This document shows positions 1-64,000 of a stretch of DNA of 64,000 nt, piece after piece. The stretch's first letter is position 1, and each line of letters starts with the position of its first letter. Under the pieces are notes generated by a model. The model worked only from the letters and a program-made list of their open reading frames with translations. It ran no database searches and had not been told where the DNA came from. The position numbers and the translations under genes are program-made. Origin of the DNA: a virus (taxonomy: Duplodnaviria; Caudoviricetes); IMG/VR virus record IMGVR_UViG_3300044829_000002, positions 12,916 to 76,915 of that record; one strand, 5' to 3'.

Positions 1-12
1 ATCCCCCCTCCC

Positions 13-267
13 TCATTCCTGCGGGCCGAACATGGCCTCGTCGTGGTCGAACGCGTCCTGATCAACCTGTCGGCGAGCGGGTGCCACGGTCACACGAGAC
101 TCACCCGGCAGAGTCAAGCGGTCACCGTTGCCGAACTGGATTACGCGCACGGCACCGGGCGAGGTAATCCACACGACGTCGAGCCCGACAAGTAGCAGAT
201 GTGCTGGCGTGCCGAAACTGGTAAGCCGCATGCCGACTGTCAGGTCGTTAACGGTGATAGTGGTCAT
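13..267 (-). CDS. hypothetical protein (84 aa)
   Basis: ATG at 267 preceded by RBS-like AAGGGAGAG; ORF MTTITVNDLTVGMRL... Confidence 0.6.
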   Translation of the reverse strand: MTTITVNDLTVGMRLTSFGTPAHLLLVGLDVVWITSPGAVRVIQFGNGDRLTLPGESRVTVAPARRQVDQDAFDHDEAMFGPQE

Positions 268-272
268 GATCT

Positions 273-749
273 TCACTCTCCCTTGGGTGCTGCGAACCGC
301 TGCGCGGCGGCGCTGCGGGCTCTGCTCCTGAATGCACGCTGTGATGCTCTGATGCACGTCTTGCAACCTCGTCTAAGCCTGCCTTTCGCACCGTTGGGTG
401 CTTGCAGTACTAGATTGTCACCGCTCAACGGGTGACCCTTGGGGCAGTGAGTAACACGCGTGCCGTGGTGGCGACCCTTGTTGGCTCGATCCCAGTTGTT
501 ATCAGCGACGGTGCCGAGGAACAGATGCTCATCACGGAAGCACGGCGGGTTGTCGCAGTGATGGAGCACGCACGGTGTCTCGGGCGGAATGGGTCCGTGC
601 AGCTCGACCCATGCGGCGCGATGCGCTTGTTGCATGGAATTGCCAACGCTGATCTGGCCGTAGCCCTTTGTTGAGCGGTGCCCATCGAAGACGATGCACT
701 CGCCCTCGGAATGAGATCGCGCGGTGAGTCTGACAATCACTGACGTCAT
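273..749 (-). CDS. HNH homing endonuclease with C-terminal Cys/His zinc-binding module
   Basis: GYGQI...AHRAAW...VLHHCDNPPC...HLFLGTVADN motif, then THCPKGH...CKTC; ATGA overlap with upstream gene. Confidence 0.85.
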   Translation of the reverse strand: MTSVIVRLTARSHSEGECIVFDGHRSTKGYGQISVGNSMQQAHRAAWVELHGPIPPETPCVLHHCDNPPCFRDEHLFLGTVADNNWDRANKGRHHGTRVTHCPKGHPLSGDNLVLQAPNGAKGRLRRGCKTCIRASQRAFRSRARSAAAQRFAAPKGE

Positions 750-1009
750 CGTGTGCGCCTGCTGAATCGTTGTGCGGCGGCTGAACGCGTCACGCCTAGC
801 GGACCGGCGATTTCTTGCCACGAGAACCCTCGCACGCCATGCTCGTCGGTGGAGCGCAATTGTGCGGCAGCTTCACGCACGCCCTCAGACGCGGCGCGGT
901 CCAGCATCTTGACAATGGACGCAAAGCCCTCAACGTCATCGCTGCCAGCAGCTTTGAGCATCGCGGCCAGTTGGCGCTCCCAGCGGCGGATCTCTTCTGG
1001 CTCAAACAT
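746..1009 (-). CDS. helix-turn-helix DNA-binding protein
   Basis: C-terminal FSWQEIAGPLGVTRSAAAQRF matches the actinobacterial SWxEIxxxLGVTRQAAxQRF HTH; RBS GAGGGAG. Confidence 0.75.
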   Translation of the reverse strand: MFEPEEIRRWERQLAAMLKAAGSDDVEGFASIVKMLDRAASEGVREAAAQLRSTDEHGVRGFSWQEIAGPLGVTRSAAAQRFSRRTR

Positions 1010-1032
1010 GGCTAGCTCCCTCGGTCGGTGCG

Positions 1033-1051
1033 TGTCGTGCTGAGTACGACA
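1033..1051. promoter_or_regulatory. palindromic operator TGTCG-N9-CGACA overlapping a minus-strand -10 (TAATGT); -35-like TGTACA 17 bp upstream
   Basis: tgtcg tgctgagta cgaca, intergenic, directly upstream of the HTH gene. Confidence 0.75.
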
Positions 1052-1065
1052 TTACAGCATGAAGG

Positions 1066-1096
1066 AGCCGGTGTACAGAGGGTCTGTACACCGGCT
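1066..1096. terminator. 14-bp stem hairpin containing the GTACAG-N5-CTGTAC palindrome
   Basis: agccggtgtacaga-ggg-tctgtacaccggct followed by a T run on +; just after the ArdC-like gene stop. Confidence 0.6.
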
Positions 1097-1110
1097 TTTG
1101 GCGGGTCGGC

Positions 1111-1509
1111 TCAGATAGCTTGGTCAGTCTGCGAGATATCGAACACCGACACCAGGCGGAAGAATTTACGACCCGGCTTGGCGTCCTCGCCGGGTGTGCC
1201 GTCCAACTCGACAGTTCCGGGGGTGCCAGCGGCGGAACCGGCCGGTGCGAGAATACGCATTCCGTGCTCGCCCTTGCGGACCTGACGGCCGACTTCCTGC
1301 CAAGCCTTGAATCCGCGAACCTCAACGGCTCCGGGCATCTGCATGGCGATCAAGGCGGCGTTGCGCTCGCTGTACTTGTCGGCCATGAGGGTGAACGTGC
1401 CGTCCTCGGGGTCCATCTCGTCCATGAATGAGTCGAGACGGTTGCGCAGTGCGAGAACTTCGGCATTCTTGTCGGTGATGCTGCGGCGGGTGCGGGTCTG
1501 TGCGGTCAT
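1111..1509 (-). CDS. ArdC N-terminal (ssDNA-binding, DUF1738-like) antirestriction protein
   Basis: YSERNAALIAMQMPGAVEVRGFKAWQEVGRQVRKGEHGMRILAP...FRLVSVFDISQT is the ArdC-N signature. Confidence 0.8.
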   Translation of the reverse strand: MTAQTRTRRSITDKNAEVLALRNRLDSFMDEMDPEDGTFTLMADKYSERNAALIAMQMPGAVEVRGFKAWQEVGRQVRKGEHGMRILAPAGSAAGTPGTVELDGTPGEDAKPGRKFFRLVSVFDISQTDQAI

Positions 1510-1536
1510 TTCTGGCTCCTAGTGCTGCTCGGCGGG

Positions 1537-1589
1537 TGTCGTGCTAGATACGACAGTACGCCGCCGACTTCTGTACAGTCAAGCTGTAC
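1537..1589 (-). promoter_or_regulatory. promoter (TTGACT-18-TACTGT) with TGTCG-N9-CGACA (1537-1555) and GTACAG-N5-CTGTAC (1573-1589)
   Basis: both palindromes and sigma-70-like elements read directly upstream of the ArdC-like gene. Confidence 0.75.
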
Positions 1590-1618
1590 GGCAGACCGAG
1601 TTTCAGACGGCGCTCGAC

Positions 1619-2989
1619 TCAGGACAAGGCGAAATTACGCGGCTTGCCCGTGCGCTTCAAGACAGGCCGATCTCCCGTGTGCATCTGCCACCGACGGCAC
1701 GTCATATCCACGTATGCCGGACTGATATCCATGCCCAGCGTGAACCTGCCCGACAGGTGCCCAGCGATCACAGTTGACCCGCTGCCGACGAACGGGTCCA
1801 GCACGAGATCGCCAGGGTCGGTGAAGCTGGCGATGAACCAGCGCGGCAACTCGACCGGGAACGTTGCCGTGTGGCCCATCGTCTCGCTAGACCCGGCCGC
1901 GATGTGCAGCACGTTGGATGGCAGCGCAATACCGGACTCGGTCTGATGCGGCCCGAGCAGTCCTGACGGCCCAGCACTGCCGCTACCGGGGGTGATCGCC
2001 TGCTCACTCGGTTTCGCATTCGCTTCCGGGTCGAACTTGATCTTGTCGGATCGGGTGAAGTGCCAGACCGATTCCCACGCGTCCTTGAACATGCTCGGGT
2101 ATCTGCCAGGCACGCCGTTCTTGGTGTCAACCCAGCAGAACTCATCCACGAACCGCCAAGCCCATTCCCTCACGTGAGCTATCACAAGATCATGCACATA
2201 CAAGTCGCGCTGGCCGTTGTCGGCGTGAGCCTTGATATTGACCAGCCACGAGCCGTCGTCGGCCAGCGCGGCGGCGACGTTGGTCTGCACAGCTTCAAAC
2301 CACGCCACGTACTCGTCAGGTGGGATCGGCTTGAACCCGCTGTCCTCGTCGTACTTGCGTTGACGGGCGTAGGGCGGGCTTGTGATCGCCAGATTCACTT
2401 TCTCGCCGTCGAGCAGCTTGCCCACGTCGTCGGCGTTGCGCGAGTCACCGCACATCACGAGATTGTCACCTAGCCGCCAGATGTCACCCGGCCGGGTAAT
2501 CACCGTGACCGACGCCGGTGGCAACTCGTCCGGGTCCAGCGGCGGTTCACCGTCGAACGGGTCGGCGTCACCGATCATCGCGGCCAGCTCGTCCTCGGTG
2601 AACCCGAGATCATCGATCTCGTAATCGTCCAGCGCGCTCAACTCGGTCACCGCCTCGTGTAGCTGCCCGGTGTCCCATTCGGCTAGCTCGGCGGTTCGAT
2701 TGTCAATGATGCCGTAAGCGCGAGCCTGATCCATCGTGCCGTCGAATATCTTGACGTCCACGTACTCGACATCTTCGGCCACGCTCGCCGCCAGCCAGCC
2801 GCTCCCGGCGATCACGATCCCGTCCGGCAGGATCACGATGTTTTTCTGCTGGCCGAACAGCCTCAGCGATGCCCTGATCGCGTCCATGTTGCGAGGGGGA
2901 TGCAAACGTACGTTGCGAGGGTCAGCCAACAGGTCAGCTACCCGTCGTGCCTCTAGCTTCATCTGGGGGCGTCGCGTCTTAGGGGGCAT
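1619..2989 (-). CDS. ParB/Srx-like N-terminal domain fused to beta-class DNA methyltransferase (likely N4-cytosine); true start may be 2962
   Basis: N-terminal PRNVRLH...IRASLRLFGQQKNIVI; catalytic TSPPY; HTATFPVELPRWFI; VLDPFVGSGST SAM motif. Confidence 0.9.
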   Translation of the reverse strand: MPPKTRRPQMKLEARRVADLLADPRNVRLHPPRNMDAIRASLRLFGQQKNIVILPDGIVIAGSGWLAASVAEDVEYVDVKIFDGTMDQARAYGIIDNRTAELAEWDTGQLHEAVTELSALDDYEIDDLGFTEDELAAMIGDADPFDGEPPLDPDELPPASVTVITRPGDIWRLGDNLVMCGDSRNADDVGKLLDGEKVNLAITSPPYARQRKYDEDSGFKPIPPDEYVAWFEAVQTNVAAALADDGSWLVNIKAHADNGQRDLYVHDLVIAHVREWAWRFVDEFCWVDTKNGVPGRYPSMFKDAWESVWHFTRSDKIKFDPEANAKPSEQAITPGSGSAGPSGLLGPHQTESGIALPSNVLHIAAGSSETMGHTATFPVELPRWFIASFTDPGDLVLDPFVGSGSTVIAGHLSGRFTLGMDISPAYVDMTCRRWQMHTGDRPVLKRTGKPRNFALS

Positions 2990-3016
2990 CCTCGCATTGA
3001 ATCACCCGAGACATGA

Positions 3017-3050
3017 CTAAGCCCCGTACCGGGGGAGATACGGGGCTTAG
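3017..3050 (-). terminator. putative intrinsic terminator (12-bp stem)
   Basis: ctaagccccgta-N10-tacggggcttag just downstream of the DUF932 gene. Confidence 0.6.
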
Positions 3051-3062
3051 CCGATCGGGGGG

Positions 3063-4070
3063 TTACTTGACGGCGAATTGCGCGAACGCGAGTTCCTTCA
3101 CGGTGCCGACGCGGTTGCGCGGCTCGGCGGAACGGGTCGCCCGGACGAGGTTCGCGTCACGCTTCGGGCCAACAGGCGTGAACCAGTCGAGGTATTCGGT
3201 GACGGCGTTGTAGCCCGCCCAGCGGGTGCCGCGAATGTTGGCCTGTGTGTCGGCGTCGGAGAACAGCTTGACCAGCTCGCCCTCGCGGCGGGCGTGAATA
3301 TTGACCGAGCGCGGCTTGGACTCGTCCTTCGGCACCGGCCAGATCAGGCGGGTTTTCTGGACGAACTGCGCCTCGCTCATCGGGGCCTGGATCATCTTCT
3401 CGGCCTCGGCCTCGAACGCACTGTCGAATTTGAACGTCAGGCCCAGCGCCCGACGGATCTCGGCGACGGCGAGCGTTGCCGACGATGTGTGCCGGACCTT
3501 GACCATCGACTTGTGATTGACGAGTGCGGCGCGCTCGGTGTTGCCGCACACGACGCGGACTGGGGTGTCGAGCAACAGCAGCGAGCCGGTGCCGTCGTGA
3601 TAGTTGAGCATCGTCAGATACCGGTTGAGCGCGTCCACGCCGCCGATCAGCATGTCCTCGCTCATCTTGGTCGTGACGAACACTGCACGCCCGCCTCGCA
3701 GCGAACCGGCTGTCTCGAACCGGCCGTTGGTTTGGCCCTTGATCGCGTCGAGGAGTTCAAGAGTCTGCTCGTTCTGGATCGGCTCCCAGACGCCGCCGAC
3801 GACGCCGAACGGCTCGCGGATCTTGGTGAACGGGTTGGAGCGGGACACGGCGTAGAACCCGTCAACGGGTGCGCCACGGTTGTCGAGCACGGGGGTGTCG
3901 TCGCGGCGTACACCCCAGCCGCCCAGGTGGCCCTCGTCTAGAACGTCGGCGGCGGTCAGGTCGCGGTCGAATGTGACACCGAGCCGATGCCAGGCCGGTT
4001 CGCGTGCGAATACGGCTGCGGATACGGTGCTGCCGTCTGCGTTCTGATGAGTCTCGATCTCGTGAGACAT
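3063..4070 (-). CDS. DUF932 family phage/plasmid protein (TIGR03299-like)
   Basis: PAWHRLG, YxPIQNE-like WEPIQNE, FETAGSLRGGRAVF, NYHDGTGS, TPVRVVCGNT, GTRWAGYNAVTEYLDW; RBS GAGAGGGAG. Confidence 0.85.
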   Translation of the reverse strand: MSHEIETHQNADGSTVSAAVFAREPAWHRLGVTFDRDLTAADVLDEGHLGGWGVRRDDTPVLDNRGAPVDGFYAVSRSNPFTKIREPFGVVGGVWEPIQNEQTLELLDAIKGQTNGRFETAGSLRGGRAVFVTTKMSEDMLIGGVDALNRYLTMLNYHDGTGSLLLLDTPVRVVCGNTERAALVNHKSMVKVRHTSSATLAVAEIRRALGLTFKFDSAFEAEAEKMIQAPMSEAQFVQKTRLIWPVPKDESKPRSVNIHARREGELVKLFSDADTQANIRGTRWAGYNAVTEYLDWFTPVGPKRDANLVRATRSAEPRNRVGTVKELAFAQFAVK

Positions 4071-4103
4071 GGTGACTCCCTCTCGGGGTGGCGTGCGACC
4101 CGG

Positions 4104-4148
4104 TGTCGCACTAGACACGACACTAGTCGCACCCTCTGACAAGAGTCA
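4104..4148 (-). promoter_or_regulatory. promoter TTGACT-18-TAGTGT, also TGTCAG-N10-TAGTGT, with operator 4104-4122
   Basis: read directly from the sequence upstream of the DUF932 gene. Confidence 0.75.
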
Positions 4149-4171
4149 ACATGCTAGCTCGCAACTACAGC

Positions 4172-4327
4172 TCACCAGTAGTGATTACGCCCGCCGATCT
4201 CGTGGCCGGTCGAGCCAGCCAGCAAGAGAACAGCACCGAGCGCGGCCAGCACGAGGCCGATGATGAACAGCAAGTGGATGCCGAACAGCAAGCCCACGAT
4301 GAGCAACACGATACCTAACACAATCAT
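4172..4327 (-). CDS. DUF6131-like small membrane protein (51 aa; not in the ORF track)
   Basis: MIVLGIVLLIVGLLFGIHLLFIIGLVLAALGAVLLLAGSTGHEIGGRNHYW; two TM segments and GGRxHYW end; RBS GAGGAG. Confidence 0.75.
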   Translation of the reverse strand: MIVLGIVLLIVGLLFGIHLLFIIGLVLAALGAVLLLAGSTGHEIGGRNHYW

Positions 4328-4590
4328 AACGTCTCCTCTAGCTGTGCCCGTATCTGTTCACTGGTCGCCGCATTCGCCTGAATCGCGGCAGCCTGCCTTT
4401 GCTGACCGTACTTGACGATCTGTTGCCGCGTCCAGAGTGGTGTGCTGCCGTAGCGGACTGTCTCGGGCGGGAACGGGACACGTGCTGTGCCGTTCCGGGT
4501 GCGTTCCCGGATTTTGTCGATCGTTTTCAGATTCACACCGAGCAGCTCAGCTACGGCAGCTCGGTCGAGTAGTTGTCGCCGCTCAGTCAT
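4324..4590 (-). CDS. AlpA/excisionase-like HTH protein
   Basis: LLDRAAVAELLGVNLKTI...FPP...YGSTPLWTRQQI. Confidence 0.7.
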   Translation of the reverse strand: MTERRQLLDRAAVAELLGVNLKTIDKIRERTRNGTARVPFPPETVRYGSTPLWTRQQIVKYGQQRQAAAIQANAATSEQIRAQLEETL

Positions 4591-4603
4591 GCACGTCCCC
4601 TTC

Positions 4604-4756
4604 CTAGTCGCCGGTCTGCTCGGCGTCGGCAGTCGCGCCGTCGGCCGGGAGACTGTAGCGGTCCCACGCCCAGCGCAGCACCCGGCCCTTGGCGTCCTGA
4701 TCCAAGTCCTCGATCGTTCTTACGATCTTGCTCATTGCTTGCAGCTCACGGTCCAC
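4604..4756 (-). CDS. hypothetical protein (50 aa; not in the ORF track)
   Basis: GTG start after RBS AAGGGAGG; VDRELQAMSKIVRTIEDLDQDAKGRVLRWAWDRY... Confidence 0.55.
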   Translation of the reverse strand: MDRELQAMSKIVRTIEDLDQDAKGRVLRWAWDRYSLPADGATADAEQTGD

Positions 4757-4770
4757 AGCAATCCTCCCTT

Positions 4771-4808
4771 AGTCGTGTCGGGCGCGACACTACCGTGTCA
4801 ACCCGACG
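4771..4808 (-). promoter_or_regulatory. promoter CGTCGG-N10-TAGTGT with operator AGTCG-N9-CGACA (4771-4789)
   Basis: read directly; intergenic. Confidence 0.6.
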
Positions 4809-4877
4809 CCGTGCATCAACACATGCAGATGCCCGCCGGGATCGACGGGCATCTGTCTCGCGCAAGTCGGGCGTCTG

Positions 4878-5297
4878 TTACGCGCTCCTCGCTCCTGAGA
4901 GATTCCGTATCGTGTTCCGCCCCGGCTGGACCGAGTCTTGGTACTTGGACGGTCGCGCAACCCGTGCAGGATTCGCCTTGGCCTTTTCCTTCACGACCGC
5001 ATTGGCAATCACCAACTCAAACTGGAACGCCCGCACCGCTTTCTTGCCCTTGCTGTCCAGCAAGTTGAGCCACCGGGCAATCCGGGGTGGCGTGACGAGT
5101 CGATAGCGTTGTCCGGCAACGCTCCATGCGATCTGCTTGGTTGTCACTCGCACACGCGACGCCTCGGTGCCGTCTGTAGCGTCAAGATCACGAGCTATCG
5201 CGTATGCGATGGGGCAGTGCCACTCGTTGTTTACCTGCGCTGCGTTGATCGCGTCGGTGTTGACCTTGATCGTGTAGTTCTCTTGCATTGCTCTCAC
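4878..5297 (-). CDS. hypothetical protein
   Basis: fills the space between neighbours; CPIAYAI motif; RBS-like GAAAGAG. Confidence 0.6.
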   Translation of the reverse strand: MRAMQENYTIKVNTDAINAAQVNNEWHCPIAYAIARDLDATDGTEASRVRVTTKQIAWSVAGQRYRLVTPPRIARWLNLLDSKGKKAVRAFQFELVIANAVVKEKAKANPARVARPSKYQDSVQPGRNTIRNLSGARSA

Positions 5298-5312
5298 TGT
5301 TCTCTTTCGGGG

Positions 5313-6119
5313 TTAGACCGCTCGCAGATGCGTAGCAGTCTTGGCGGGTTTGCTTTGGTCGAGTTCCTTTAGCCGTCGGAAGATCACGTGCGCGTCACGG
5401 GAGTATTTATCCAGCCGGTCCAGCTCACTCCATGACAGGTGCCCGAGATCACTGACACCTAGACCGTCGATGATTGGGCGCGTCTCATCCATGAGATCCC
5501 TCAGCACGTGCAGCACGTGCAGAACCTTTATCAGCTTCGGCGTAAGACACTCGCCAGTCTGTTCCTTGACCAGCCCTTTGATCACTGACGCCGTGGGCTT
5601 GCCGTCCGTCTGTTTAAGCGTCTGCTCCCACACGCCAACCATCAGATCCGGGTCAGCTTGCAGCGCGGACAACTGCCGTTTCTGCTCCCTTGTTTGCGGT
5701 GCCGGTAGATCAGGCCGCTTAGCCTCGACAATGTCCGCGACATCCTTGTGTGCGTCCTCCTCCTTAAATGCCGCCTCGAACACCTCCGGTGGGATCTCCT
5801 CCGGCGGCGTCTCATCAGCGGCAGCACCGTACGTCTCTACGTCGGACGGCTTAAGTGATGACGCTGGCTTGGCGTCCTCCAACTCGCCCCACGCTTTCAG
5901 ATGCCGCAGCACACGGGGCACAGTCTCGCCGGACTCACGAGCGAACTCGCTGGCGCTGGTCTTACCGGAAACTTTACGTTCGTTAAGTTGCGCGGCGGTT
6001 GGTCGGCCGTTGTGCGGCTTCTCCACCGAGCAGGCGACGAGCAGCGCCAGCCTCACGTCCCTGCCTTGTTTGATCAGCGCGCCGAACTCGTGCGCGTTGT
6101 CTTGCCATGTGCGGGTCAT
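5313..6119 (-). CDS. conserved actinophage protein, possibly DNA-binding
   Basis: MTRTWQDNAHEFGAL start; VWEQTLKQTDGKPTASVI helical motif; strong RBS GAGGAGGAAGG. Confidence 0.7.
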   Translation of the reverse strand: MTRTWQDNAHEFGALIKQGRDVRLALLVACSVEKPHNGRPTAAQLNERKVSGKTSASEFARESGETVPRVLRHLKAWGELEDAKPASSLKPSDVETYGAAADETPPEEIPPEVFEAAFKEEDAHKDVADIVEAKRPDLPAPQTREQKRQLSALQADPDLMVGVWEQTLKQTDGKPTASVIKGLVKEQTGECLTPKLIKVLHVLHVLRDLMDETRPIIDGLGVSDLGHLSWSELDRLDKYSRDAHVIFRRLKELDQSKPAKTATHLRAV

Positions 6120-6137
6120 ACCTTCCTCCTCGGGTGG

Positions 6138-6175
6138 TGTCGTGTCGAGTACGACGGTAACAGAACCGGCCGACT
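6138..6175 (-). promoter_or_regulatory. promoter AGTCGG-N10-TACCGT with operator TGTCG-N9-CGACG (6138-6156)
   Basis: read directly; intergenic. Confidence 0.6.
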
Positions 6176-6187
6176 AACGGAAGTGCG

Positions 6188-6655
6188 CTAACCCGTTGAT
6201 GGGCACGCAGGCACCAGTGACGACAAGTTGGACGGGCTTACCGCGTAACCGGGGAACCACGCCCAAATGATCGGCGTGTTCGGCCCGTGAGTCCGCGTCC
6301 TGACCTTGTACCAATACGAATTGCCGTTCATCGAACTACCCAAAGTCCAGCAGCGGCCCATCATCCCCGTCACGGGGTACACGCCGTAATCGTCACCCTT
6401 GGACCAGCCGTAGAACACGTAACACGGGTCCGACGTCGGCCGGAGTCGAGCTGAGACTTTGGTCGTGATGTTCGCCAGCGAGTAGTAATTCCAGTCCCGG
6501 TCGTAGGCCAGACCGCGCGTGCCGCACCCGGCCGGACTGACACGAGTCAGATCACGGCCGACGCCGTGGCCCTTGGCTGTGTAGGCCGACGCGGGCGGGC
6601 CGGTGAACAGCGTTGCCACTAGGGCCAGCGTCAGAATGATTACCAGTTTCCTCAT
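6188..6655 (-). CDS. secreted protein (Sec signal peptide)
   Basis: MRKLVIILTLALVATLFTGPPASA signal with AxA cleavage site; four Cys in the mature part. Confidence 0.7.
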   Translation of the reverse strand: MRKLVIILTLALVATLFTGPPASAYTAKGHGVGRDLTRVSPAGCGTRGLAYDRDWNYYSLANITTKVSARLRPTSDPCYVFYGWSKGDDYGVYPVTGMMGRCWTLGSSMNGNSYWYKVRTRTHGPNTPIIWAWFPGYAVSPSNLSSLVPACPSTG

Positions 6656-6672
6656 GATCGTTTCCTCTCGGG

Positions 6673-6697
6673 TGTCGGGTCGGATGCGACGCTATCA
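6673..6697 (-). promoter_or_regulatory. operator TGTCG-N9-CGACG (6673-6691) overlapping a -10-like TAGCGT
   Basis: between the stop of 6695-7123 and the RBS of the secreted protein gene. Confidence 0.55.
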
Positions 6698-7123
6698 CTC
6701 GTCTATCCCGACATCGTCAGGGATCTGCCACGCATCCCCGACGCGTTTCAGTACGTCCCCGATAGGCCGCTTGGGATGCTCAACTGGCGGCGGCGGCGCT
6801 TCACCGGCCGCAACCATGCCGCGTCGAGCTAGCAGCTCCGCTTTCCATGCCGGAAGATCATCCGGGTCCGCGTCAACCTGATCGGCCACCGTCCCGGCCG
6901 TCGTCAGTCGCGCCTCCCGAACTCGCTTGATCTCGGCGCGGATCTCAGCCGGTGAACAGAACGGCGACCGCTTGCAGATGCTCACCGCCGCCTCTGTGGC
7001 ATCCCTGAAATCGAGATCCGCCAGCAGTAGATGCCACGCGTCGGGCGTGTACTCCTCCATCTTCTGTTGCGGGCACGCCGCGTACACCAGCTCGGTCACG
7101 GTCAACGATTCCTCGGGAGTCAC
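6695..7123 (-). CDS. putative helicase loader/inhibitor (G39P-like)
   Basis: follows the replication initiator; DAWHLLLADLDFRDATEAAV...SPAEIR pattern typical of this gene position. Confidence 0.5.
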   Translation of the reverse strand: MTPEESLTVTELVYAACPQQKMEEYTPDAWHLLLADLDFRDATEAAVSICKRSPFCSPAEIRAEIKRVREARLTTAGTVADQVDADPDDLPAWKAELLARRGMVAAGEAPPPPVEHPKRPIGDVLKRVGDAWQIPDDVGIDE

Positions 7124-8007
7124 ACCAAAGCCTTTCTGTCGGAAGATGCCAGCATGTCTTGCGCGTCCCTGATCCGGGAACGGCGGCGGTTGATGATCGC
7201 GGCCTTGTCCGGCTGGCCGGGTCGGCGGGCGCGCAGTGCTTGCAAGCGCAGTTGCTCGTACTTGTCCCGCAACTTAGGCATCGATTGAATGTTGGCCCGC
7301 CAGAACTCGTCGTCCTGGCACCAGTCGATCGCTCGGTGTACTTGATCTTCGGTCCTGCCGTCGTTGTCGAGCATCAGCCGCGCCGCGTCCTGCCAGCGCT
7401 TGCCGATGGTTGGAGCCTTGGACCCGTTGCCGACGATGCGGTCCCGGAGGTGGGTGCACAGCCGGTTCACGTCCTGCCGGGTGGGAGCGACATCGGCTGA
7501 TGGTGGGTCCGGCGATTCGTCGCCGGACGTAAAGCTCTTTGTCTTTACCACCGTCTTGGTAGGAGGAACATTATGCGTATACGCGTCATGTACATTATCT
7601 GATTCCGCAGCACCATTATGCGCTTCCTGATCATGGGACAAACCTCCATCGCTTGCACCCAGGTCCACACCGGCGTCAGCCCATACGATCCGATAGCTCA
7701 GCGTGCGGTCCCACACACCGTCCTCCTGCTCGGTCAGTGCCTCGATGTGACCTAACGTCCTGAGTCGTGTGAGAATCCGCTGTATCTGCGCAACCTTAAA
7801 CCCGGTTTCGTTAGCCAACTCTTTTAGGTTGACCCGCCACCAGCCGTCGTGCACACCAGTGGCGGCGCACGGCCGATCAGGGTCCAGCCGGTAGGCAATA
7901 CGTGTCAGCACTAAAGCCCCGTTGCCGTAGCCGTCCAGGTCGCGGATCAACTGCGCTCTTACCTGCATGTAGTCGTGTGCGCCGATCGACGCTCGGTTGA
8001 TCATCAC
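7120..8007 (-). CDS. phage replication initiator protein
   Basis: N-terminal wHTH-like region; C-terminal WQDAARLMLDNDGRTEDQVHRAIDWCQDDEFWRANIQSMPKLRDKYEQL, typical of actinophage initiators. Confidence 0.75.
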   Translation of the reverse strand: MMINRASIGAHDYMQVRAQLIRDLDGYGNGALVLTRIAYRLDPDRPCAATGVHDGWWRVNLKELANETGFKVAQIQRILTRLRTLGHIEALTEQEDGVWDRTLSYRIVWADAGVDLGASDGGLSHDQEAHNGAAESDNVHDAYTHNVPPTKTVVKTKSFTSGDESPDPPSADVAPTRQDVNRLCTHLRDRIVGNGSKAPTIGKRWQDAARLMLDNDGRTEDQVHRAIDWCQDDEFWRANIQSMPKLRDKYEQLRLQALRARRPGQPDKAAIINRRRSRIRDAQDMLASSDRKALV

Positions 8008-8687
8008 GAACTCTTGTTCAGGTAGGGCTTAAACAGCGCTAACCATTGCCGTTCCAGAGTGAACGCTGCGGCCCTGTCCGCGCATTGGTGCGCTTGCCAG
8101 CGAGAGAATCGCTTACCCGAGTTTTGATGACTGCGCATTCGATCTACGAACTGTGCCGTGCTACCCACGTAGCACGGCACGTTGTCGGGGTCGTACAGCA
8201 AGTAAACGACAGGGACGCCACCTCTAGGACGCGGTGCTCCGGTCGGCAAAGGGTAGTCGCCCTGCCATGAGTCAGCGTCCTGGCCGTTGGGTACGAACAT
8301 TGCCGCGTACCGGAGCTGGTTCCCGCCAACCGGCATGTGCGCGTTCCAGCGTGTCGCGTGGCCGGTAACTGCGATGTGGCGATATTGCTCGTAGTGGTCG
8401 GCCAGATCCAAGATCCCGATCTTGCCAGCGTTAAACAGTCGGGCCAGCGCGAATAGATATTGTTCCTCGGCTTCGAGCTGTAATCCTTTGAGCTGGTCGC
8501 GCTTACGATTTAGGAACTCAATGTGTTGCAGTGACGCTGCACAGGCATCTACTGGCCCGTCATCGGCTGCGGTTGCTAGAGTGTGCACAGCTTCACCTAC
8601 CCCTACTAGGTCGGAGTTAGACGGCGGCAACCTGTCCCAAGGTTCCGCCGTCGTCTTACGTTCGGACCTAGAACGTAGCAGCCTCAC
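8004..8687 (-). CDS. GIY-YIG nuclease domain protein
   Basis: C-terminal VVYLLYD..NVPCYVGST...RMRSH...ERQWLALFKPYLN. Confidence 0.7.
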   Translation of the reverse strand: MRLLRSRSERKTTAEPWDRLPPSNSDLVGVGEAVHTLATAADDGPVDACAASLQHIEFLNRKRDQLKGLQLEAEEQYLFALARLFNAGKIGILDLADHYEQYRHIAVTGHATRWNAHMPVGGNQLRYAAMFVPNGQDADSWQGDYPLPTGAPRPRGGVPVVYLLYDPDNVPCYVGSTAQFVDRMRSHQNSGKRFSRWQAHQCADRAAAFTLERQWLALFKPYLNKSS

Positions 8688-8732
8688 ACGACGAATGCGC
8701 GTGAGGCTGCGTACGACTTTCTTAACCCGCTC

Positions 8733-8990
8733 TTAGCGGTTGAGCCAGTCCGGCCGGACTTCGGGGCAGTGATGCCGATCGTGCCCGCCGCCGTGCAATA
8801 GCTGGCCGCTGGCGAACTCGTGCGCCATGTGGCGGATCGACCGGCGCACAGCATGAGCACCCTCGATCCGGTACGTGCCACCGGGCACGATCTCGGCGTC
8901 GAGCATCGCGCCGCGTAGCTGAATGACCGGGTCGGCACAACTCGGGCACGGCACAACTGCCGGTCGCGTGAGTGTTGCGTTACGGTTCAT
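8733..8990 (-). CDS. hypothetical protein with CxxC/HxC motifs
   Basis: CPSC...HHCP; ATG at 8990. Confidence 0.5.
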   Translation of the reverse strand: MNRNATLTRPAVVPCPSCADPVIQLRGAMLDAEIVPGGTYRIEGAHAVRRSIRHMAHEFASGQLLHGGGHDRHHCPEVRPDWLNR

Positions 8991-9031
8991 GATTTCAGTG
9001 TAGAGCCAGGCACGACAGAACGTCCATTCGA

Positions 9032-9442
9032 TTAACTGCCTGGCGGGTTCAGGTGATTGTCGGCCAGCAACACCCGCGCATGTGTCACCGAGATATGCAG
9101 CATTTCCGATATGGCTGTAGGGGTAAACCCCTCGACGGTCAACTCGGCGGCAGCGATGTGCAACTCCTGGCCCGTACATGTCACCGGGTCGCCTTTCTTG
9201 CGTCGCTCTATCGCGGTCTCGTCCACGATCGCCTCGTTGGCTTCCTTCGCTGCTATTTTCTGAGCAATAATCGCCTTACGTAACATGCTTTTCGGCAGCG
9301 TCTCATGGCACCGCATGCAGAACCGGCCAGGCTGATTCGGGTAGACGATGGTGTCAAGCACGTCTTGGATGATGTGTCCGCGCAGACACTTGCCGTCGTA
9401 CCAGACGTCCACGAGCGGCACGGGATGCATTCCTATAGGCAT
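9032..9442 (-). CDS. hypothetical protein with C-terminal HTH-like region
   Basis: VDETAIERRKKG...ELTVEGFTPTAISEMLHIS; N-terminal CxxGH and CxxC. Confidence 0.55.
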   Translation of the reverse strand: MPIGMHPVPLVDVWYDGKCLRGHIIQDVLDTIVYPNQPGRFCMRCHETLPKSMLRKAIIAQKIAAKEANEAIVDETAIERRKKGDPVTCTGQELHIAAAELTVEGFTPTAISEMLHISVTHARVLLADNHLNPPGS

Positions 9443-9448
9443 GATGGA

Positions 9449-10777
9449 CTACCCGAGTTTCGACGGATCGACCTTGATCGCCGCCATGATCTCTTCAATC
9501 GTGATGAACTTTGCCTCGACCCCGCCACCGGTGATCACGTCAACGGCGTCCATAGCGTGCTCGCCGTGTTTGTCGTTGAGTTGCTTGATCAACCCGCGCC
9601 GGATCTCCGAGTCTGGCTGCACCGTGCGAGCCTTCTCTGTGACCGGCTTGACCCTGTCGTTCAGGATCTCTCGCAGCTCGCGGATATTCACCTTGCGGAT
9701 CGGGATCTCCTCGCCGCCCATGCGCTCAGTCAGCACGTCCCGCGCCTTGTCGCCGAACTTCTCCACGAACGCGATCACCAGCCCGTGCCACACGTTGCTC
9801 GTCAGTTTCATGTCCGGCCGGTCACCGCTGTACTCGACCCCCTCATCGAATTTGGCGATGAACTCCTCGAACGTGCCAGGCTCGGCCTTGGGCTTGTCGG
9901 CTGACTTGCTCGGCTCGGGTTGCACGACGTCGGCTCGGGTGTGATCGTCGTCCGGCACGCTGGTCATCGTGTATGTCTGCGGCTCAGGTGTGCCGTCCAT
10001 CTGCTCCAACGCATCCGGGTCGAGATCCGTCCGCACAGTCTCGTCGCTGGCGATGCCCATTGCCAGTTGCGGGCTTGACGTCGGCGTGAACGACCACAGT
10101 CTGCGGACGGCTGTCTTGCGGCACATCGGCAGCTCAAATTTGCGCCACGGGTTGTCCGGCCCGCCGAATTTGTAGCCCGCCGAGTTGTCCCGTGCCTCCA
10201 GCGCGTCGTCATGGCCGATCGCCACCCAGCCGACGCCGGTAGAGCTGCGCGCAATGGCGTAGTGGATGATCGGCTCGCCACGCTTGCTGCGGTCCAAGAT
10301 CGGAATGTGATGCAAGCGCTCATCCAGGCCGAATTGAACCTCATGTTCCTCGTTGGAGAAAATCGTGCGCGCCGTGATCGTGACGCCAGAGCGGGCACCC
10401 AACTCGACCATTCCCCGATAACCGATGATCCATTGAGCCTCAGTGACGCGCTTTCGCTTGGACTCGTAAGGCAAAATCCAACCTTGCCCAAGAGAGGCCA
10501 CGTTGGGCCGCAGGTCGAGTTGCGCCGCTGTCATCAGCGCGCCGAGGAATGATTCCTGCGTGCATTCGATCAGCTTAGGCACGGTGCGAATGGCCGTGAT
10601 GCCGTCCCGGATGAGTCGCTTGGCCTCATGCTCACCCGGCATCGCATCCCGAAACGCCGGGAGCATCGCCTTGACCAGTTCGACCCGTTCGTCGGTTTTG
10701 CGTTTCAGCAGTCCAACCTCTTTATTTTGCGGAGCCGACATACCCACAGCAGCTCTCGCTCGATCCGTACCCGTCAT
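9449..10777 (-). CDS. recT: RecT-family ssDNA annealing protein with long C-terminal extension
   Basis: PKLIECTQESFLGALMTAAQLDLRP..LGQGWILPY...QWIIGYRGMVELGARSG; MCRKTAVRRL; downstream of YqaJ. Confidence 0.9.
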   Translation of the reverse strand: MTGTDRARAAVGMSAPQNKEVGLLKRKTDERVELVKAMLPAFRDAMPGEHEAKRLIRDGITAIRTVPKLIECTQESFLGALMTAAQLDLRPNVASLGQGWILPYESKRKRVTEAQWIIGYRGMVELGARSGVTITARTIFSNEEHEVQFGLDERLHHIPILDRSKRGEPIIHYAIARSSTGVGWVAIGHDDALEARDNSAGYKFGGPDNPWRKFELPMCRKTAVRRLWSFTPTSSPQLAMGIASDETVRTDLDPDALEQMDGTPEPQTYTMTSVPDDDHTRADVVQPEPSKSADKPKAEPGTFEEFIAKFDEGVEYSGDRPDMKLTSNVWHGLVIAFVEKFGDKARDVLTERMGGEEIPIRKVNIRELREILNDRVKPVTEKARTVQPDSEIRRGLIKQLNDKHGEHAMDAVDVITGGGVEAKFITIEEIMAAIKVDPSKLG

Positions 10778-11235
10778 TGTCTAGCCTCTCTCCGGTTGGC
10801 CTCGGTGATACTTTTGCACTTGCGACACTGCCTACGCGCTCGCCAGAGATAGACATTCTGCGGGTCGCCGAATGAATGTCCACGGATGCATTCGGCTTTA
10901 AGTGCGGGTCCGCTCCCTCGTCCTTTAGCGCGCATATCGGCGAGGTTGTCAGTCTGTGTATCTGCAAGCAGATGGTCATCAGCCCAGCAGTCAGGCACGT
11001 CGCAGCGGTGCATGATCACTGGCGTGCCTGATGGGATGGGGCCATGCCGTTCGATCCACGCGACGCGATGCACAAGTTCAGAGCAGTGATCATGATCCGT
11101 GCTGATCCTTCCGTAACCACGCTTATCGTGTTTGCCGGTAAAGATGAGACATGGCGTTTCGAGCGGGCCTGGCTCACCAAAAGATCTGTCGTAGAGCCGG
11201 TCAAGAATTAGGCGCGGCTTAACACCCCGCTTCAT
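10774..11235 (-). CDS. HNH homing endonuclease
   Basis: GYGRI...VHRVAW...IMHRCDVPDCW..DHL...TQTDN; CIRGH...CRKC. Confidence 0.85.
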   Translation of the reverse strand: MKRGVKPRLILDRLYDRSFGEPGPLETPCLIFTGKHDKRGYGRISTDHDHCSELVHRVAWIERHGPIPSGTPVIMHRCDVPDCWADDHLLADTQTDNLADMRAKGRGSGPALKAECIRGHSFGDPQNVYLWRARRQCRKCKSITEANRREARQ

Positions 11236-12305
11236 GAGTCCATGCCCTTCAAGTTCCAGCTACGCCGGTAGCGCAGGCCGGTCGGGAGTAAACCCGCATT
11301 GTCGGCCACCATCTTTTCCACGTCGATCTCGGTGACGTATCGCTCGACTCGATACCGCTCGGCCAGCTCGGCGTTGGCCTTGACCCAGCCCTTGTTCGTA
11401 CCGTCTATCACTCGTGATGCCCGCCACGTTGCGGCCAGCGTCCGGTCGGGCCATAACAGCTCCGTGCTTTCGCCGACCTGTGCTTGCAAATTGGCTTCGT
11501 CGTCAGCCAGTCGGGCTTTGAGTAGGTCGAGCACGCGCTTGCGGTTACGGATACGGTGCATCAGGTCGGCTTGCGAGCCGGTCAGCATGTGCTCTCGGCC
11601 TCGTTCGGGTTGCCCGTATTGCTGTTTGATGCCCTCGGCCGCTCGTCGGGTCGCGGTCGGCGGCACGTCCATGATCACATGCCGTCCCCAGAACTTGGCC
11701 GCAATCAACGCCATGTTGATCATGAGTTCCTCGTCGCGTTGCATCACGCGGTGAATGCTGCGATGCCGCGAGCCGTCCACCACGAAATGCACGTGATCCC
11801 GGCCTGTCGCGAATAGCTGCCATTGACCTTGGAACTGGAACGGCACCGGGATCTCCGGCGCGGTCAGATCGTCGCCCCACTCACGGTCATCGATCTGAGT
11901 CTTGGCCTCGATGATGCACCGGCCAGCGGGACACACGGACAGCCGGTCCAGGGTTGCCCCGGCGCGCTTGTACCGCTTGGATTGGATCAACCCGGCGCGG
12001 CGGATCTTGATCGGGAAGTCTGCGTAGCGGTTGAGCCAGTGCTGAATCGCCGCGTCCTCGTAGTCGAGCCCGTACGCCTGCTGGTCGTTGGTGTAGTCGA
12101 TGGAGCGGCCCGTCTTGTCGAGCCACACCGTGTACGCGTCGCCGTAGGTGGACACGCCCAGCAACGCGGCCATGTCGCTCGCGCACATCATGTTCTGTCG
12201 CAGATCCAGCCATGTGCCTCGGTGCTCGGTAACTGAGGATGCCGGAAGGATCTGGCGACCGTGTGGCAGTTGCCAGGGATGGTCGGGTAGTTGCGGTGCG
12301 CTCAT
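11232..12305 (-). CDS. YqaJ-like (lambda-exonuclease/RecE-type) recombination nuclease
   Basis: WLDLRQNMMCASDMAALLGVSTY...VWLDKTG; ATLDRL..IIEAKT; QGQWQLFATG; RBS GAGAGG. Confidence 0.9.
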   Translation of the reverse strand: MSAPQLPDHPWQLPHGRQILPASSVTEHRGTWLDLRQNMMCASDMAALLGVSTYGDAYTVWLDKTGRSIDYTNDQQAYGLDYEDAAIQHWLNRYADFPIKIRRAGLIQSKRYKRAGATLDRLSVCPAGRCIIEAKTQIDDREWGDDLTAPEIPVPFQFQGQWQLFATGRDHVHFVVDGSRHRSIHRVMQRDEELMINMALIAAKFWGRHVIMDVPPTATRRAAEGIKQQYGQPERGREHMLTGSQADLMHRIRNRKRVLDLLKARLADDEANLQAQVGESTELLWPDRTLAATWRASRVIDGTNKGWVKANAELAERYRVERYVTEIDVEKMVADNAGLLPTGLRYRRSWNLKGMDS

Positions 12306-12364
12306 CGCGGGGCCTCTCTTGTCGGGGTGACTGAACGATTGCACGGGGGTGTGACAGTTCTCAT

Positions 12365-12383
12365 TGTCGCATCCAGTGCGACA
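12365..12383. promoter_or_regulatory. palindromic operator TGTCG-N9-CGACA
   Basis: tgtcg catccagtg cgaca about 60 bp upstream of the YqaJ start. Confidence 0.7.
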
Positions 12384-12490
12384 CGAGCGCAATTCGTTGT
12401 TAGGGCAGTCCGTTAGTATCCGTAGCAGCCGGTCGTGCGGGTCCGGCTTCCCGTCCGCTCCGGGTGCTCCGGGTGTCCAGGGTGGACGGT

Positions 12491-12538
12491 GTGATCCCGC
12501 CGACTGGTCCGGTGCGCGGAGTCAGTCGGCGGGATCAC
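12491..12538 (-). terminator. 16-bp perfect stem hairpin at the end of the structural operon
   Basis: gtgatcccgccgactg-N16-cagtcggcgggatcac, 60 bp downstream of the GT4 stop. Confidence 0.7.
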
Positions 12539-12597
12539 TGCCGTTCGGGGAAGCCCTCAGATCAATTCTGCGGCGCTCGACTCTGTTGCCGCGCTAG

Positions 12598-13818
12598 TCA
12601 CACGCGAGTGCTGGCGTTGCTCAGGGAGCCACTGAGTTGGCCGTCGCCATGTCGATCCTCGCGTGATCCATTGCCGAGTTCAGCAGCCGCAGCGCATTTG
12701 CGAGTGCCCTGCGCTATCTGATAGGCGTCATTCCATGCCTCCCAATAAACGTCCGCGTGATCTCGCAGGCGCAATTGCTCGGCAACGTCGCGGCCAGCAG
12801 CGGACAACTCGGCCCGCAGCCCCGCATCACGGACAAGTCGCGTCAGTTGTTCGTGCCATTGCTTGGCGCTGCCAGCCAGCAACCCAGCGCCCATGTCGTG
12901 CAGCCGTTTGTATTCAGCACGCGGGGACGCGACCCAAGGCACGCCGCACGCTGACATTTCGAGTGGCTTTAAATGAGACTTACGTGCGTTAAAGGTCGTA
13001 TCGGCCAACGGAGCGATGCCGACTCCGATGGTGGCAACAGCGTCCGGCCAGCGCAGCAGCGACACCTTCCCGGCCGCTGGCGGATCGGCAGTCAGGCCGA
13101 ACGCCTTGCCGACACCGATCGCGTCCTCACCGAACCCGAGAAACGACGCGCTCCTGTTCTCAGCCAGCACGCGGCGCAGCGCCGAGCCGACAATCTCCGG
13201 GTCATGCGGATGTGAATGCAGCACGGCAGGCCAGCCGATCATGGTCGAGTCGCGCCGCTCGTGACCGTAGTAATGATCGGCCAGATAGTTGGGCAGCACA
13301 CGCCCCGGCTTGCCGTCGCGTGCGTAGCGATGCAACAACCCCGATGTCGAGACTGTGACCAGCGTGGCATCCCGGCATGCCCGCAACAGGTTCTCCCATG
13401 TGTGCGGCACCGGCTGAATCGCATTCAGCCGTTCCACCATCGCCGCTAGCTGTGGCCCGCGATAGCCCTGACGCAGCAGCGACTCTCGATGCATGTCCGG
13501 GTGAACCAGCAGCCACGCCGCATTGTCCGGGTCGATTGAGGACAGATCGTCATCCACATCAACCACGCAGGCCACGCCGCGTTCAGCCAGCAGCGCGGGC
13601 ACTTGGCACAGCAGCCGATGCGTCGGCCGTTGCAGCACGATCACGTCGGTGCCGTCGGGCACGGTCACGTCCGTGACGACATCACCGGTTACTTCGATGG
13701 TGAGTTTGCCGTCGGCGATAACGACGTCATGACCTTGTGCCGCTAATGTCTGTCCAGGCCATATCAGCCTGTGATGTCCACACCCGTACGAATCGGCCGG
13801 ATACAGCACTACGCGCAC
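12598..13818 (-). CDS. glycosyltransferase, GT-B fold (GT4-like)
   Basis: GCGHHRLIWP, VIVLQRP, VVDVDDD, GIAPLADTTFNARKSHLKPLEMSACGVPWVASP. Confidence 0.85.
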   Translation of the reverse strand: MRVVLYPADSYGCGHHRLIWPGQTLAAQGHDVVIADGKLTIEVTGDVVTDVTVPDGTDVIVLQRPTHRLLCQVPALLAERGVACVVDVDDDLSSIDPDNAAWLLVHPDMHRESLLRQGYRGPQLAAMVERLNAIQPVPHTWENLLRACRDATLVTVSTSGLLHRYARDGKPGRVLPNYLADHYYGHERRDSTMIGWPAVLHSHPHDPEIVGSALRRVLAENRSASFLGFGEDAIGVGKAFGLTADPPAAGKVSLLRWPDAVATIGVGIAPLADTTFNARKSHLKPLEMSACGVPWVASPRAEYKRLHDMGAGLLAGSAKQWHEQLTRLVRDAGLRAELSAAGRDVAEQLRLRDHADVYWEAWNDAYQIAQGTRKCAAAAELGNGSREDRHGDGQLSGSLSNASTRV

Positions 13819-13979
13819 TATGACACCTTGGCTGGCGGCGTCGGCTTCCCGGCAGGCTTAACATCCGCTTTCACCGTCTCAGGCTTAGCCTCGGCCGTCT
13901 TGTGCTCGTGCGCCTCCAGAGCCTTGACCCGCTTCTCCAACGCGGCCAGCCGGTCGAGTGCGATTTCCAGATGAGACAT
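13818..13979 (-). CDS. small coiled-coil/Lys-Pro-rich protein (53 aa)
   Basis: MSHLEIALDRLAALEKRVKALEAHEH...; stop abuts the GT4 start; RBS GAAGGGA. Confidence 0.55.
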   Translation of the reverse strand: MSHLEIALDRLAALEKRVKALEAHEHKTAEAKPETVKADVKPAGKPTPPAKVS

Positions 13980-13994
13980 GATCCATTCCCTTCG

Positions 13995-14669
13995 CTAAAC
14001 AGCAGCTACATGCACCATTGAATATTCGTTCGTAGCGACCACTGTATTGACCGCCCCTCCCGATGACTGCTGACCGGCCACCGAGATCACGTCAGCCGCA
14101 GCGCACAACACCGGAATCATCGGACACAGCACATCAGCGGGACCGCTGCCGCCAACACCGTTGAACCCGGCCGTCACCTTGCTGCCGTTGATCCCGACAC
14201 CGTTTTTCAGCAGGATCGCACTGTGCTGGCCCGCTGTCGCCGGTAGACAGAACAGGCCGGTTATGTTGTACACCCCGGCGACGGGTATGACGATGCCTGC
14301 CGTGGTCACCGTCATCCCTTGGCTCACGTCAGCCGTACCGGACCATGTGATGTTGGTGAACGAGCCAGCTCCCGCGTTCGGGATCGACTGCGTGGTGGTT
14401 TGCCGCATCATGGCGTAGAAGGTTGCGCGGGCACCTATCCATGTGGCGTCCACAGTGTCGCTGCCGAGCACGTAATGATCAGGACCGACAGACAGCAGTG
14501 TGACCGTGTCACCGATGACAGGAATGTATGAACTCAGGTACGGCAAATCCACATCGGTGGACGTGTCGCCGCCGATCTGCACCGTCACCGCTGGAGGCGA
14601 GCCAGCAACCAGCGCTGTGACCACAGCTCGACGGCGGTCAGCGTTCAGCGGGCGACTCTCGCTCGACAT
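13995..14669 (-). CDS. minor tail protein (OB-like N-terminus, C1q/TNF-like C-terminus)
   Basis: PYLSSYIPVIGDTV N-terminus; IPVAGVYNIT...LCAAADVISV C-terminus; last in the tail operon. Confidence 0.6.
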   Translation of the reverse strand: MSSESRPLNADRRRAVVTALVAGSPPAVTVQIGGDTSTDVDLPYLSSYIPVIGDTVTLLSVGPDHYVLGSDTVDATWIGARATFYAMMRQTTTQSIPNAGAGSFTNITWSGTADVSQGMTVTTAGIVIPVAGVYNITGLFCLPATAGQHSAILLKNGVGINGSKVTAGFNGVGGSGPADVLCPMIPVLCAAADVISVAGQQSSGGAVNTVVATNEYSMVHVAAV

Positions 14670-15802
14670 GTGATCACCTGCGCTCCGTCACTAGCTCGCA
14701 TCCCTAGCGGGAAGGAGTCGGCTATCAGGTTCCAATCGATGCCCTGATCGGGGTCGGTCACCCGGATCACATCCCCAGATTCAAGCGCATAGTTCGGGAT
14801 CACCGGCACGGTGAGAATGTCGGGGATGCCGAGCTGCCGTCTCAGGGAAGTTCTGGCAGCGAGCACACACTGAGTGTTGCTCGTCATCAGCGGCGAGGAC
14901 TCGAACGCCACCCGCACACCGACACGGGCAGCGTAGGTCAACGACTCAGGGTTGTCATCCTGCGCGTAGCCACGGAACGGCGCGGACGGCGACATGGCCG
15001 ACTCACATGTGAACACCACCGCGTTGATATAGGAACCCGCGTCCAGGGAACGGGTCGGCCGCATCATCGTTGACGCCTCACCGGGCGCGTAGATCATCAC
15101 AGGGTCGTCGTCGGTGCTCGACTCGGCTTGCCCGACGAACGTCCCCATCGGATCGACATACAGTTGCCAGCCTGCGGCCAGCGCCAGGTTGTGCGCTGCA
15201 TCCTGCACCGAGTCCTGCTCCGCGTAAAGCTGCGTGTGCGGCAACAGCAGATCGGTGTCGGGAATATTCACGGACACGTGCCCGACAGGGACACCTGAGT
15301 TGATGAACCGCAGCAAAGCCGTGTTGTACGGAGTACCGGTCAGCACCTTCGTGGCGATCGGGAATCGGTCAAGGAACCACATCCGGTCATAACCCGAGAT
15401 CGACAGTTGCGGGTAAGTCCCCTCCACCTTCGTCACAACCAGAGTTGCCAGCGGCACGTACTCATATTCAGGCTGGCCCACTTGCTGATTCACGTCCCAA
15501 TATTTCAGGCCGATCCACGGCCTGATCTCGGTGTCCATGTATGCGAACAGGTCGCCGACCTCATCCGGGAACAGTTGGCCGGACACGTCAAGGAAGTTGA
15601 TCGTTCCCGAACGGCGCACCGACGTCCGGTCCACCTGAATCGACCCGCCGAGAGTCGAAACGACCGCGCCCGAATCGGGGTCCGTGATCGACGTGCCGTC
15701 AATGGTGGCGACCACTTGCCCGCCTTGCAGAATCTCGACGTAAGCCAACTGTGTGTGAGGCTTAGCCACCGACTCCAAATAGCGATCCGAAACTCCCCAC
15801 AT
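14645..15802 (-). CDS. minor tail protein (DUF5047-like hub)
   Basis: VRRSGTINF...LSISGYDRM...GWQLYVDPMG...NAVV...LESGDVIRV; follows the large minor tail gene. Confidence 0.7.
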   Translation of the reverse strand: MWGVSDRYLESVAKPHTQLAYVEILQGGQVVATIDGTSITDPDSGAVVSTLGGSIQVDRTSVRRSGTINFLDVSGQLFPDEVGDLFAYMDTEIRPWIGLKYWDVNQQVGQPEYEYVPLATLVVTKVEGTYPQLSISGYDRMWFLDRFPIATKVLTGTPYNTALLRFINSGVPVGHVSVNIPDTDLLLPHTQLYAEQDSVQDAAHNLALAAGWQLYVDPMGTFVGQAESSTDDDPVMIYAPGEASTMMRPTRSLDAGSYINAVVFTCESAMSPSAPFRGYAQDDNPESLTYAARVGVRVAFESSPLMTSNTQCVLAARTSLRRQLGIPDILTVPVIPNYALESGDVIRVTDPDQGIDWNLIADSFPLGMRASDGAQVITCRARVAR

Positions 15803-18471
15803 CAGGATGCCTGGCATTCGATATAGCTGAGCGTGTGCGTGTCGAACCGCATGTAGGGCTGAGTGCCGTCCGCGTCGCAGAACGTGAAATCGGTCATGTC
15901 CTCGGTGTACTGCCGGTCAGTCAGCATCACGTAGGACCGCCCACCCTGCGCCCATTGCAGGATCAGGATGTCGCCGGACGCAACCAGCGCATCCAGCCGC
16001 GCCAGTTGCGCCTCGTTGCTTGTGATGACAATGAGTTGCCCGTCCTCGCCGCCGACCCAGTCACGGATCTTCACCGGCCCGCCGTCCCTGCCGAGCGGGT
16101 GATAAACCTGCGCGTCCTCGACGCGAGCGAACGATGCCTGCCTGCGCCGGTTCACAGCCACATGCAACATGGGGTCAACCGCTGAACGCAGCATCGTCCG
16201 CGCCGGTGCAGGCAGCAGCATCGTCACGTACTGCGACGGTGCCGACCCCATGTTGTTGGCGTTGAAAATCCAGCCGTTCGTGGCCCGGTACAGCACCGGC
16301 CGTGCTGGCGGGCAGTCGAAGTCGGCAAAGTCGGCCTGCTCGCCGTTGCCGTACCCGAGCGGCAGAGTTGATGTCGCAGCCGCCTGCGAGAACCGGACCT
16401 GGCTCCACACCAGCGGCCCGCCCATCGCCGCCTTGCCGTCCACCGGCACCGTGCCCAGGCCCCAGCCAATCCGAGTCACGTACACATCAGCGGTGGCTGA
16501 TGACCCGTCATTCGGGACAACACCGCGAGCTGCCGACACACCGGCCGGACATGTGGCTGAGATCGACACCCGTTGCGGTGTTGTGGTGAGTGTGACCTGA
16601 ACGCCTGTCGATGTCGAGTTCACAGAGCCGTTGGCGTCATTCAGCCATTCGATCTTTGGCGTGCACGTGAACGTCCCCGATTGGACCCACGCCCAGAACG
16701 AGAAAATGTGGGCCTGACCAACTACCACCGGGAAATTCCAGTCAGTCTCCGGCACCGCATTAGACGTGCCGAGTCGTAGCGGGTTGTTTGCTGCCGCACG
16801 CGGCGTCCAATGCAGCAAGCCGCCAGGCGTGTCACCCGCAGCGGAGATCGCCTTGTTCATCCACAGCCATTCGCAGCCGTCCGTGGCAGTCGTCCAGCTA
16901 AACCCGGAGGCAGCCGACCGTAATTGCGTACCCGCCGACGCCACTTGCGGATGCGCCCAGTTATCAGCCGGACCCCTCGCGGTGGCAACACGCTCGCCGC
17001 GTTCCAGCACGAACGCTGTCGGGTCAGCAGTCAGCCCACCAAAAGTCCACACGGTGGACGAGCCCGCGTGGATGCTGACCTTGTCGATGCGGTGTATTTC
17101 CGCCGCGCCGCCCGTGGCGATCACCTTCGCAACCGGTATGGCCTGCACCGCGTTGCCCGGTGCGACAAGCGTGGCTGACGCCTGCGTGTAGACACCGGCC
17201 GATGCGCTGTCCGTGATGTTGGAACCGAATACGGTCGAGATCGTGCCGCCTGATGAGTTGATCCAGCGGATGCCGATCGCGCACGAGCGTGCCGACACTG
17301 CCGCATGGAAGGAGCACAGCGCGGTGTACGTGTCGCCGCCGCTCACTCTCGGCATGCCGAAAGTCGCGTCCACCGCACCCTTGGCCTGCATATCGCCCGA
17401 TGCCGACGAGGACATCTGCAACGACTTGGTGCCGTCAGCCGCATCCGTCGAAGACGACGTCGGCGCGCCCATATTCACGTCAGCCGTCCACCCGCCGATA
17501 CCGCCCTCGAACGAGGAATTGTCATACGTCAACTGGTTGACCGGAGAAAACACGTTCACCAGTGCTCGGCACTGCTGATCATCAGTCAGCGCGGCAGCCG
17601 TCACGGCCGGGGTGTACGGCGGCACCAACACATAAACAACTGTGAACGCGGACGACACTCCCCACGCCGAATACCAGTAGGCACCCTCCGGGCCATTCCA
17701 GTTCTTCCCGACCTTCACGTACGCCTTATAGGTGGTGCCGTTCTGCAAATCCGATGTCAACGCCCAACTAGCCTGCGCGCCCAGATGCGCGGCCGAATCG
17801 TAGACCGGAGTGTTCACGTCCGGGCTGAATCCTGGGATGCTGTAAACCGCTGAGCTGAACACCTTCACTTGCCACGCGGTCTGCAACTCTCCGTCAGTGT
17901 CGCTGTAAACCCATGACACAGTCGGTCGGGAGTTGTTGGAGAAGTTGGTGACCGTCGGCGCGGCGAGCGTCGGCTGGTTACGGACATCAACATCGATGTA
18001 CTGCTCGTAGTTGCGGTAGAACGCGGCCCCGCCTGCGTTGTCCGCGAAGAACTGTGTGTAGCTGTCGAGCGCGTTGACTTCCGCCTCGGTCCATGCCCGC
18101 CCGCCAGGTGCCCGGTTCGATGTCGGCCCGAAAAAGGTGACGATCGTTGTTGAGCACAGCGACAGCGACAGTTTGGCAACAGGTGACCCGCCCAACTCGC
18201 TGTACAGAGCTGTGTACCCGTTGTGGCAGTGAGTGCTCCCCGTGCCTCGCGCTGCGCGCAGCCTCAACCGACACGTCTTCACCCGCTGCGTGGCTGTGAG
18301 TCCTGGCGACATGTTCGTAAACGACATCTTGAGGTACGCGTTGATCGCGGTGCCGATGACGTAGCTGGCATCAGAGTCATCCGATGTGGCGATCACAGCA
18401 GATGCGGCGCCGACAGCGGAGATCGATGCAATGGCAAGTTGCCCGAACGGTCTTAGCGTCTGAACAGGCAT
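15802..18471 (-). CDS. large minor tail protein with FN3-like and carbohydrate-binding-like modules
   Basis: RPTVSWVYSDTDG..QTAWQVKVF (FN3-like); NSSFEGGIGGW (CBM4-like); Dit-like C-terminus; directly after the tape measure gene. Confidence 0.75.
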   Translation of the reverse strand: MPVQTLRPFGQLAIASISAVGAASAVIATSDDSDASYVIGTAINAYLKMSFTNMSPGLTATQRVKTCRLRLRAARGTGSTHCHNGYTALYSELGGSPVAKLSLSLCSTTIVTFFGPTSNRAPGGRAWTEAEVNALDSYTQFFADNAGGAAFYRNYEQYIDVDVRNQPTLAAPTVTNFSNNSRPTVSWVYSDTDGELQTAWQVKVFSSAVYSIPGFSPDVNTPVYDSAAHLGAQASWALTSDLQNGTTYKAYVKVGKNWNGPEGAYWYSAWGVSSAFTVVYVLVPPYTPAVTAAALTDDQQCRALVNVFSPVNQLTYDNSSFEGGIGGWTADVNMGAPTSSSTDAADGTKSLQMSSSASGDMQAKGAVDATFGMPRVSGGDTYTALCSFHAAVSARSCAIGIRWINSSGGTISTVFGSNITDSASAGVYTQASATLVAPGNAVQAIPVAKVIATGGAAEIHRIDKVSIHAGSSTVWTFGGLTADPTAFVLERGERVATARGPADNWAHPQVASAGTQLRSAASGFSWTTATDGCEWLWMNKAISAAGDTPGGLLHWTPRAAANNPLRLGTSNAVPETDWNFPVVVGQAHIFSFWAWVQSGTFTCTPKIEWLNDANGSVNSTSTGVQVTLTTTPQRVSISATCPAGVSAARGVVPNDGSSATADVYVTRIGWGLGTVPVDGKAAMGGPLVWSQVRFSQAAATSTLPLGYGNGEQADFADFDCPPARPVLYRATNGWIFNANNMGSAPSQYVTMLLPAPARTMLRSAVDPMLHVAVNRRRQASFARVEDAQVYHPLGRDGGPVKIRDWVGGEDGQLIVITSNEAQLARLDALVASGDILILQWAQGGRSYVMLTDRQYTEDMTDFTFCDADGTQPYMRFDTHTLSYIECQAS

Positions 18472-21400
18472 TTAACGCCTCGGTCCTTTGATCGCATTCA
18501 CGTTCTGCTTCGCGCTCACCAGTCGCGCCAGTCCGTCGGTGTCAATCTGAATACCCATACCGGCTAGCGAGCGAGAGAACGACCTGACCAGCGACTCCTC
18601 CGTGATCACACTGCCACTGCCTGCCGAGCGCGGAGTGCTGCGTATCTGCTCCGCTGGCCCCGCTGGGATGATCATTTCGCCCTTGTGAACATATGCCATT
18701 TCCGTCTTCGGGATCGACCAAGCGCCTGTCTTGTAGCCCGACACTGGCGGATCGATTGCAAAGATCGAGCCGTACCGGGACCTGATATACCGAATACCTG
18801 CGGCGATGTTGGCTATCGGGTCGTTGATGTTCAGGCTCGTGCCCGGCAAGTGATAGGCGGCAAAGGTTGAGGGAATCGTCTGCATCAGACCTTGTGACGG
18901 GTGACCGGCCGCAGCGTTCGAGTCGGTGAGGTTGATCGCGTTCGGGTTACCCCCGGACTCGTAAGAGATCCGGCGCAACAATGGAGCGAACCAAGTACCT
19001 GGAGTGCCGGTCAGTTGAAGCGCCGCCTGCACCCACTGGCCGAGCGACCCGCTCGCCTTAACGAGCATCGAAGAAATATCCGGCCCGCCGATAGACAGAG
19101 CCCCGCCTGCCTGCTTAGCCCACCGGCCGAGGAACGCGGTCGCGCCACCGGCCTTGTTGACGATGCCCTTCAAGATCCCGGACATGATGTGTTTACCGGC
19201 GTCGATAGCCCACGACGGAGGCGACTTGATGCCGAGCGCACCGAGGATTTTCTTCGGCAGCGACCCGAACCAATTCTTGATGTTGTTCCACACAGACTTG
19301 ATGCCATCCCACAAGTGATTCATGATCGCCGCGCCACGAGCTTCCAGGAACCCCATGCCGCCAGCGATCAGCCCCGCGATACCTCGGCCTAAGCGACCGA
19401 ACCACTGGCCGATGCCGCGCCACGTCGCGGTGATGCCGTTCCACAGCGCGTTGAGCAACCGCTGACCAGCGTTGGTCAGATACACCGCGCCTGCCGTGAT
19501 GAGGCTGCCGATAGCTCGACCGAGATTCCCGAACCATTGACCGACTCCGCGCCAGATTGCTGTTATGCCGTTCCATAAACCTTGGATCAAGCGCTGTCCG
19601 GCGTTGAGCAGCCATGACGCGGCGGCGGCGAAGAACCCGATGATTTTCCCGCCCATAGACGAGAGGAAGTTCAGCACAGCCTGCGAGGCGTTGATGATGG
19701 CATTTTTGATTGTGTTCCAATGGCTGATGATGAACAGCACCAGTAAAGCGATCGGCCCCATGATCACCGCAACTATCAGCCTCCAGTGATCCTTGACGAA
19801 TGACCACACAGCGGTGAATATTTTCTTCGTCCAAGCCAGGATCGTGTTCCACTTCCAGATAATTAAGGCGACCAAGGCTATGACTCCGGCGATGACCCAA
19901 GCCACCGGACCCATAGCTATCACCCATGCCAGAGCGATACGCGCCGCCTGAATCAATGACTGAGTGCCCAACACGATCCATGCGCCGACCTGTACAGCAA
20001 CCGACGCTATAGCCCCGGCGGCGGCTGTGACCCAGCCAGCGGCGATGACAGCCGCTCCAGCCACAGCTCGCGCCGCCGATGCTGCCCAACCGGCGATCAT
20101 CGCGGCGAACGCTGCCGCCTGCGAAACGACCGTGTCGCCAGCGGCGGCACGCAACATGAACCAACCGATAACCTGCCGCCCTGCCGACACGAGTGCCGCC
20201 GCGCCGGTGCTGATCCAGCCGCCGATGATCACCGCGAACGCAATAGCGGATGCAGCCGCCGCCCGGTACGCACCACCCTGCGCGATCAGCCACGCGACTG
20301 ACGAGCGGACCGCATTCACCATCGCCTCCGTGCCGTACAGCACCCAGAGAGCGATAGATTCCCCGAGACTGATAGCTGTGGTCACACCGAGGCTCACAAT
20401 CGCAGGCAAGAGAACAGCGGTGATCACTCCGGCGAAAATGGCGAACGTCGTGCGGTGAGAATCAAAGAAATTGATGATCCCAGTAAGAGCGTCGGCGTAG
20501 ATCCGTATGGCGTTGACCGTGATCAGCAGCGCTGCGCCGATGATCTGCGCAGCGACCTGAAATACCTTGCTGATCGTGGGCCAGTTGGTTTGCAGCCAAT
20601 GAAAGATCGGTATAAGGATCTTGTTCCACCATGTGCTGAGGTAGTCACCGATAGCCTGGATCGCCGGGACGACATTCGCTTTCAACCGATCGAACACGCC
20701 CTTCATTGCGTCCAGATTGCCGGGTGTCAGCAGGCTCTTGCGAACGAACGCGAACGCGTCACCAACCGCATGCCCGAACGTACCCAGAGCAGGGATCACG
20801 TCACGGAGAATGATGTCAGCCGCGTCGGACAGCACCGGTAAAAGCTTCGTGCCGACCGCGATACCGGCCGTGATCACGACCTGTTTCAGTTGGCTCATCT
20901 TCTGGTTGAAGGTGGTCTGTTTGATCTCCCAGTCCTTGACGTTGCCGCCCGCTTCCGCTTGAGCGGATGAGATTGCTTTCACACTGGACTGGAACGTTTT
21001 CATGTTCTCGCCAGTCAAGTGCAGCGCCACTTGCAGCCCGGTCTGCCCGCCGGTCATTTTCGCCAACGCCGCCACGTATGTCAGCGCCGACGGCGAACCC
21101 GATTTCAGTAGATCGGAGAACCCGTGAGCACGGCTGTAGGACACCAGCCATTGCCGCGCCAGGTTGGCCTGCTCGAACGTCATCGAGCCGATGGACTTGC
21201 GATATTCATGGATCGAAAGCGTGCCGTCAGTGAGGCCCTTGGCTAGCTTCTGGACAGGCGCGGGCAGATTCTTGAACATTTCGTTTGCTTTACCGGCAGC
21301 GATAGTTGACGTATTCATCGCGTTAGTGATCGTCAAACCAGCCGGACCCATATGGTCAGTGATCGCCTTGGTGATCATCTGTAACGTGCCGGTCAAGCCG

Positions 21401-22266
21401 CGCTGACCTAAATGCTGAGCCACGTCTGTAGATGACAGGCCGAACGCTGCCATAGCTTTCGTTTCCTGCGCCGTCGGGTTAGCCAGTGACAGGATCGCGT
21501 GGTTCAGGTTTTGTGTCGCCTGCTGTGCGCTGATGCCCTGCGCTGTCATGGTGGCAATAGCGGCTGTCGTCTGCGCAAATGAGATCCCTATAGCCGCAGC
21601 GTTGGGCAGCACTGAGTGCAGGGATGAGGCCAGGTCGTCCATCGTCATCTTGCCCCGGCCGACGGCGGCAACCAGTTGGCTCATGACCGTTGCAGGCGGG
21701 CCAGCCTTGCTACCGAGATCGACCAGCGCGGTTGTCAACGCGTTGGCTACCACTCCTGTATCGGCCATGTCCACCTTGGCACCCTGCGCCGCCGCCTTCA
21801 TGACGTCGAGCGCTTTCTGTCCGTGGAACCCGGCAGACTCGATCATGTACATGCCGCTAGCAAGTTGCGTGGTTGACGTGCCGGTGTCGCGTGCCAGTTT
21901 CAGAACGCCGTCGCTGACCATTTTCAGTGATCCGGCTTGCTCACCGGCAGCCGTTACCAGCCGTGTCATCTGCGTCTGGAATGTCCCGGCCAGCTTGACA
22001 ACCTCGACACCGACACCGGTAAAGATCGCGGCAGGGATAAGAGACTTGCCGATCAGCGCGGTTTTGAACTTCGAGACGAACCCTTCACCACCGCGTCTGC
22101 CTGACGCTGCCGCACCGGCCGCTGCGCCGGTACCTAACTGCTCGCCGCCTGCCCGTGCGGCTGGCACTGCGCCGCGAAACCCGGCTGTGACACCCGCACG
22201 TGTCGCCGCAGAGAATGCCCGGAAGTCGGGCAAAATTTCGACATACGCGCGGTCAATAATTGTCAC
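18472..22266 (-). CDS. tape measure protein with C-terminal SLT lytic transglycosylase domain
   Basis: 1264 aa, Ala/Gly-rich, TP901-like core; ISYESGGNPNAINLTDSNA..GHPSQGLMQTIPSTF...DPIANIAAGIRYI. Confidence 0.95.
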   Translation of the reverse strand: MTIIDRAYVEILPDFRAFSAATRAGVTAGFRGAVPAARAGGEQLGTGAAAGAAASGRRGGEGFVSKFKTALIGKSLIPAAIFTGVGVEVVKLAGTFQTQMTRLVTAAGEQAGSLKMVSDGVLKLARDTGTSTTQLASGMYMIESAGFHGQKALDVMKAAAQGAKVDMADTGVVANALTTALVDLGSKAGPPATVMSQLVAAVGRGKMTMDDLASSLHSVLPNAAAIGISFAQTTAAIATMTAQGISAQQATQNLNHAILSLANPTAQETKAMAAFGLSSTDVAQHLGQRGLTGTLQMITKAITDHMGPAGLTITNAMNTSTIAAGKANEMFKNLPAPVQKLAKGLTDGTLSIHEYRKSIGSMTFEQANLARQWLVSYSRAHGFSDLLKSGSPSALTYVAALAKMTGGQTGLQVALHLTGENMKTFQSSVKAISSAQAEAGGNVKDWEIKQTTFNQKMSQLKQVVITAGIAVGTKLLPVLSDAADIILRDVIPALGTFGHAVGDAFAFVRKSLLTPGNLDAMKGVFDRLKANVVPAIQAIGDYLSTWWNKILIPIFHWLQTNWPTISKVFQVAAQIIGAALLITVNAIRIYADALTGIINFFDSHRTTFAIFAGVITAVLLPAIVSLGVTTAISLGESIALWVLYGTEAMVNAVRSSVAWLIAQGGAYRAAAASAIAFAVIIGGWISTGAAALVSAGRQVIGWFMLRAAAGDTVVSQAAAFAAMIAGWAASAARAVAGAAVIAAGWVTAAAGAIASVAVQVGAWIVLGTQSLIQAARIALAWVIAMGPVAWVIAGVIALVALIIWKWNTILAWTKKIFTAVWSFVKDHWRLIVAVIMGPIALLVLFIISHWNTIKNAIINASQAVLNFLSSMGGKIIGFFAAAASWLLNAGQRLIQGLWNGITAIWRGVGQWFGNLGRAIGSLITAGAVYLTNAGQRLLNALWNGITATWRGIGQWFGRLGRGIAGLIAGGMGFLEARGAAIMNHLWDGIKSVWNNIKNWFGSLPKKILGALGIKSPPSWAIDAGKHIMSGILKGIVNKAGGATAFLGRWAKQAGGALSIGGPDISSMLVKASGSLGQWVQAALQLTGTPGTWFAPLLRRISYESGGNPNAINLTDSNAAAGHPSQGLMQTIPSTFAAYHLPGTSLNINDPIANIAAGIRYIRSRYGSIFAIDPPVSGYKTGAWSIPKTEMAYVHKGEMIIPAGPAEQIRSTPRSAGSGSVITEESLVRSFSRSLAGMGIQIDTDGLARLVSAKQNVNAIKGPRR

Positions 22267-22269
22267 GGG

Positions 22270-22671
22270 CTAACCACCCCCATTCGGCATGGACGGATCA
22301 ACGCCCACCGCTCGAAGAAAGGCTTGACTAGCGTCCTCATCGCCCAGCCACCATGCCGGAGCATCGGACGGAATCTCCGCGCTGCGCCGCTTGGCTCGGA
22401 CACCGCCGAGGGTCCACTCAGAGACGTTCAGGTCGGCATCGAGTTGCTGTCGGTTCTGCATGGCCTCCTCCTGACTCTCCGCTTCTGGCTGCCGCTGCAA
22501 GAGCTGGTAGTAGAGGTAGTTCAGGAAGCGGTCGGCACTGATTCGGCGGAGGTCAACTCCTCGACCACTGCATTCGCCGTCGAGTTCTGCCCAGATTCCT
22601 GGCTGTCGGCACCATCCAAGGAGTTGGACGGTGCTTCGGTAGGGCGCAAACCGTATTGTTCCATGATCCAC
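22270..22671 (-). CDS. tail assembly chaperone, T part (probably reached by -1 frameshift)
   Basis: -1 frame relative to 22521-22973, overlapping by 150 nt; GVDLRRISADRFLNYLY motif; precedes the tape measure gene. Confidence 0.65.
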   Translation of the reverse strand: MDHGTIRFAPYRSTVQLLGWCRQPGIWAELDGECSGRGVDLRRISADRFLNYLYYQLLQRQPEAESQEEAMQNRQQLDADLNVSEWTLGGVRAKRRSAEIPSDAPAWWLGDEDASQAFLRAVGVDPSMPNGGG

Positions 22672-22973
22672 GGCATGAGCTTCTGCACCTGGTTGAGCGA
22701 GATCGGCGCTTCCTTGCTGGTCATCCGGGCCTGGAATGTGGCTGCCGATTCGTCCACTAGCACGAGGTTGAACAGGTCCACGAACATCTGTTTCATTTCG
22801 GGGCCGAGAGTGGTCGAGTCGATGGAGTCAGCGAGGCTGGCGAAGTCAAGCAGGGTGAGCACGGGGATATCAGGGACGCAATCGAACACATCAGGATGGA
22901 TGCGGAATGCGATGCGGCGTTGCGGTTCCGTGAAGTCCATGATCTGGTCAGTGGCTTCGATGGTGGTTGTCAT
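22521..22973 (-). CDS. tail assembly chaperone, G part
   Basis: ends YGLRPTEAPSNSLDG..SGQNST, the usual actinophage chaperone tail. Confidence 0.75.
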   Translation of the reverse strand: MTTTIEATDQIMDFTEPQRRIAFRIHPDVFDCVPDIPVLTLLDFASLADSIDSTTLGPEMKQMFVDLFNLVLVDESAATFQARMTSKEAPISLNQVQKLMPWIMEQYGLRPTEAPSNSLDGADSQESGQNSTANAVVEELTSAESVPTAS

Positions 22974-23079
22974 GCCGCCAAGCATTCCGCACTCAGCGCT
23001 GTCTGTTATCGCGTTGTTATAAAGCGATTCTCGTGCGGCTGAGCCTGTCTGTACCGTCAGCCGAATGCATGAGTAGTCG

Positions 23080-23131
23080 CGTCGCACTGACTACGACACG
23101 GGAGCACGGTAGCTGTACAGCCAGACTGTAC
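23080..23131 (-). promoter_or_regulatory. CGTCG-N9-CGACA (23080-23098) plus GTACAG-N5-CTGTAC (23115-23131)
   Basis: both palindromes lie in the ~200 bp gap upstream of the tail chaperone. Confidence 0.65.
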
Positions 23132-23176
23132 GAGAGACGCTCTGAGCGATTCGGATCGATACAGAGTGAAGCTCGA

Positions 23177-23626
23177 TTACCCAAACATCGCTGGTAGCGC
23201 GTCGCGCAGAAACGGCGTACCCCTCATGCCACGCGTCGAGCGCACAAAAACAGTCTTCCGATTTTTGCGTGCGATCAGCGGACCGCCAGGAGCGCTCACG
23301 CGTGGCGTGAACACGAGCACCCGTGCATTCTTGGGATAGATGCGTGCATGGCGCGGACCGTACAAGCCTGTTCCATCGTGGACCCACATGGCGTACTTCA
23401 CATCGGTGCCGACCTCGCACACCAGGCCGCGCTCCGTGATCACCAGTGCCGCGTGAATCGAAGACCGCAGCCGCCCGTGATCAACGGGGCATTTCAACTT
23501 CGCCGCCGCCTCAACCTTGAGACCTCGCCGCAGCAAATCACGAGCCACCCCACCGCGCGGGTCACGCAGCATCCGCGCCACCGCCGCCACGTCTAGCTGA
23601 TGTCGGATGCGAGGTACCGGACTCAT
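23177..23626 (-). CDS. HK97 gp10-like tail completion/neck protein
   Basis: AKLKCPVDHGRLRSSI...VGTDVKYAMWVHDGT...GTPFLRDAL. Confidence 0.8.
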   Translation of the reverse strand: MSPVPRIRHQLDVAAVARMLRDPRGGVARDLLRRGLKVEAAAKLKCPVDHGRLRSSIHAALVITERGLVCEVGTDVKYAMWVHDGTGLYGPRHARIYPKNARVLVFTPRVSAPGGPLIARKNRKTVFVRSTRGMRGTPFLRDALPAMFG

Positions 23627-24144
23627 CGCTGCATCGCCACCGTGAAGTTGACCTGAGTGCCGACGCATGCACCTTCGGGGCCGACAGGAACCATCTGGTT
23701 CACGATGTACTCCACGATCTGATCCGCCAGCACCAGTTCGGCCAGTTTGCAGCACGTGGCCGTCAACACCAACCATGCGTCACCCATGATCTGCTGAGCC
23801 GACGTGTCCAGTGCTGTCACGCTCGGCCCTTTACCTTGTGCGTCAACCGTCGGCGCGCACCGGATCAACTGGACAGTGAACTCCGATGCGAGAAACGCGC
23901 CCTGGCAGCTCGACTGTGGCGCGGTGGACTGAGTCGGGAAATCATCGGTGTAGTAGGTGCGCGCCAATGAGACCACCAACAGGCCGCACTGCTCGCAGCC
24001 GTCCCACGCGATAGCGCCAGGCACAACCCCGGACCGTCCGTTCCTCGCATCCCACACGCCCGCTGCCGCGAGATCCGACACGATCCGGGCCAGCACTGCC
24101 GACGCCACCGTGTAGGACGCGCCAGCGCCAGTCAGAAGCGTCAT
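23623..24144 (-). CDS. tail terminator-like protein (cluster-B-like)
   Basis: IAWDGC..CGLL; VQLIRCAP; GPEGACVG; position in the neck module. Confidence 0.55.
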   Translation of the reverse strand: MTLLTGAGASYTVASAVLARIVSDLAAAGVWDARNGRSGVVPGAIAWDGCEQCGLLVVSLARTYYTDDFPTQSTAPQSSCQGAFLASEFTVQLIRCAPTVDAQGKGPSVTALDTSAQQIMGDAWLVLTATCCKLAELVLADQIVEYIVNQMVPVGPEGACVGTQVNFTVAMQR

Positions 24145-25187
24145 GACGTCGGCTTGAGTAGCTGCGCGACGGTATCGAACATGCCAGCGATGGTGTTTGT
24201 AATGGATTCCGAACTGGTCAACACCGTGAACATGTCATTGTTGTCGCTCGTCTTGGTGACGCTGTCTGTCCATTTGATGCCCGATAGAGCGATGTCACCC
24301 ATCCAATAGGTGACGCTGCCGACCGCTGCCCCGCTGTGTCCGAATCTGACCTGAGAGATAGGTGCTCGAGTGTTGATGCCGGTCGCCGACACCGAGTTAT
24401 CGACCACTTCCCTGTCTACGCCGTCAGGTGCGTTGTACTGCCGGACGTGCACGCCGCCAGCGACGGAATCGCCTACGCATTTCACTTCCAACTCGAAGAA
24501 TGCGTTCAGCGGGATCGTGCCCACGCTCGTGCTTTGCGTGGCGCTGGCACTGTCGCGCACAACGATGTGACCCGTCGTGTCGATGCCGACCGACCCGCAC
24601 ACCGCACCGGCGCTGTCGAGGAACTGGACAACGTGCACCAATGTGCCAGGGTTGGCCGTGAAATACAGATACGTTCGCAGGTACACCGGGCTGACCGCGC
24701 CGGAAGTGAAAGCCTTATCCCACTGTGCGTACGCCTGCCCCGGTGTCGCGCCGAGCAGCACCTTGTAAGCATGCTGACCCGGCCCGCCGTCGTCATTCGG
24801 CGGAATGTGAGTCGAGTCGAATGTGAGCGTGCATGTGGCTGACATGAAGGTCGCATCCCACGGGTCACCGCTGGAGCCGAACCCCGCCGCGAGCGTGGTA
24901 GGCCCCGAGTTCGCATGGGTCGCAATGTTCCCGTCCACGCCCAGCCATGCGTCGTTAAACAGTATCGGCCGAGAAATCACCGCCCACGCGAACGCGTCAA
25001 CCGCAAACCTGGGATTCTGCAAGATCGCCTCAGCTAAGGCGATGCGGCTTTCCTGTACGCCCGTACCTGTCACTGCGGGCGCACTAAAGGAAGCTAATGC
25101 CTGACTAACAGACGCGGCCTGTATTTGCTCGCGGAATTCCTCCTGGCCTACCGCCTGCTGATATTGCTCTGCAAGTGTCAGGATCAT
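24141..25187 (-). CDS. structural protein with internal concanavalin-A/LamG-like domain
   Basis: beta-rich central region (VYLRTYLYF...FFELEVK...QVRFG..YWMGDIAL) flanked by helical ends. Confidence 0.55.
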   Translation of the reverse strand: MILTLAEQYQQAVGQEEFREQIQAASVSQALASFSAPAVTGTGVQESRIALAEAILQNPRFAVDAFAWAVISRPILFNDAWLGVDGNIATHANSGPTTLAAGFGSSGDPWDATFMSATCTLTFDSTHIPPNDDGGPGQHAYKVLLGATPGQAYAQWDKAFTSGAVSPVYLRTYLYFTANPGTLVHVVQFLDSAGAVCGSVGIDTTGHIVVRDSASATQSTSVGTIPLNAFFELEVKCVGDSVAGGVHVRQYNAPDGVDREVVDNSVSATGINTRAPISQVRFGHSGAAVGSVTYWMGDIALSGIKWTDSVTKTSDNNDMFTVLTSSESITNTIAGMFDTVAQLLKPTS

Positions 25188-25996
25188 CAGGTACCCACCC
25201 GCCTAGCTAGATGTCCGTCCACCGAGTATGCCTTGGCGCGACTCGTCAACCCGTTGGGGTTGTAGGCGTGCAGGAACAGATCGCACATGCGCAGACCGAG
25301 CCTGCCTTTCTCGATGACGGCAGTCAGGTCAGGCAGTGTGATCGACACGCCTTGTCGTGCGAGGCTGGTCACGTTCGGCGGCAGTGAGCAGTCATCGCCG
25401 TGCATCGCCCGGATAAATTCGCAAGCAAGCTCCCCGATCGCACCGGCAGCGGACGCAGGCACGTCTTCTCCGTACAGCGCGGTCACGCTGAACGTGCCAG
25501 GCTGCGTGTCATCCAGCAAGAGATTCTGGCAGTACGGGAAAGGTGCACCGGACAGGCGTACCAGTTTGCGGTTGTCGTCCACTCGATAGGAGGAACCCGT
25601 GACGACTATCCCGTCCATCTTGACTTCGGTCACCGAGTTAACCGGCGCTGGCAGCATGACCTCGGACAGCGACGAGCATGAGCATGAGTCGCCGCACGAG
25701 GCGCATCCGGCACCGATGGTGCCCCAGCCGTACCAGCCGCCGCCGCCGGAGATCAGCGACCCCCAGCCGACACCAGGCATGGCGTCCCACACGTTGCCAG
25801 GGAACGACGTCGGTCGGCATGTGCGGCGACACGGCCGCAGCTTGACGGAGTTGGTGCCGAATCTCTGGCCGGACATGCTCCACAGAATCTCGGTTGCCGC
25901 CATGACGGCCCAGCCTGTGACCACGGGAGACTCGGACATCACGTCACAGGTCCACCGCACATTCCAGGGTGCGACCGGACCGAATGTTGCGCTCAT
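25187..25996 (-). CDS. head-to-tail adaptor (cluster-B-like)
   Basis: ATEILWSMSGQRFG..VKLRPC; Cys-rich; ELACEF...CSLP.NVTSLARQGVS. Confidence 0.75.
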   Translation of the reverse strand: MSATFGPVAPWNVRWTCDVMSESPVVTGWAVMAATEILWSMSGQRFGTNSVKLRPCRRTCRPTSFPGNVWDAMPGVGWGSLISGGGGWYGWGTIGAGCASCGDSCSCSSLSEVMLPAPVNSVTEVKMDGIVVTGSSYRVDDNRKLVRLSGAPFPYCQNLLLDDTQPGTFSVTALYGEDVPASAAGAIGELACEFIRAMHGDDCSLPPNVTSLARQGVSITLPDLTAVIEKGRLGLRMCDLFLHAYNPNGLTSRAKAYSVDGHLARRVGT

Positions 25997-26007
25997 GATT
26001 CAGCTCC

Positions 26008-26358
26008 TCAGATCGCGGGCACGAGGCCCACGGCAGCTCGGACCGAGAATAGAACCAGCCAACTCGCGAATCTTTGGACTGTGTTGCCAGCCCAAAACTC
26101 GGCCAGATAGTTGCCCGGAGTCGGGAACTCAGTGCCGGTCCATGTGTAGCCGACCATTCCGGTTGGCCCGTCGATGAGCGTGGCGTTGAACGTCGTAGGT
26201 GCGCCGTCGCGTTCGCGGACGATGAATTTGACGGTGTAGCCGGTGAGGGTCAGCGCGGCACCGTTGCTGTCCTGGTATTGATACAAGAGGGGCATCGGCC
26301 GTTCCCCGGTTACGAACGGACCGATGTTCTGATTCGGTTCAGTAATCTGAATCGTCAT
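26008..26358 (-). CDS. BppU-N-like Ig-fold structural protein
   Basis: LTLTGYTVKF...DGPTGMVGYTW...TPGNYLAEFW. Confidence 0.6.
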   Translation of the reverse strand: MTIQITEPNQNIGPFVTGERPMPLLYQYQDSNGAALTLTGYTVKFIVRERDGAPTTFNATLIDGPTGMVGYTWTGTEFPTPGNYLAEFWAGNTVQRFASWLVLFSVRAAVGLVPAI

Positions 26359-27935
26359 GTGCCGTCCTCCTCTCCGCTGATCATGCCACTACGACGCCCG
26401 GATATGATGCCGCTCGGCTCGCTCCCCGCACCTTGCAACACAGGCTCTCTGCCGTGTATCCGTATCCGCTGCGGCAGCAACAGCAGGTAGTTGTTGACAC
26501 CTGGTGTCGGGATGGTGACAAGCACCGGGATGCGGACAGCGCCGACAGTCGAGCCTGCACCGGCAGTCGGGGTTGGGATGGTGACGATCACCGCGACGAC
26601 AACTGCCGACACGTTCACACCGGCACCCACGGCCGGAGTCGGGATGCTGGTCGTGATCGGCGTGACGCTCTTGCTGACGTTCGCGCCGCCGCCGACAGTC
26701 GGCGCCGGGATGGTGACGATCGAGACGACGCTGGCTGGTCGAGTTGGCACGCTCACTGTCGGCGCCGCAATGGTGGTCGAGATCGCCACCACTGCCGCGT
26801 TGACGTTCGCGTTGCCGGACGTACTGACATTCGGTGTCGGGATGGTGGTTGCGACAGGAACGGCGACGGCCTGCACACCGGCTCCGGTCGCCACCGGCGG
26901 CGTCGGGATGGTTGTCGATATCGGGACAACTGTCGAGCTTGCGTTCGCGGCACTGCTGATCACCGGCGTCGAGATGGTGACCGCGCTGGCAACGACGGTG
27001 GCTGTGGCGGTCGCATTCGATATGGCGGTCACGCTCGGCGTCGGAATCGCCGTCGTGACAGCTACGGCAGTTGCGTTGATGTTGGCGTTACCGGCAGTGC
27101 TGACCGACGGCGTGGGGATCGTGACGACGATCGGCACAACGGTCGCGGCGACCGTGACTCCGATCGATACTGCCGGAGTCGGGATGCTGGCCGAGTTGGC
27201 GACCACAGCAGCGGTGATGCTCGCGTCGCTGCTGATCGTCGGCGTCGGCACGGCGACAGCTACAGCGACCTTGCCGGGCGTTGCGGTCGCGTTCGACGTG
27301 ACGCTGACTGCCGGAGTCGGGATCGCTGTGGCAACAGCGACCACGCTGGCGCTGACGTTCGCGTTGCCTGCGGTACTGACCGAGGGTGTCGGGATGGTCA
27401 CCGGCACTGTGACGACGCTGACGGTTACCGTGCTGCCGACGCTGATTTGAGGAGCTGGGATTTGCGTCGAGCATGCGACGACGGTGGCGCTGATTGCCGC
27501 GCTGGATGTGACGGTCGGTGTCGGGATCGTCGTAACGATGGGGACAACTGTCGCTGCTACGGTCTCGCTAGTTGCGACTGCTGGAGTCGGGATGGTTGTA
27601 ACGACGGGAACGACCGTTGCCGTGGCGGTCGCGTTCGAGGCCGCGCTGATCGTCGGAGTCGGGATCGTAGTTGGTACGGCGACGACGGTTGCGGCTGCGT
27701 TCGCGGCGCTGGTCACGATAGGTGTCGGGACGGTAACCGTGACAGCGACTACCGTGGCTGGGACCGTGGCGTTGCTGGTGACGCTGACTGCTGGTGTCGG
27801 GACCGTGACGGCTGTCGCCACAACAGCGGCGCTGGCTGTGGCGTCAGACTGTGTGGTGACTGGCGAGATTATGCGGGTCGGCTGACGGTCCTGATCAGCC
27901 TGTCGAGGCGTGCCGTAACGGATGAGCCTAGCCAT
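26355..27935 (-). CDS. Thr/Val/Ala/Pro-rich repeat protein (20 x ~23 aa, core TIPTP)
   Basis: 20 copies of (T/A/S)(I/V)PTP-like core counted in the translation; GREP C-terminal motif. Confidence 0.85.
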   Translation of the reverse strand: MARLIRYGTPRQADQDRQPTRIISPVTTQSDATASAAVVATAVTVPTPAVSVTSNATVPATVVAVTVTVPTPIVTSAANAAATVVAVPTTIPTPTISAASNATATATVVPVVTTIPTPAVATSETVAATVVPIVTTIPTPTVTSSAAISATVVACSTQIPAPQISVGSTVTVSVVTVPVTIPTPSVSTAGNANVSASVVAVATAIPTPAVSVTSNATATPGKVAVAVAVPTPTISSDASITAAVVANSASIPTPAVSIGVTVAATVVPIVVTIPTPSVSTAGNANINATAVAVTTAIPTPSVTAISNATATATVVASAVTISTPVISSAANASSTVVPISTTIPTPPVATGAGVQAVAVPVATTIPTPNVSTSGNANVNAAVVAISTTIAAPTVSVPTRPASVVSIVTIPAPTVGGGANVSKSVTPITTSIPTPAVGAGVNVSAVVVAVIVTIPTPTAGAGSTVGAVRIPVLVTIPTPGVNNYLLLLPQRIRIHGREPVLQGAGSEPSGIISGRRSGMISGEEDGT

Positions 27936-27971
27936 TAGACGTCTCCTCCGCTCCTATACCGGCAGTCCGCT

Positions 27972-28409
27972 TTATTCCTTCCACACGAAATACGTCTGTA
28001 CAGCCTGACCTGTGCCGTTTTCTACCAGTATCCCGATCCCGTTCGAAGCGACAGCAGGGACGGACAATCCGTCACCTGGGAATGTCCACACGACTCCTGA
28101 TCCGATTGCAGCACCGAGCACCGTCCGATACCCGAGATCGCTGGTCGTAGGTGCCGTGCTGGAATACGTGTTCTTCAACAAGGCGAGTGAAGCCACGTCC
28201 TCCTGCTCCAGCGCGGCTGAGGTTAAAGTGGACCCCGGAGTGCCAGCCGTAGTCAGCCTGCACAGCTTCAACGCGACCGCCGTGGCTGTGGTATTGAAAA
28301 TCCCAATCTCGACAATCTTGGGTCTCACTGTGGTCCCGCCGACAAGCGCGCAAAGCGGCAACGTAGTACTGCCAGCAGTGGTCAAGCCTCCTGCTACATA
28401 TCTCGACAT
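27972..28409 (-). CDS. structural protein, unknown function
   Basis: beta-rich 145 aa ORF in the structural operon; RBS GGAGAGG. Confidence 0.65.
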   Translation of the reverse strand: MSRYVAGGLTTAGSTTLPLCALVGGTTVRPKIVEIGIFNTTATAVALKLCRLTTAGTPGSTLTSAALEQEDVASLALLKNTYSSTAPTTSDLGYRTVLGAAIGSGVVWTFPGDGLSVPAVASNGIGILVENGTGQAVQTYFVWKE

Positions 28410-28419
28410 GATGCCTCTC

Positions 28420-29097
28420 CTAGTATCGGTACGGTGCCATTATCAATTCTGGCAGTTGCGCAGCAACCGCTGCACTCTCTACCTCGACACCCAGCAGACG
28501 CGGCTGCTGCCCGGTAGGCGCGGTCAGGCCGCACGTTTGAGATCCGGCACTAGCAGCATTCTGATACGCGTAGTAGGCGACATAGCTCGCGGTGGACTTG
28601 TCATGTATCCCGGTCTCCGTCGCGCTCGAACGGTAAGCACGCGAGCCTGGTGCGATCGCGTTGAAGTCACAATCAAGCCAACTGACAGTGCTGTTCGCGG
28701 CCTGCGTCGTTATGGTGCCGCTCGGAGCTGAACCGCCAGCAGCGTTCATCGTGGCCGGGGTGCCTAACTGCGCCCCGGTGTACGCCTCGGTGATGGAGGA
28801 GTGCCACCCGTTGCTGCCGGACCACGCGACCGTAACGGACATCGAGCCTGGCGAGCCGGACACGACGCACCACCACAGCCCAGCCCAGCCCTCACCGACC
28901 ACTGCCGATGTGATTCCGGTAAAGGTTTGCCCGCCACCAGTTGGAGTGCCGCCAATAGTGGCAATCTTCTCTGACGCGGCCTTGACGATAATGATGTCCC
29001 CGTTGGCCGGGGTGAACGCAGGCGAAACAGTGGAGACGGTGCTAGAAGCAGCCGACCCTTGCACAGCCGGGGAGTTGTAAGGCGTCGGCCCTGGCAT
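28420..29097 (-). CDS. structural protein, beta-sandwich-like
   Basis: TPANGDIIIVKAASE... small-residue-rich ORF. Confidence 0.65.
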   Translation of the reverse strand: MPGPTPYNSPAVQGSAASSTVSTVSPAFTPANGDIIIVKAASEKIATIGGTPTGGGQTFTGITSAVVGEGWAGLWWCVVSGSPGSMSVTVAWSGSNGWHSSITEAYTGAQLGTPATMNAAGGSAPSGTITTQAANSTVSWLDCDFNAIAPGSRAYRSSATETGIHDKSTASYVAYYAYQNAASAGSQTCGLTAPTGQQPRLLGVEVESAAVAAQLPELIMAPYRY

Positions 29098-29117
29098 TAG
29101 CTGTCACCTTCACCCTC

Positions 29118-30302
29118 CTACGGACTCGGAACGGTGCTGCCGTCCGGGTGCTTGTTACCCGTCCAGGCCGTGATCGTGCCCGGAGCTGCCGAATAGGCAT
29201 CCCCGTACACCGCACCGGCGAACACGTTGTCTGTGACCGATACGGCTGAGCATTCGTTGCGGAAGGTGTACGCGCCGCCCTGCAAGTAGTTGTTCTTGAC
29301 GATCTCGCCAGTCTGCAACGTGCAAGGAATAACCTGCCAGAATACTGCCGCCGTCACGGTGCCCGACGTTGCCACTACAACCCGGTTGCTGTCATAGGTG
29401 ATGTTGTTGCCGCCCTGGCTGAACAGCCCGTCACCGTGGCACGTGGACGAACCGCACTGAGCACCGTCGGTCGCGTAAATCTCGCTGTGCTGAATCAGGG
29501 AGCCACCGGCCGGGTCGAGGCCCTGCGGGAAGCCAGAGAAATTGGAGCGATTGACCAGCATGGGTCGAGTCGAGTTCGTCGTCACCGCGCCGATGTCGCT
29601 GCCGCCGTTGTATGTAGTGCCTGAGCGCAACGTGGAATCGGTAACGCTCAGCGTGGCCCCGGCCGTGCCGTTGGCGCACTGCGCGTACACGTCATGCCAG
29701 GTGCTCGACGGTGCCCATTCGATGATCGACTGAGTGACGTTGAGATTGCCGCAGCCCGTCCAGTAGATGCCGCCCTTGACCCATGCGTGGTCGAGACTCA
29801 GATTCGCCTGATCGCATCGCAAGTATTTGTAGGTGGCGTTCCAGCTCGTGCACCCGGCCGGGATGACGCCGTTGGCCTGGGAGTACACGGTCAGCGCAGA
29901 CGTGGCACCGAGATAACCGGTGGTTCCAGCGTCCGGGTAGGTGCTCGGTGGGGGCGGTGGGGGCGTGGTCGTGGTCGGTGCCGTCGTGGTCGGGGTCGCG
30001 GTCACCGTCACCGTGTTAGTTACGGTGTTGGTCACGGTCGCTGTAGCCGTCGTGGTCACGGTTTCTGTGGTTGTCGGCCCGGTCACGGTCGTTGTCGGGC
30101 CTGGCGCGGTGGTCGTGGCCTGAGCCAGCGTGCACGTGATCGTCTCAGTGAGCGCCACGGTGTCGCTGTTGCGCGTGCACGTGTCCGATGATGTGGCCGC
30201 ACCGGATCGTGTCGCGTTGAACGCGATTAGCCCTACAACGAGCAGAGCCGTTGCGATCAATACCGCCAGACGCTTTCTGCTCCAAATACGTAACGAAATC
30301 AT
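29118..30302 (-). CDS. secreted/anchored right-handed beta-helix (pectate-lyase-like) protein
   Basis: hydrophobic N-terminal signal, Thr-rich linker, PPPPPP-PDAGTTG, then IQHSEI..CHGDGLFSQGGNNITYDSN..VKNNYLQGGAYT. Confidence 0.75.
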   Translation of the reverse strand: MISLRIWSRKRLAVLIATALLVVGLIAFNATRSGAATSSDTCTRNSDTVALTETITCTLAQATTTAPGPTTTVTGPTTTETVTTTATATVTNTVTNTVTVTATPTTTAPTTTTPPPPPPSTYPDAGTTGYLGATSALTVYSQANGVIPAGCTSWNATYKYLRCDQANLSLDHAWVKGGIYWTGCGNLNVTQSIIEWAPSSTWHDVYAQCANGTAGATLSVTDSTLRSGTTYNGGSDIGAVTTNSTRPMLVNRSNFSGFPQGLDPAGGSLIQHSEIYATDGAQCGSSTCHGDGLFSQGGNNITYDSNRVVVATSGTVTAAVFWQVIPCTLQTGEIVKNNYLQGGAYTFRNECSAVSVTDNVFAGAVYGDAYSAAPGTITAWTGNKHPDGSTVPSP

Positions 30303-30320
30303 AATGCGACAGTCCCTAAC

Positions 30321-30848
30321 TTATGGTGTGATGTCCATTGCAAATACGCCGAGCGCATCCCATGTGATTGCGAATGTCCCAGCAACGGTCGAAAAATCCG
30401 CCCCGAACGTGACGGCTACCAACATCGCGTCAACCTGCGGAGCGGGCGCGGTCAGCGAGTCGGCATACATGATGCATCCGCGTGCGTTGGTAAGCGTCGT
30501 CGTAGCCACAGACACGTCCGTCATGTCATACATGATGGAACCGGCAGGGGACTCTGAGAACGTCGGCGCAACCGATGTGGCACCCGCTGCGGCGGCAGAG
30601 AACAGCACCCCACCGGCAGCCCAGCCGGTGCCGGAAACCTCGGACGTGTTGGCCCAGATCGGGGACGCGGCCGAGAAGTTGATCGGCGCGGTGCCGTCCG
30701 TCAACGCGTTGGAGTGCAGTGCAATCTTGTTCGTCAGCGACTTGAACGGACCTGTACCAGCCGTCGCTGCCGTGCCGCCAGTGAGCGCAACAAGGGTCAG
30801 CAAGTCAGTAATCGTCGTGATGTACAACCCGCTCTTAGTCCACGCCAT
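30321..30848 (-). CDS. conserved virion-associated protein
   Basis: KIALH..SEVSGTGWAAGG..ARGCIMY..FGADFSTVAGTFAITW pattern common in phage structural regions. Confidence 0.65.
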   Translation of the reverse strand: MAWTKSGLYITTITDLLTLVALTGGTAATAGTGPFKSLTNKIALHSNALTDGTAPINFSAASPIWANTSEVSGTGWAAGGVLFSAAAAGATSVAPTFSESPAGSIMYDMTDVSVATTTLTNARGCIMYADSLTAPAPQVDAMLVAVTFGADFSTVAGTFAITWDALGVFAMDITP

Positions 30849-30850
30849 GA

Positions 30851-31087
30851 CTACATCCTCACTAGCTTCATCTTGATTGCCTGCGGTGTGACATTGACGT
30901 CTTGCCGTTGACTGACACCCGCACCCTGCGCACCGTGCTCAGTGACCGTGCCCTCATCGGTCGTAACCGACTTGAACGGCAGACCCGACTCCTCGTGTGC
31001 CCGCCCTTCGGCAGACACGCGAGGCTTCGACCGGTGGCTGATGACACCGATCGAAAGCATCCGGTCCCTGAATTCGTTACTCATCAC
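30851..31087 (-). CDS. hypothetical protein
   Basis: fills the gap after the major tail gene; RBS AAGGGA. Confidence 0.6.
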   Translation of the reverse strand: MMSNEFRDRMLSIGVISHRSKPRVSAEGRAHEESGLPFKSVTTDEGTVTEHGAQGAGVSQRQDVNVTPQAIKMKLVRM

Positions 31088-31094
31088 ACGTCCC

Positions 31095-31775
31095 TTATGT
31101 CAGCAGAGTGAATCCGACAGAGGCAGCCGGTGGCGCGTTGGTGGTCAGGTTCCACAGCCAGTGATCCGCCGTGGTAGAGACACCGCCAGCGCCGACAGGC
31201 AGCCAGCTTGTGCCCGAACCGGGGCCGTCACTCCACTGAGCCGATGCCGCCGACGTCTCGCACATGAACTGCAACACCGACTTGGCGTTCTCCACCGTGT
31301 AGCCGTTCACGCGAGCATTCAGGCAGTGCGGCCACGCGTTGTAGATGTACTGCTGTAGGCCACCCGCCGAGCACGCGCCGGAACCGGCGACGCGCTGCCA
31401 CACTTCCATCGAGAAATGAGACGTCGTCACGCCCTCCATCAACGCGAAGCCGGTGCCGGACACGGGAGCCGTCGTGGTCAACTCACGCGCCGACAGCACA
31501 AGCGGAGTCATGTCCGGGTCCACCGAGCACAGGTCCACCGTGAGCTGCATCCTCTTGAAGATCGGCGCGTCTTTCTGGTTGACGCACAGCAGCCCGTCGG
31601 CCGTGCGCTCGAAGAACTCGGTGCCGTCCTCGTATTGCGGGGACTGGTCAACTTTCGTGAACGAGTTGGTTACGATCACACGACCAGACGCGCCGGTGAT
31701 CGGGATACCACACGCGTCCACCTGGACGATGCGGATAACGGTGCCCTTGATCGGGACTCCGGCGGTTGATGCCAT
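31095..31775 (-). CDS. major tail protein (cluster-B-like)
   Basis: IRIVQVDACG...YEDGTEFFERTADGLLC...LCSVDP...FSMEVW. Confidence 0.8.
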   Translation of the reverse strand: MASTAGVPIKGTVIRIVQVDACGIPITGASGRVIVTNSFTKVDQSPQYEDGTEFFERTADGLLCVNQKDAPIFKRMQLTVDLCSVDPDMTPLVLSARELTTTAPVSGTGFALMEGVTTSHFSMEVWQRVAGSGACSAGGLQQYIYNAWPHCLNARVNGYTVENAKSVLQFMCETSAASAQWSDGPGSGTSWLPVGAGGVSTTADHWLWNLTTNAPPAASVGFTLLT

Positions 31776-31790
31776 GACACAACTCCCTTT

Positions 31791-32726
31791 TTACGTTGCC
31801 TTCGGCACGCCGAGTCCGACAGACCCAGCGAAATGGCAGCAGTCCCAACCGAGCAAGTACCGCCGCTCGGCGATCATTTTGATGGTGTTCTTCTGTTTGT
31901 CCATAGCCTGCGCACCGCTGGCCCGGACCTTAACCGCACCGCGATAGCACATGATGTTCCCGGTGGCGTAAATCCAGCACTGGTCAGGTGTCCGCACTGC
32001 TCCGGCCGGGGACGTGCCTGGATACCCGGCACCAACCGAGACCTTGTTGCCGTTGGCGGTATACATCCGCGCGCCCTTGGTCTTGATCAGGCCGTACGCG
32101 TCGAAGGACGGCAACGCCACTTGCGGGATGTGGATCACGCCAACGCCGTTGTAGCAGTCGGCCAGCGCGCCTTCCAGCGCCCCGAGCACTTCCGATGTGC
32201 TGGAGAACAGGTTCGGCGAACCTCCAGCGGCACCGGTTACGACCACTGCCGCCGTTTGCAGCAGGATCGAGTTCTGCGCCGTGCCGCCCGTTACCGGCGC
32301 GTCAAGAATCTGCGCGTTCGCTGCCAAGTGGGGGAACACTATCGGCTGACCACCGGCGACACCTGTCCAGAAGGAACGCTCAACCTGCCATGTTTCGCTC
32401 GACGCGAACGCGGCACGAGCCTGCATGTCCGCTTCCTCGTTGCCGACCGCCGAGCAGTCGAATTCCACGAACACCGAGAATGCGGTAGCTCCGCGTGGTG
32501 CGAGGCTGACCGTGTTCTGGAACGCTGGCGGCGACGGTGCATTACCGGTGCCGGTGACCGCTAGACATTCGTCATACGTCGAGCTCGGAGTGGCACAGTT
32601 CGGCTGGTAGGTGATGCCGTTCTGCCAATGCTGATCGTTGGCGACCGGGAAATCGACAACGCTCAGCAAGCCGTACGGGAGGGGTGTGTACAGCGGCGGG
32701 TCAACAATCTGCCTTCCACCTGACAT
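31791..32726 (-). CDS. second capsid protein (cluster-B-type pentamer protein)
   Basis: PYGLLSVV..HWQNG..C; LEGALADCY.GVGVIH; directly follows the major capsid gene. Confidence 0.7.
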   Translation of the reverse strand: MSGGRQIVDPPLYTPLPYGLLSVVDFPVANDQHWQNGITYQPNCATPSSTYDECLAVTGTGNAPSPPAFQNTVSLAPRGATAFSVFVEFDCSAVGNEEADMQARAAFASSETWQVERSFWTGVAGGQPIVFPHLAANAQILDAPVTGGTAQNSILLQTAAVVVTGAAGGSPNLFSSTSEVLGALEGALADCYNGVGVIHIPQVALPSFDAYGLIKTKGARMYTANGNKVSVGAGYPGTSPAGAVRTPDQCWIYATGNIMCYRGAVKVRASGAQAMDKQKNTIKMIAERRYLLGWDCCHFAGSVGLGVPKAT

Positions 32727-32779
32727 CGCCGCTCACCCCCTCCGCACATCTGTCTGCCCGTGCCCTGATCACGTCAGGA

Positions 32780-34576
32780 TTAGATGTTCGCGCCGAGAGC
32801 AACGGCACCAGACGCGGCACCGTTCACGGTGAAGCTGATCGTGTAGCGACGGGATTCGTGTCCGACCTTGGCGACCAGGTGGCACTCCTCGGCCCATGCG
32901 GCGGTGAAGTCGTTCTCCGCATTCAGCACCGAGTCGCGGACCACACCGAGATCCAGAGTGAGCCCGTTGCCCTTGATGAACGTGCCTGCCGCGTAGACCA
33001 GGAAGTCGGCCTGCGTCGGCCATAGGGTCATGTTCGCGGACGGGAAGCCGAACAGGCCGCTAGTGCGAACCTGCCAGTCGTTGACCCACTGGACACGCAA
33101 GTTGCGGTCAGCGAACCAGCCGTTGATCTGCGCCTGAGTGACGGACAACATTTCGACGTTGGTGCGCCACGCCAGATCAGCGGTGATCACGTCGGCCACC
33201 CAGAACGGAGCGATGACTTCCAGCACGTCGGCGTCGCACATGGCGAACTTGGCCCGGTAGTCCGTCGCGGCGAGATCCAGACCGGAAAGGATCTGGTTGT
33301 ACGCCGGTCGTGTCGCGCCGCCGCCGGTGATCGCAATGGCGGCAGTGGACAGGGTGACCATCTGGCCGATGATGCGCGCGTTCTGCGCGTGCGACCACGC
33401 GGAGTTCAGCAACCGCAGCGTGTTCGCGGTCGCCTCCGGGTACGCGTCGTCGGTCAAGTTACCGGCCGTCATGGTGATGCCGTAGCACTCCAACCGGGCC
33501 TCGTTGAAGCCTGGGCACGGGACGCGCATCGTGGGCTTGTTCGGGCTACCCGTCACGGTGGCGATGTCGTCAGTCTCAGTCCACACCCACGGCATGGACG
33601 CGGAGCTGAACGTGGTGCCGAACCCTGCAAGATTCTGGTTGGCCGACGCGCCAACCTGATACACCGCGTCAGCCAGCGACGGGGACGTGGGGAACCTGAT
33701 GCCGCCGCGGGTCACACCGAATGTCGGAAGGTCCACTAGGCCGTCCTGGCATGCGATGTTGAAGAAGTCGTATCGAATCTGGGACGGGGCACACCAGCCA
33801 CCACCGGCAACGAGCGCTTCCTGGTTGGCTTTGGTGGTCAGATGCCGGAACAGCTCCTCGATCTGCGCCGGGGGAGTTCGATCGTCCACGGTGTGTTCGT
33901 ATTCGTTGCGGATCTGAGCTACCAGAACCTCTCGGCCGGTGCCGTCACGGGTGGCCGGGATCGACCGGGCGGTTTTCTGGAACGCGCCCACAACGTCGGA
34001 CAGGCTGGTCATTTCCTGGTTGCGTGCCACGCCGGGAATGTCAACGCCTGCCGTGACCGCCAGCCGGTTCGCTGATGCGGTGACCGCTGGCGGAGCTACC
34101 CGCTGCGCTGCGGACAGCGACGCGGTTGCCCGCTCGGTGACCTGTGCGAGATCCCCGCCGAGCCGGGAACGGCCCTTGTCGCCCATGACGGCGAACAGCG
34201 CGGCAGTCGCACCACGCGTGGCAGCGGCGGCAATGGCCTCGACGTCCACTCCGGTCTGAGTCTGCGCAGCCTCAGCAACCTCAGCCTGTGTCGGGCCGTG
34301 CACGCGGGCCTCCAGGTGAGCCTGCTGATCTACCAGGCTGGCCTGCGCACGAGTGGCAGCTTCCTGCGCCCTCGCATTACGGCCCGCGATGTCGGCCCGG
34401 ATCGAGTCGATGTTGTCCGTGAGTTGCATCTGGTACTGCACCGTGGCTGGAGTCACTTCCTCGATGCCGCGCACGCGGTCGAATTCGGTCACTGCCGTGG
34501 TCTCCAGCGTCGCGATGTCCGCATCAGACAGGAGGGTGAGATCGGCTGGCAGTTCAAAAGGCGTTACATCTGTCAT
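32780..34576 (-). CDS. major capsid (hexamer) protein with N-terminal scaffold-like region
   Basis: FELPADLTLLSDADI N-terminus and ALVAGGGWCAPSQIRYD hallmark of cluster-B-like capsids; RBS GGGGAG. Confidence 0.85.
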   Translation of the reverse strand: MTDVTPFELPADLTLLSDADIATLETTAVTEFDRVRGIEEVTPATVQYQMQLTDNIDSIRADIAGRNARAQEAATRAQASLVDQQAHLEARVHGPTQAEVAEAAQTQTGVDVEAIAAAATRGATAALFAVMGDKGRSRLGGDLAQVTERATASLSAAQRVAPPAVTASANRLAVTAGVDIPGVARNQEMTSLSDVVGAFQKTARSIPATRDGTGREVLVAQIRNEYEHTVDDRTPPAQIEELFRHLTTKANQEALVAGGGWCAPSQIRYDFFNIACQDGLVDLPTFGVTRGGIRFPTSPSLADAVYQVGASANQNLAGFGTTFSSASMPWVWTETDDIATVTGSPNKPTMRVPCPGFNEARLECYGITMTAGNLTDDAYPEATANTLRLLNSAWSHAQNARIIGQMVTLSTAAIAITGGGATRPAYNQILSGLDLAATDYRAKFAMCDADVLEVIAPFWVADVITADLAWRTNVEMLSVTQAQINGWFADRNLRVQWVNDWQVRTSGLFGFPSANMTLWPTQADFLVYAAGTFIKGNGLTLDLGVVRDSVLNAENDFTAAWAEECHLVAKVGHESRRYTISFTVNGAASGAVALGANI

Positions 34577-34797
34577 GGTCGTTACTCCCCTAGGAACGTA
34601 GCCGTGAGGCGGCATTGAAGGGAATGTAACAATCATGGACGGCAACTGACCACTACTTTGACGGCAAGTTTTGGGCAACTCTCGCCAGGTGTCGCAGTCC
34701 GTTCTACAGGCTCGGCACATAGCAAAGCCCCGCGCGAACGTGGCCTGATCGATTGCTCGACGTTCCAGGGATGGCGCGGGGCTGTGCGTGTCAGAGT

Positions 34798-34893
34798 TTA
34801 GCGGCTGGTCCCGACGGGCTCGGGTGCAGGAGCAGGCGGCGGCTCTGCTGGAGCGGCAGGCTGCTGAATTACCGGCTTGTTACAATTGCACAT
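34798..34893 (-). CDS. small Cys/Pro-rich peptide (31 aa; not in the ORF track)
   Basis: MCNCNKPVIQQPAAPAEPPPAPAPEPVGTSR; RBS AAGGA; MxNC/CGC peptides commonly sit between protease and capsid genes in this phage type. Confidence 0.5.
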   Translation of the reverse strand: MCNCNKPVIQQPAAPAEPPPAPAPEPVGTSR

Positions 34894-34899
34894 AATGTC

Positions 34900-36642
34900 C
34901 TAATCCTTTCCGTGAACCCTAGCGGCCAACTGGCTGGACAGCAACCGCAAGGCCCTCTGGTCGAGTTCAGCGTCGGTCGGCTGCGAGGTATGAACCGACA
35001 CCAAACCGGACGCGATCATAGCTTCGATTTTACCGGACGCAGAAACATACGTCCGAACGCGAGGCACCTGGAACCCTGACACGTTGACCGTCAGCATGCC
35101 AACAAGCCGGAGTTGCCCGCCGATCATCCGCCAGTCCGGCGACACCTGTCCAGAGGCCCGCAACGCCTGCACCCGTGCGGCCTGAGCCGACGGCCGGATA
35201 GCACCGGCAACCCAGATCCCGGCTTTGCAGTTCCCGGTGACGATGTCAGCAACTACTGCCTCGGTATTGTCGTAATGCTCGGCTGCGCGCTGCCACGATC
35301 CGATCGTCAGTGACGCGTGCCCGATCCCGGCCGTGATCTGCCCGACCGCCACACTCGTCCCGTCATCGCACGACTGACTGCCGGTCAAGTAGTAGGAGTG
35401 GAAGTCTTCACGCGGTGGCAGAATGCACTCTCCCTGATATCCCAGGTGACAGACACCCCATTCGGTTGCCAGGCCGTAGACCTGACCGGAATCAGTGACC
35501 GTGATCGGCGTGGGCACCTTGATCTCAGGATCATTGAACCAGTCCCTCTTCGGCCGATACGTGTCGTGCCAGGCATGGGCGACAAGCGCATGCTGCGGCT
35601 CAAACGGTGGCTGCTTCTGTCCGGCCGCTTCCAGGTGTGCAGCCAGATGGTTGTAGACCGCTTCCTTCTCATGCTCAGGGATGCGCGAGCCATGCACGGC
35701 GTTGATCACTGCCGTGCATGCCGAAATGTTTGCCGGTCCCGGCACGCCGGTGTCGCTGATCTCGTGATGCAAGAATCGGCATTCATCCCGCTTGACGTAA
35801 TCGTTCGCGTCGTCGGTGTCCACGAACGCATACGCGGCACGTGCCGCCGCTGGACTCGTGTTGGCCGCGAGTCGCGCTTCCTGAGCCGCCCCGTCCCATG
35901 CCTCGCTGGACAACTCGGACTCATGGACCGACACGGCAGCTCGGACGATCAGTGCGGCTGCGGCTACGACCGTCCCCCCGTCCGCACCATCGATCGTGTG
36001 CAGGGTCGCCTCGACGTAGGCAGGGATGTCGCACAGTGTCGCGGCCCGCATCCGTGCCGAGTGAAAGATGATCTTTTTGGGGGATGCGAACAGCAGCGAG
36101 ATAATGTCGCCGTCGTCCTCGGATTCGTTGTCCTCGTCGTCCCACACGTACTCGACATCAGCGTCCGTGATGTCATCAGCGTTGATCGAGACTCCGTTGA
36201 GCATCTGATCGCCCATCCGCCGCTGCGCCTCGGCGGCGTCGGCGTGAGTGTCGAACCGGCCCTCGCCGTAGATCAGCGCACCGTCGCGCCACACCCGATC
36301 GATCCGGCCGACCGCGACGGTCACGTCGTGGTCGCCGCCATGACTGGATTCTTTCTGCCATTGCAACGGCATCGTCACTGTGGCGGTGTCAACCCAACTC
36401 AGCGAGTCGGTGGCGAACTCCCGGCCGTCTCCGGTGGGGGTGCCTTCGACCACGAGCACGCCACGCCATTGAGTGGTGGCGCTGTCGGCTGTGAACGTCT
36501 CCGCGTCTCCGCTCATGCCGGACATCATGGGAGCGAACGTCTCCACCGTCTCAGTCTCGCTCGCGTTGTCTTTGAGTCGCTTGTCCTTTTTGGTGCCCTC
36601 GTTGGGCTTCCCTCCAAGCACCGCGCTGTCCGTGGTGGTCAT
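34900..36642 (-). CDS. capsid maturation protease-like protein (cluster-B-like)
   Basis: WRGVLVVEGTPTGDGREF...VAVGRIDRVWRDG; second domain GLATEWGVCHLG...AVGQIT...WVAG. Confidence 0.75.
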   Translation of the reverse strand: MTTTDSAVLGGKPNEGTKKDKRLKDNASETETVETFAPMMSGMSGDAETFTADSATTQWRGVLVVEGTPTGDGREFATDSLSWVDTATVTMPLQWQKESSHGGDHDVTVAVGRIDRVWRDGALIYGEGRFDTHADAAEAQRRMGDQMLNGVSINADDITDADVEYVWDDEDNESEDDGDIISLLFASPKKIIFHSARMRAATLCDIPAYVEATLHTIDGADGGTVVAAAALIVRAAVSVHESELSSEAWDGAAQEARLAANTSPAAARAAYAFVDTDDANDYVKRDECRFLHHEISDTGVPGPANISACTAVINAVHGSRIPEHEKEAVYNHLAAHLEAAGQKQPPFEPQHALVAHAWHDTYRPKRDWFNDPEIKVPTPITVTDSGQVYGLATEWGVCHLGYQGECILPPREDFHSYYLTGSQSCDDGTSVAVGQITAGIGHASLTIGSWQRAAEHYDNTEAVVADIVTGNCKAGIWVAGAIRPSAQAARVQALRASGQVSPDWRMIGGQLRLVGMLTVNVSGFQVPRVRTYVSASGKIEAMIASGLVSVHTSQPTDAELDQRALRLLSSQLAARVHGKD

Positions 36643-38075
36643 GTCGTCTCCTCATCAGATGGGCTCAAAATATCAGGCGCAAGCGAAATATCGGTGGCCT
36701 GATCACCGAACGCGACCCGTACACGGTCGAACATGATTGGCCCGACTCGTTTCAACGCCTCCGACAACAGGTCTAGGTCGGTCGAATATGCCAAGCAGCA
36801 ATGAGGCGACCAAGGCTCATGCTGCAAGGGAAGCGCCTCGAACATGTCGGCAGAATCGATCACGTGACGGGCCTCATCGAACGCATCGGTCAGGTACCCG
36901 GTCGGGCCGTCCCCGACATTAAGCACCAGCGCCGGGGTGTCGCTGATCGGATTCCAGATCGCCACACCGAACCCGCTGGCCTCGATCACACCGTAGCCGC
37001 TGAACAGAGACTCGGCGTTAGCGACGACCGACTGCCTCGCCGTGTCATCCCAGGTTGCCGCATCACCGAGGAACAGCAGCGTCAGATGCAACTCGTCGCG
37101 GGGCTCGCCGCCGTCGAGCGCCAGCCGGTCAAGATCGATATCAGCCGGGATGAGTGCGATCATCGCCCCAGTGTGTGCGGGTACGGCTGCAATCAGCGCG
37201 GCCGACGCCGTCTCGCCCTCTGAGTCAATGGCGGCATCGCCGACTTGATCGTCAGGGATATCGAACTGTAGCGTACAGCGACAATTAATCGTATTTGCGG
37301 GCGAACCACCCGCATCGTGCGGTCTGGACATGGCTTCACCGCCGACCTCGAAGTTGTCATTCAGATCCACCGTCTGACCGCTGGCTTCCAGATGCCACGG
37401 CCGAGTCCGTGGACCCCCAGTGGACAGCCATGTCTTAGTCGCCGGAACATTGAGCGCCTGCATCTGACTCAACGCTCCCGCGTTTGCCGCTCCGTTGACT
37501 TCCGTCCTGGCGATAACCTCAGCTCGCGGCATGGACAGGCCTGTGGCCGAGTTGATCGCCCGCGCCATATCGGCAATGCCGGACCCGGCCTGCAACTCGT
37601 CCAGCAGAGCGCCGCGTGCATGCTCCCAGATTTCGTTGCCGATGTTGACCAGCCGGTTGCGGGCTTCCTGTAAATACTGCTCGACGGCCGGGTTGGTCAC
37701 GCGTGGAATATCGAACGCAACGCCAGCCAGACCAGGCGGCATGCCAGGGTCGGTCAGGCCAGTGTCGAGCGGGTCACTGAGAGGGTCAGCGAGAGGATCG
37801 ACTGACGCGATCAGTCCCGGATTCAACGCCCTGACGATCGGCACGGCGACGTCATTGACACCCTGCCAGTAGGCGTGAGCCACAACCGGCAACAGTCGCG
37901 CATCGACACGCTTATCCCACACTGTGCGGATCGAGCCGAGATCATCAACGCTCACGCTCCGGCTCAATCCGCTTGTCACGCTGCGGAGTGTTCCTCGGAT
38001 CTCGGCGGTGACCCGCACGGTGATGTCGTCGCCTAGCTGATCGAGCGCGGACAGGCTTGGGCCGTTGACGCGCAT
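36639..38075 (-). CDS. MuF-like minor head protein fused to a 2H phosphoesterase (2'-5' RNA ligase-like)
   Basis: RAEVIARTEV..KTWL..RTRPWH..NCRC (MuF), then TGAMIALIP..GGEPRDELHLTLLFLG...PWSPHCCLAY (two Hx(T) motifs). Confidence 0.85.
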   Translation of the reverse strand: MRVNGPSLSALDQLGDDITVRVTAEIRGTLRSVTSGLSRSVSVDDLGSIRTVWDKRVDARLLPVVAHAYWQGVNDVAVPIVRALNPGLIASVDPLADPLSDPLDTGLTDPGMPPGLAGVAFDIPRVTNPAVEQYLQEARNRLVNIGNEIWEHARGALLDELQAGSGIADMARAINSATGLSMPRAEVIARTEVNGAANAGALSQMQALNVPATKTWLSTGGPRTRPWHLEASGQTVDLNDNFEVGGEAMSRPHDAGGSPANTINCRCTLQFDIPDDQVGDAAIDSEGETASAALIAAVPAHTGAMIALIPADIDLDRLALDGGEPRDELHLTLLFLGDAATWDDTARQSVVANAESLFSGYGVIEASGFGVAIWNPISDTPALVLNVGDGPTGYLTDAFDEARHVIDSADMFEALPLQHEPWSPHCCLAYSTDLDLLSEALKRVGPIMFDRVRVAFGDQATDISLAPDILSPSDEETT

Positions 38076-38078
38076 GGC

Positions 38079-39893
38079 TCACCGCACGACCGGACTCAGC
38101 GTCGGCAGCATGTTCACTACCGCCGCGTCGGTCATGCGCGTACCGATGCGGGGTGAGCCGTCCGGTGCGAGATAGCACTGGTAGGCACCGGGGCTGCCGG
38201 GTCGAGCTTTGATGAAGTCACCCCAGGTGCCGGTGTTCACCGGGCATTGGAACAGGTGAGCCTGGCATTCAGCCGGGTGCAGCAGCTCGTACCCGCCGTT
38301 GCTCAACGGGGAGATACGGATTGCGTGCGGCAGTCGTGCCTGCTTCAAGAGTTGGACGGTGTGTGCTTCGCTGCCTGGTCCAGGCTTGCCGTCAGGTGGC
38401 GGGACAGGCTGTTCGGGTGGCGTATTGGTCGGTGACGGCTCCGGCTCTGCACCTGAAACGGCCGGTGCGTCCGTCGGGATCGTTCGCGTAGTGCCGATCG
38501 GTACCTCGACGTAGACGCCGGTCAGTTCCTTCAACGCGGCGAACGCGGTGGCCGGGTCTGTGGAGAGTTTCAGCAGGATCATCCTGATCAGCTCGTCGTT
38601 GGACGGCTTGTCATCCTCATCGAACCCGATCTCGCGCCGCAACGCTTCACCGGATATTTCGCCCAGGCCGTAGGCGGTGACCGCCTTGTCGGAACGGTCG
38701 GGGCGGATGGTGATTTCGCTCGCGTCGTACCAGACGACGATGTCCTCGATGCTTTCTCCGGCCGCGAGGAGACGCGGATGGAGGTAGCCCTCGGTCAACG
38801 CCTGGCAGATCAGTTCCGTGTCGGGTGCCAGGTATCGCTTGAATGATGTTTCCTCGATCAGCCAGCCGGACCAATGGTTGATGTCGGCCATGCCGAGCAG
38901 TGATTCCGGGGGGACGTCCAAGTCCATTGCTAGCCGCTTGTCGGCAGCCTCCCGCTTCTCGATGATCTTCTGATCGAGTTTCATCGTGAAATCGATGTGT
39001 TGCACCTTGTCCACGTATTCCGCCGCGATGCGGATCGGCATGGGCACCACGGCCGACGCTGAGCCGGGGGTGCTGATCGCTTCCGCCGCGATCTCGATCC
39101 ATTCGGCGACGAACGGGTCGGCCGCGTCCTGGAATTCTTCTCGCACAGGGAAGGTGACTTCGTTCGGCAGTACGAGCAGGCCCGCCGATGCGATGCGGGA
39201 AAGATACTGGCTGACGATGTGCCGGTTCGCCAGCTCAAGCTCGCGCATGGTGGATCGTGCGGCGCGTGCTGAGGAGTCGGCGATGTGGAAGAACCGCTTG
39301 TGGGGTCGCCACACCCGGACCACGAGGGATTCAGCGGACAGGGACCGCCAGCGGATGGTGTTGCCCGCCGACCGCTCATCCACTACCTGATACGGCGACA
39401 CCGCATTCTCAGCCGTTCCGTAGCGACTGGCGGCGGTCGGCCGATACCGGACCTCGTCGGTGGAGCGGGCGGTCCACACGTTCCGCCCGTCGGCCAGGGT
39501 CTCTCCGATGATGAATCCTTCACCGGGGACCGAGAGATACACGGCGAGGTTGGACATGATGCCGGATTGGGCACCGGCTGATAGTTCGGAGATCAGGTCA
39601 GCGGCGGGGCCGACGTCGAGAATGGTCGGCTCGTCTTGACCGGCGTCCTTTTTCGCGGCACGGAGCCGAACGCGGGACAGCATGTCCGCTTTCCACATGA
39701 CGGCGTTGCGGAACATGCCGAGCGAATCCCAGTAGCCCCACGCTTCCCGCTGCCATTCCTGCTCATCGGGTAGCAGTTTGGAACGGTATGGGTCGGTGGC
39801 TGATTGCTGGCTGACGATGGTCGCGGCAGCTACTAGTCCGGCAGACGACTGTTTCGGTGTGGGCGCGAGCCAGGACAGCAGCCTTAGTGCCAT
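38079..39893 (-). CDS. portal protein
   Basis: EWQREAWGYWD..VRVWRPH..ADSSARA..RLAMDLDVPPESLLGMADINHWSGW; position. Confidence 0.85.
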   Translation of the reverse strand: MALRLLSWLAPTPKQSSAGLVAAATIVSQQSATDPYRSKLLPDEQEWQREAWGYWDSLGMFRNAVMWKADMLSRVRLRAAKKDAGQDEPTILDVGPAADLISELSAGAQSGIMSNLAVYLSVPGEGFIIGETLADGRNVWTARSTDEVRYRPTAASRYGTAENAVSPYQVVDERSAGNTIRWRSLSAESLVVRVWRPHKRFFHIADSSARAARSTMRELELANRHIVSQYLSRIASAGLLVLPNEVTFPVREEFQDAADPFVAEWIEIAAEAISTPGSASAVVPMPIRIAAEYVDKVQHIDFTMKLDQKIIEKREAADKRLAMDLDVPPESLLGMADINHWSGWLIEETSFKRYLAPDTELICQALTEGYLHPRLLAAGESIEDIVVWYDASEITIRPDRSDKAVTAYGLGEISGEALRREIGFDEDDKPSNDELIRMILLKLSTDPATAFAALKELTGVYVEVPIGTTRTIPTDAPAVSGAEPEPSPTNTPPEQPVPPPDGKPGPGSEAHTVQLLKQARLPHAIRISPLSNGGYELLHPAECQAHLFQCPVNTGTWGDFIKARPGSPGAYQCYLAPDGSPRIGTRMTDAAVVNMLPTLSPVVR

Positions 39894-39970
39894 TGCCGCG
39901 CCTCCCAAACGTTACGGTTTGTAGCGCAGCATATCTACCGGGAGTCGATTTTGCCGCGTCGTCTTCGCGG

Positions 39971-40555
39971 CTAGATCCAACGCCGGGGTAATCCCTGAGT
40001 GCCGCCGCCTCGGTCCCAGTGCCAGTTATAGGTCACTTCTGGCAAGTGAACGATCTTGGCATTCTGCGCCACGCAGTCCATCGTGAATCGCTCGTCTTCC
40101 CCGCCGACGATCGGCCACTCCTCATCAGGTGGCGTGAACCGTACCGCCTGCGCCAGCTCGGTTCTCACCATCACCCCGGACATGCTGCCGGTGATGTGGG
40201 GCTCGGCGTTGTCGAACGGCTTGCCGAAATACGGCAGTGGGTCCGGGCCGCGAATGTAGGTCAGGTCATACCAGCCGTATACGTAGTCCGCGTCGGTGTC
40301 CTCGGCGCAGGCTAGTAGTCGTTCGATGTGCTGCGGCTTGTGCTCGTCGTCGTCGTCCAAGAACGCAACCCACGTGGTACGCACACCGGCCAGCGCCCGA
40401 TTGCGGGTGTCCCATGCACCGATGTGAAACAGATCCACAGCGACAGACACACCGTCAACCCGGTGGGTCTGCTCCCACACCGAATCGAGCGCCCGCCACA
40501 GCAAGTCTCGACGCGGCGGGATGGTTGGAATAGCGACCGTCACGTCGCGTTTCAT
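39971..40555 (-). CDS. glycosyltransferase family 2
   Basis: VAIPTIPPRRDLL..ALDSV..TRNRAL..WVAFLDDDDE..GGED. Confidence 0.85.
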   Translation of the reverse strand: MKRDVTVAIPTIPPRRDLLWRALDSVWEQTHRVDGVSVAVDLFHIGAWDTRNRALAGVRTTWVAFLDDDDEHKPQHIERLLACAEDTDADYVYGWYDLTYIRGPDPLPYFGKPFDNAEPHITGSMSGVMVRTELAQAVRFTPPDEEWPIVGGEDERFTMDCVAQNAKIVHLPEVTYNWHWDRGGGTQGLPRRWI

Positions 40556-40860
40556 CAGCCGAGGCGGTCCACGAGTACAGCGGCGGCTCCCCACACGGCC
40601 AGCCAGATCAACACCGGCAGCGGTAGGCCCCGGATCAGCCAGGTACCACCCACCAACCCGAGGGAGATCCAGCCGGAGGAGCACCAGTGACAGGACACCA
40701 ACTCACCGATAGCCCAGTGATTGCCGTTGGGCCGGTCCGGTCGCAGCCCCACGATCTTGTCCCGTGTCCACTGGACGGGCGGGAAATCGTCCTTGACTGT
40801 CAGCCGCGTTAAGCGAGCTGACCCAACCGATAATACAATCAGTAGTAGCCAGAGTGTCAT
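40555..40860 (-). CDS. DUF1360-like membrane protein
   Basis: ARLTRLTVKDD...GELVSCHWCSSGW. Confidence 0.7.
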   Translation of the reverse strand: MTLWLLLIVLSVGSARLTRLTVKDDFPPVQWTRDKIVGLRPDRPNGNHWAIGELVSCHWCSSGWISLGLVGGTWLIRGLPLPVLIWLAVWGAAAVLVDRLG

Positions 40861-41399
40861 TCTCCCACCACTCTCAATATCCCCAACTCGTGCGGACATA
40901 CGCCGCCATTGATATGCCGCCCGAAATTACAGTTAGCGCACAACACCCGGAATCCTGCCGGGTAGCCGCGTTTACGTAGCCAGCCAGCGAGACGCACGCC
41001 ATTAGTTTCGCGTCGATGAGCCGCGCCGTTGCTCTCAATGTGATCTAGTTGCAGAAACGCTCGCTCAGTCTCGCCGCAGCAACAGCAGAACCCGCCATAC
41101 GCGTCAATGGCTGCCTGCTGATCCGCTCTCGCCCACGATGCGTTCTGCTCTCGACGTCGTTCACGATTGAGTTCTCGGAGTTCTCGTTCCCGAGGTTTGT
41201 ACGCCTCGTTATATGCCTTGACGTGCTCCCGATGCTTAGCTCCCCAAACCCTATGCCGCTCTCGGTACAACTCTCGGTGAGCTTGGCGGTACGCTCTCAT
41301 GCACGTTTTACATTGACTGCACAGGCCGTCTTTCTTACCCTTGCTGCGCCAGAACTCATCGTCGGGCTTGCTTACCTTGCAACCCGTACAACGCCTCAT
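40857..41399 (-). CDS. HNH endonuclease with N-terminal zinc finger
   Basis: CTGCKVSKP..F..DGLCSQCKTC; CCCCGE..LQLDHI..VLCANCN. Confidence 0.8.
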   Translation of the reverse strand: MRRCTGCKVSKPDDEFWRSKGKKDGLCSQCKTCMRAYRQAHRELYRERHRVWGAKHREHVKAYNEAYKPRERELRELNRERRREQNASWARADQQAAIDAYGGFCCCCGETERAFLQLDHIESNGAAHRRETNGVRLAGWLRKRGYPAGFRVLCANCNFGRHINGGVCPHELGILRVVGE

Positions 41400-41635
41400 G
41401 CCCGCTCCGGCCAGTGCCAGGTGCCGCCGGGTGAATCCTCCGGCATCGAATGGCCGATGTGCTGATTGAGGAAGATGCCTTGCGGGTTCATCACGGCCAG
41501 CCCTACTCGGTGCTCGTCGTCGTCGGCGTCCACTTCGGTCACGATCGCGGCGCGGCATTGCTGCGTGTACTCGCCGCCCGGTGTGCCGTAGCTGACGTAG
41601 TGAACGATGCGGCCCACGGTCGGTTGCTCAGTCAT
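41396..41635 (-). CDS. conserved phage protein
   Basis: PTVGRIVHYVSYGTPGGEY..CRAAIVTEV...GTWHWPER. Confidence 0.75.
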   Translation of the reverse strand: MTEQPTVGRIVHYVSYGTPGGEYTQQCRAAIVTEVDADDDEHRVGLAVMNPQGIFLNQHIGHSMPEDSPGGTWHWPERA

Positions 41636-41937
41636 GGCGCGACCTCCGGCGCGGCGTGCTCGCCAGGCTCGTCAGGCGGCACCCCCAGTAGCGGCGTGCT
41701 CGAATGAGTGTGTGGTGCGATGTAGCCAGCGACAGCGGCGCCGAGTGCGGAAATGACCAGCAACACCAGACCGGCCACAGGAGTAGGCACCGCAGCGACC
41801 GCGTCGGCAACATCAGCAGCGTCACCCGACGCGCCCCACACGGACACGCCAAGCAGCCACAGACCGAACGTGCCGAGCACGGCACCAGCACCAGACCCGG
41901 CCGTGGCAGCAACGACCTTCGTCTCGATCGCGCTCAT
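41632..41937 (-). CDS. holin-like membrane protein
   Basis: two TM segments ending AGYIAPHT; follows the endolysin. Confidence 0.6.
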   Translation of the reverse strand: MSAIETKVVAATAGSGAGAVLGTFGLWLLGVSVWGASGDAADVADAVAAVPTPVAGLVLLVISALGAAVAGYIAPHTHSSTPLLGVPPDEPGEHAAPEVAP

Positions 41938-42944
41938 GCTGGCCCCACAGGGTCAAGAGTGACGTTGCCAGTGTATTTCTGTGCGGGCAGTGCGGCAGCA
42001 ATGGCGGTGACAAGCGCTGCCAGTTGCGCATCTGAGAGGGAGAGGTTTACAACGGGAGGGTCTGCCTTGATCGCAGCCACGATCTCAGCCGTCGTCGGAA
42101 AGTCCAATGCGTTGACGGCAGCTACCGTGTCAGTACCAGCCTTGGTCGCTGCCTTTGTCGCGTTGTTCCCGGCAGCCGTAGCCGAGTTGCCTGCATTCAC
42201 CGCGTTCTGCGCGATAGTGCGCAACGGCGGATCACTGGTCACCACGGCGTATCGGATATCCGATACCCACTGTCTCGTATCTTGCAGGAATTGATGTTCC
42301 TCGGGTGTCATGTCGTCTCCTGTCGAGCTGTTGGCATAAGGGGAATCGGCGGGCCAGTGAGCATGCAACGCGCTCACGTCGGTGATCACGTTGCGATCTG
42401 TCGAGTATCCGGGAATGTAGTTGCCGACTTGCTGCCAGATGCAGATGTCGGGTGAACTGGCCGACCAGCCGGGGAAAGCCGTCGATGCGGACAGCCAGCA
42501 CTTCTGATCGATGATCCGATTGGCCCGCAGGTACTTGGCGAGATCTCCTTGCCCGTAGAACGAGATCAGATAGCGGCCCGCGTTGATGTCCTGAATGCCC
42601 CGGAACGCGTCAGCCACCGCGCCGTAACTCGACGTGGGCACGTTGACGTCCACGCTGAACGGGAACCAGATGGTGCCGTCGGCCGGGAACTCGCAGCGGA
42701 TCGCGCCCTCAATACCGATCCGCGCCGCAGCTTGTCCAGCCGAACGGTTGGAGACTAGTTCCCACAGGCCGCGCTCGTAATTGGGCCAGGCACCCAGCCC
42801 AGCGGCGCGCAGCGCGTTGACATGCGATGCCGATTGGGCATATTGACCGGAGACGTAGACGTTGGAAGCGATGATGCCAGCAGCTTTGAGCACGCTCGGT
42901 GGCGGCGGGAACGCGTGATCAGATGCGAACAGAGGACCAGCCAT
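41934..42944 (-). CDS. endolysin, DUF1906/GH25-like glycoside hydrolase
   Basis: N-terminal TIM-barrel-like domain (NYE..IWFPFSVD..SFYG..WQQ..DRN), linker, helical C-terminus; lysis cassette context. Confidence 0.75.
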   Translation of the reverse strand: MAGPLFASDHAFPPPPSVLKAAGIIASNVYVSGQYAQSASHVNALRAAGLGAWPNYERGLWELVSNRSAGQAAARIGIEGAIRCEFPADGTIWFPFSVDVNVPTSSYGAVADAFRGIQDINAGRYLISFYGQGDLAKYLRANRIIDQKCWLSASTAFPGWSASSPDICIWQQVGNYIPGYSTDRNVITDVSALHAHWPADSPYANSSTGDDMTPEEHQFLQDTRQWVSDIRYAVVTSDPPLRTIAQNAVNAGNSATAAGNNATKAATKAGTDTVAAVNALDFPTTAEIVAAIKADPPVVNLSLSDAQLAALVTAIAAALPAQKYTGNVTLDPVGPA

Positions 42945-42953
42945 GCCTGAACC

Positions 42954-43295
42954 TTATCGTCTAGCTATTTCATCACCGACGTACTGATGACTGACTGTGC
43001 CGCGTCTGCGAAACACGGCGGCAGCGAACAGCCACAGCCGCCACCATAGACAGATCACGACGAACCCGAACGCGAGCAGCCGCAGCCATTGAAACGTCAC
43101 CGAGCGGGGATTAACGAAGTGGCTCAAGGTTGACAGGTCGAGCACGAGCGCAATGGAGATCATGTACATCATCAAGTGCTTGCCGATCGCGGTCCTCCGC
43201 CACGGCACGCGCGTGTATGCCAACGGCGCCAGGTTGGCTGGGACACAAGCCACGTACAGCATCCATGTCCCTATCGTGATCAACGTCGGGTTCAT
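42954..43295 (-). CDS. membrane protein (lysis cassette)
   Basis: three TM segments, PWRRTAIGKHLM motif. Confidence 0.7.
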   Translation of the reverse strand: MNPTLITIGTWMLYVACVPANLAPLAYTRVPWRRTAIGKHLMMYMISIALVLDLSTLSHFVNPRSVTFQWLRLLAFGFVVICLWWRLWLFAAAVFRRRGTVSHQYVGDEIARR

Positions 43296-43501
43296 TCCTG
43301 ACCGTCTCTCCCGCTGAGAACCTGGACCAGATCCTCAGCGATGTAGTTACGTTCGATTCGTCGCGTGAGTTTCTGAACAAGTGCTTTGACCTCAGACGCT
43401 TCATTGTGTGTTTGGGCCAGAAGTTTCTTCGCCTCATTGTGTGTTTCGGTGTGCTTGGCTTGCTGTTGACGTCCGCGTCGCCAGTTCAGCACCCTAATCA
43501 C
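43292..43501 (-). CDS. hypothetical protein (lysis cassette)
   Basis: helical; RRIERNYIAE motif; overlapping start/stop. Confidence 0.6.
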   Translation of the reverse strand: MIRVLNWRRGRQQQAKHTETHNEAKKLLAQTHNEASEVKALVQKLTRRIERNYIAEDLVQVLSGRDGQE

Positions 43502-43790
43502 CGCCTAACTCGCTCCTGCCGTGCTTGGCCCGTACCGCCTGGTCAACAGCCTCGAACGTCTTCTGTGCAGCCAGCGCGGTCGGCAGGATAACCTGCTGGA
43601 ACTGTGAGCGGTTCTCTAGGGCGAGGCTACGCCACAGGTCACGGTCAGCTTTAACTTCCTCGTAAGTGCTGCGCTGCACCCAATCTCGCAGTACGGAGCG
43701 AGGCCACCACCGTCCGGTGAAGATCATCAGTACGGCGATTGTGACCAGGCCGCCGGCTCCGATGGGTGCGGCCAGGCTCCACTGAATCAT
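43494..43790 (-). CDS. membrane protein (lysis cassette)
   Basis: N-terminal TM, then coiled coil RDLWRSLA. Confidence 0.65.
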   Translation of the reverse strand: MIQWSLAAPIGAGGLVTIAVLMIFTGRWWPRSVLRDWVQRSTYEEVKADRDLWRSLALENRSQFQQVILPTALAAQKTFEAVDQAVRAKHGRSELGGD

Positions 43791-44419
43791 CAGCGAGTAG
43801 CGATCAGGATGGTCACACCGACCGACACCATCAGGATCACGGTGCCGATGATTGACAAGAGCTGCGCCGTGTCCAGCCGCCGCGCGTTGGTGTTGTCCAC
43901 GCCACCGGCCCGGTATTGCTCGATCGTGGTCAGTCGATCCTTCAAGTCAGCGATCTGCGCGGCCAGCGCGTCGGTCGTTGACTTGAACAACTCGGCCAGT
44001 TTGTTGATCGTTTCGCCGGTGGCGACCTCGGATTTATTGATCGCCAGCGTGTTGGACTTGTTCTGCTCGGAGCTGGCTTCCTTCTGCGCGGCAAATGCCG
44101 CGTCTACAGCAACCTTGTTGTCTCGCGCCTCCCGTTCCTGGCGGGTGTCGCGCTCAGCGAATTGGGTGCCGACGGAATGGAACTTCTCATCCGACAGCTC
44201 CCGCAGATGGGTGATCTCTTTCTGAATGTCGGTCGGAGTCCGGTTCACGGTCTCATTCAGCAGTCGAGTGGCAGTGTCGATGCCACGCAGCCGTTCGCGG
44301 ATCACGTCGAGCTGGCCGTCCACGTAATCCCGTTCTGCCTGCACCGACCGGATCAGTTGCTCGGTCGTGAGCACGGTCGGATCTGGTACTGGGGGTCTTT
44401 CAACACTGGTCATGATCAC
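43790..44419 (-). CDS. coiled-coil protein with C-terminal TM segment
   Basis: PVPDPTVLTTEQL..KVAVDAAFAAQKEA..; terminal hydrophobic helix. Confidence 0.7.
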   Translation of the reverse strand: MIMTSVERPPVPDPTVLTTEQLIRSVQAERDYVDGQLDVIRERLRGIDTATRLLNETVNRTPTDIQKEITHLRELSDEKFHSVGTQFAERDTRQEREARDNKVAVDAAFAAQKEASSEQNKSNTLAINKSEVATGETINKLAELFKSTTDALAAQIADLKDRLTTIEQYRAGGVDNTNARRLDTAQLLSIIGTVILMVSVGVTILIATR

Positions 44420-44463
44420 CCTCCCCTTAATTCACAGGAAGCGTATATGACCGCAAGCGAATT

Positions 44464-45024
44464 CTAGGCGGCGAGCCAATCCTGATTGACGATGTATGAC
44501 GTCCAGTCCGACGGCTTGACCCGGCGACCGTCAGCCAGCGACGGCGACGGCTGATGCAACGCCCGATAGAGGAACGCGAACAGCGACGAGCACACCACAT
44601 GACCCGGCACCCCGGCTCCGTGCCAGTTGGACGCGAACAGCGACGGCAGGCCGAGCGCGTCCATCCCGTCGGCGGCGATGCCGACCCAGTCGTATTTGGT
44701 GCCGATCGTCTGCACCATGTTGTGCGCTAGCGCGTCCGACACCGGGTCGGTGAGCGGCTGATAGATGTTGGACATCATCAGTTTGGAGTTGAAATATCGG
44801 CGCATGTCCACCCAGCCGACGCCGCCTGGTCTGCCCTCAATGCCCCACGGGACACCGTCGGTCCAGTGATGGAACCCGGCGACGTGATTGCCGAGATTGG
44901 GCTTGTCTCGCAGACAGGCACCCCAGCGGATCATGCGGCCTGAGAACCCGGCCGAGCGGACGACGAACACGTGCCCTGGTTTGAGCTGTTCATACATCGG
45001 CAGTAGGTCCACCATCGCAGCCAC
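44464..45024 (-). CDS. permuted papain-like NlpC/P60 (YiiX/YebB-like) enzyme
   Basis: LKPGHVFVVR..NHVAG..IEG..IGTKYDW..VVCSSL..PSDW (His before Cys). Confidence 0.75.
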   Translation of the reverse strand: MAAMVDLLPMYEQLKPGHVFVVRSAGFSGRMIRWGACLRDKPNLGNHVAGFHHWTDGVPWGIEGRPGGVGWVDMRRYFNSKLMMSNIYQPLTDPVSDALAHNMVQTIGTKYDWVGIAADGMDALGLPSLFASNWHGAGVPGHVVCSSLFAFLYRALHQPSPSLADGRRVKPSDWTSYIVNQDWLAA

Positions 45025-45026
45025 TC

Positions 45027-45461
45027 CTATCGCCAGATTTTGTGCCGCACAATCAGACTGACATGACTTTGATCAATGCCGAACGCGTCCGCGATGACAT
45101 ATTGCGTCTCTGCGCCTGTCGCATAGCGGCGTCGGATCTCGTCAACTTGCTCGCGTGTGAGTTTTGCATATCCGTTGCTCTCGCCGGGGAAACTATTGCG
45201 GGCATCCCGACCACGGGCGTGGCGGTCAGCGACATTCTCTTGCTGCGTTCCCTCGTACAGATGTCCCGGCGCAGTGGAGATACACACCGGATTGTCGCAG
45301 TGATGATTGGCTTGATAGCCAGGACGCGGCAGTCGGCCCAGGTGGTCGATCAAGGCCACCTGATGAGCGAACGTGAATTGCCTGCCGAACCGCCACGCCT
45401 TCTGCCGGGCATATCCGTCACAGTTACGAGTGCCAGGGGCTTCGATGCATGCCGATGTCAT
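45027..45461 (-). CDS. HNH homing endonuclease with C-terminal HTH
   Basis: AHQVA..ANHHCDNPVCI..HLYEGTQQENVAD; GESNGYAKLTREQVDEIR..IADAFGIDQSHVSLI. Confidence 0.85.
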   Translation of the reverse strand: MTSACIEAPGTRNCDGYARQKAWRFGRQFTFAHQVALIDHLGRLPRPGYQANHHCDNPVCISTAPGHLYEGTQQENVADRHARGRDARNSFPGESNGYAKLTREQVDEIRRRYATGAETQYVIADAFGIDQSHVSLIVRHKIWR

Positions 45462-46081
45462 TACCAGTTCTCCGGCTGGCCGCTCGTGTTGCGGTCATGA
45501 TGTCTCCAGTACCAAGACTGCTCCGGTAGATGCACAATCCGGGCACCCGCTGCAACACAGCCTAATTCAAACCGCCAGTCCTCACCTCCGGCGATATCAC
45601 CCTCAGCCGGTGGCGTGAATCCAACAGCCTGCGCCAGCTCGGTCCGGCACAGCACCGTCATGGTGGTGTGGTGCGGGTTGGACGGGTCGAACACCTTGCC
45701 GAAATGGCCCAGCACATCCCACGATCGGGACGTGTCCCAGTAGGAGAACACGTAGTCGGCCACCATCTTGTGGGCGCAACCCAGCAGCCGTTCCAAGTGC
45801 TGCGGGTAGAACTCGTCATCGTCATCCAGGAAGGCCACCCACGGGGTGATCACCGGATCGAGTGCCCGTTGCCGGGTCGCCCAGGCCCCGTCATGGTCAC
45901 GGTCAACAGCTATCGAGATCGCGGCCGGTAGATGCGACTGCCGCAACGCACTGGACACAGCCAGAGGGAGCAGAGTGTCGGCTCGCGGCGGGATGGTAGG
46001 GATCACCACCGTCACCGCATCGTCGTCCATAGTGCCGATCCTCAGCAATTGAGCGCTGGCTTCCGCCGCGAGGCTTGTCAT
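45461..46081 (-). CDS. glycosyltransferase family 2
   Basis: VVIPTIPPR..GAWATRQRAL..WVAFLDDDDEF..GGEDW. Confidence 0.85.
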   Translation of the reverse strand: MTSLAAEASAQLLRIGTMDDDAVTVVIPTIPPRADTLLPLAVSSALRQSHLPAAISIAVDRDHDGAWATRQRALDPVITPWVAFLDDDDEFYPQHLERLLGCAHKMVADYVFSYWDTSRSWDVLGHFGKVFDPSNPHHTTMTVLCRTELAQAVGFTPPAEGDIAGGEDWRFELGCVAAGARIVHLPEQSWYWRHHDRNTSGQPENW

Positions 46082-46335
46082 GAGTACAGCGCTCCGCGCG
46101 CCTTGGACACGGCCCGCTGCAACTCTTCCGCCTCGTCCGGGTAGCGGTAAGGCACGCCGTGGAACACGAGGTTGATCGTGCCGATACGTACACCGTTCTC
46201 CTCGGATACGCCTGCGACATATTCGGCGACCCATGACAGGTCCATCGGCCCAAGTGGCGGCAGTGGCCTGATCGGTGGCGGGACGAAATATTCAGGCATT
46301 GCCTGCTCCGAACGCAACATAGTCATGGTCCCCAT
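46078..46335 (-). CDS. hypothetical protein
   Basis: overlapping ORF between the dehydrogenase and GT2 genes. Confidence 0.5.
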   Translation of the reverse strand: MGTMTMLRSEQAMPEYFVPPPIRPLPPLGPMDLSWVAEYVAGVSEENGVRIGTINLVFHGVPYRYPDEAEELQRAVSKARGALYS

Positions 46336-47488
46336 CAGCGAGGTACGGGTGGCAGCGCCACAGATCGATCACGCGGGCACCCGGTTTCAACGTGCCCCGG
46401 AGATCCAGGCCGACCAGCGGCAGCGCGAGCACGACGATGTCAGCCTCAGCCTCATGAGCCTCGACCAAATTACCTCGCGCCAGCTCGTACGCGAGCCGGT
46501 CGCCGAACGAGTCGATCCTGTACCCGGTGCCCGTCTTGTAGGAGCGGCCCAGCACGGCGAACGTCTTACCGGCCAGCTCGGTGAACGTCAACCCGCCGAG
46601 CGCCAAATGCCGGACCCAGGCCAGATGCTCCTCGTTCATCGCGTGAGTGACCGCGCCGAGCGAACCACCGGCAGCAGCGTAGGCATGCCCGTCACGCGGC
46701 AGACACGGCCCGCCGAACCCGGCACCAGGAGTCATGGCCTTGTGACCGATCAAGGACTGAGCCGTCAACGCGGCTACCACGTCGTCGGCGTTGGCACCGC
46801 GCTCATGACACATACGCCCGATCTGATTGGCGAAATTGATCTTCAACGTGGCGAACACATTAGTTGCCAGCTTGGCGATCTCAGCCGACTCATAGGACAT
46901 GATCATCGGCCGCGACTTCGGAGCCACCTTGCGCAGAATCGCCGACACCACGTTCGCCGCGATCGGATTCTCATCCCCGATGATCTGCACTTCCGCCGCC
47001 CGCAAATCCTGGATCACACTGCCCAATGCGATCAAGGTAGGGCAGTAGATCAAGACCTGTTTCAACGAACGGGCCAACGGCAGCAGCGTGTCCCGGCACG
47101 CACCCGGCGAGACCGTGGACACCACACCCACGATGCACCGCTCCACCGTCCGACTAGGACCGAGATCCTTCATGGCCTGCTCGACATAGTCAGTGACGAA
47201 CTTCCCCTCCAGCGACGGTGTCGGCACGACGATGAACACCACGTCGGCGTGCTCCAGCATGTCCCGAGGCCGCGTCAACAGCAACGCATCAGGCAGGAAA
47301 GAATCCGCATACGGCTCCTGGAGACGCGTCCGGCCCACCTTCACTTCCTCTCGCACTGCCGGGTCGCTGTCCCATGCCAACACGTCCGCATCAGATGCGG
47401 CCAGAGTGAGCGCGAACGGCAGACCAAGTTTTCCGAGCCCGAGAACTCCGACGATGGGCCTACTCAACAGCTTGTCTCCTATCTTCAT
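46292..47488 (-). CDS. UDP-glucose/GDP-mannose 6-dehydrogenase family protein
   Basis: GLGKLGLP Rossmann; VVPTPS; STVSPG; AEIAKLATN; GFGGPCLPRD (catalytic Cys); GRSYK. Confidence 0.9.
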   Translation of the reverse strand: MKIGDKLLSRPIVGVLGLGKLGLPFALTLAASDADVLAWDSDPAVREEVKVGRTRLQEPYADSFLPDALLLTRPRDMLEHADVVFIVVPTPSLEGKFVTDYVEQAMKDLGPSRTVERCIVGVVSTVSPGACRDTLLPLARSLKQVLIYCPTLIALGSVIQDLRAAEVQIIGDENPIAANVVSAILRKVAPKSRPMIMSYESAEIAKLATNVFATLKINFANQIGRMCHERGANADDVVAALTAQSLIGHKAMTPGAGFGGPCLPRDGHAYAAAGGSLGAVTHAMNEEHLAWVRHLALGGLTFTELAGKTFAVLGRSYKTGTGYRIDSFGDRLAYELARGNLVEAHEAEADIVVLALPLVGLDLRGTLKPGARVIDLWRCHPYLADGDHDYVAFGAGNA

Positions 47489-47697
47489 CGCGGGTATCTC
47501 AAGGGGTACCCGTAGATCAAAGGCACGTCATAAGACATCGGCAGCGGCTTGCCTATTGGACTCTCCCACAACTTCATGATCTCAATGCCCAGTGTCGTCT
47601 CGGTACACCAGTGAGGCCCGCAGCAAATCGACACAGGACATTCGTCCAGAACACAAAACGGCTCAGTTGGATCAAGCGCCATGAATCGCTCAGTCAT
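47485..47697 (-). CDS. hypothetical Cys-containing protein
   Basis: overlapping start/stop codons with neighbours. Confidence 0.45.
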   Translation of the reverse strand: MTERFMALDPTEPFCVLDECPVSICCGPHWCTETTLGIEIMKLWESPIGKPLPMSYDVPLIYGYPLRYPR

Positions 47698-48157
47698 GAC
47701 GGCGTAGATGCTCTCTCTTGAAACGCTGGCGTTCATTCTTACATGTCCGGCATGACCGCCAGCCGCGCTTGTCAACGCTAGTGTTTCTCTCATCGAATTG
47801 ATGTCCACGCAGACAGTGTGTTCTACGTTCATTCCCGTTCGTTCGATGACGCCCCTTAGTCAGGCAGTCGTGCATATTGTCAGTTTGCGTGCCGAGCCAT
47901 AGATGATCATCGGCCCAGCACGGCGGGTTGTCACAGCGGTGTAGGACGTGGGGAGTCTCAGGCGGGATTGGGCCATGCCGTTCGATCCACGCGAGGCGGT
48001 GGACAAGATAAGTCTTGCCCTTGATTCTGACTTGCCCATAGCCGTCCTGGGTCGTTGTACATCTGTCCCATACGAGGCACGGCGTGTCGAGCGGGCCACT
48101 CTGCTCGTGAGACGTCAGCAGCAGTCGGTCAGCCGAGTTCGTGGAGTCGGTCTGCAC
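47690..48157 (-). CDS. HNH homing endonuclease
   Basis: GYGQV..VHRLAW..VLHRCDNPPCWADDHLWLGTQTDN; THCLRGH..CRTC. Confidence 0.85.
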   Translation of the reverse strand: MQTDSTNSADRLLLTSHEQSGPLDTPCLVWDRCTTTQDGYGQVRIKGKTYLVHRLAWIERHGPIPPETPHVLHRCDNPPCWADDHLWLGTQTDNMHDCLTKGRHRTNGNERRTHCLRGHQFDERNTSVDKRGWRSCRTCKNERQRFKREHLRRHD

Positions 48158-48800
48158 CGCGACCTCCCGTGTTTCCTTTGGCCCCGGATTCAGCGGGCCT
48201 TATCGAGTACCGCCAAGTCTTGATGCCGCAAGCATGATAGAACCTCGCCCCTGCATCCAACATGCGGATCAGCGCCAGGTAGTCTTCGCATTCGCCGCTG
48301 AACGGCACGCGCATGCTGTACGGCTGAGGGAACCCGCCAGCCTTCCGAATCGTCGCCGTCCTCACCAGATACGTGACAGGCACGAAATTGCCGACCCTGC
48401 GCAGCCATAGCGCTTGTTTCGGCCCGAACGGAATATTGATCGGCTCAGCCACCAACTTGCCGTTGTCGTCACAGCAGGCCAGCGGGTCACGCCCACCGAT
48501 GATCTCCGGGTAACTGAACACCATGTCCGCGCCTGTCCGGTTCGCTGCCTTGACGAGCACTCGCAGATGGTTCGGCTTGAATTCGTCGTCGTCGTCAAGA
48601 AAGGCAACCCAATCCGTCGTTACTCGCTCCAAGGCTTTGTTGCGCGTGGTCGCCGCACCCTCCCGCTCCGTGTCGAGTTGGACGACGATGTCGCCGGGTG
48701 GCGCCTGCTGATTGCGGACCGAGTCCAGCGCTAATTCGAGCAAGGTCTCCCGGCCGGGAATCGTCGGAATCAGCACGGTCACATCGGATGCGCGGATCAT
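48129..48800 (-). CDS. glycosyltransferase family 2
   Basis: VLIPTIPGRETLL..GAATTRNKAL..WVAFLDDDDEF..ECEDY. Confidence 0.85.
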   Translation of the reverse strand: MIRASDVTVLIPTIPGRETLLELALDSVRNQQAPPGDIVVQLDTEREGAATTRNKALERVTTDWVAFLDDDDEFKPNHLRVLVKAANRTGADMVFSYPEIIGGRDPLACCDDNGKLVAEPINIPFGPKQALWLRRVGNFVPVTYLVRTATIRKAGGFPQPYSMRVPFSGECEDYLALIRMLDAGARFYHACGIKTWRYSIRPAESGAKGNTGGRGADRLHELG

Positions 48801-48988
48801 CGAACGGTTCGGTCAATCAATACGTACGGGGCAACCTCATTGGACTGCCCCGGCAGCTCCCGCAGCACCATGCCGTGCGACTGCGCCAGTTCGCTCAACT
48901 CGCCCAGGTCCACTTCATCCACGATGCCGGACCACGGCAGCCCCTGGCTCACTCGGTTGGTTATCAGTTTCCGCTCTTGATCGTTCAC
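48797..48988 (-). CDS. hypothetical protein
   Basis: GTG start, RBS GAGGAGG. Confidence 0.55.
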   Translation of the reverse strand: MNDQERKLITNRVSQGLPWSGIVDEVDLGELSELAQSHGMVLRELPGQSNEVAPYVLIDRTVR

Positions 48989-49329
48989 GTGTCCTCCTCG
49001 GAGTCGAGCCGTTGCCATTCCCAGTCGGCGAACGGCGCGTGTAGCCGGTAGCGGCCGGGTGTCATCCCTGCGCCGTAGTAGCCAGCGTGTTTGCCAGCAG
49101 CGCAATCGAGTAGCGCGTTATCAATGCGCTCCCGCAGCGGGTGTTTCACGGAGTAGCCGTCACCAGCGATAGTGACAAGGTGCTCCGTCTCAGGCTCGTT
49201 CAAAATCTTCTGTGCGGCGTCCGGGTCGGGGCAGGCCGGGTCACTACACATGATCTTGATGCCGTGCGCGGTGTAAAGCGTCTCGCCGCAGCCGAGCGGA
49301 CAGTATCCGGCAATTTTCATGCCACTCAC
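48985..49329 (-). CDS. DUF6085-like actinophage protein
   Basis: GYCPLGCGETL..C..PACPDP..HLV..HPLRER. Confidence 0.65.
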   Translation of the reverse strand: MSGMKIAGYCPLGCGETLYTAHGIKIMCSDPACPDPDAAQKILNEPETEHLVTIAGDGYSVKHPLRERIDNALLDCAAGKHAGYYGAGMTPGRYRLHAPFADWEWQRLDSEEDT

Positions 49330-49538
49330 TCGATTCGATAATCAGCAGTACCGGCCCAGGCGGTCACTGTGCCGGTTACGGTGCGATAGGCAGCGGTCAT
49401 GTGGACTGATAGGCGGCGGCAATGATATTCACCGAACCATTGCCGTGCCTGTCTGTCGGCGTCTGCTAATGCAGAGACTCGGTCGGACCCAACGCATTGC
49501 ACGGTCAGATACTCCAGTGAATCAATTATCAGTGTCAT
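49326..49538 (-). CDS. hypothetical protein
   Basis: overlap pattern with neighbours. Confidence 0.45.
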   Translation of the reverse strand: MTLIIDSLEYLTVQCVGSDRVSALADADRQARQWFGEYHCRRLSVHMTAAYRTVTGTVTAWAGTADYRIE

Positions 49539-49758
49539 CCTCGATCTCCGCTCGTGCGTTCAGCCACGGTGTGCCCTGTGCCCGGAGTTGCCGCAACCAC
49601 GCGAACAGCGCGCCGGAATGATCTTCCAGTGCCTCGTCGCGTATCCACGCCAGCGTCATCAGACATGTTTCGCAGACGAACTCGGTGCGAAACTCGATCG
49701 CATTGTGTACCAGCACCGCCGAGTGCGACCACGGCGCGCACGTCTCACCCTTGACCAT
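49522..49758 (-). CDS. hypothetical protein
   Basis: CxxC motif; overlap pattern. Confidence 0.45.
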   Translation of the reverse strand: MVKGETCAPWSHSAVLVHNAIEFRTEFVCETCLMTLAWIRDEALEDHSGALFAWLRQLRAQGTPWLNARAEIEDDTDN

Positions 49759-49948
49759 GAGCGGACTGAGTCAGGTCGCTCAGCTCGGCCACCCGAAATC
49801 GCACGGTGGTCCGGTGCTTGACCGGGTCGTAGTCGGCCTCGACGGCGACGGCGAACGCCTGATAGTTCAGCGGTCCCATCACCGCACCGATCACGGTTTC
49901 TCGGACGTCGCCCCGGTACTTGGCGTTTCCAGGCAGTAACGCTGTCAT
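49745..49948 (-). CDS. hypothetical protein
   Basis: RBS AAGGAG; own promoter/operator upstream. Confidence 0.6.
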   Translation of the reverse strand: MTALLPGNAKYRGDVRETVIGAVMGPLNYQAFAVAVEADYDPVKHRTTVRFRVAELSDLTQSAHGQG

Positions 49949-49966
49949 GCGGGCTATCTCCCTTGC

Positions 49967-49990
49967 GGTCGTGTGCGGTACGACACTACC
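49967..49990 (-). promoter_or_regulatory. operator GGTCG-N9-CGACA (49967-49985) overlapping -10 TAGTGT
   Basis: abuts the stop of the SAM methyltransferase gene. Confidence 0.6.
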
Positions 49991-50759
49991 GCTTCATGCG
50001 TAACGTTGCTGCTAAGTAGCGGCGATTCGGCGTCAGATACGTCACCGACTCCACATCGAACCACTCACCGAATCGCTCAACCAGCCGAGCCTCGTCATAC
50101 CAATCCGCCCACATGCCAACCTCATCGAACGCACGCAGGAACGTCTCACGCATCGGATCATCCGTCACATCATGCGGCGGCTCCGTACCGGTGTACAGCC
50201 GCCACCCTTCATCGGAATACACCATCAGGCGAACCTCACCCAGCGATTGGAGCAGCCCCGCGAATCGTTGCATCGTAGGGATCGGCTGGCGGATATGGTG
50301 CAGCACTCCGGCGCAATGCACCACGTCCACATCCTTGGGCAAGCGGCTGCTGTAGCTCTCAGGCATGACGGTGCTTCCGGCCGGTTCGTAGCCGTACAGC
50401 CGCAGCACCCGCTCAGCTAGTCGCACGTTGGACTCAACGATGTCGGCCAGCCAAACCTCATTGCCAGCCTTGGCGTATTGCAGCGCCTCGACGCCGATCC
50501 CGCAGCCATAGTCGAGTACGTGGGCGTCACGGGTGACATCGAGCTTCAACGCGGACCGCCACAATCCTTCGTGATTGCGCCACCCGGTGTAGCGGGTGAC
50601 CTCCAGCGTGTCGATCACATTCCGCAGCGCGACATCGTCCAGTTGCAGCAACTCCGCCGACGACACGTAGCCAACATCATCTACTGGGATTCTGACCCAT
50701 TCACGCACGGCGACATGGTCGGTCAGAATCAATGACTTCTCTGGGTCCATCCGGTACAT
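49986..50759 (-). CDS. class I SAM-dependent methyltransferase
   Basis: VLDYGCGIG; LADI; DVVHCAGVLHHI. Confidence 0.85.
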   Translation of the reverse strand: MYRMDPEKSLILTDHVAVREWVRIPVDDVGYVSSAELLQLDDVALRNVIDTLEVTRYTGWRNHEGLWRSALKLDVTRDAHVLDYGCGIGVEALQYAKAGNEVWLADIVESNVRLAERVLRLYGYEPAGSTVMPESYSSRLPKDVDVVHCAGVLHHIRQPIPTMQRFAGLLQSLGEVRLMVYSDEGWRLYTGTEPPHDVTDDPMRETFLRAFDEVGMWADWYDEARLVERFGEWFDVESVTYLTPNRRYLAATLRMKR

Positions 50760-50761
50760 GA

Positions 50762-52018
50762 TCAGGTCTCCCTGGCGGGCTTGCCGCCCTTGCCGATGAT
50801 CTCTAGATGGGGGAGCGGGAAGATCAGTTTGCCGCCTGAGTTCAGATAGCGTTTCTCCCGCTCGATGATTTGCGACCGAAACCACCACGGCCCAATTAAC
50901 ATATAGGCCGGTTTACGGTCACGCGCCTCAGCCTCGCTGATGATCGGCACGCCGACCGCCGAGAACATCTTGCCCACCTTGTCAGGGTTGCGCTCCACCG
51001 CGAACCGGCAGTCAAGCTCATCTACCTGTGCGGCCTGCCAGATCACGGCACCACGCGTGGATGCGGCGTACAGGTAGCACTCTTGATTCCGACGGTTGAT
51101 GCGGTCTAGCAGCGCACGCAGCTTGGATAACTCGGCATATGCGCGTCGCCCGAACTCTTGATAAGTGTGAGGCTCGTTCAGCTTGGCGACCCGTTCCAGC
51201 TTCAATTGCGCATCCACGCTGCTGTTCGGGTGGAACCATGCGTCCTTGCTGGCGACCACAGTGCGGAACGAGCCGCCGTTGATGTCTGACGTCTGCACAT
51301 CCAGCACTTGCATGCCGTGTCGGTCCAGCAGGTTCACCAGCGCGGCCAGCGACCAGTAGGTGATGTGCTCGTGGCAGATGTTGTCCAGCGAGTTGGCTTC
51401 CAGCATCGCCTTGACATAGTTCTGCTGAATGACCCAGATCCCGTTCGGTGCCAACACCTTGGCGACTTGAGTAACGAACTCGCCCGGATCGTCCACGTCG
51501 TAGAACATGCTGATCGATGTGACGACATCAAACCGGGTGTCAGTCACGGCCGGGATCACGTCCCGCTCGTAGGTCATCACAGCCTGCTCGGAGAAATAGT
51601 CCGAGATCACGCGGTCGGCGTGCTTCAAAGCCAGCTCGCCGAACTTCTCCACCGGATCGATGCCGACACGATAGATGCGCTGCGGCACGAACGAAAGCAA
51701 CGTGCCGTCATTGGACGCGATGTCAAGCCAGTTGGTCGCGTTCGGCTTCCAGGACAATGCCTGAATCACCGCCGATTCCAGATCCTTGACGATGCCCTCG
51801 TTCACACCGCTATAGAACCCGTAGTCATCCCGGTACAGCAGCTCGCGTGGTGCCGTCTCGCTCAACTGCACCAGATGACAATGCATGCATATCTGTAGGC
51901 ACAGCGGAAACTTCGGTGGCTTGGAGTCGTCATCCCGGAATGCTGAGAGGTACTGATCTCCCAGATCCAACAGGTCGATGAGCATATCTGACCCGCAAGC
52001 CCTGCACACAGTTCCCAT
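50762..52018 (-). CDS. NDP-hexose C-methyltransferase (zinc-finger N-terminus)
   Basis: CRACGS..LDLGDQ..C..CHLVQL; LDIASNDGTLL; NSLDNICHEHITYWS; YAASTRG..; IFPLP. Confidence 0.9.
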   Translation of the reverse strand: MGTVCRACGSDMLIDLLDLGDQYLSAFRDDDSKPPKFPLCLQICMHCHLVQLSETAPRELLYRDDYGFYSGVNEGIVKDLESAVIQALSWKPNATNWLDIASNDGTLLSFVPQRIYRVGIDPVEKFGELALKHADRVISDYFSEQAVMTYERDVIPAVTDTRFDVVTSISMFYDVDDPGEFVTQVAKVLAPNGIWVIQQNYVKAMLEANSLDNICHEHITYWSLAALVNLLDRHGMQVLDVQTSDINGGSFRTVVASKDAWFHPNSSVDAQLKLERVAKLNEPHTYQEFGRRAYAELSKLRALLDRINRRNQECYLYAASTRGAVIWQAAQVDELDCRFAVERNPDKVGKMFSAVGVPIISEAEARDRKPAYMLIGPWWFRSQIIEREKRYLNSGGKLIFPLPHLEIIGKGGKPARET

Positions 52019-52899
52019 CAGTGCCGCCAGTAGTCGAGTAGGCCGGTGAGCATCGTGTCGAGATCAATTTCCGGCTCCCAGCCGGTGGCATCGTGCAGTT
52101 TCTTGGTTGATGCGGTGAAGTTGTTACCCGGTGCCTTCCTGTGAAGGTGCTCGTCCAGCTTGGTCGGCACCGTCACTCCCGCCAATTCGATCATGCGGTT
52201 GACGTAGGCCTGCATCGTCCACGTCCGGCCGCGTGCCACGTTGTAGATTCCCGGCTCCAAGTCGATCGCCAGCCGGTAGGCACGCACCACGTCCCGCACG
52301 TCACTGAAATCGCGGTAGGCGTCCAGGTTGCCGTGCGTGAACACCGGCTCCCGGCCTGCCGCGACATCGGCGATGCGGCGGGCGAACGCGGGCAACGCGT
52401 ACGTGGATGACTGGGCCGCGCCGGTGTGATTGAACGCCCGCGTGATCACCACGTGCATGCCGTACTGCCACGAGTAGGCCAGCCCGAACGCGGTGGCACC
52501 GGCCTTGGACGCGCCGTAGGGTGTCGTCGGCCGGGTCGGCGAATCTTCCGTGATCAGTGCGTGGCTGTAGCCGTACTCCTCCGACGTGCCAGCCAGCAGC
52601 ACCCGCGCATGACTGCCCAACTGGCGTACAGCTTCCAGCACGTTGACCGTGCCGAGCACGTTGACGTCCACCGTCCGCAGCGGGTCGGACACCGACTCGG
52701 CCACGTACGCCTGCGCCGCCAGGTGAAACAAGAGATCAGGCTGGTACAGATCGACCGCCGCCCGCACGTCTTCATACGAGCGAATGTCCCGCCCGTCGGT
52801 CAGGTCGAACCCGTGGCAGTGAACACCCTCAGCGGTCAGCAAGGCGACGAGCTGCCGACCGGCGAACCCTGCGTGCCCGGTTATGAGCGCCGTGGTCAT
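52018..52899 (-). CDS. extended SDR NDP-sugar reductase/dehydratase (Rmd/Gmd-like)
   Basis: ITGHAGFAG; HLAAQAYV; GTSEEYG; PYGASK; RAFNHTG; GNLDAYRDFSDVRDVVRAY; TGWEP. Confidence 0.9.
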   Translation of the reverse strand: MTTALITGHAGFAGRQLVALLTAEGVHCHGFDLTDGRDIRSYEDVRAAVDLYQPDLLFHLAAQAYVAESVSDPLRTVDVNVLGTVNVLEAVRQLGSHARVLLAGTSEEYGYSHALITEDSPTRPTTPYGASKAGATAFGLAYSWQYGMHVVITRAFNHTGAAQSSTYALPAFARRIADVAAGREPVFTHGNLDAYRDFSDVRDVVRAYRLAIDLEPGIYNVARGRTWTMQAYVNRMIELAGVTVPTKLDEHLHRKAPGNNFTASTKKLHDATGWEPEIDLDTMLTGLLDYWRH

Positions 52900-53210
52900 A
52901 TCTGTAGGTATTCCAGCCAGTCGTCCACGCGTTGCGCGTGGGCTTTCACGATGTCGGCCAGGCTGTAGATCTCGTTCACAATGTCGGAGTCGTTAGACAC
53001 AGGGATCATCTGACCGGCATCGGCAATACCTGATGGGAGTGGCTGCTTGATAGTGGCGAGTGCTGGACGGAGTCGGCCTGCCAGTGTCTCCAATTGCGAC
53101 CCGTGCTGTTCGATCACCACGGCGAGATCTCGCAGCGCAGTCTCCAACCGACCACCGTGAGCAGTTGTGAGACTTGGGTCGTGCTTGATCGTTTCCTGTG
53201 CTTCCCTCAT
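52896..53210 (-). CDS. hypothetical coiled-coil protein
   Basis: RBS AAAGGA; helical. Confidence 0.55.
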   Translation of the reverse strand: MREAQETIKHDPSLTTAHGGRLETALRDLAVVIEQHGSQLETLAGRLRPALATIKQPLPSGIADAGQMIPVSNDSDIVNEIYSLADIVKAHAQRVDDWLEYLQI

Positions 53211-53230
53211 GATGCAATTCCTTTCCTAGA

Positions 53231-53464
53231 TCAGATCCATGCAGGCAGTGACCCGATGGTGTCCATAAGATCGCTCAGGAACTTCTCGGCCTGAGCCTGA
53301 GTCATGTTCACGCCGTCCTCCCACCACAAAGTCGTGATCGGCGTACCAGCCTGATCACGGCCCAACACCACGTAGTAGCCGGGATTGTTCACATCGGCCG
53401 CGACGTCCATGCTGTACACCAGATCGAGATTGACCCACGCCTGACTCTTATCCTTGATCCACAT
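53231..53464 (-). CDS. hypothetical protein
   Basis: ATG at 53464 after GGAAGG. Confidence 0.55.
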   Translation of the reverse strand: MWIKDKSQAWVNLDLVYSMDVAADVNNPGYYVVLGRDQAGTPITTLWWEDGVNMTQAQAEKFLSDLMDTIGSLPAWI

Positions 53465-54125
53465 TTCGCGTCGCCTTCCACTCGTTGATTTGCCGGACGC
53501 TGCGGGCGAGCCCGTTTTGGACAGGTGCGCTTTCCCACTGACTCGGGGAGCTTTGCCTGATGCGGCCTTCCCTGTACGTGTCGTCATCGTTGCAGCCTGT
53601 CATGTCAAACCGATCATGCCGAACCTGCACGTCCGGCAGGTATTGGATCGTGCCGGTCAGTCGGCCTACTTCCTGCCAATACGTGTCGCAGTGCTGCGTG
53701 TAGGGACTCATGCCGCCGACAACCTCAATGGCCTCGCGGCGGATCACGGGGAAGGTGCACAGCATGGGTGAGTGCCCTTCGCTGTACAGATCCGCGACCA
53801 AGATGTTGGCCGGTAAAGCCTCGATCACAGCGTCCCATCCAGGGGTGAGCATCACGGCATCGTCATTCCAGAGCATGATCCAATCACCAGATGCCCGCGC
53901 GGCTAGCGCGTTGAAATATTCATTCAGTCGCGCATAGCCGTAACGCTCAGGGGCCACCCACACGGAATCGAAAGGCTCACGCACACACCGCGACGGCACT
54001 TCATCGTCAGGGTCCAGCGCTAGCAGTATCTCAAGATCCCCTACATCGCTGGTCGCAATCAGAGACGCTAGCGACCGTTCCAGCAACTCAGGCCGCTTTC
54101 GCGTCGGCACCAGTACCGAGATCAC
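53448..54125 (-). CDS. glycosyltransferase family 2
   Basis: ISVLVPTRKRPELL..ALDPDD..MLWNDDA..HCDTYW. Confidence 0.85.
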   Translation of the reverse strand: MISVLVPTRKRPELLERSLASLIATSDVGDLEILLALDPDDEVPSRCVREPFDSVWVAPERYGYARLNEYFNALAARASGDWIMLWNDDAVMLTPGWDAVIEALPANILVADLYSEGHSPMLCTFPVIRREAIEVVGGMSPYTQHCDTYWQEVGRLTGTIQYLPDVQVRHDRFDMTGCNDDDTYREGRIRQSSPSQWESAPVQNGLARSVRQINEWKATRNVDQG

Positions 54126-54316
54126 GACGCCGCCTTTATTGCGTGTGCCCGTCGTGTATTCCGCTGCTGCTCACTAGCTGTTGCCCAGCGAACGTTACCT
54201 GGCTCGTAGTTACCGTCGTTATTGATCCGGTCGAGCGCGGGTGTCGGCGGTATCCTCGTTAAACTCAACACAACCCAGCGGTCAAATCGGTCGCCGGGTT
54301 CAACCACAAGCGGCAT
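54122..54316 (-). pseudogene. internally deleted HNH homing endonuclease remnant (64 aa)
   Basis: N-terminal GDRFDRWVVL joined almost directly to C-terminal LDRINNDGNYEPGNVRWATASEQQRN. Confidence 0.65.
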
Positions 54317-55025
54317 TGATTGCCTCCTGTAATCGTGCTGCATCCTTGACCCGTTGGGGTGCCAGATCTCGGTAGAGTTGGTCAACATTGTCTTGCACGT
54401 GTCGAGCCAGCCGATCTTGATGAGTCTGATCCCACTCACCTTTACCTGCAATCGGGTGCATGTGTTCGATGTACACCTCAGGCAGATACACCCGACGCTG
54501 AATCATATCTGCCATAGTGCTTAAGTAAGTGTCGTTGTAATCTGACGAGAAATATGGCGGCATGAAGTAGCCCAGCGCATTAACCCATTGCCGACTGTAG
54601 AACCCGAGCGTTGCCATACCTGCGTTCATGATGCCGTCCCGGCCGTGCACGCAGGCGATGCCGTCAGGGAAGCGGCGGAACCCTTCCCGGATCTCCATGT
54701 CCCAGCGCATGGATCGGAAGATCACATCATCGTTTCCGTGCCAAAGTATCTGGCCGGTGGCGAGTTTGTAACACTCGTTCCACGTCTGAGACAACAGGAT
54801 GCGCGGACCCAGCGCTGCGCGATAGTTGTCAGGCAGATCGTCGGCGCGAGCCGGACGCATCATTGTGTCGTCATCCTCGTCCACGTAGATAATCAGTTCC
54901 AGCAGCTCCGGGTGTACAGCGGTGCCGCGAGCTGAGTCCCACATGAGTTTGAGCTGGCCCGGTCGGCCGCGGGACGGCACTAGCAGGCTGATCTTCCAGT
55001 GCCAGTCGTCCCATTCAGGATTCAC
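54300..55025 (-). CDS. glycosyltransferase family 2
   Basis: ISLLVPSRGRP..YVDEDDD..GNDDVIF..YFSSDYNDT..IEHMHP. Confidence 0.85.
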   Translation of the reverse strand: MNPEWDDWHWKISLLVPSRGRPGQLKLMWDSARGTAVHPELLELIIYVDEDDDTMMRPARADDLPDNYRAALGPRILLSQTWNECYKLATGQILWHGNDDVIFRSMRWDMEIREGFRRFPDGIACVHGRDGIMNAGMATLGFYSRQWVNALGYFMPPYFSSDYNDTYLSTMADMIQRRVYLPEVYIEHMHPIAGKGEWDQTHQDRLARHVQDNVDQLYRDLAPQRVKDAARLQEAINAACG

Positions 55026-55168
55026 TTGATCGTCCTCGTCAATGTCCGGCGTACGCCGTGCTGTATGGCATCGTGCTCCAACGCTCGGCGGCAGCGCGGG
55101 CACCGGGCATCATGGCCGTTCTTTACCCGGCCGATGTCCTCGTGACACTCCGGGCATGCAAGCCTCAT
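55022..55168 (-). CDS. small zinc-ribbon protein
   Basis: MRLACPEC...CPRC. Confidence 0.55.
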   Translation of the reverse strand: MRLACPECHEDIGRVKNGHDARCPRCRRALEHDAIQHGVRRTLTRTIK

Positions 55169-55410
55169 TGCATGCTCCCCGGCAGGATCAGGCCGGTCTT
55201 GGCCCGTGTGCTGGCACCGGAGATCAACTGTGCTAGCTGCGGCGCGTCCTCGCCGTTCAGGAACGTGACGAACTTCCCGGTGCATGTGGTGATAGTGATC
55301 ATCACCCACGCGGACCCGTCCGGGCCTGCCACGGGGTCCACCCGCCAGTTGGTCTGGGTCGGCTGCACCGGTATCTCATTCGACGGCACAGCGCCGTTAG
55401 GTGCGGTCAC
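55165..55410 (-). CDS. hypothetical protein
   Basis: overlap pattern with neighbours. Confidence 0.55.
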   Translation of the reverse strand: MTAPNGAVPSNEIPVQPTQTNWRVDPVAGPDGSAWVMITITTCTGKFVTFLNGEDAPQLAQLISGASTRAKTGLILPGSMQ

Positions 55411-55574
55411 TGGCGGTCGCTCATGGTCGGCACGCTGATGAACGACGCGGCCCAGAAAGCCAGCCCGAGATACAGGTAGCTCAGCGGGTGATCGTTGACG
55501 GTTGGTGCGTCAACCGCGAATGCGGCGAGCAGGAAGCTGATGACAGCGGCTAGGAGTAGCACGAATCGGAGCAT
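55407..55574 (-). CDS. small membrane protein (55 aa; not in the ORF track)
   Basis: MLRFVLLLAAVISFLLAAF...YLGLAFWAASFI; RBS AAAGGA. Confidence 0.6.
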   Translation of the reverse strand: MLRFVLLLAAVISFLLAAFAVDAPTVNDHPLSYLYLGLAFWAASFISVPTMSDRQ

Positions 55575-55603
55575 GATCGGTTCCTTTCAGAGAGAGAGGG
55601 GGC

Positions 55604-55879
55604 TTACGGTCTTAATGGTCGCGGTGTTACTCGGCGGTATATCACCAGAGTCTCGGGGGTGCAGTCGGCGAACACCACCGTCCCGTCCTCAGTGCGAGCC
55701 ACAACCCAGTCGGCACCCATCGCCTCCACCCGCTTGGGTGAGTAGGAATCTCTGCCGAACCATCCGCCGCAATAGGCGTCCGGCTCGTCGCCTTGATGTG
55801 CTTGGCCGAGCCAGTCACCGACCCGCAGCGGCGGCTGGATCTGCGCGTTCACTTGGACCGTGGCAATTGCTTCACCCAT
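55604..55879 (-). CDS. hypothetical protein
   Basis: GGWFGRDSY..KRVEAMGADWVVAR motif; RBS. Confidence 0.65.
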   Translation of the reverse strand: MGEAIATVQVNAQIQPPLRVGDWLGQAHQGDEPDAYCGGWFGRDSYSPKRVEAMGADWVVARTEDGTVVFADCTPETLVIYRRVTPRPLRP

Positions 55880-55892
55880 GATCAGTTGCCTT

Positions 55893-56672
55893 TCATGACA
55901 CGGTGCGGATCAGCCAGAAATCGTCGGACAGGTCAGGGTTGGTCAGGTACGCGAGCGGCATCCAGTAATACCCGTTCTCACCCCAGTGCGGACCCCACGA
56001 GTTGCGGACCCGGATGAGCGGCTGACCGCCGAGCATGACATAGCCGACGGCGACAACAGCGTGCCCGCCTAGCAGCCGTTCACCGGCACCGGGCAGCGGC
56101 ACCAGCCCGCCAGCTTGCATCGGGAAGGACTCGTACACGCTGAACCCGAATATCACCGGGTGGCCGTCGGCAATGGCTCGCCTGATCCCCGAACGGCGAA
56201 CCTTGGCGTAGGAGTTGGCCTTGGTTTCACCGGCGAGCGCGTAGGCGTGACTGTTCGGCTTGATAGCGAATGAGCCGATGTCGTACGGCCAGGCGTGTTC
56301 GGGCGGCGCGCCGATCTTGTGCATGACCTTGATGCCGTCCCGAATGTAGGCCCCGGCATCCTCTCCGATGCTGTGCTCCATCCACCGCTCGTAGTAGTAG
56401 ATGAACAGTCGGGAGGGTGTGAAGTCCGGTTCCGGCTGGCGGTTCAGGTCGAACTCGACCACTGCGGCGATCGCGTTGGCGGTACAGCTTCCGAGCGCGC
56501 CTTGGTCGTAGCACTCCGGCATGGCCGGGTCGAGATCAAGTCGGGTCTCCGGTGGCAGCTTGCGTCGGCTGGCCTTGTAGGGCACGTCACGGATATCGGG
56601 GAGATCGGGTCGCCAGCCGAACCGCTCACCGCTCGGTCCCTGCTCGGGTCGAATCCGCAGATCGGATGCCAT
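55893..56672 (-). CDS. papain-family (C1) cysteine protease
   Basis: DQGALGSCTANA (Gln, Cys); SRLFIYY; GGHAVVAVGY (His); VRNSWG..WGENGY (Asn). Confidence 0.9.
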   Translation of the reverse strand: MASDLRIRPEQGPSGERFGWRPDLPDIRDVPYKASRRKLPPETRLDLDPAMPECYDQGALGSCTANAIAAVVEFDLNRQPEPDFTPSRLFIYYYERWMEHSIGEDAGAYIRDGIKVMHKIGAPPEHAWPYDIGSFAIKPNSHAYALAGETKANSYAKVRRSGIRRAIADGHPVIFGFSVYESFPMQAGGLVPLPGAGERLLGGHAVVAVGYVMLGGQPLIRVRNSWGPHWGENGYYWMPLAYLTNPDLSDDFWLIRTVS

Positions 56673-56746
56673 GCGCGCACGATATCCCGACAGGTATGAC
56701 TAACTCACTCACGATCACTCTCGGGGGGTCGATCTGGCAGCCGAGC

Positions 56747-56798
56747 GTACAGCGTTGCTGTACAGCAGATGAGTTACCGTGTCGCATCCAGTACGACA
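56747..56798 (+). promoter_or_regulatory. GTACAG-N5-CTGTAC (56747-56763) plus TGTCG-N9-CGACA (56780-56798), mirror orientation
   Basis: intergenic, between terminase and protease genes. Confidence 0.65.
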
Positions 56799-56807
56799 AG
56801 TGACCCG

Positions 56808-58238
56808 TCAGCCCCGCCAGCCGGTCAGCGAGCGACCAGCCACGCTCTTGCCGGGTAGCCTGCCCATCGTGTTCGCCACCGTCGAAACCAGCTTCTCGTG
56901 CCAAGCGGGCCAGACCATCGCATCCATCCGGTCAGGCGAATCGGCGTCCGACGAGTCCTCCCATGTACACAACTCGTCCTCCAACTCCTCATGCGTCCCG
57001 ACATGGGGATAGCGGCCCCGAGCTGCCATAGACGACACAGGGAAGGCACGTGCCCGCTTGTTGCCGATCGCACGGGCCAGCGCCGGTTCGATCGGGATCA
57101 ACAGACCCGCCGCGTTAGCCGCGCCGACGATGACCGACTTAGGCATGTCCCGGCCATAGTCGGACTCGAATACGATGCCGTCGGCGTCCCAGTCCATCGC
57201 CGCATCGATGACTTGCTTGCCCCACCCGGCCGGGTCTTTACGGCACGTGTAGTCGGCCAGCACGAATCCCCGGTGAAGTGGTGTCTTGTACAGCGGCTCA
57301 CCCTCGAATGTCGGTCCGTCATCCCAGCCGCGCTTGGAGAACCCGATCACTACAATCCCCTGTTTACCAGCACCACCCGACGGGTCCACGCCCACGATGC
57401 GACGCTGCAACAGATCCAGCGGGAACGCATTGACGTCGATGCGGTACTTGGCTATCTGCGCTCGCTGCCACAGCGCGTGCGCGGTCTGCTCGACAATGCG
57501 GCCTTCCAGCTCTTGCTCACCTAGCGCGGTGCCGCCGTACATGCCCGTGACCGTTTCCAAGAATTCCGCCGACAGATGCGGATTGTCGGAGGTTCGAGCA
57601 TGCGTACGGACGACACCGGCGAGTTGGCCTTTGTCGATTTTCTTGATCAGCTCACGTGGACGCGGTGTCGTGGTGGCGATCCAGTGCGCGTTCGGTGTCT
57701 CACGCAAACCCATGATCATCATTGACCAGGCGTAGTCGAGCCAGCGCCACGCGGCCAACTCCTCGGCCCACACGAGGCACGTGTTACCGCCAGACCGCAG
57801 CGAGTCGCACGCCTCCTCCGTGTTGGTGCCGTACATCTTGGCCTGCGACCCGTTGGGCCATTTGACGAGCGTGCCTTCGCGGCCGGTGATGATCCGCGCC
57901 GACGAGTCGTAGCGCCTGATGCCGGTAGCGCCCTCGACGCACGACGTCACTGCATCGGATTGGGTCGGCGCGATAATGCCCATCAAGTGCGGGTGCGGGC
58001 CGGTCAGGCATGGCGGGCCTTTGACATGCGCAATCATGTGATTGGCCCCGGCAGCAGTCTTGCCGATGCCTCGCCCGCCGAACAGCGCCCAGCCGCGCCA
58101 GCGGCCTGGCGGTGCGATCTGATGCGGCTCAGGCTTCCACACATTGATCTTGATATCAGAGTCGAGCCTGCGCGACATGGCCCGCACGAACGCGTTACGA
58201 TCCTCCGGTTCAAGATCACCTAGCGCGTCGAGTGTCAT
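56808..58238 (-). CDS. terL: terminase large subunit
   Basis: GGRGIGKT Walker A; VWAEE Walker B; ATTTP motif; VGVDPSG and SPDRMDA nuclease motifs. Confidence 0.95.
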   Translation of the reverse strand: MTLDALGDLEPEDRNAFVRAMSRRLDSDIKINVWKPEPHQIAPPGRWRGWALFGGRGIGKTAAGANHMIAHVKGPPCLTGPHPHLMGIIAPTQSDAVTSCVEGATGIRRYDSSARIITGREGTLVKWPNGSQAKMYGTNTEEACDSLRSGGNTCLVWAEELAAWRWLDYAWSMMIMGLRETPNAHWIATTTPRPRELIKKIDKGQLAGVVRTHARTSDNPHLSAEFLETVTGMYGGTALGEQELEGRIVEQTAHALWQRAQIAKYRIDVNAFPLDLLQRRIVGVDPSGGAGKQGIVVIGFSKRGWDDGPTFEGEPLYKTPLHRGFVLADYTCRKDPAGWGKQVIDAAMDWDADGIVFESDYGRDMPKSVIVGAANAAGLLIPIEPALARAIGNKRARAFPVSSMAARGRYPHVGTHEELEDELCTWEDSSDADSPDRMDAMVWPAWHEKLVSTVANTMGRLPGKSVAGRSLTGWRG

Positions 58239-58255
58239 GGCCTGTGAACTCCTAG

Positions 58256-58813
58256 TTAGATGTCACAGACTATCTCCGGCGTGTGAATCAACTGGCACCA
58301 CGAAACTCGCCAGTCATCGAGGAACATGCGCTGTCCGGCGGCGAGAGTGAGTTGGCCGTACCGCACCATGCTCGACACCTTGGCCTCTAGCTGGTCCTTG
58401 TGATTGTGCGTGTACGCGGTCTGGCGCAGTCCGTCGGCCGGTTCGGGCCAGATGTTGGCCGCGTCGTTGCCGCCGCACAGACTGAACGGCACTCGGTGGT
58501 CGAACTCGACGTGAGTCAGCCCGGACGGGCCGAACCAGCCGTAGGCGGCAGTCACCTGGCTACGGGTCGCAGCGGTGACGCCTCGCTCGCTGGCCGGACG
58601 GGGAATGTGGCAATTCACAACCGAGCCAGGTGTCCGATGTTGATCAGGTACCGGCCAGACAGAGGCGCGTCCAGTCGGTGTCGTACTAGGTACGACTAGG
58701 GTAGGGGTTGGCCCCGCTGAGTGCGTCACTGGCGGGTTTTCATGACGTCCCGCTGTGCTCGTACAGGCAGACAGGGTGAGGATTGTTAGCAGTGCGATCA
58801 GCGCTCGTCTCAT
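58256..58813 (-). CDS. lipoprotein with HNH-like nuclease domain
   Basis: MRRALIALLTILTLSAC lipobox; TPG..EFDHRVPFSLCGGND..NIWPE..NHKDQLE. Confidence 0.75.
   Translation of the reverse strand: MRRALIALLTILTLSACTSTAGRHENPPVTHSAGPTPTLVVPSTTPTGRASVWPVPDQHRTPGSVVNCHIPRPASERGVTAATRSQVTAAYGWFGPSGLTHVEFDHRVPFSLCGGNDAANIWPEPADGLRQTAYTHNHKDQLEAKVSSMVRYGQLTLAAGQRMFLDDWRVSWCQLIHTPEIVCDI
58679..58697. promoter_or_regulatory. intragenic operator-like TGTCG-N9-CGACT
   Basis: tgtcg tactaggta cgact, encoded with rare codons GTA CCT AGT. Confidence 0.4.
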
Positions 58814-58845
58814 CTGCACAGTGTCGCATCTGAACGCGGACAAGC

Positions 58846-58881
58846 GAACAGCCCCGGCACGTCATTGGGCCGGAGCTGTTC
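58846..58881 (-). terminator. putative terminator hairpin
   Basis: gaacagccccggc-N10-gccggagctgttc (one mismatch) after the gene ending at 58914. Confidence 0.5.
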
Positions 58882-58913
58882 TGTGCCACCGTAACCTCGG
58901 GTGCGCTGCCAGA

Positions 58914-59432
58914 TTACTCGTCCTTGCCGAACGCGGAATCCCTGGCGCGTTTCAAGTCGCGGATCAGCTTGTTGACGCTCGCCCGATCCGGGAGCGTGGC
59001 ATACAACCCGCGAGCGCCGCGCCAGGGATTCGGGTCGCAATTGACCAATCCCAGTAGGTCTTGAACCTCATTCAGCTCCGGCATGATCGTGCCGATTGAC
59101 ACGTGTGCGTCTCGCATCCATTGCACGTCAACGTCGTAGCCGTCGCCGCGCGTTATTTCATGAGCCATGCTGTTTCCCTCCTCAGGTTTGCCCGACTCCC
59201 CGTCGGTGCGCGGCAAGTCTAACCGCTCCGCGAAACGGACCGGCACCGTCCGGCCGTGCGCGATCCACGCATTCGGTTTGGCGTGCGATCCGGCGCACCA
59301 CGGCTCAGGCATGTACCGACTACCCCGAGCGCCGGAGGCTGTATGCCCACGCATCGTGCCATCAGCTTTCAGCGTCAGAAGCCTGTTACAGCCGCTACAT
59401 CGGCCGTATGTCCGATGATGGTCAGCAGTCAA
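58914..59432 (-). CDS. two-part hypothetical protein (internal RBS/ATG at 59168)
   Basis: N-terminal CSGC..GH..C zinc-like part; C-terminal LYATLPDRASVNKLIRDLKRARDSAFGKDE. Confidence 0.6.
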   Translation of the reverse strand: MTADHHRTYGRCSGCNRLLTLKADGTMRGHTASGARGSRYMPEPWCAGSHAKPNAWIAHGRTVPVRFAERLDLPRTDGESGKPEEGNSMAHEITRGDGYDVDVQWMRDAHVSIGTIMPELNEVQDLLGLVNCDPNPWRGARGLYATLPDRASVNKLIRDLKRARDSAFGKDE

Positions 59433-59433
59433 T

Positions 59434-59631
59434 CTAGATCGGTCCGGCCTTCTCAGCGTTCACTATCGTTGGGCACTTGCCGTCCTCGCGCTCCACTGGC
59501 CCGCACACGGCGCATCCCATCACCAACACGTCCGGCTCATCGTCACGCGCCAACTCCAACGTCTCCGGGTTCACGGTCACAACCCAGTGCAGTCGGCCGC
59601 GCTCGTCTCGTACCGTCGTCCAGGTCATCAC
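59434..59631 (-). CDS. hypothetical protein
   Basis: CAVC..CP motif; overlap pattern. Confidence 0.55.
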   Translation of the reverse strand: MMTWTTVRDERGRLHWVVTVNPETLELARDDEPDVLVMGCAVCGPVEREDGKCPTIVNAEKAGPI

Positions 59632-60338
59632 TCGACTACCTCGCCGTCGATCATCATCAGCTCGTCGCGGCCACCGGCGCGTGTCTCAGTCTCCGCTAGA
59701 TGCGCCTTGCACGCGGCCAGCGCTTTCTCTCGCGCCTCCGGGGTGAGATCCAGTGCGTCCAGACCGGCAGCGAGCGTGCCCGTGGCAAGCTGCGCCAGCG
59801 CCTCCCAGTGTTCGATGATCTCAATCTGGGACCGCTTGGGCGCGTCGAGTCCTTGCAGCTCGGCCTCTCGTTTGAGGTAGTTGAGCAGGGTGCCTGCTGC
59901 CTGAATCTTGGCTCCGACGGCGTGCTGGCCTCTGAGCACGAGCCGGAGCTGCCGCTTGACGTCGTCTATCTCCTGCTGTTGCAGCGCCTTGTATTCCTTG
60001 ACCGGCACAGCCAGGATCGAGTGGATGCCGATCTTGAAATCGGTGTGCGCCGATTTCTTGTCGTACTTCGGCCCAGCCAGGCCCTCCCGGACCATCGTGG
60101 CGGCGATCTCCTCGAACGTGGCGTTGCGGCGGCGCAGATCCACCACGGCGGCACGACGTCGAGCGAGATCCACCACGGCGGGCCGTGTCTGCTGGTTCGC
60201 GCCGCGTAGGCCGCGTGTGGACTGGCGTTGCTTGGGCGTCTTGGCCGGTGGCCGGTTCGGTTTCGCATCGGCGGGCGGTGTCATGTCGGCCACGCGCTCT
60301 TTCTGCGCCGCCCGGTCCTTGGTGTAGGACGTGGTCAT
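59628..60338 (-). CDS. terS: terminase small subunit (HTH)
   Basis: VVDLRRRNATFEEIA HTH; LKREAELQGLDAP motif typical of actinophage TerS; upstream of TerL. Confidence 0.7.
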   Translation of the reverse strand: MTTSYTKDRAAQKERVADMTPPADAKPNRPPAKTPKQRQSTRGLRGANQQTRPAVVDLARRRAAVVDLRRRNATFEEIAATMVREGLAGPKYDKKSAHTDFKIGIHSILAVPVKEYKALQQQEIDDVKRQLRLVLRGQHAVGAKIQAAGTLLNYLKREAELQGLDAPKRSQIEIIEHWEALAQLATGTLAAGLDALDLTPEAREKALAACKAHLAETETRAGGRDELMMIDGEVVE

Positions 60339-60538
60339 GAGAAACCCCGATCAGATGTCAGCCATGCGATCACGCCTGTGACCGGCAGGCCGTCCGGCGA
60401 GAATTCGGGACTGCGGCGTGCGATCGCGCATCGAACCTCGTCGCCGCCCTCGGCAGTGATCTCCTGCATCCACACGTCAAGGTCGCCGTGCTCGCTGTGA
60501 ATCCGAATCAGCTCGCCTATGAGCGCCACGATCTTCAT
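60335..60538 (-). CDS. hypothetical protein
   Basis: overlap pattern; EHGDLDV motif. Confidence 0.55.
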   Translation of the reverse strand: MKIVALIGELIRIHSEHGDLDVWMQEITAEGGDEVRCAIARRSPEFSPDGLPVTGVIAWLTSDRGFS

Positions 60539-60903
60539 GACTCGCCTCGCTTAGCCTTGAACGGCACGACATTCTCAGGCAACTCCAACGGCAGCGGCGC
60601 AGCCTCGTACCGTGGCTGCCGCTTGGCGACTGTCTTGGCATTGGCTTCGGTGACCAGCTTGGTTTTCGGCTTGGGCTTGGACGGGCACGTGGCGAAATGC
60701 GGCATGTACACCGCCTCACCGGGTAAAGCGGGCCGCTCGGGTGTGATCACCGTTGCGCACGGAATATCGTTCTCGTTCCAATGGACAGCCACGTTGCCCG
60801 ACGGATTCCGGGCGTAGTCCAGCGGCATGCCCTTGCCGTTGACGGTGACCGCCCACAGAATCTTGGCCTTGCAACCGTAGCAGCGGCCCGGTCCTTGCGG
60901 CAT
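60535..60903 (-). CDS. conserved actinophage zinc-binding protein
   Basis: CYGCKAKILW..GKGMPLD..HFATCP. Confidence 0.7.
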   Translation of the reverse strand: MPQGPGRCYGCKAKILWAVTVNGKGMPLDYARNPSGNVAVHWNENDIPCATVITPERPALPGEAVYMPHFATCPSKPKPKTKLVTEANAKTVAKRQPRYEAAPLPLELPENVVPFKAKRGES

Positions 60904-61319
60904 CAGACTCGACCTCCCAGCGCTGAGTCAACGATCGTAACCGAATCGGGCAACTCTGCTGTGACCGTCGGCTGGCGTCGAGATCGGTTCACCCGAATTG
61001 GCCGAGTCTCGGGGGTCGGTGCCAGGATCGCCTCCGGCCGGGACCGATGGTGCTGCCCGTTGTCCACACCGGCCCACACGCCTTTGGCCTTGTCCCCGAG
61101 TTGGAGCCGTCGCTGATTGCAGTCGGCCAGCGCGGGACATTGCGTCTTGCACACCAGTGCCGCGTTACGCCGGACACCGATCAGCGCGTCCTCGTCCCAC
61201 GCATGCGGCTGGCTCATGCACGGCACCCACTCATACACGATCCCGTCGGCGTCCCGGAGCGGCTGGAACTCTCCGATGATCCTCATTGCGTAGGACGGCA
61301 GCACCTTGGTCCTCACCAT
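60903..61319 (-). CDS. whiB: WhiB-family Fe-S transcription factor
   Basis: four Cys (PC...C.TQCP..DC) and GVWAG turn. Confidence 0.75.
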   Translation of the reverse strand: MVRTKVLPSYAMRIIGEFQPLRDADGIVYEWVPCMSQPHAWDEDALIGVRRNAALVCKTQCPALADCNQRRLQLGDKAKGVWAGVDNGQHHRSRPEAILAPTPETRPIRVNRSRRQPTVTAELPDSVTIVDSALGGRV

Positions 61320-61322
61320 CGC

Positions 61323-61697
61323 TTAACTCGACGTTCTACCGGCAAGTATGAGCAGATCAGCGGTGATTGCGCCAGAGGCCCAGTCCTCGGGTCGCCACAG
61401 TCGGCCCAGCGAACCGAGCGCGGCGAGCCAATGGAGTTGGTCGATTGACGGATCGTCCTTGACCGTTTTCAGCTCAGCGAACAGTGCCCGCCCGCCGAAT
61501 GCCATAGCGAGATCCGGGAACCCGACCTTGCCTTCAATGGGGGTGCGCCATGTCTCTTTGCCTCGGACCGTCACCCGTGCTGGCCGGAAGTGGCATACGC
61601 AAGTGATGTGGAACTTGGCGCACGCGTCGAATACGTTGGCTTGCAGCTCGGCGTGGCTCATGCGGGTCACCCAGCCGGGAAGACGCGTGGCGCTCAT
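61323..61697 (-). CDS. VRR-NUC / PD-(D/E)xK nuclease
   Basis: GFPDL..FAELKT..Q..WL..L..LWRPEDW. Confidence 0.8.
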   Translation of the reverse strand: MSATRLPGWVTRMSHAELQANVFDACAKFHITCVCHFRPARVTVRGKETWRTPIEGKVGFPDLAMAFGGRALFAELKTVKDDPSIDQLHWLAALGSLGRLWRPEDWASGAITADLLILAGRTSS

Positions 61698-61936
61698 CGG
61701 GTTACCCGAGGCGCACTGTCGCCGCATACTTTGTCGTAGTGCTCCTGCATCAGTGCAACAGCCGCCGTCTTTGTCGCGGCCCTGACCTGGCCGGTGTCGC
61801 ACCAGGAGCACGTCAGCACCCATCCGTGAAACTCCGTGTACGCCTCTCCCGTTTCTTGAACCGAGTCAGCGTGCTCCTCGGCGGCAATGCGTGCCGCTCG
61901 ATCATCCAGTGATTCCGATGCTGCCGACCAGATCAT
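61694..61936 (-). CDS. hypothetical protein
   Basis: CSWC...H..C motif; overlap pattern. Confidence 0.55.
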   Translation of the reverse strand: MIWSAASESLDDRAARIAAEEHADSVQETGEAYTEFHGWVLTCSWCDTGQVRAATKTAAVALMQEHYDKVCGDSAPRVTR

Positions 61937-62136
61937 TCGCTGCTGCCTTTCTCGGTCTCCTCGGTAACCCCAACAGAGGCGGAAGCGAGCAGCGCGTGAA
62001 CATGCGCAGTCGCGATCAACAGTTGCCGCGTCTGGATGTCGTGCAGCCATGGGGCGTCCACGTCGGCACCGACCCTGCACCACGCGTTTTTGATCAGGCC
62101 CTCAGCCCGCTCCCGGTGGTACTCCGCTGTGCTCAT
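61933..62136 (-). CDS. hypothetical protein
   Basis: YHRERAE...ATAHVHALLA; overlap pattern. Confidence 0.6.
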   Translation of the reverse strand: MSTAEYHRERAEGLIKNAWCRVGADVDAPWLHDIQTRQLLIATAHVHALLASASVGVTEETEKGSSE

Positions 62137-62342
62137 TTCGCTGCCTCAATCCATACCGGTGTGAACAGGCAGGTCGTGCGGCGCACCAGCCAGGGCCAGC
62201 GGTTCCGCACCGCCAGCACCGTCGCTAATCCCGCCGCGTGGTGTTTGACCCGCAGTACCAGCCACCGCCCCGAGTGGTCACCCCACGACAGGCGGTCCCC
62301 GCGCCTGATGTCCGCAGCCGTGCGCCAATCGAACGCCGTCAT
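62133..62342 (-). CDS. hypothetical protein
   Basis: TAADIRRGD small beta-barrel-like start. Confidence 0.5.
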   Translation of the reverse strand: MTAFDWRTAADIRRGDRLSWGDHSGRWLVLRVKHHAAGLATVLAVRNRWPWLVRRTTCLFTPVWIEAAK

Positions 62343-62479
62343 CAGTCGCCCCTCGTGATCCACAGCCCGAGCAGAATCGACCCGAACACGAGCAGGCCAA
62401 TCGTGATCATGATCAAGCCGATTACCGTCTCTCTCCTACTATGACGTAGCAGCCATGCCTCAATATCATCGTCGGTCAC
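62342..62479 (-). CDS. small membrane protein
   Basis: GTG start; VIGLIMITIGLLVFGSILLGLWI TM segment. Confidence 0.55.
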   Translation of the reverse strand: MTDDDIEAWLLRHSRRETVIGLIMITIGLLVFGSILLGLWITRGD

Positions 62480-62670
62480 AGCGGTGTGACCTCCACCCAC
62501 GTTGTGCCCGACGATGAGCCGGACATGCCGATCAGCAGCGCGTCTTTCATCGCAGGATAGTGAGCGGGGCAGCCGAACCAGTGAGCGCCGCCGATGGATT
62601 GATGCAGCTTCACCACGGGCGGCACGGTGCATCCCCGGTAGGTGCAGCGCGGCTTGGGTTCATCAGGCAT
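62476..62670 (-). CDS. hypothetical protein (CxxxxC...CxxH)
   Basis: RBS AAAGGGA; overlap pattern. Confidence 0.55.
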   Translation of the reverse strand: MPDEPKPRCTYRGCTVPPVVKLHQSIGGAHWFGCPAHYPAMKDALLIGMSGSSSGTTWVEVTPL

Positions 62671-62974
62671 CCTGGTTCCCTTTGCGCTGCATTGTCTCCG
62701 CGAGTTCCTGCAACACCCGCCCCACGTTCGGCCCGCGCCACATGTAGACGGTGCCGTGCTCGTCCGGCAGCGCCTTGGTGGCGAACAGCACCGAGGCAGC
62801 AGTCATCGCCGGGTGATGTCGGCGCGGACATGCGGGATTGAAACAGTGACAATCCGGGGTGTCCCAGATCGGTTCGACGGTCAACGCATTGGTGGACCCC
62901 AGGTTCGGCAACTCGATCTCGAACGACTGATCGTTGTCGGTGGTGAACATCAGCTTGGCACTCGTGATCTTCAA
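62663..62974 (-). CDS. hypothetical protein
   Basis: TTG start overlapping the upstream TGA, RBS AAGGGAG. Confidence 0.5.
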   Translation of the reverse strand: MKITSAKLMFTTDNDQSFEIELPNLGSTNALTVEPIWDTPDCHCFNPACPRRHHPAMTAASVLFATKALPDEHGTVYMWRGPNVGRVLQELAETMQRKGNQDA

Positions 62975-63279
62975 CTCGTAACTCCCTTGACATCGTTCAT
63001 CAGAAACCGGCACCCGTAGTGGAACCGGCCCTTGCGCGCCCACGCCTTGCAGCCGACACCGAGTGCGGTGCACTGATCGCAGATCGCAGCTCCCAGCCCG
63101 ATCCACACGGTTGAGTGCAACTTGCCGGACGGAATGGACTGCTCATGGCCCGACTCGTCGTGCCGGTCATGACGGCCCAACGGGTAGCCACATGCGGGAC
63201 ACGTCAACCAGAACAGGCCGTCATCATCGGTCAGCATGATCGCGTGATGCCGTGCCCGGTACCGGCTGAACAGTCTCAT
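62971..63279 (-). CDS. hypothetical Cys-rich protein
   Basis: CPAC, CDQC; ATGA overlap. Confidence 0.5.
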   Translation of the reverse strand: MRLFSRYRARHHAIMLTDDDGLFWLTCPACGYPLGRHDRHDESGHEQSIPSGKLHSTVWIGLGAAICDQCTALGVGCKAWARKGRFHYGCRFLMNDVKGVTS

Positions 63280-63677
63280 GCCCGTCGGTACTCCCGCAGC
63301 ACATGAGCGATAGTGAGCACCAAGGCATTACCGACGTGAGGCTGATTCAGATCGGGGTAGCTGTTGATCAGATGCTCGATACGCGAGATTGCCTCACGTG
63401 CTGAGTCTGTCTCTAGTTTGATGTCGCGTGCTCGCGCCGCGCATCGGTCGGACAGGTCGGCAAGCGAGTAGCCCGTCAGGGAGAAATCGGTATCAACGAT
63501 GATGTCCTCGATCACCGAGACAACCTCGTACAGCAGCACAGCGGTTTTCTCGTCCTGCTCGTCCACGTGACCGGCGATCGGCCCCATGTTGATCGGCGGC
63601 AGATTGCCACGGTCAACAGGCTTGAACCGCAGATCGAACGGTGCGCTAGGGAATGTCCGGCGTCGCTTCGGTCGCAT
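63276..63677 (-). CDS. hypothetical helical protein
   Basis: RBS GGAGG; overlap pattern. Confidence 0.55.
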   Translation of the reverse strand: MRPKRRRTFPSAPFDLRFKPVDRGNLPPINMGPIAGHVDEQDEKTAVLLYEVVSVIEDIIVDTDFSLTGYSLADLSDRCAARARDIKLETDSAREAISRIEHLINSYPDLNQPHVGNALVLTIAHVLREYRRA

Positions 63678-63930
63678 CAGTGGCCTCCGTGGTCGTACTC
63701 GGTGCGACGGTATCAGACGGCTCGAACGTCACCGACATCTGGTCAGCGCCGTCACTGTTGATCATGTGGACGGCAGCCATGTCGTCGCCGCCGCATAGTG
63801 GCCCGTCCACGCCGTTATACGCCGTGTGGTGAGAAACGAACCCATCCTCGGTCACTTCGCGCATCTGTCCGCAGCCGGGGCACATCGTTGATGCCCGCAT
63901 GTACTCGTCGGCCAGCGCTGCGGCGCTCAC
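63646..63930 (-). CDS. hypothetical protein (CPGC...H..C)
   Basis: GTG start estimate; start is uncertain near the window edge. Confidence 0.45.
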   Translation of the reverse strand: MSAAALADEYMRASTMCPGCGQMREVTEDGFVSHHTAYNGVDGPLCGGDDMAAVHMINSDGADQMSVTFEPSDTVAPSTTTEATDATEATPDIP

Positions 63931-64000
63931 CGACTCATCGGCGTCATGCACCGACGAGCTGGCTGGCCTGCCGCAACTCCTCACGCCGCAGATGTGATGC

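What the first reader, a model, noticed from the sequence alone, without database searches (positions are those of the whole stretch)
39971..55025. Phage-encoded glycan assembly line (six GTs plus its own nucleotide-sugar enzymes), probably for virion glycosylation
Seen: five GT2 genes in two paralog groups (39971, 45461 and 48129 share IPTIPxR/WVAFLDDDDE; 53448 and 54300 share ISxLVPxRxRP), a GT4 at 12598 as the last gene of the tail operon, a UDP-glucose-dehydrogenase-family gene, a sugar C-methyltransferase, an extended SDR and a SAM methyltransferase. All are co-transcribed with packaging and structural genes, not replication genes. Known: some mycobacteriophages glycosylate capsid and tail proteins with a few GTs, and giant viruses encode nucleotide-sugar pathways. 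Inference: this phage builds a multi-residue glycan containing a uronic acid and a methylated deoxysugar on the virion, a more elaborate pathway than the GT-only sets I know from phages.
Basis: partly seen in the sequence, partly recalled or inferred. Interest (0 to 1): 0.85.

Follow-up and report, generated by a model that had tools for sequence, protein, structure and literature searches.

The report
Phage glycan cassette in virion operons
A complete, uncultured 77-kb soil phage carries six soluble sugar-transferring enzymes and four sugar-tailoring enzymes among its particle-building genes. It is an enlarged version of a gene cassette common in related uncultured phages, and it most likely coats virus proteins with a complex sugar chain, although what actually receives the sugars is not shown.

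Summary
There are five GT2 genes in two paralog groups, a GT4-like gene closing the tail operon, a UDP-sugar-dehydrogenase-family gene, a 3-C-methyltransferase, an Rmd-like SDR and a SAM methyltransferase. HMMs, PDB sequence matches and two high-confidence folds support them.

New here: this is not a one-off.
- GT4 homologs occur in at least 227 IMG/VR loci, typically as the last tail-operon gene.
- In several phages GT2e, GT2, SDR, MT, UGDH and GT2c lie directly upstream of GT4 as one cassette.
- In the closest relatives (L035/L067) the GT2 and sugar genes lie between terminase and portal and GT4 closes the tail operon, as in the window. L081 shows the same set upstream of its portal. The window has the largest set seen.

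DNA glycosylation is unlikely: the genome has no thymidylate-synthase homolog, TET/JBP or C5-methylase. Lysogenic surface conversion is unlikely: there is no integrase, membrane GT or flippase.

Virion protein glycosylation is the best reading (about 0.55) but remains inference.
- The GTs are not orthologs of the proven Che8 enzymes.
- The capsid C-terminus is not Ser/Thr-rich.
- Ser/Thr-rich candidate acceptors (a TIPTP-repeat protein and a poly-Thr beta-helix protein) are not conserved in cassette-bearing relatives.

The "own nucleotide-sugar enzymes" only tailor sugars; activation depends on the host. This scan has noted similar phage glycan islands on other DNA.

The parts
54300..55103 (-). 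GT2e, a GT-A glycosyltransferase of phrog_14945. The own gene call is 54300-55025, 241 aa.
   Evidence: phrog_14945 at 4e-36. AF2 model pLDDT 93.8; its GT-A fold matches PcManGT, WrtF, RmlT, TarP and SpsA. 166 homologs; the largest contigs listed are about 100 kb (phage size), and no named bacterial genome appears among the 120 listed.
53448..54125 (-). GT2d, a paralog of GT2e.
   Evidence: PF00535 at 23.9 bits (cut-off 23.3) and phrog_14945 at 4e-21. Shares the NDD motif with GT2e.
52018..52899 (-). Extended SDR, Rmd-like NDP-4-keto-6-deoxyhexose reductase. It is the only SDR in the genome.
   Evidence: PDB 2pk3 GDP-6-deoxy-D-lyxo-4-hexulose reductase at 1e-49 and 6x3b at 3e-40. GxxGxxG, TSEEYG and YGASK motifs. 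Single PF01370 match in the genome.
50762..52018 (-). NDP-sugar 3-C-methyltransferase (TylC3/TcaB9 type).
   Evidence: Pfam PF08421, PF13489 and PF08484. PDB 4rv9 D-mycarose 3-C-methyltransferase at 1e-39 and TcaB9 at 2e-33.
49986..50888 (-). Class I SAM methyltransferase (probable start near 50759). It is conserved in relatives' cassettes and is a probable sugar O-methyltransferase.
   Evidence: Pfam Methyltransf_12/23/31/25/11. 48-50% identical homologs sit inside the cassettes of L035, L081 and L159.
48129..48800 (-). GT2c, a GT-A glycosyltransferase of phrog_14775.
   Evidence: PF00535 at 5e-14 and phrog_14775 at 4e-26. DDDDE motif.
46292..47488 (-). Nucleotide-sugar 6-dehydrogenase family (UGDH-like).
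   Evidence: PF03721 and PF00984. TIGR03026 at 170 bits, below the 189.8 cut-off. PDB 3vtf and CalS8 at about 1e-26. GFGGPCLPRD catalytic-Cys motif.
45461..46234 (-). GT2b, a GT-A glycosyltransferase of phrog_14775. The own gene call is 206 aa.
   Evidence: PF00535 and phrog_14775 at 9e-45. 1167 homologs, mostly on phage-size contigs.
39971..40684 (-). GT2a, a GT-A glycosyltransferase of phrog_14775, directly upstream of the portal gene.
   Evidence: PF00535 at 1e-9 and phrog_14775 at 1e-43. 54% identical to GT2b.
12598..13818 (-). GT4-like GT-B glycosyltransferase, the last gene of the tail operon.
   Evidence: phrog_7162 at 2e-26. AF2 model pLDDT 93.8; its GT-B fold matches methylmannose-polysaccharide mannosyltransferase, BshA, MshA and PimA. 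At least 227 IMG/VR loci; a TMP homolog lies 6-10 kb upstream in 26 of the 80 best.
12491..12538 (-). Strong stem-loop just after the GT4 stop codon, a probable end of the late operon.
   Evidence: 16-bp perfect stem. Region MFE -62.4 kcal/mol, z = -5.3.
40857..48157 (-). Non-glycan genes interleaved in the island: HNH1 40857-41558, GH lysin 41934-42944, holin 42954-43295, unknowns 43292-45024, HNH2 45027-45461, p115 47485-47832 and HNH3 47690-48157. The range also spans GT2b and UGDH, listed above.
   Evidence: Pfam and PHROG hits.
56780..56798 (.). Palindromic operator TGTCG-N9-CGACA, with a CTGTAC palindrome next to it, between TerL and the C1 peptidase at the head of the island.
   Evidence: Pattern search and sequence.
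49967..49985 (.). Second operator-like palindrome (1 mismatch), directly after the MT stop codon inside the island.
29118..30302 (-). Candidate acceptor (speculative): p394, with an N-terminal hydrophobic stretch, a poly-Thr tract (18 Ser/Thr in 30 aa) and a beta-helix-like body.
   Evidence: Composition scan. Atlas features 0.93 and structure TM 0.60 to right-handed beta-helix clusters. Absent from relatives L003, L004 and L035.
26355..27935 (-). Candidate acceptor (speculative): a 526-aa protein with 20 repeats of 20-24 aa ending in [IV]P[TA]P; 28% Ser+Thr.
   Evidence: Translation and repeat parse. GC3 of 0.74 supports this frame. No PHROG or Pfam hit. Similar repeats occur in actinobacterial LamG/GH proteins and on phage-size contigs.
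31095..31775 (-). Major tail protein, a possible acceptor by analogy with Che8.
   Evidence: Annotated major tail protein in 377 actinophage records. Its C-terminal W.WN.TT.PP motif is a family trait.

Best explanation
The genes form one glycan-building module of a lytic, actinophage-like virus.

Ten soluble cytoplasmic enzymes act on host-supplied activated sugars.
- The UGDH-like enzyme oxidises an NDP-hexose to a uronic acid.
- The TylC3-type C-methyltransferase and the Rmd-like reductase convert a host NDP-4-keto-6-deoxyhexose, probably GDP-linked, into a 3-C-methyl-6-deoxyhexose.
- The class I methyltransferase O-methylates a sugar.
- The GT-B enzyme and five GT-A enzymes of two families add these sugars stepwise.

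The most likely acceptor is one or more phage structural proteins, glycosylated in the cytoplasm before or during assembly. Candidates are the tail tube, the poly-Thr beta-helix protein and the TIPTP-repeat protein. The result would be a virion carrying a multi-residue O-glycan.

Shown: the enzyme families and folds, their solubility, the cassette's conservation, and its placement in virion operons.

Inferred: the substrates, the order of steps and the acceptor.
For: 1. The enzyme identities are well supported.
2. Functional linkage: in L159, L171 and L184 the genes GT2e, GT2, SDR, MT, UGDH, GT2c and GT4 are contiguous. The closest relatives (L035/L067, with L155 apparently the same contig by its length) show the same split as the window; L081 shows only the GT2/sugar part, directly upstream of its portal.
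3. Placement is always inside virion modules, either after the last tail gene or around TerL and portal. 20 of 40 portal-anchored relatives have a GT2a/b/c-type gene there.
4. No GT has a transmembrane segment, and the island has no flippase-size membrane protein.
5. The complete genome lacks PF00303, PF12851 and PF00145. Published routes to glycosylated DNA bases start from such enzymes (PMC13326640; bioRxiv 10.1101/2023.12.21.572611).
6. There is no Tyr or Ser integrase, so lysogenic conversion is unlikely.
7. Precedent: mycobacteriophages glycosylate capsid and tail tube proteins with GT sets; in cluster O phages the GT genes lie next to an O-methyltransferase (Freeman 2023, as summarised in PMC11600133, PMC12619734 and PMC12363180).
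8. Ser/Thr-rich proteins are encoded in the structural module.
Against: - No direct evidence names any acceptor.
- Similarity to the proven Che8 enzymes is weak: GT2c against the gp108 N-terminus is 27% at 3e-7, and there is nothing for gp109 or gp110.
- The capsid C-terminus is not Ser/Thr-rich.
- The tail-tube Thr motif also occurs in a cultured phage; no glycosyltransferase is annotated in the 22.6 kb of that phage viewed, but its GT content was not checked.
- Ser/Thr-rich ORFs are not found after the tail-tube gene in GT2-bearing relatives, except L077. The window's candidate acceptors are therefore not a clade feature.
- Internal operator sites, identical in type to those before non-structural genes, leave the timing of expression open.
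- The closest folds include wall-teichoic-acid glycosyltransferases.
Confidence: 0.55

Rival explanations
1. Late-phase modification of a host envelope glycopolymer. The soluble GTs would act on lipid-linked wall teichoic acid, linkage-unit or arabinogalactan-type precursors at the cytoplasmic face. This would alter the infected cell's surface, for example to stop progeny from adsorbing to debris or to exclude other phages.
For: The GT2e model's best fold matches include RmlT, TarP and TarS, which are soluble wall-teichoic-acid glycosyltransferases; TarP is prophage-encoded. NCBIfam gives weak hits to TuaG and TuaD of teichuronic acid synthesis. The lysis cassette lies inside the island.
Against: There is no integrase, so no lysogenic conversion. 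No polyprenyl-phosphate GT, flippase or ligase is present, and no GT has a transmembrane segment. The cassette's conserved home is the virion operons, including the very end of the tail operon. Fold matches to GT-A enzymes do not indicate the acceptor.
Confidence: 0.2
2. Glycosylation of phage DNA bases as an anti-restriction hypermodification, with the sugar enzymes supplying unusual donors.
For: Phage DNA glycosylation with phage-encoded nucleotide-sugar genes is known, for example UDP-arabinose genes in RB69 and DLP3 (PMC13326640). The GTs are soluble.
Against: The complete 76.9-kb genome has no thymidylate-synthase homolog, TET/JBP dioxygenase or C5 DNA methylase. The replication and recombination genes identified by Pfam are an N6/N4 methylase, RecT and YqaJ; no polymerase or dNTP enzyme was seen, but part of the genome was not scanned. 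The cassette is in structural operons, not in the replication module.
Confidence: 0.07
3. The acceptor is a small molecule, a peptide or a free cytoplasmic glycan. Examples are inactivation of a host anti-phage metabolite, a glycocin-like peptide, or a methylated polysaccharide akin to mycobacterial methylmannose polysaccharide.
For: The best fold match of GT4 is the methylmannose-polysaccharide mannosyltransferase of M. hassiacum, and BshA and MshA (small-molecule GTs) follow. SunS, a peptide S-glycosyltransferase, is among the GT2e matches. Methyltransferases accompany the GTs.
Against: No precursor peptide or other natural-product genes were seen. Six GTs of three families suggest a defined oligosaccharide on a polymeric acceptor. 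Steady linkage to virion genes is not explained.
Confidence: 0.1

Closest known systems
Mycobacteriophage virion O-glycosylation (Che8 gp108-110, Corndog, Myrna; Freeman et al. 2023, Cell Host Microbe; read only through summaries in PMC11600133, PMC12619734 and PMC12363180)
   Same: An actinophage-type virus encodes several soluble glycosyltransferases next to a methyltransferase (the methyltransferase pairing is described for cluster O phages such as Corndog). Virion proteins are the plausible acceptor.
   Different: The GTs here are not orthologs; only GT2c resembles the gp108 N-terminus weakly. The set is larger, with six GTs of three families. It adds a sugar dehydrogenase, a 3-C-methyltransferase and an Rmd-like reductase. 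It sits inside the structural operons, not near the genome's right end as in Che8. Glycosylation is unproven here.
Reduced, uncharacterised cassettes in cultured actinophages: Arthrobacter phage Atuin gp165/169/170 with a nucleotidyltransferase, and Streptomyces phage Zuko gp5 and gp106-108
   Same: True homologs of all three GT families. Atuin gp165 matches GT4 at 31% (5e-40). Atuin gp169 and Zuko gp106 match GT2a/b/c at 33-49%. Atuin gp170 matches GT2d/e at 25-29%. Zuko has a GT-MT-GT trio.
   Different: The cultured phages carry one copy of each family, have no UGDH, C-methyltransferase or SDR, and place the genes among non-structural genes. No functional data were found for them.
Contiguous seven-gene cassette of uncultured soil phages (IMG/VR loci L159, L171, L184)
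   Same: The same families in one block after the tail genes: GT2e-like, a further GT2, SDR, MT, UGDH-like, GT2c-like and GT4-like.
   Different: Their SDR is RmlB-like, a 4,6-dehydratase type, where the window has a C-methyltransferase and a reductase. The window has duplicated GT2 genes and has split the cassette between two sites.
Phage DNA sugar hypermodification (T4 glucosyl-hmC; arabinosyl-5hoC of RB69/DLP3, PMC13326640; Pyle et al., bioRxiv 10.1101/2023.12.21.572611)
   Same: Phage-encoded soluble GTs, sometimes with nucleotide-sugar enzymes.
   Different: The committing base-hydroxylating or hydroxymethylating enzymes are absent here, and the genes are not in a replication module.
Giant-virus (chlorovirus, mimivirus) capsid glycosylation machinery
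   Same: A virus-encoded, host-independent set of GTs and nucleotide-sugar tailoring enzymes that builds unusual methylated or deoxy sugars (recalled knowledge, not tested here).
   Different: Those are eukaryotic viruses with unrelated capsids. No sequence relationship was tested.

Membership tests
Che8-type mycobacteriophage virion glycosylation system | Glycosyltransferases homologous to Che8 gp108, gp109 and gp110 | tested here: not met
   blastp gives only GT2c against the gp108 N-terminus (27% over 99 aa, 3e-7) and GT2a against gp108 (7e-4). There is no hit to gp109 or gp110.
Che8-type mycobacteriophage virion glycosylation system | Methyltransferase gene adjacent to the GT genes (a feature described for cluster O phages such as Corndog) | tested here: met
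   A class I SAM methyltransferase lies at 49986-50888 inside the island and is conserved in relatives' cassettes.
Che8-type mycobacteriophage virion glycosylation system | O-glycans on the C-termini of capsid and tail tube subunits | not testable with these tools
   At sequence level the MCP C-terminus is not Ser/Thr-rich. The tail tube has a Thr-Pro motif, but it is a family-wide trait.
Phage DNA glycosyl-hypermodification | An enzyme that creates the hydroxylated base: a thymidylate-synthase homolog (hmC, hmU, 5hoC), or a C5-methylase with a TET/JBP dioxygenase | tested here: not met
   PF00303, PF12851 and PF00145 are absent from the complete genome. The controls worked for PF00303 and PF00145 (10 of 14 genomes each); the PF12851 control rang in only 1 of 14 genomes and below its cut-off, so that absence is weaker.
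Prophage surface-glycan conversion (Gtr-type, TarP-type) | Temperate lifestyle with an integrase | tested here: not met
   No PF00589 or PF00239 match in the complete genome.
Prophage surface-glycan conversion (Gtr-type, TarP-type) | Membrane-bound GT, flippase or other export component | tested here: not met
   No hydrophobic 19-residue segment in any GT, and no multi-pass membrane protein in the island. This was a simple hydropathy scan.
GT2 / GT-A glycosyltransferases | GT-A fold with an acidic DXD-type motif | tested here: met
   PF00535 hits for four of the five. DDDDE or NDD motifs. The GT2e model has a GT-A fold with Foldseek probability 1.00 to GT2 structures.
GT4 / GT-B glycosyltransferases | Two-Rossmann GT-B fold with similarity to GT4 enzymes | tested here: met
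   Model pLDDT 93.8. Foldseek matches 7qsg, BshA, MshA, PimA and WaaG at E of 1e-12 to 1e-10. Pfam Glyco_trans_1_2 scores 25.1 bits at cut-off 25.
NDP-hexose 3-C-methyltransferase (TylC3/TcaB9/KijD1) | N-terminal zinc-binding domain, SAM methyltransferase domain and C-terminal C-methyltransferase domain | tested here: met
   PF08421, PF13489 and PF08484 are all above their cut-offs. Full-length PDB matches to 4rv9, 3ndi and 5t64. Activity and regiochemistry were not tested.
Rmd (GDP-6-deoxy-D-lyxo-4-hexulose reductase) | Extended SDR with a Ser/Thr-Tyr-Lys triad, closest to characterised Rmd enzymes | tested here: met
   The best PDB hits are the two Rmd structures (1e-49 and 3e-40), ahead of the GMD and RmlB enzymes. 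TSEEYG and YGASK motifs. The nucleotide carrier and stereochemistry are not testable here.
UDP-glucose/GDP-mannose dehydrogenase family | N-terminal NAD domain, central domain with catalytic Cys, and C-terminal nucleotide-sugar-binding domain, scoring above the family threshold | tested here: inconclusive
   The N-terminal and central domains are above the Pfam cut-offs and the GGPCLPRD motif is present. PF03720 was not detected, and TIGR03026 scores 170.2 against the 189.8 cut-off.

The most novel reading that the evidence does not exclude
A large, so far uncultured clade of soil actinophage-like viruses carries a dedicated, modular glycan cassette: GT-B initiator, two GT-A families, sugar dehydrogenase, SDR and methyltransferases. 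The cassette would give the particle a phage-made heteroglycan coat. In this phage it would be elaborated into a uronic-acid- and C-methyl-deoxysugar-containing glycan displayed on mucin-like fibre proteins (the TIPTP-repeat protein and the poly-Thr beta-helix protein). Virion glycosylation would then be a common, diversifying trait of soil phages and no longer a curiosity of a few mycobacteriophages.
Probability: 0.3. Interest if true: 0.75.

Novelty: new variant of a known kind. Interest (0 to 1): 0.5.

Why it matters
Virion glycosylation in bacteriophages has been shown experimentally only for a few mycobacteriophages, with small GT sets.

If this cassette glycosylates virions, complex phage-made glycans with unusual sugars would be widespread in soil phages. 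The counts seen here are at least 227 IMG/VR loci for the GT4 gene and more than 1000 protein clusters for the GT2b family. Such glycans could affect particle stability, adsorption, evasion of host or environmental recognition, and phage therapy design.

The work also gives concrete cultured test cases, Atuin and Zuko. It supplies a compact source of a sugar 3-C-methyltransferase and reductase pair for glycoengineering.

If the target is instead the host envelope or a small molecule, that would be a new late-phase phage strategy.

Tried and rejected
1. DNA near-identity search of the island against 50,697 phage records found no match. TerL-based scans of IMG/VR and of the metagenome collection also found nothing. 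Only a portal profile reached relatives.

2. I looked for a Ser/Thr-rich C-terminal tag on capsid and tail tube, as in Che8. The MCP has none. The tail-tube W.WN.TT.PP motif is present in 23 of 28 relatives whether or not GT2 genes lie nearby. A related motif is also in cultured phage Smarties. I rejected it as evidence.

3. I tested whether mucin-like ORFs co-occur with GT2 genes in 25 relatives. Only L077 has such an ORF, so there is no correlation. The TIPTP protein has no relative in IMG/VR by pattern scan, and its repeat occurs in varied actinobacterial and phage proteins.

4. My first 'GT-minus' label for relatives was unsound. GT4 lies about 25 kb from the portal, outside the fetched flanks. 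Several contigs that appeared GT-free do carry GT4, judged by matching contig lengths.

5. The SDR as UDP-xylose synthase partner of UGDH was rejected: the Rmd hits (1e-49) far exceed the UXS hits (about 1e-12 to 1e-13).

6. PDB sequence search gave nothing useful for GT2b, GT2e or GT4, so I used folds instead.

7. The promoter and terminator consensus scan of the island was no better than shuffles.

This ruled out gene-context look-ups for the repeat-protein homologs and any expression or sample data.

9. Freeman et al. 2023 (PMC10527164) is not held. Its content is cited only through other papers' summaries.

Full report
**Source and layout**

The window is bases 12916-76915 of a complete 76,915-bp IMG/VR virus record with direct terminal repeats. 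It has about 62% G+C, and nearly all genes are on the minus strand.

The capsid, portal and tail-tube genes resemble those of actinophages. The capsid protein matches the 'major capsid hexamer protein' of Streptomyces, Gordonia, Microbacterium and Mycobacterium phages. No close relative exists among 50,697 phage records.

Reading in the direction of transcription, the order is:
- TerL 56808-58238
- papain-like peptidase
- GT2e, GT2d
- Rmd-like SDR
- 3-C-methyltransferase
- SAM methyltransferase
- small ORFs, DUF6085
- GT2c, HNH
- UGDH-like gene
- GT2b, HNH
- unknowns, holin, GH lysin, HNH
- GT2a
- portal 38079-39908
- head, tail-tube, neck and tail genes
- GT4 12598-13818

**Observation**

- The two GT2 paralog groups and their motifs are confirmed.
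- GT2e has no Pfam hit. It folds with pLDDT 93.8 into a GT-A domain that matches GT2 enzymes.
- GT4 folds with pLDDT 93.8 into a GT-B enzyme that matches GT4 members.
- A strong hairpin follows GT4. Then comes an operator-bearing region before the recombination genes. GT4 therefore does close the tail operon.

The UGDH-like protein has the catalytic-Cys motif but scores below NCBI's family cut-off.

The SDR is closest to Rmd reductases. It is the only SDR in the genome, and there is no sugar-1-phosphate nucleotidyltransferase. The phage therefore tailors host-activated sugars and does not own a full pathway.

**What the relatives show**

A portal profile retrieved 80 metagenome loci.
- Of 40 loci with at least 6 kb upstream of the portal, 20 carry a GT2a/b/c-type gene next to TerL or portal, and 20 carry an SDR.
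- The closest relatives (L035/L067, MCP 65% identical) and L081 carry GT2e-like, a further GT2, SDR, MT (UGDH in L081), GT2c-like and GT2b-like genes in that position. In L035/L067 the block lies between TerL and portal; L081, a 7.7-kb fragment, shows it directly upstream of its portal.

GT4 homologs occur in at least 227 IMG/VR loci.
- In 26 of the 80 best loci a tape-measure homolog lies 6-10 kb upstream, so the gene habitually ends the tail operon.
- In L159, L171 and L184 the whole set lies in one block right after the tail genes: GT2e, GT2, SDR, MT, UGDH, GT2c and GT4. L151, L167, L175 and L185 show similar blocks.

This physical linkage is the best evidence that GT4 and the TerL-portal island belong to one pathway. 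It also shows that the window's set is an expanded, split version of a common cassette.
- In those cassettes the SDR is RmlB-like. The window has instead a C-methyltransferase with a reductase.
- Cultured phages Atuin and Zuko have reduced versions.
- The listed GT2e homologs lie on contigs of at most about 100 kb. GT2b homologs lie mostly on phage-size contigs, with some on contigs up to 187 kb and one in a Frankia genome.

**Target**

DNA is unlikely. The complete genome has no thymidylate-synthase homolog, TET/JBP or C5 methylase. Published glycosylated bases start from such enzymes (PMC13326640; bioRxiv 10.1101/2023.12.21.572611).

Lysogenic surface conversion is unlikely. There is no integrase, no membrane GT and no flippase-size membrane protein.

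The precedent is virion protein glycosylation in mycobacteriophages (Freeman 2023, via PMC11600133, PMC12619734 and PMC12363180). It fits the soluble GTs, the adjacent methyltransferase and the steady placement in virion operons.

Several points weaken that fit.
- The GTs are not orthologs of the Che8 enzymes.
- The MCP C-terminus is not Ser/Thr-rich.
- The tail-tube Thr-Pro motif is a family trait.
- The window's Ser/Thr-rich proteins, p394 and the TIPTP protein, are absent from cassette-bearing relatives. No Ser/Thr-tag correlation was found.
- Operator palindromes inside the island leave the timing of expression open.

I put virion protein glycosylation at 0.55, host envelope glycopolymer at 0.2, a small molecule or free glycan at 0.1, and DNA at 0.07.

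**Comparison and novelty**

This is a new variant of a known kind. It is a phage GT cassette presumed to act on the virion. Its GT families differ from the proven system, and it adds sugar tailoring (uronic acid, 3-C-methyl-6-deoxyhexose, O-methyl).

It is not unique. The cassette family is widespread in uncultured soil phages, and this scan has flagged similar islands on other DNA.

**Limits**

Freeman et al. could not be read directly.

Noticed in passing
window 40857-41558, 45027-45461, 47690-48157: Each GT2a/b/c paralog abuts an HNH endonuclease gene. HNH2 and HNH3 are paralogs (35% over 75 aa, 4e-9). GT2-HNH pairs also occur in L016 and L151. This suggests homing-endonuclease-linked spread or duplication of this GT gene.
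   Followed up: partly
window 55893-56672: A papain-family (C1) cysteine peptidase gene sits directly after TerL, behind both palindromic operators (56740-56798). Its role is unknown; it could act in lysis, maturation or something else.
   Followed up: no
window 41934-43295: The lysis cassette (Rv2525c-like glycoside-hydrolase lysin and a family-2 holin) lies between terminase and portal, inside the glycan island. No LysB-type esterase was detected among the island proteins scanned, which hints at a host without mycolic acids.
   Followed up: no
window 29118-30302: p394 has an N-terminal hydrophobic stretch, a poly-Thr tract (18 Ser/Thr in 30 residues, over imperfect 21-nt DNA repeats at 29950-30110) and a right-handed beta-helix-like body. 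It could be a depolymerase-like fibre encoded between the tail-tube and adaptor genes.
   Followed up: partly
window 26355-30302: A four-gene block (p394, p225, p145 and the TIPTP-repeat protein) is inserted between the tail-tube and head-tail adaptor genes. In Microbacterium phage Smarties these two genes are adjacent, and in relatives L003/L004 only a short stretch with p175 and p116 homologs separates them.
   Followed up: partly
window 36639-38075: The MuF-like head protein carries a C-terminal region with a weak 2',5' RNA ligase-superfamily match (20 bits, below the cut-off).
   Followed up: no
L028:1097-3733 (also L052, L074): The terminase large subunit of some relatives appears as an 878-aa ORF or as two separated matches. 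This may be an intein or an inserted domain.
   Followed up: no
window 15802-18471: An 889-aa tail protein has a CBM_4_9 carbohydrate-binding domain match. It is a likely receptor-binding component that recognises a host glycan.
   Followed up: no
window 12365-12383 and 56780-56798: The two zero-mismatch operator copies are almost identical (TGTCGCATCCAGTGCGACA and TGTCGCATCCAGTACGACA). One precedes the recombination genes and the other precedes the glycan island, which suggests common regulation.
   Followed up: partly
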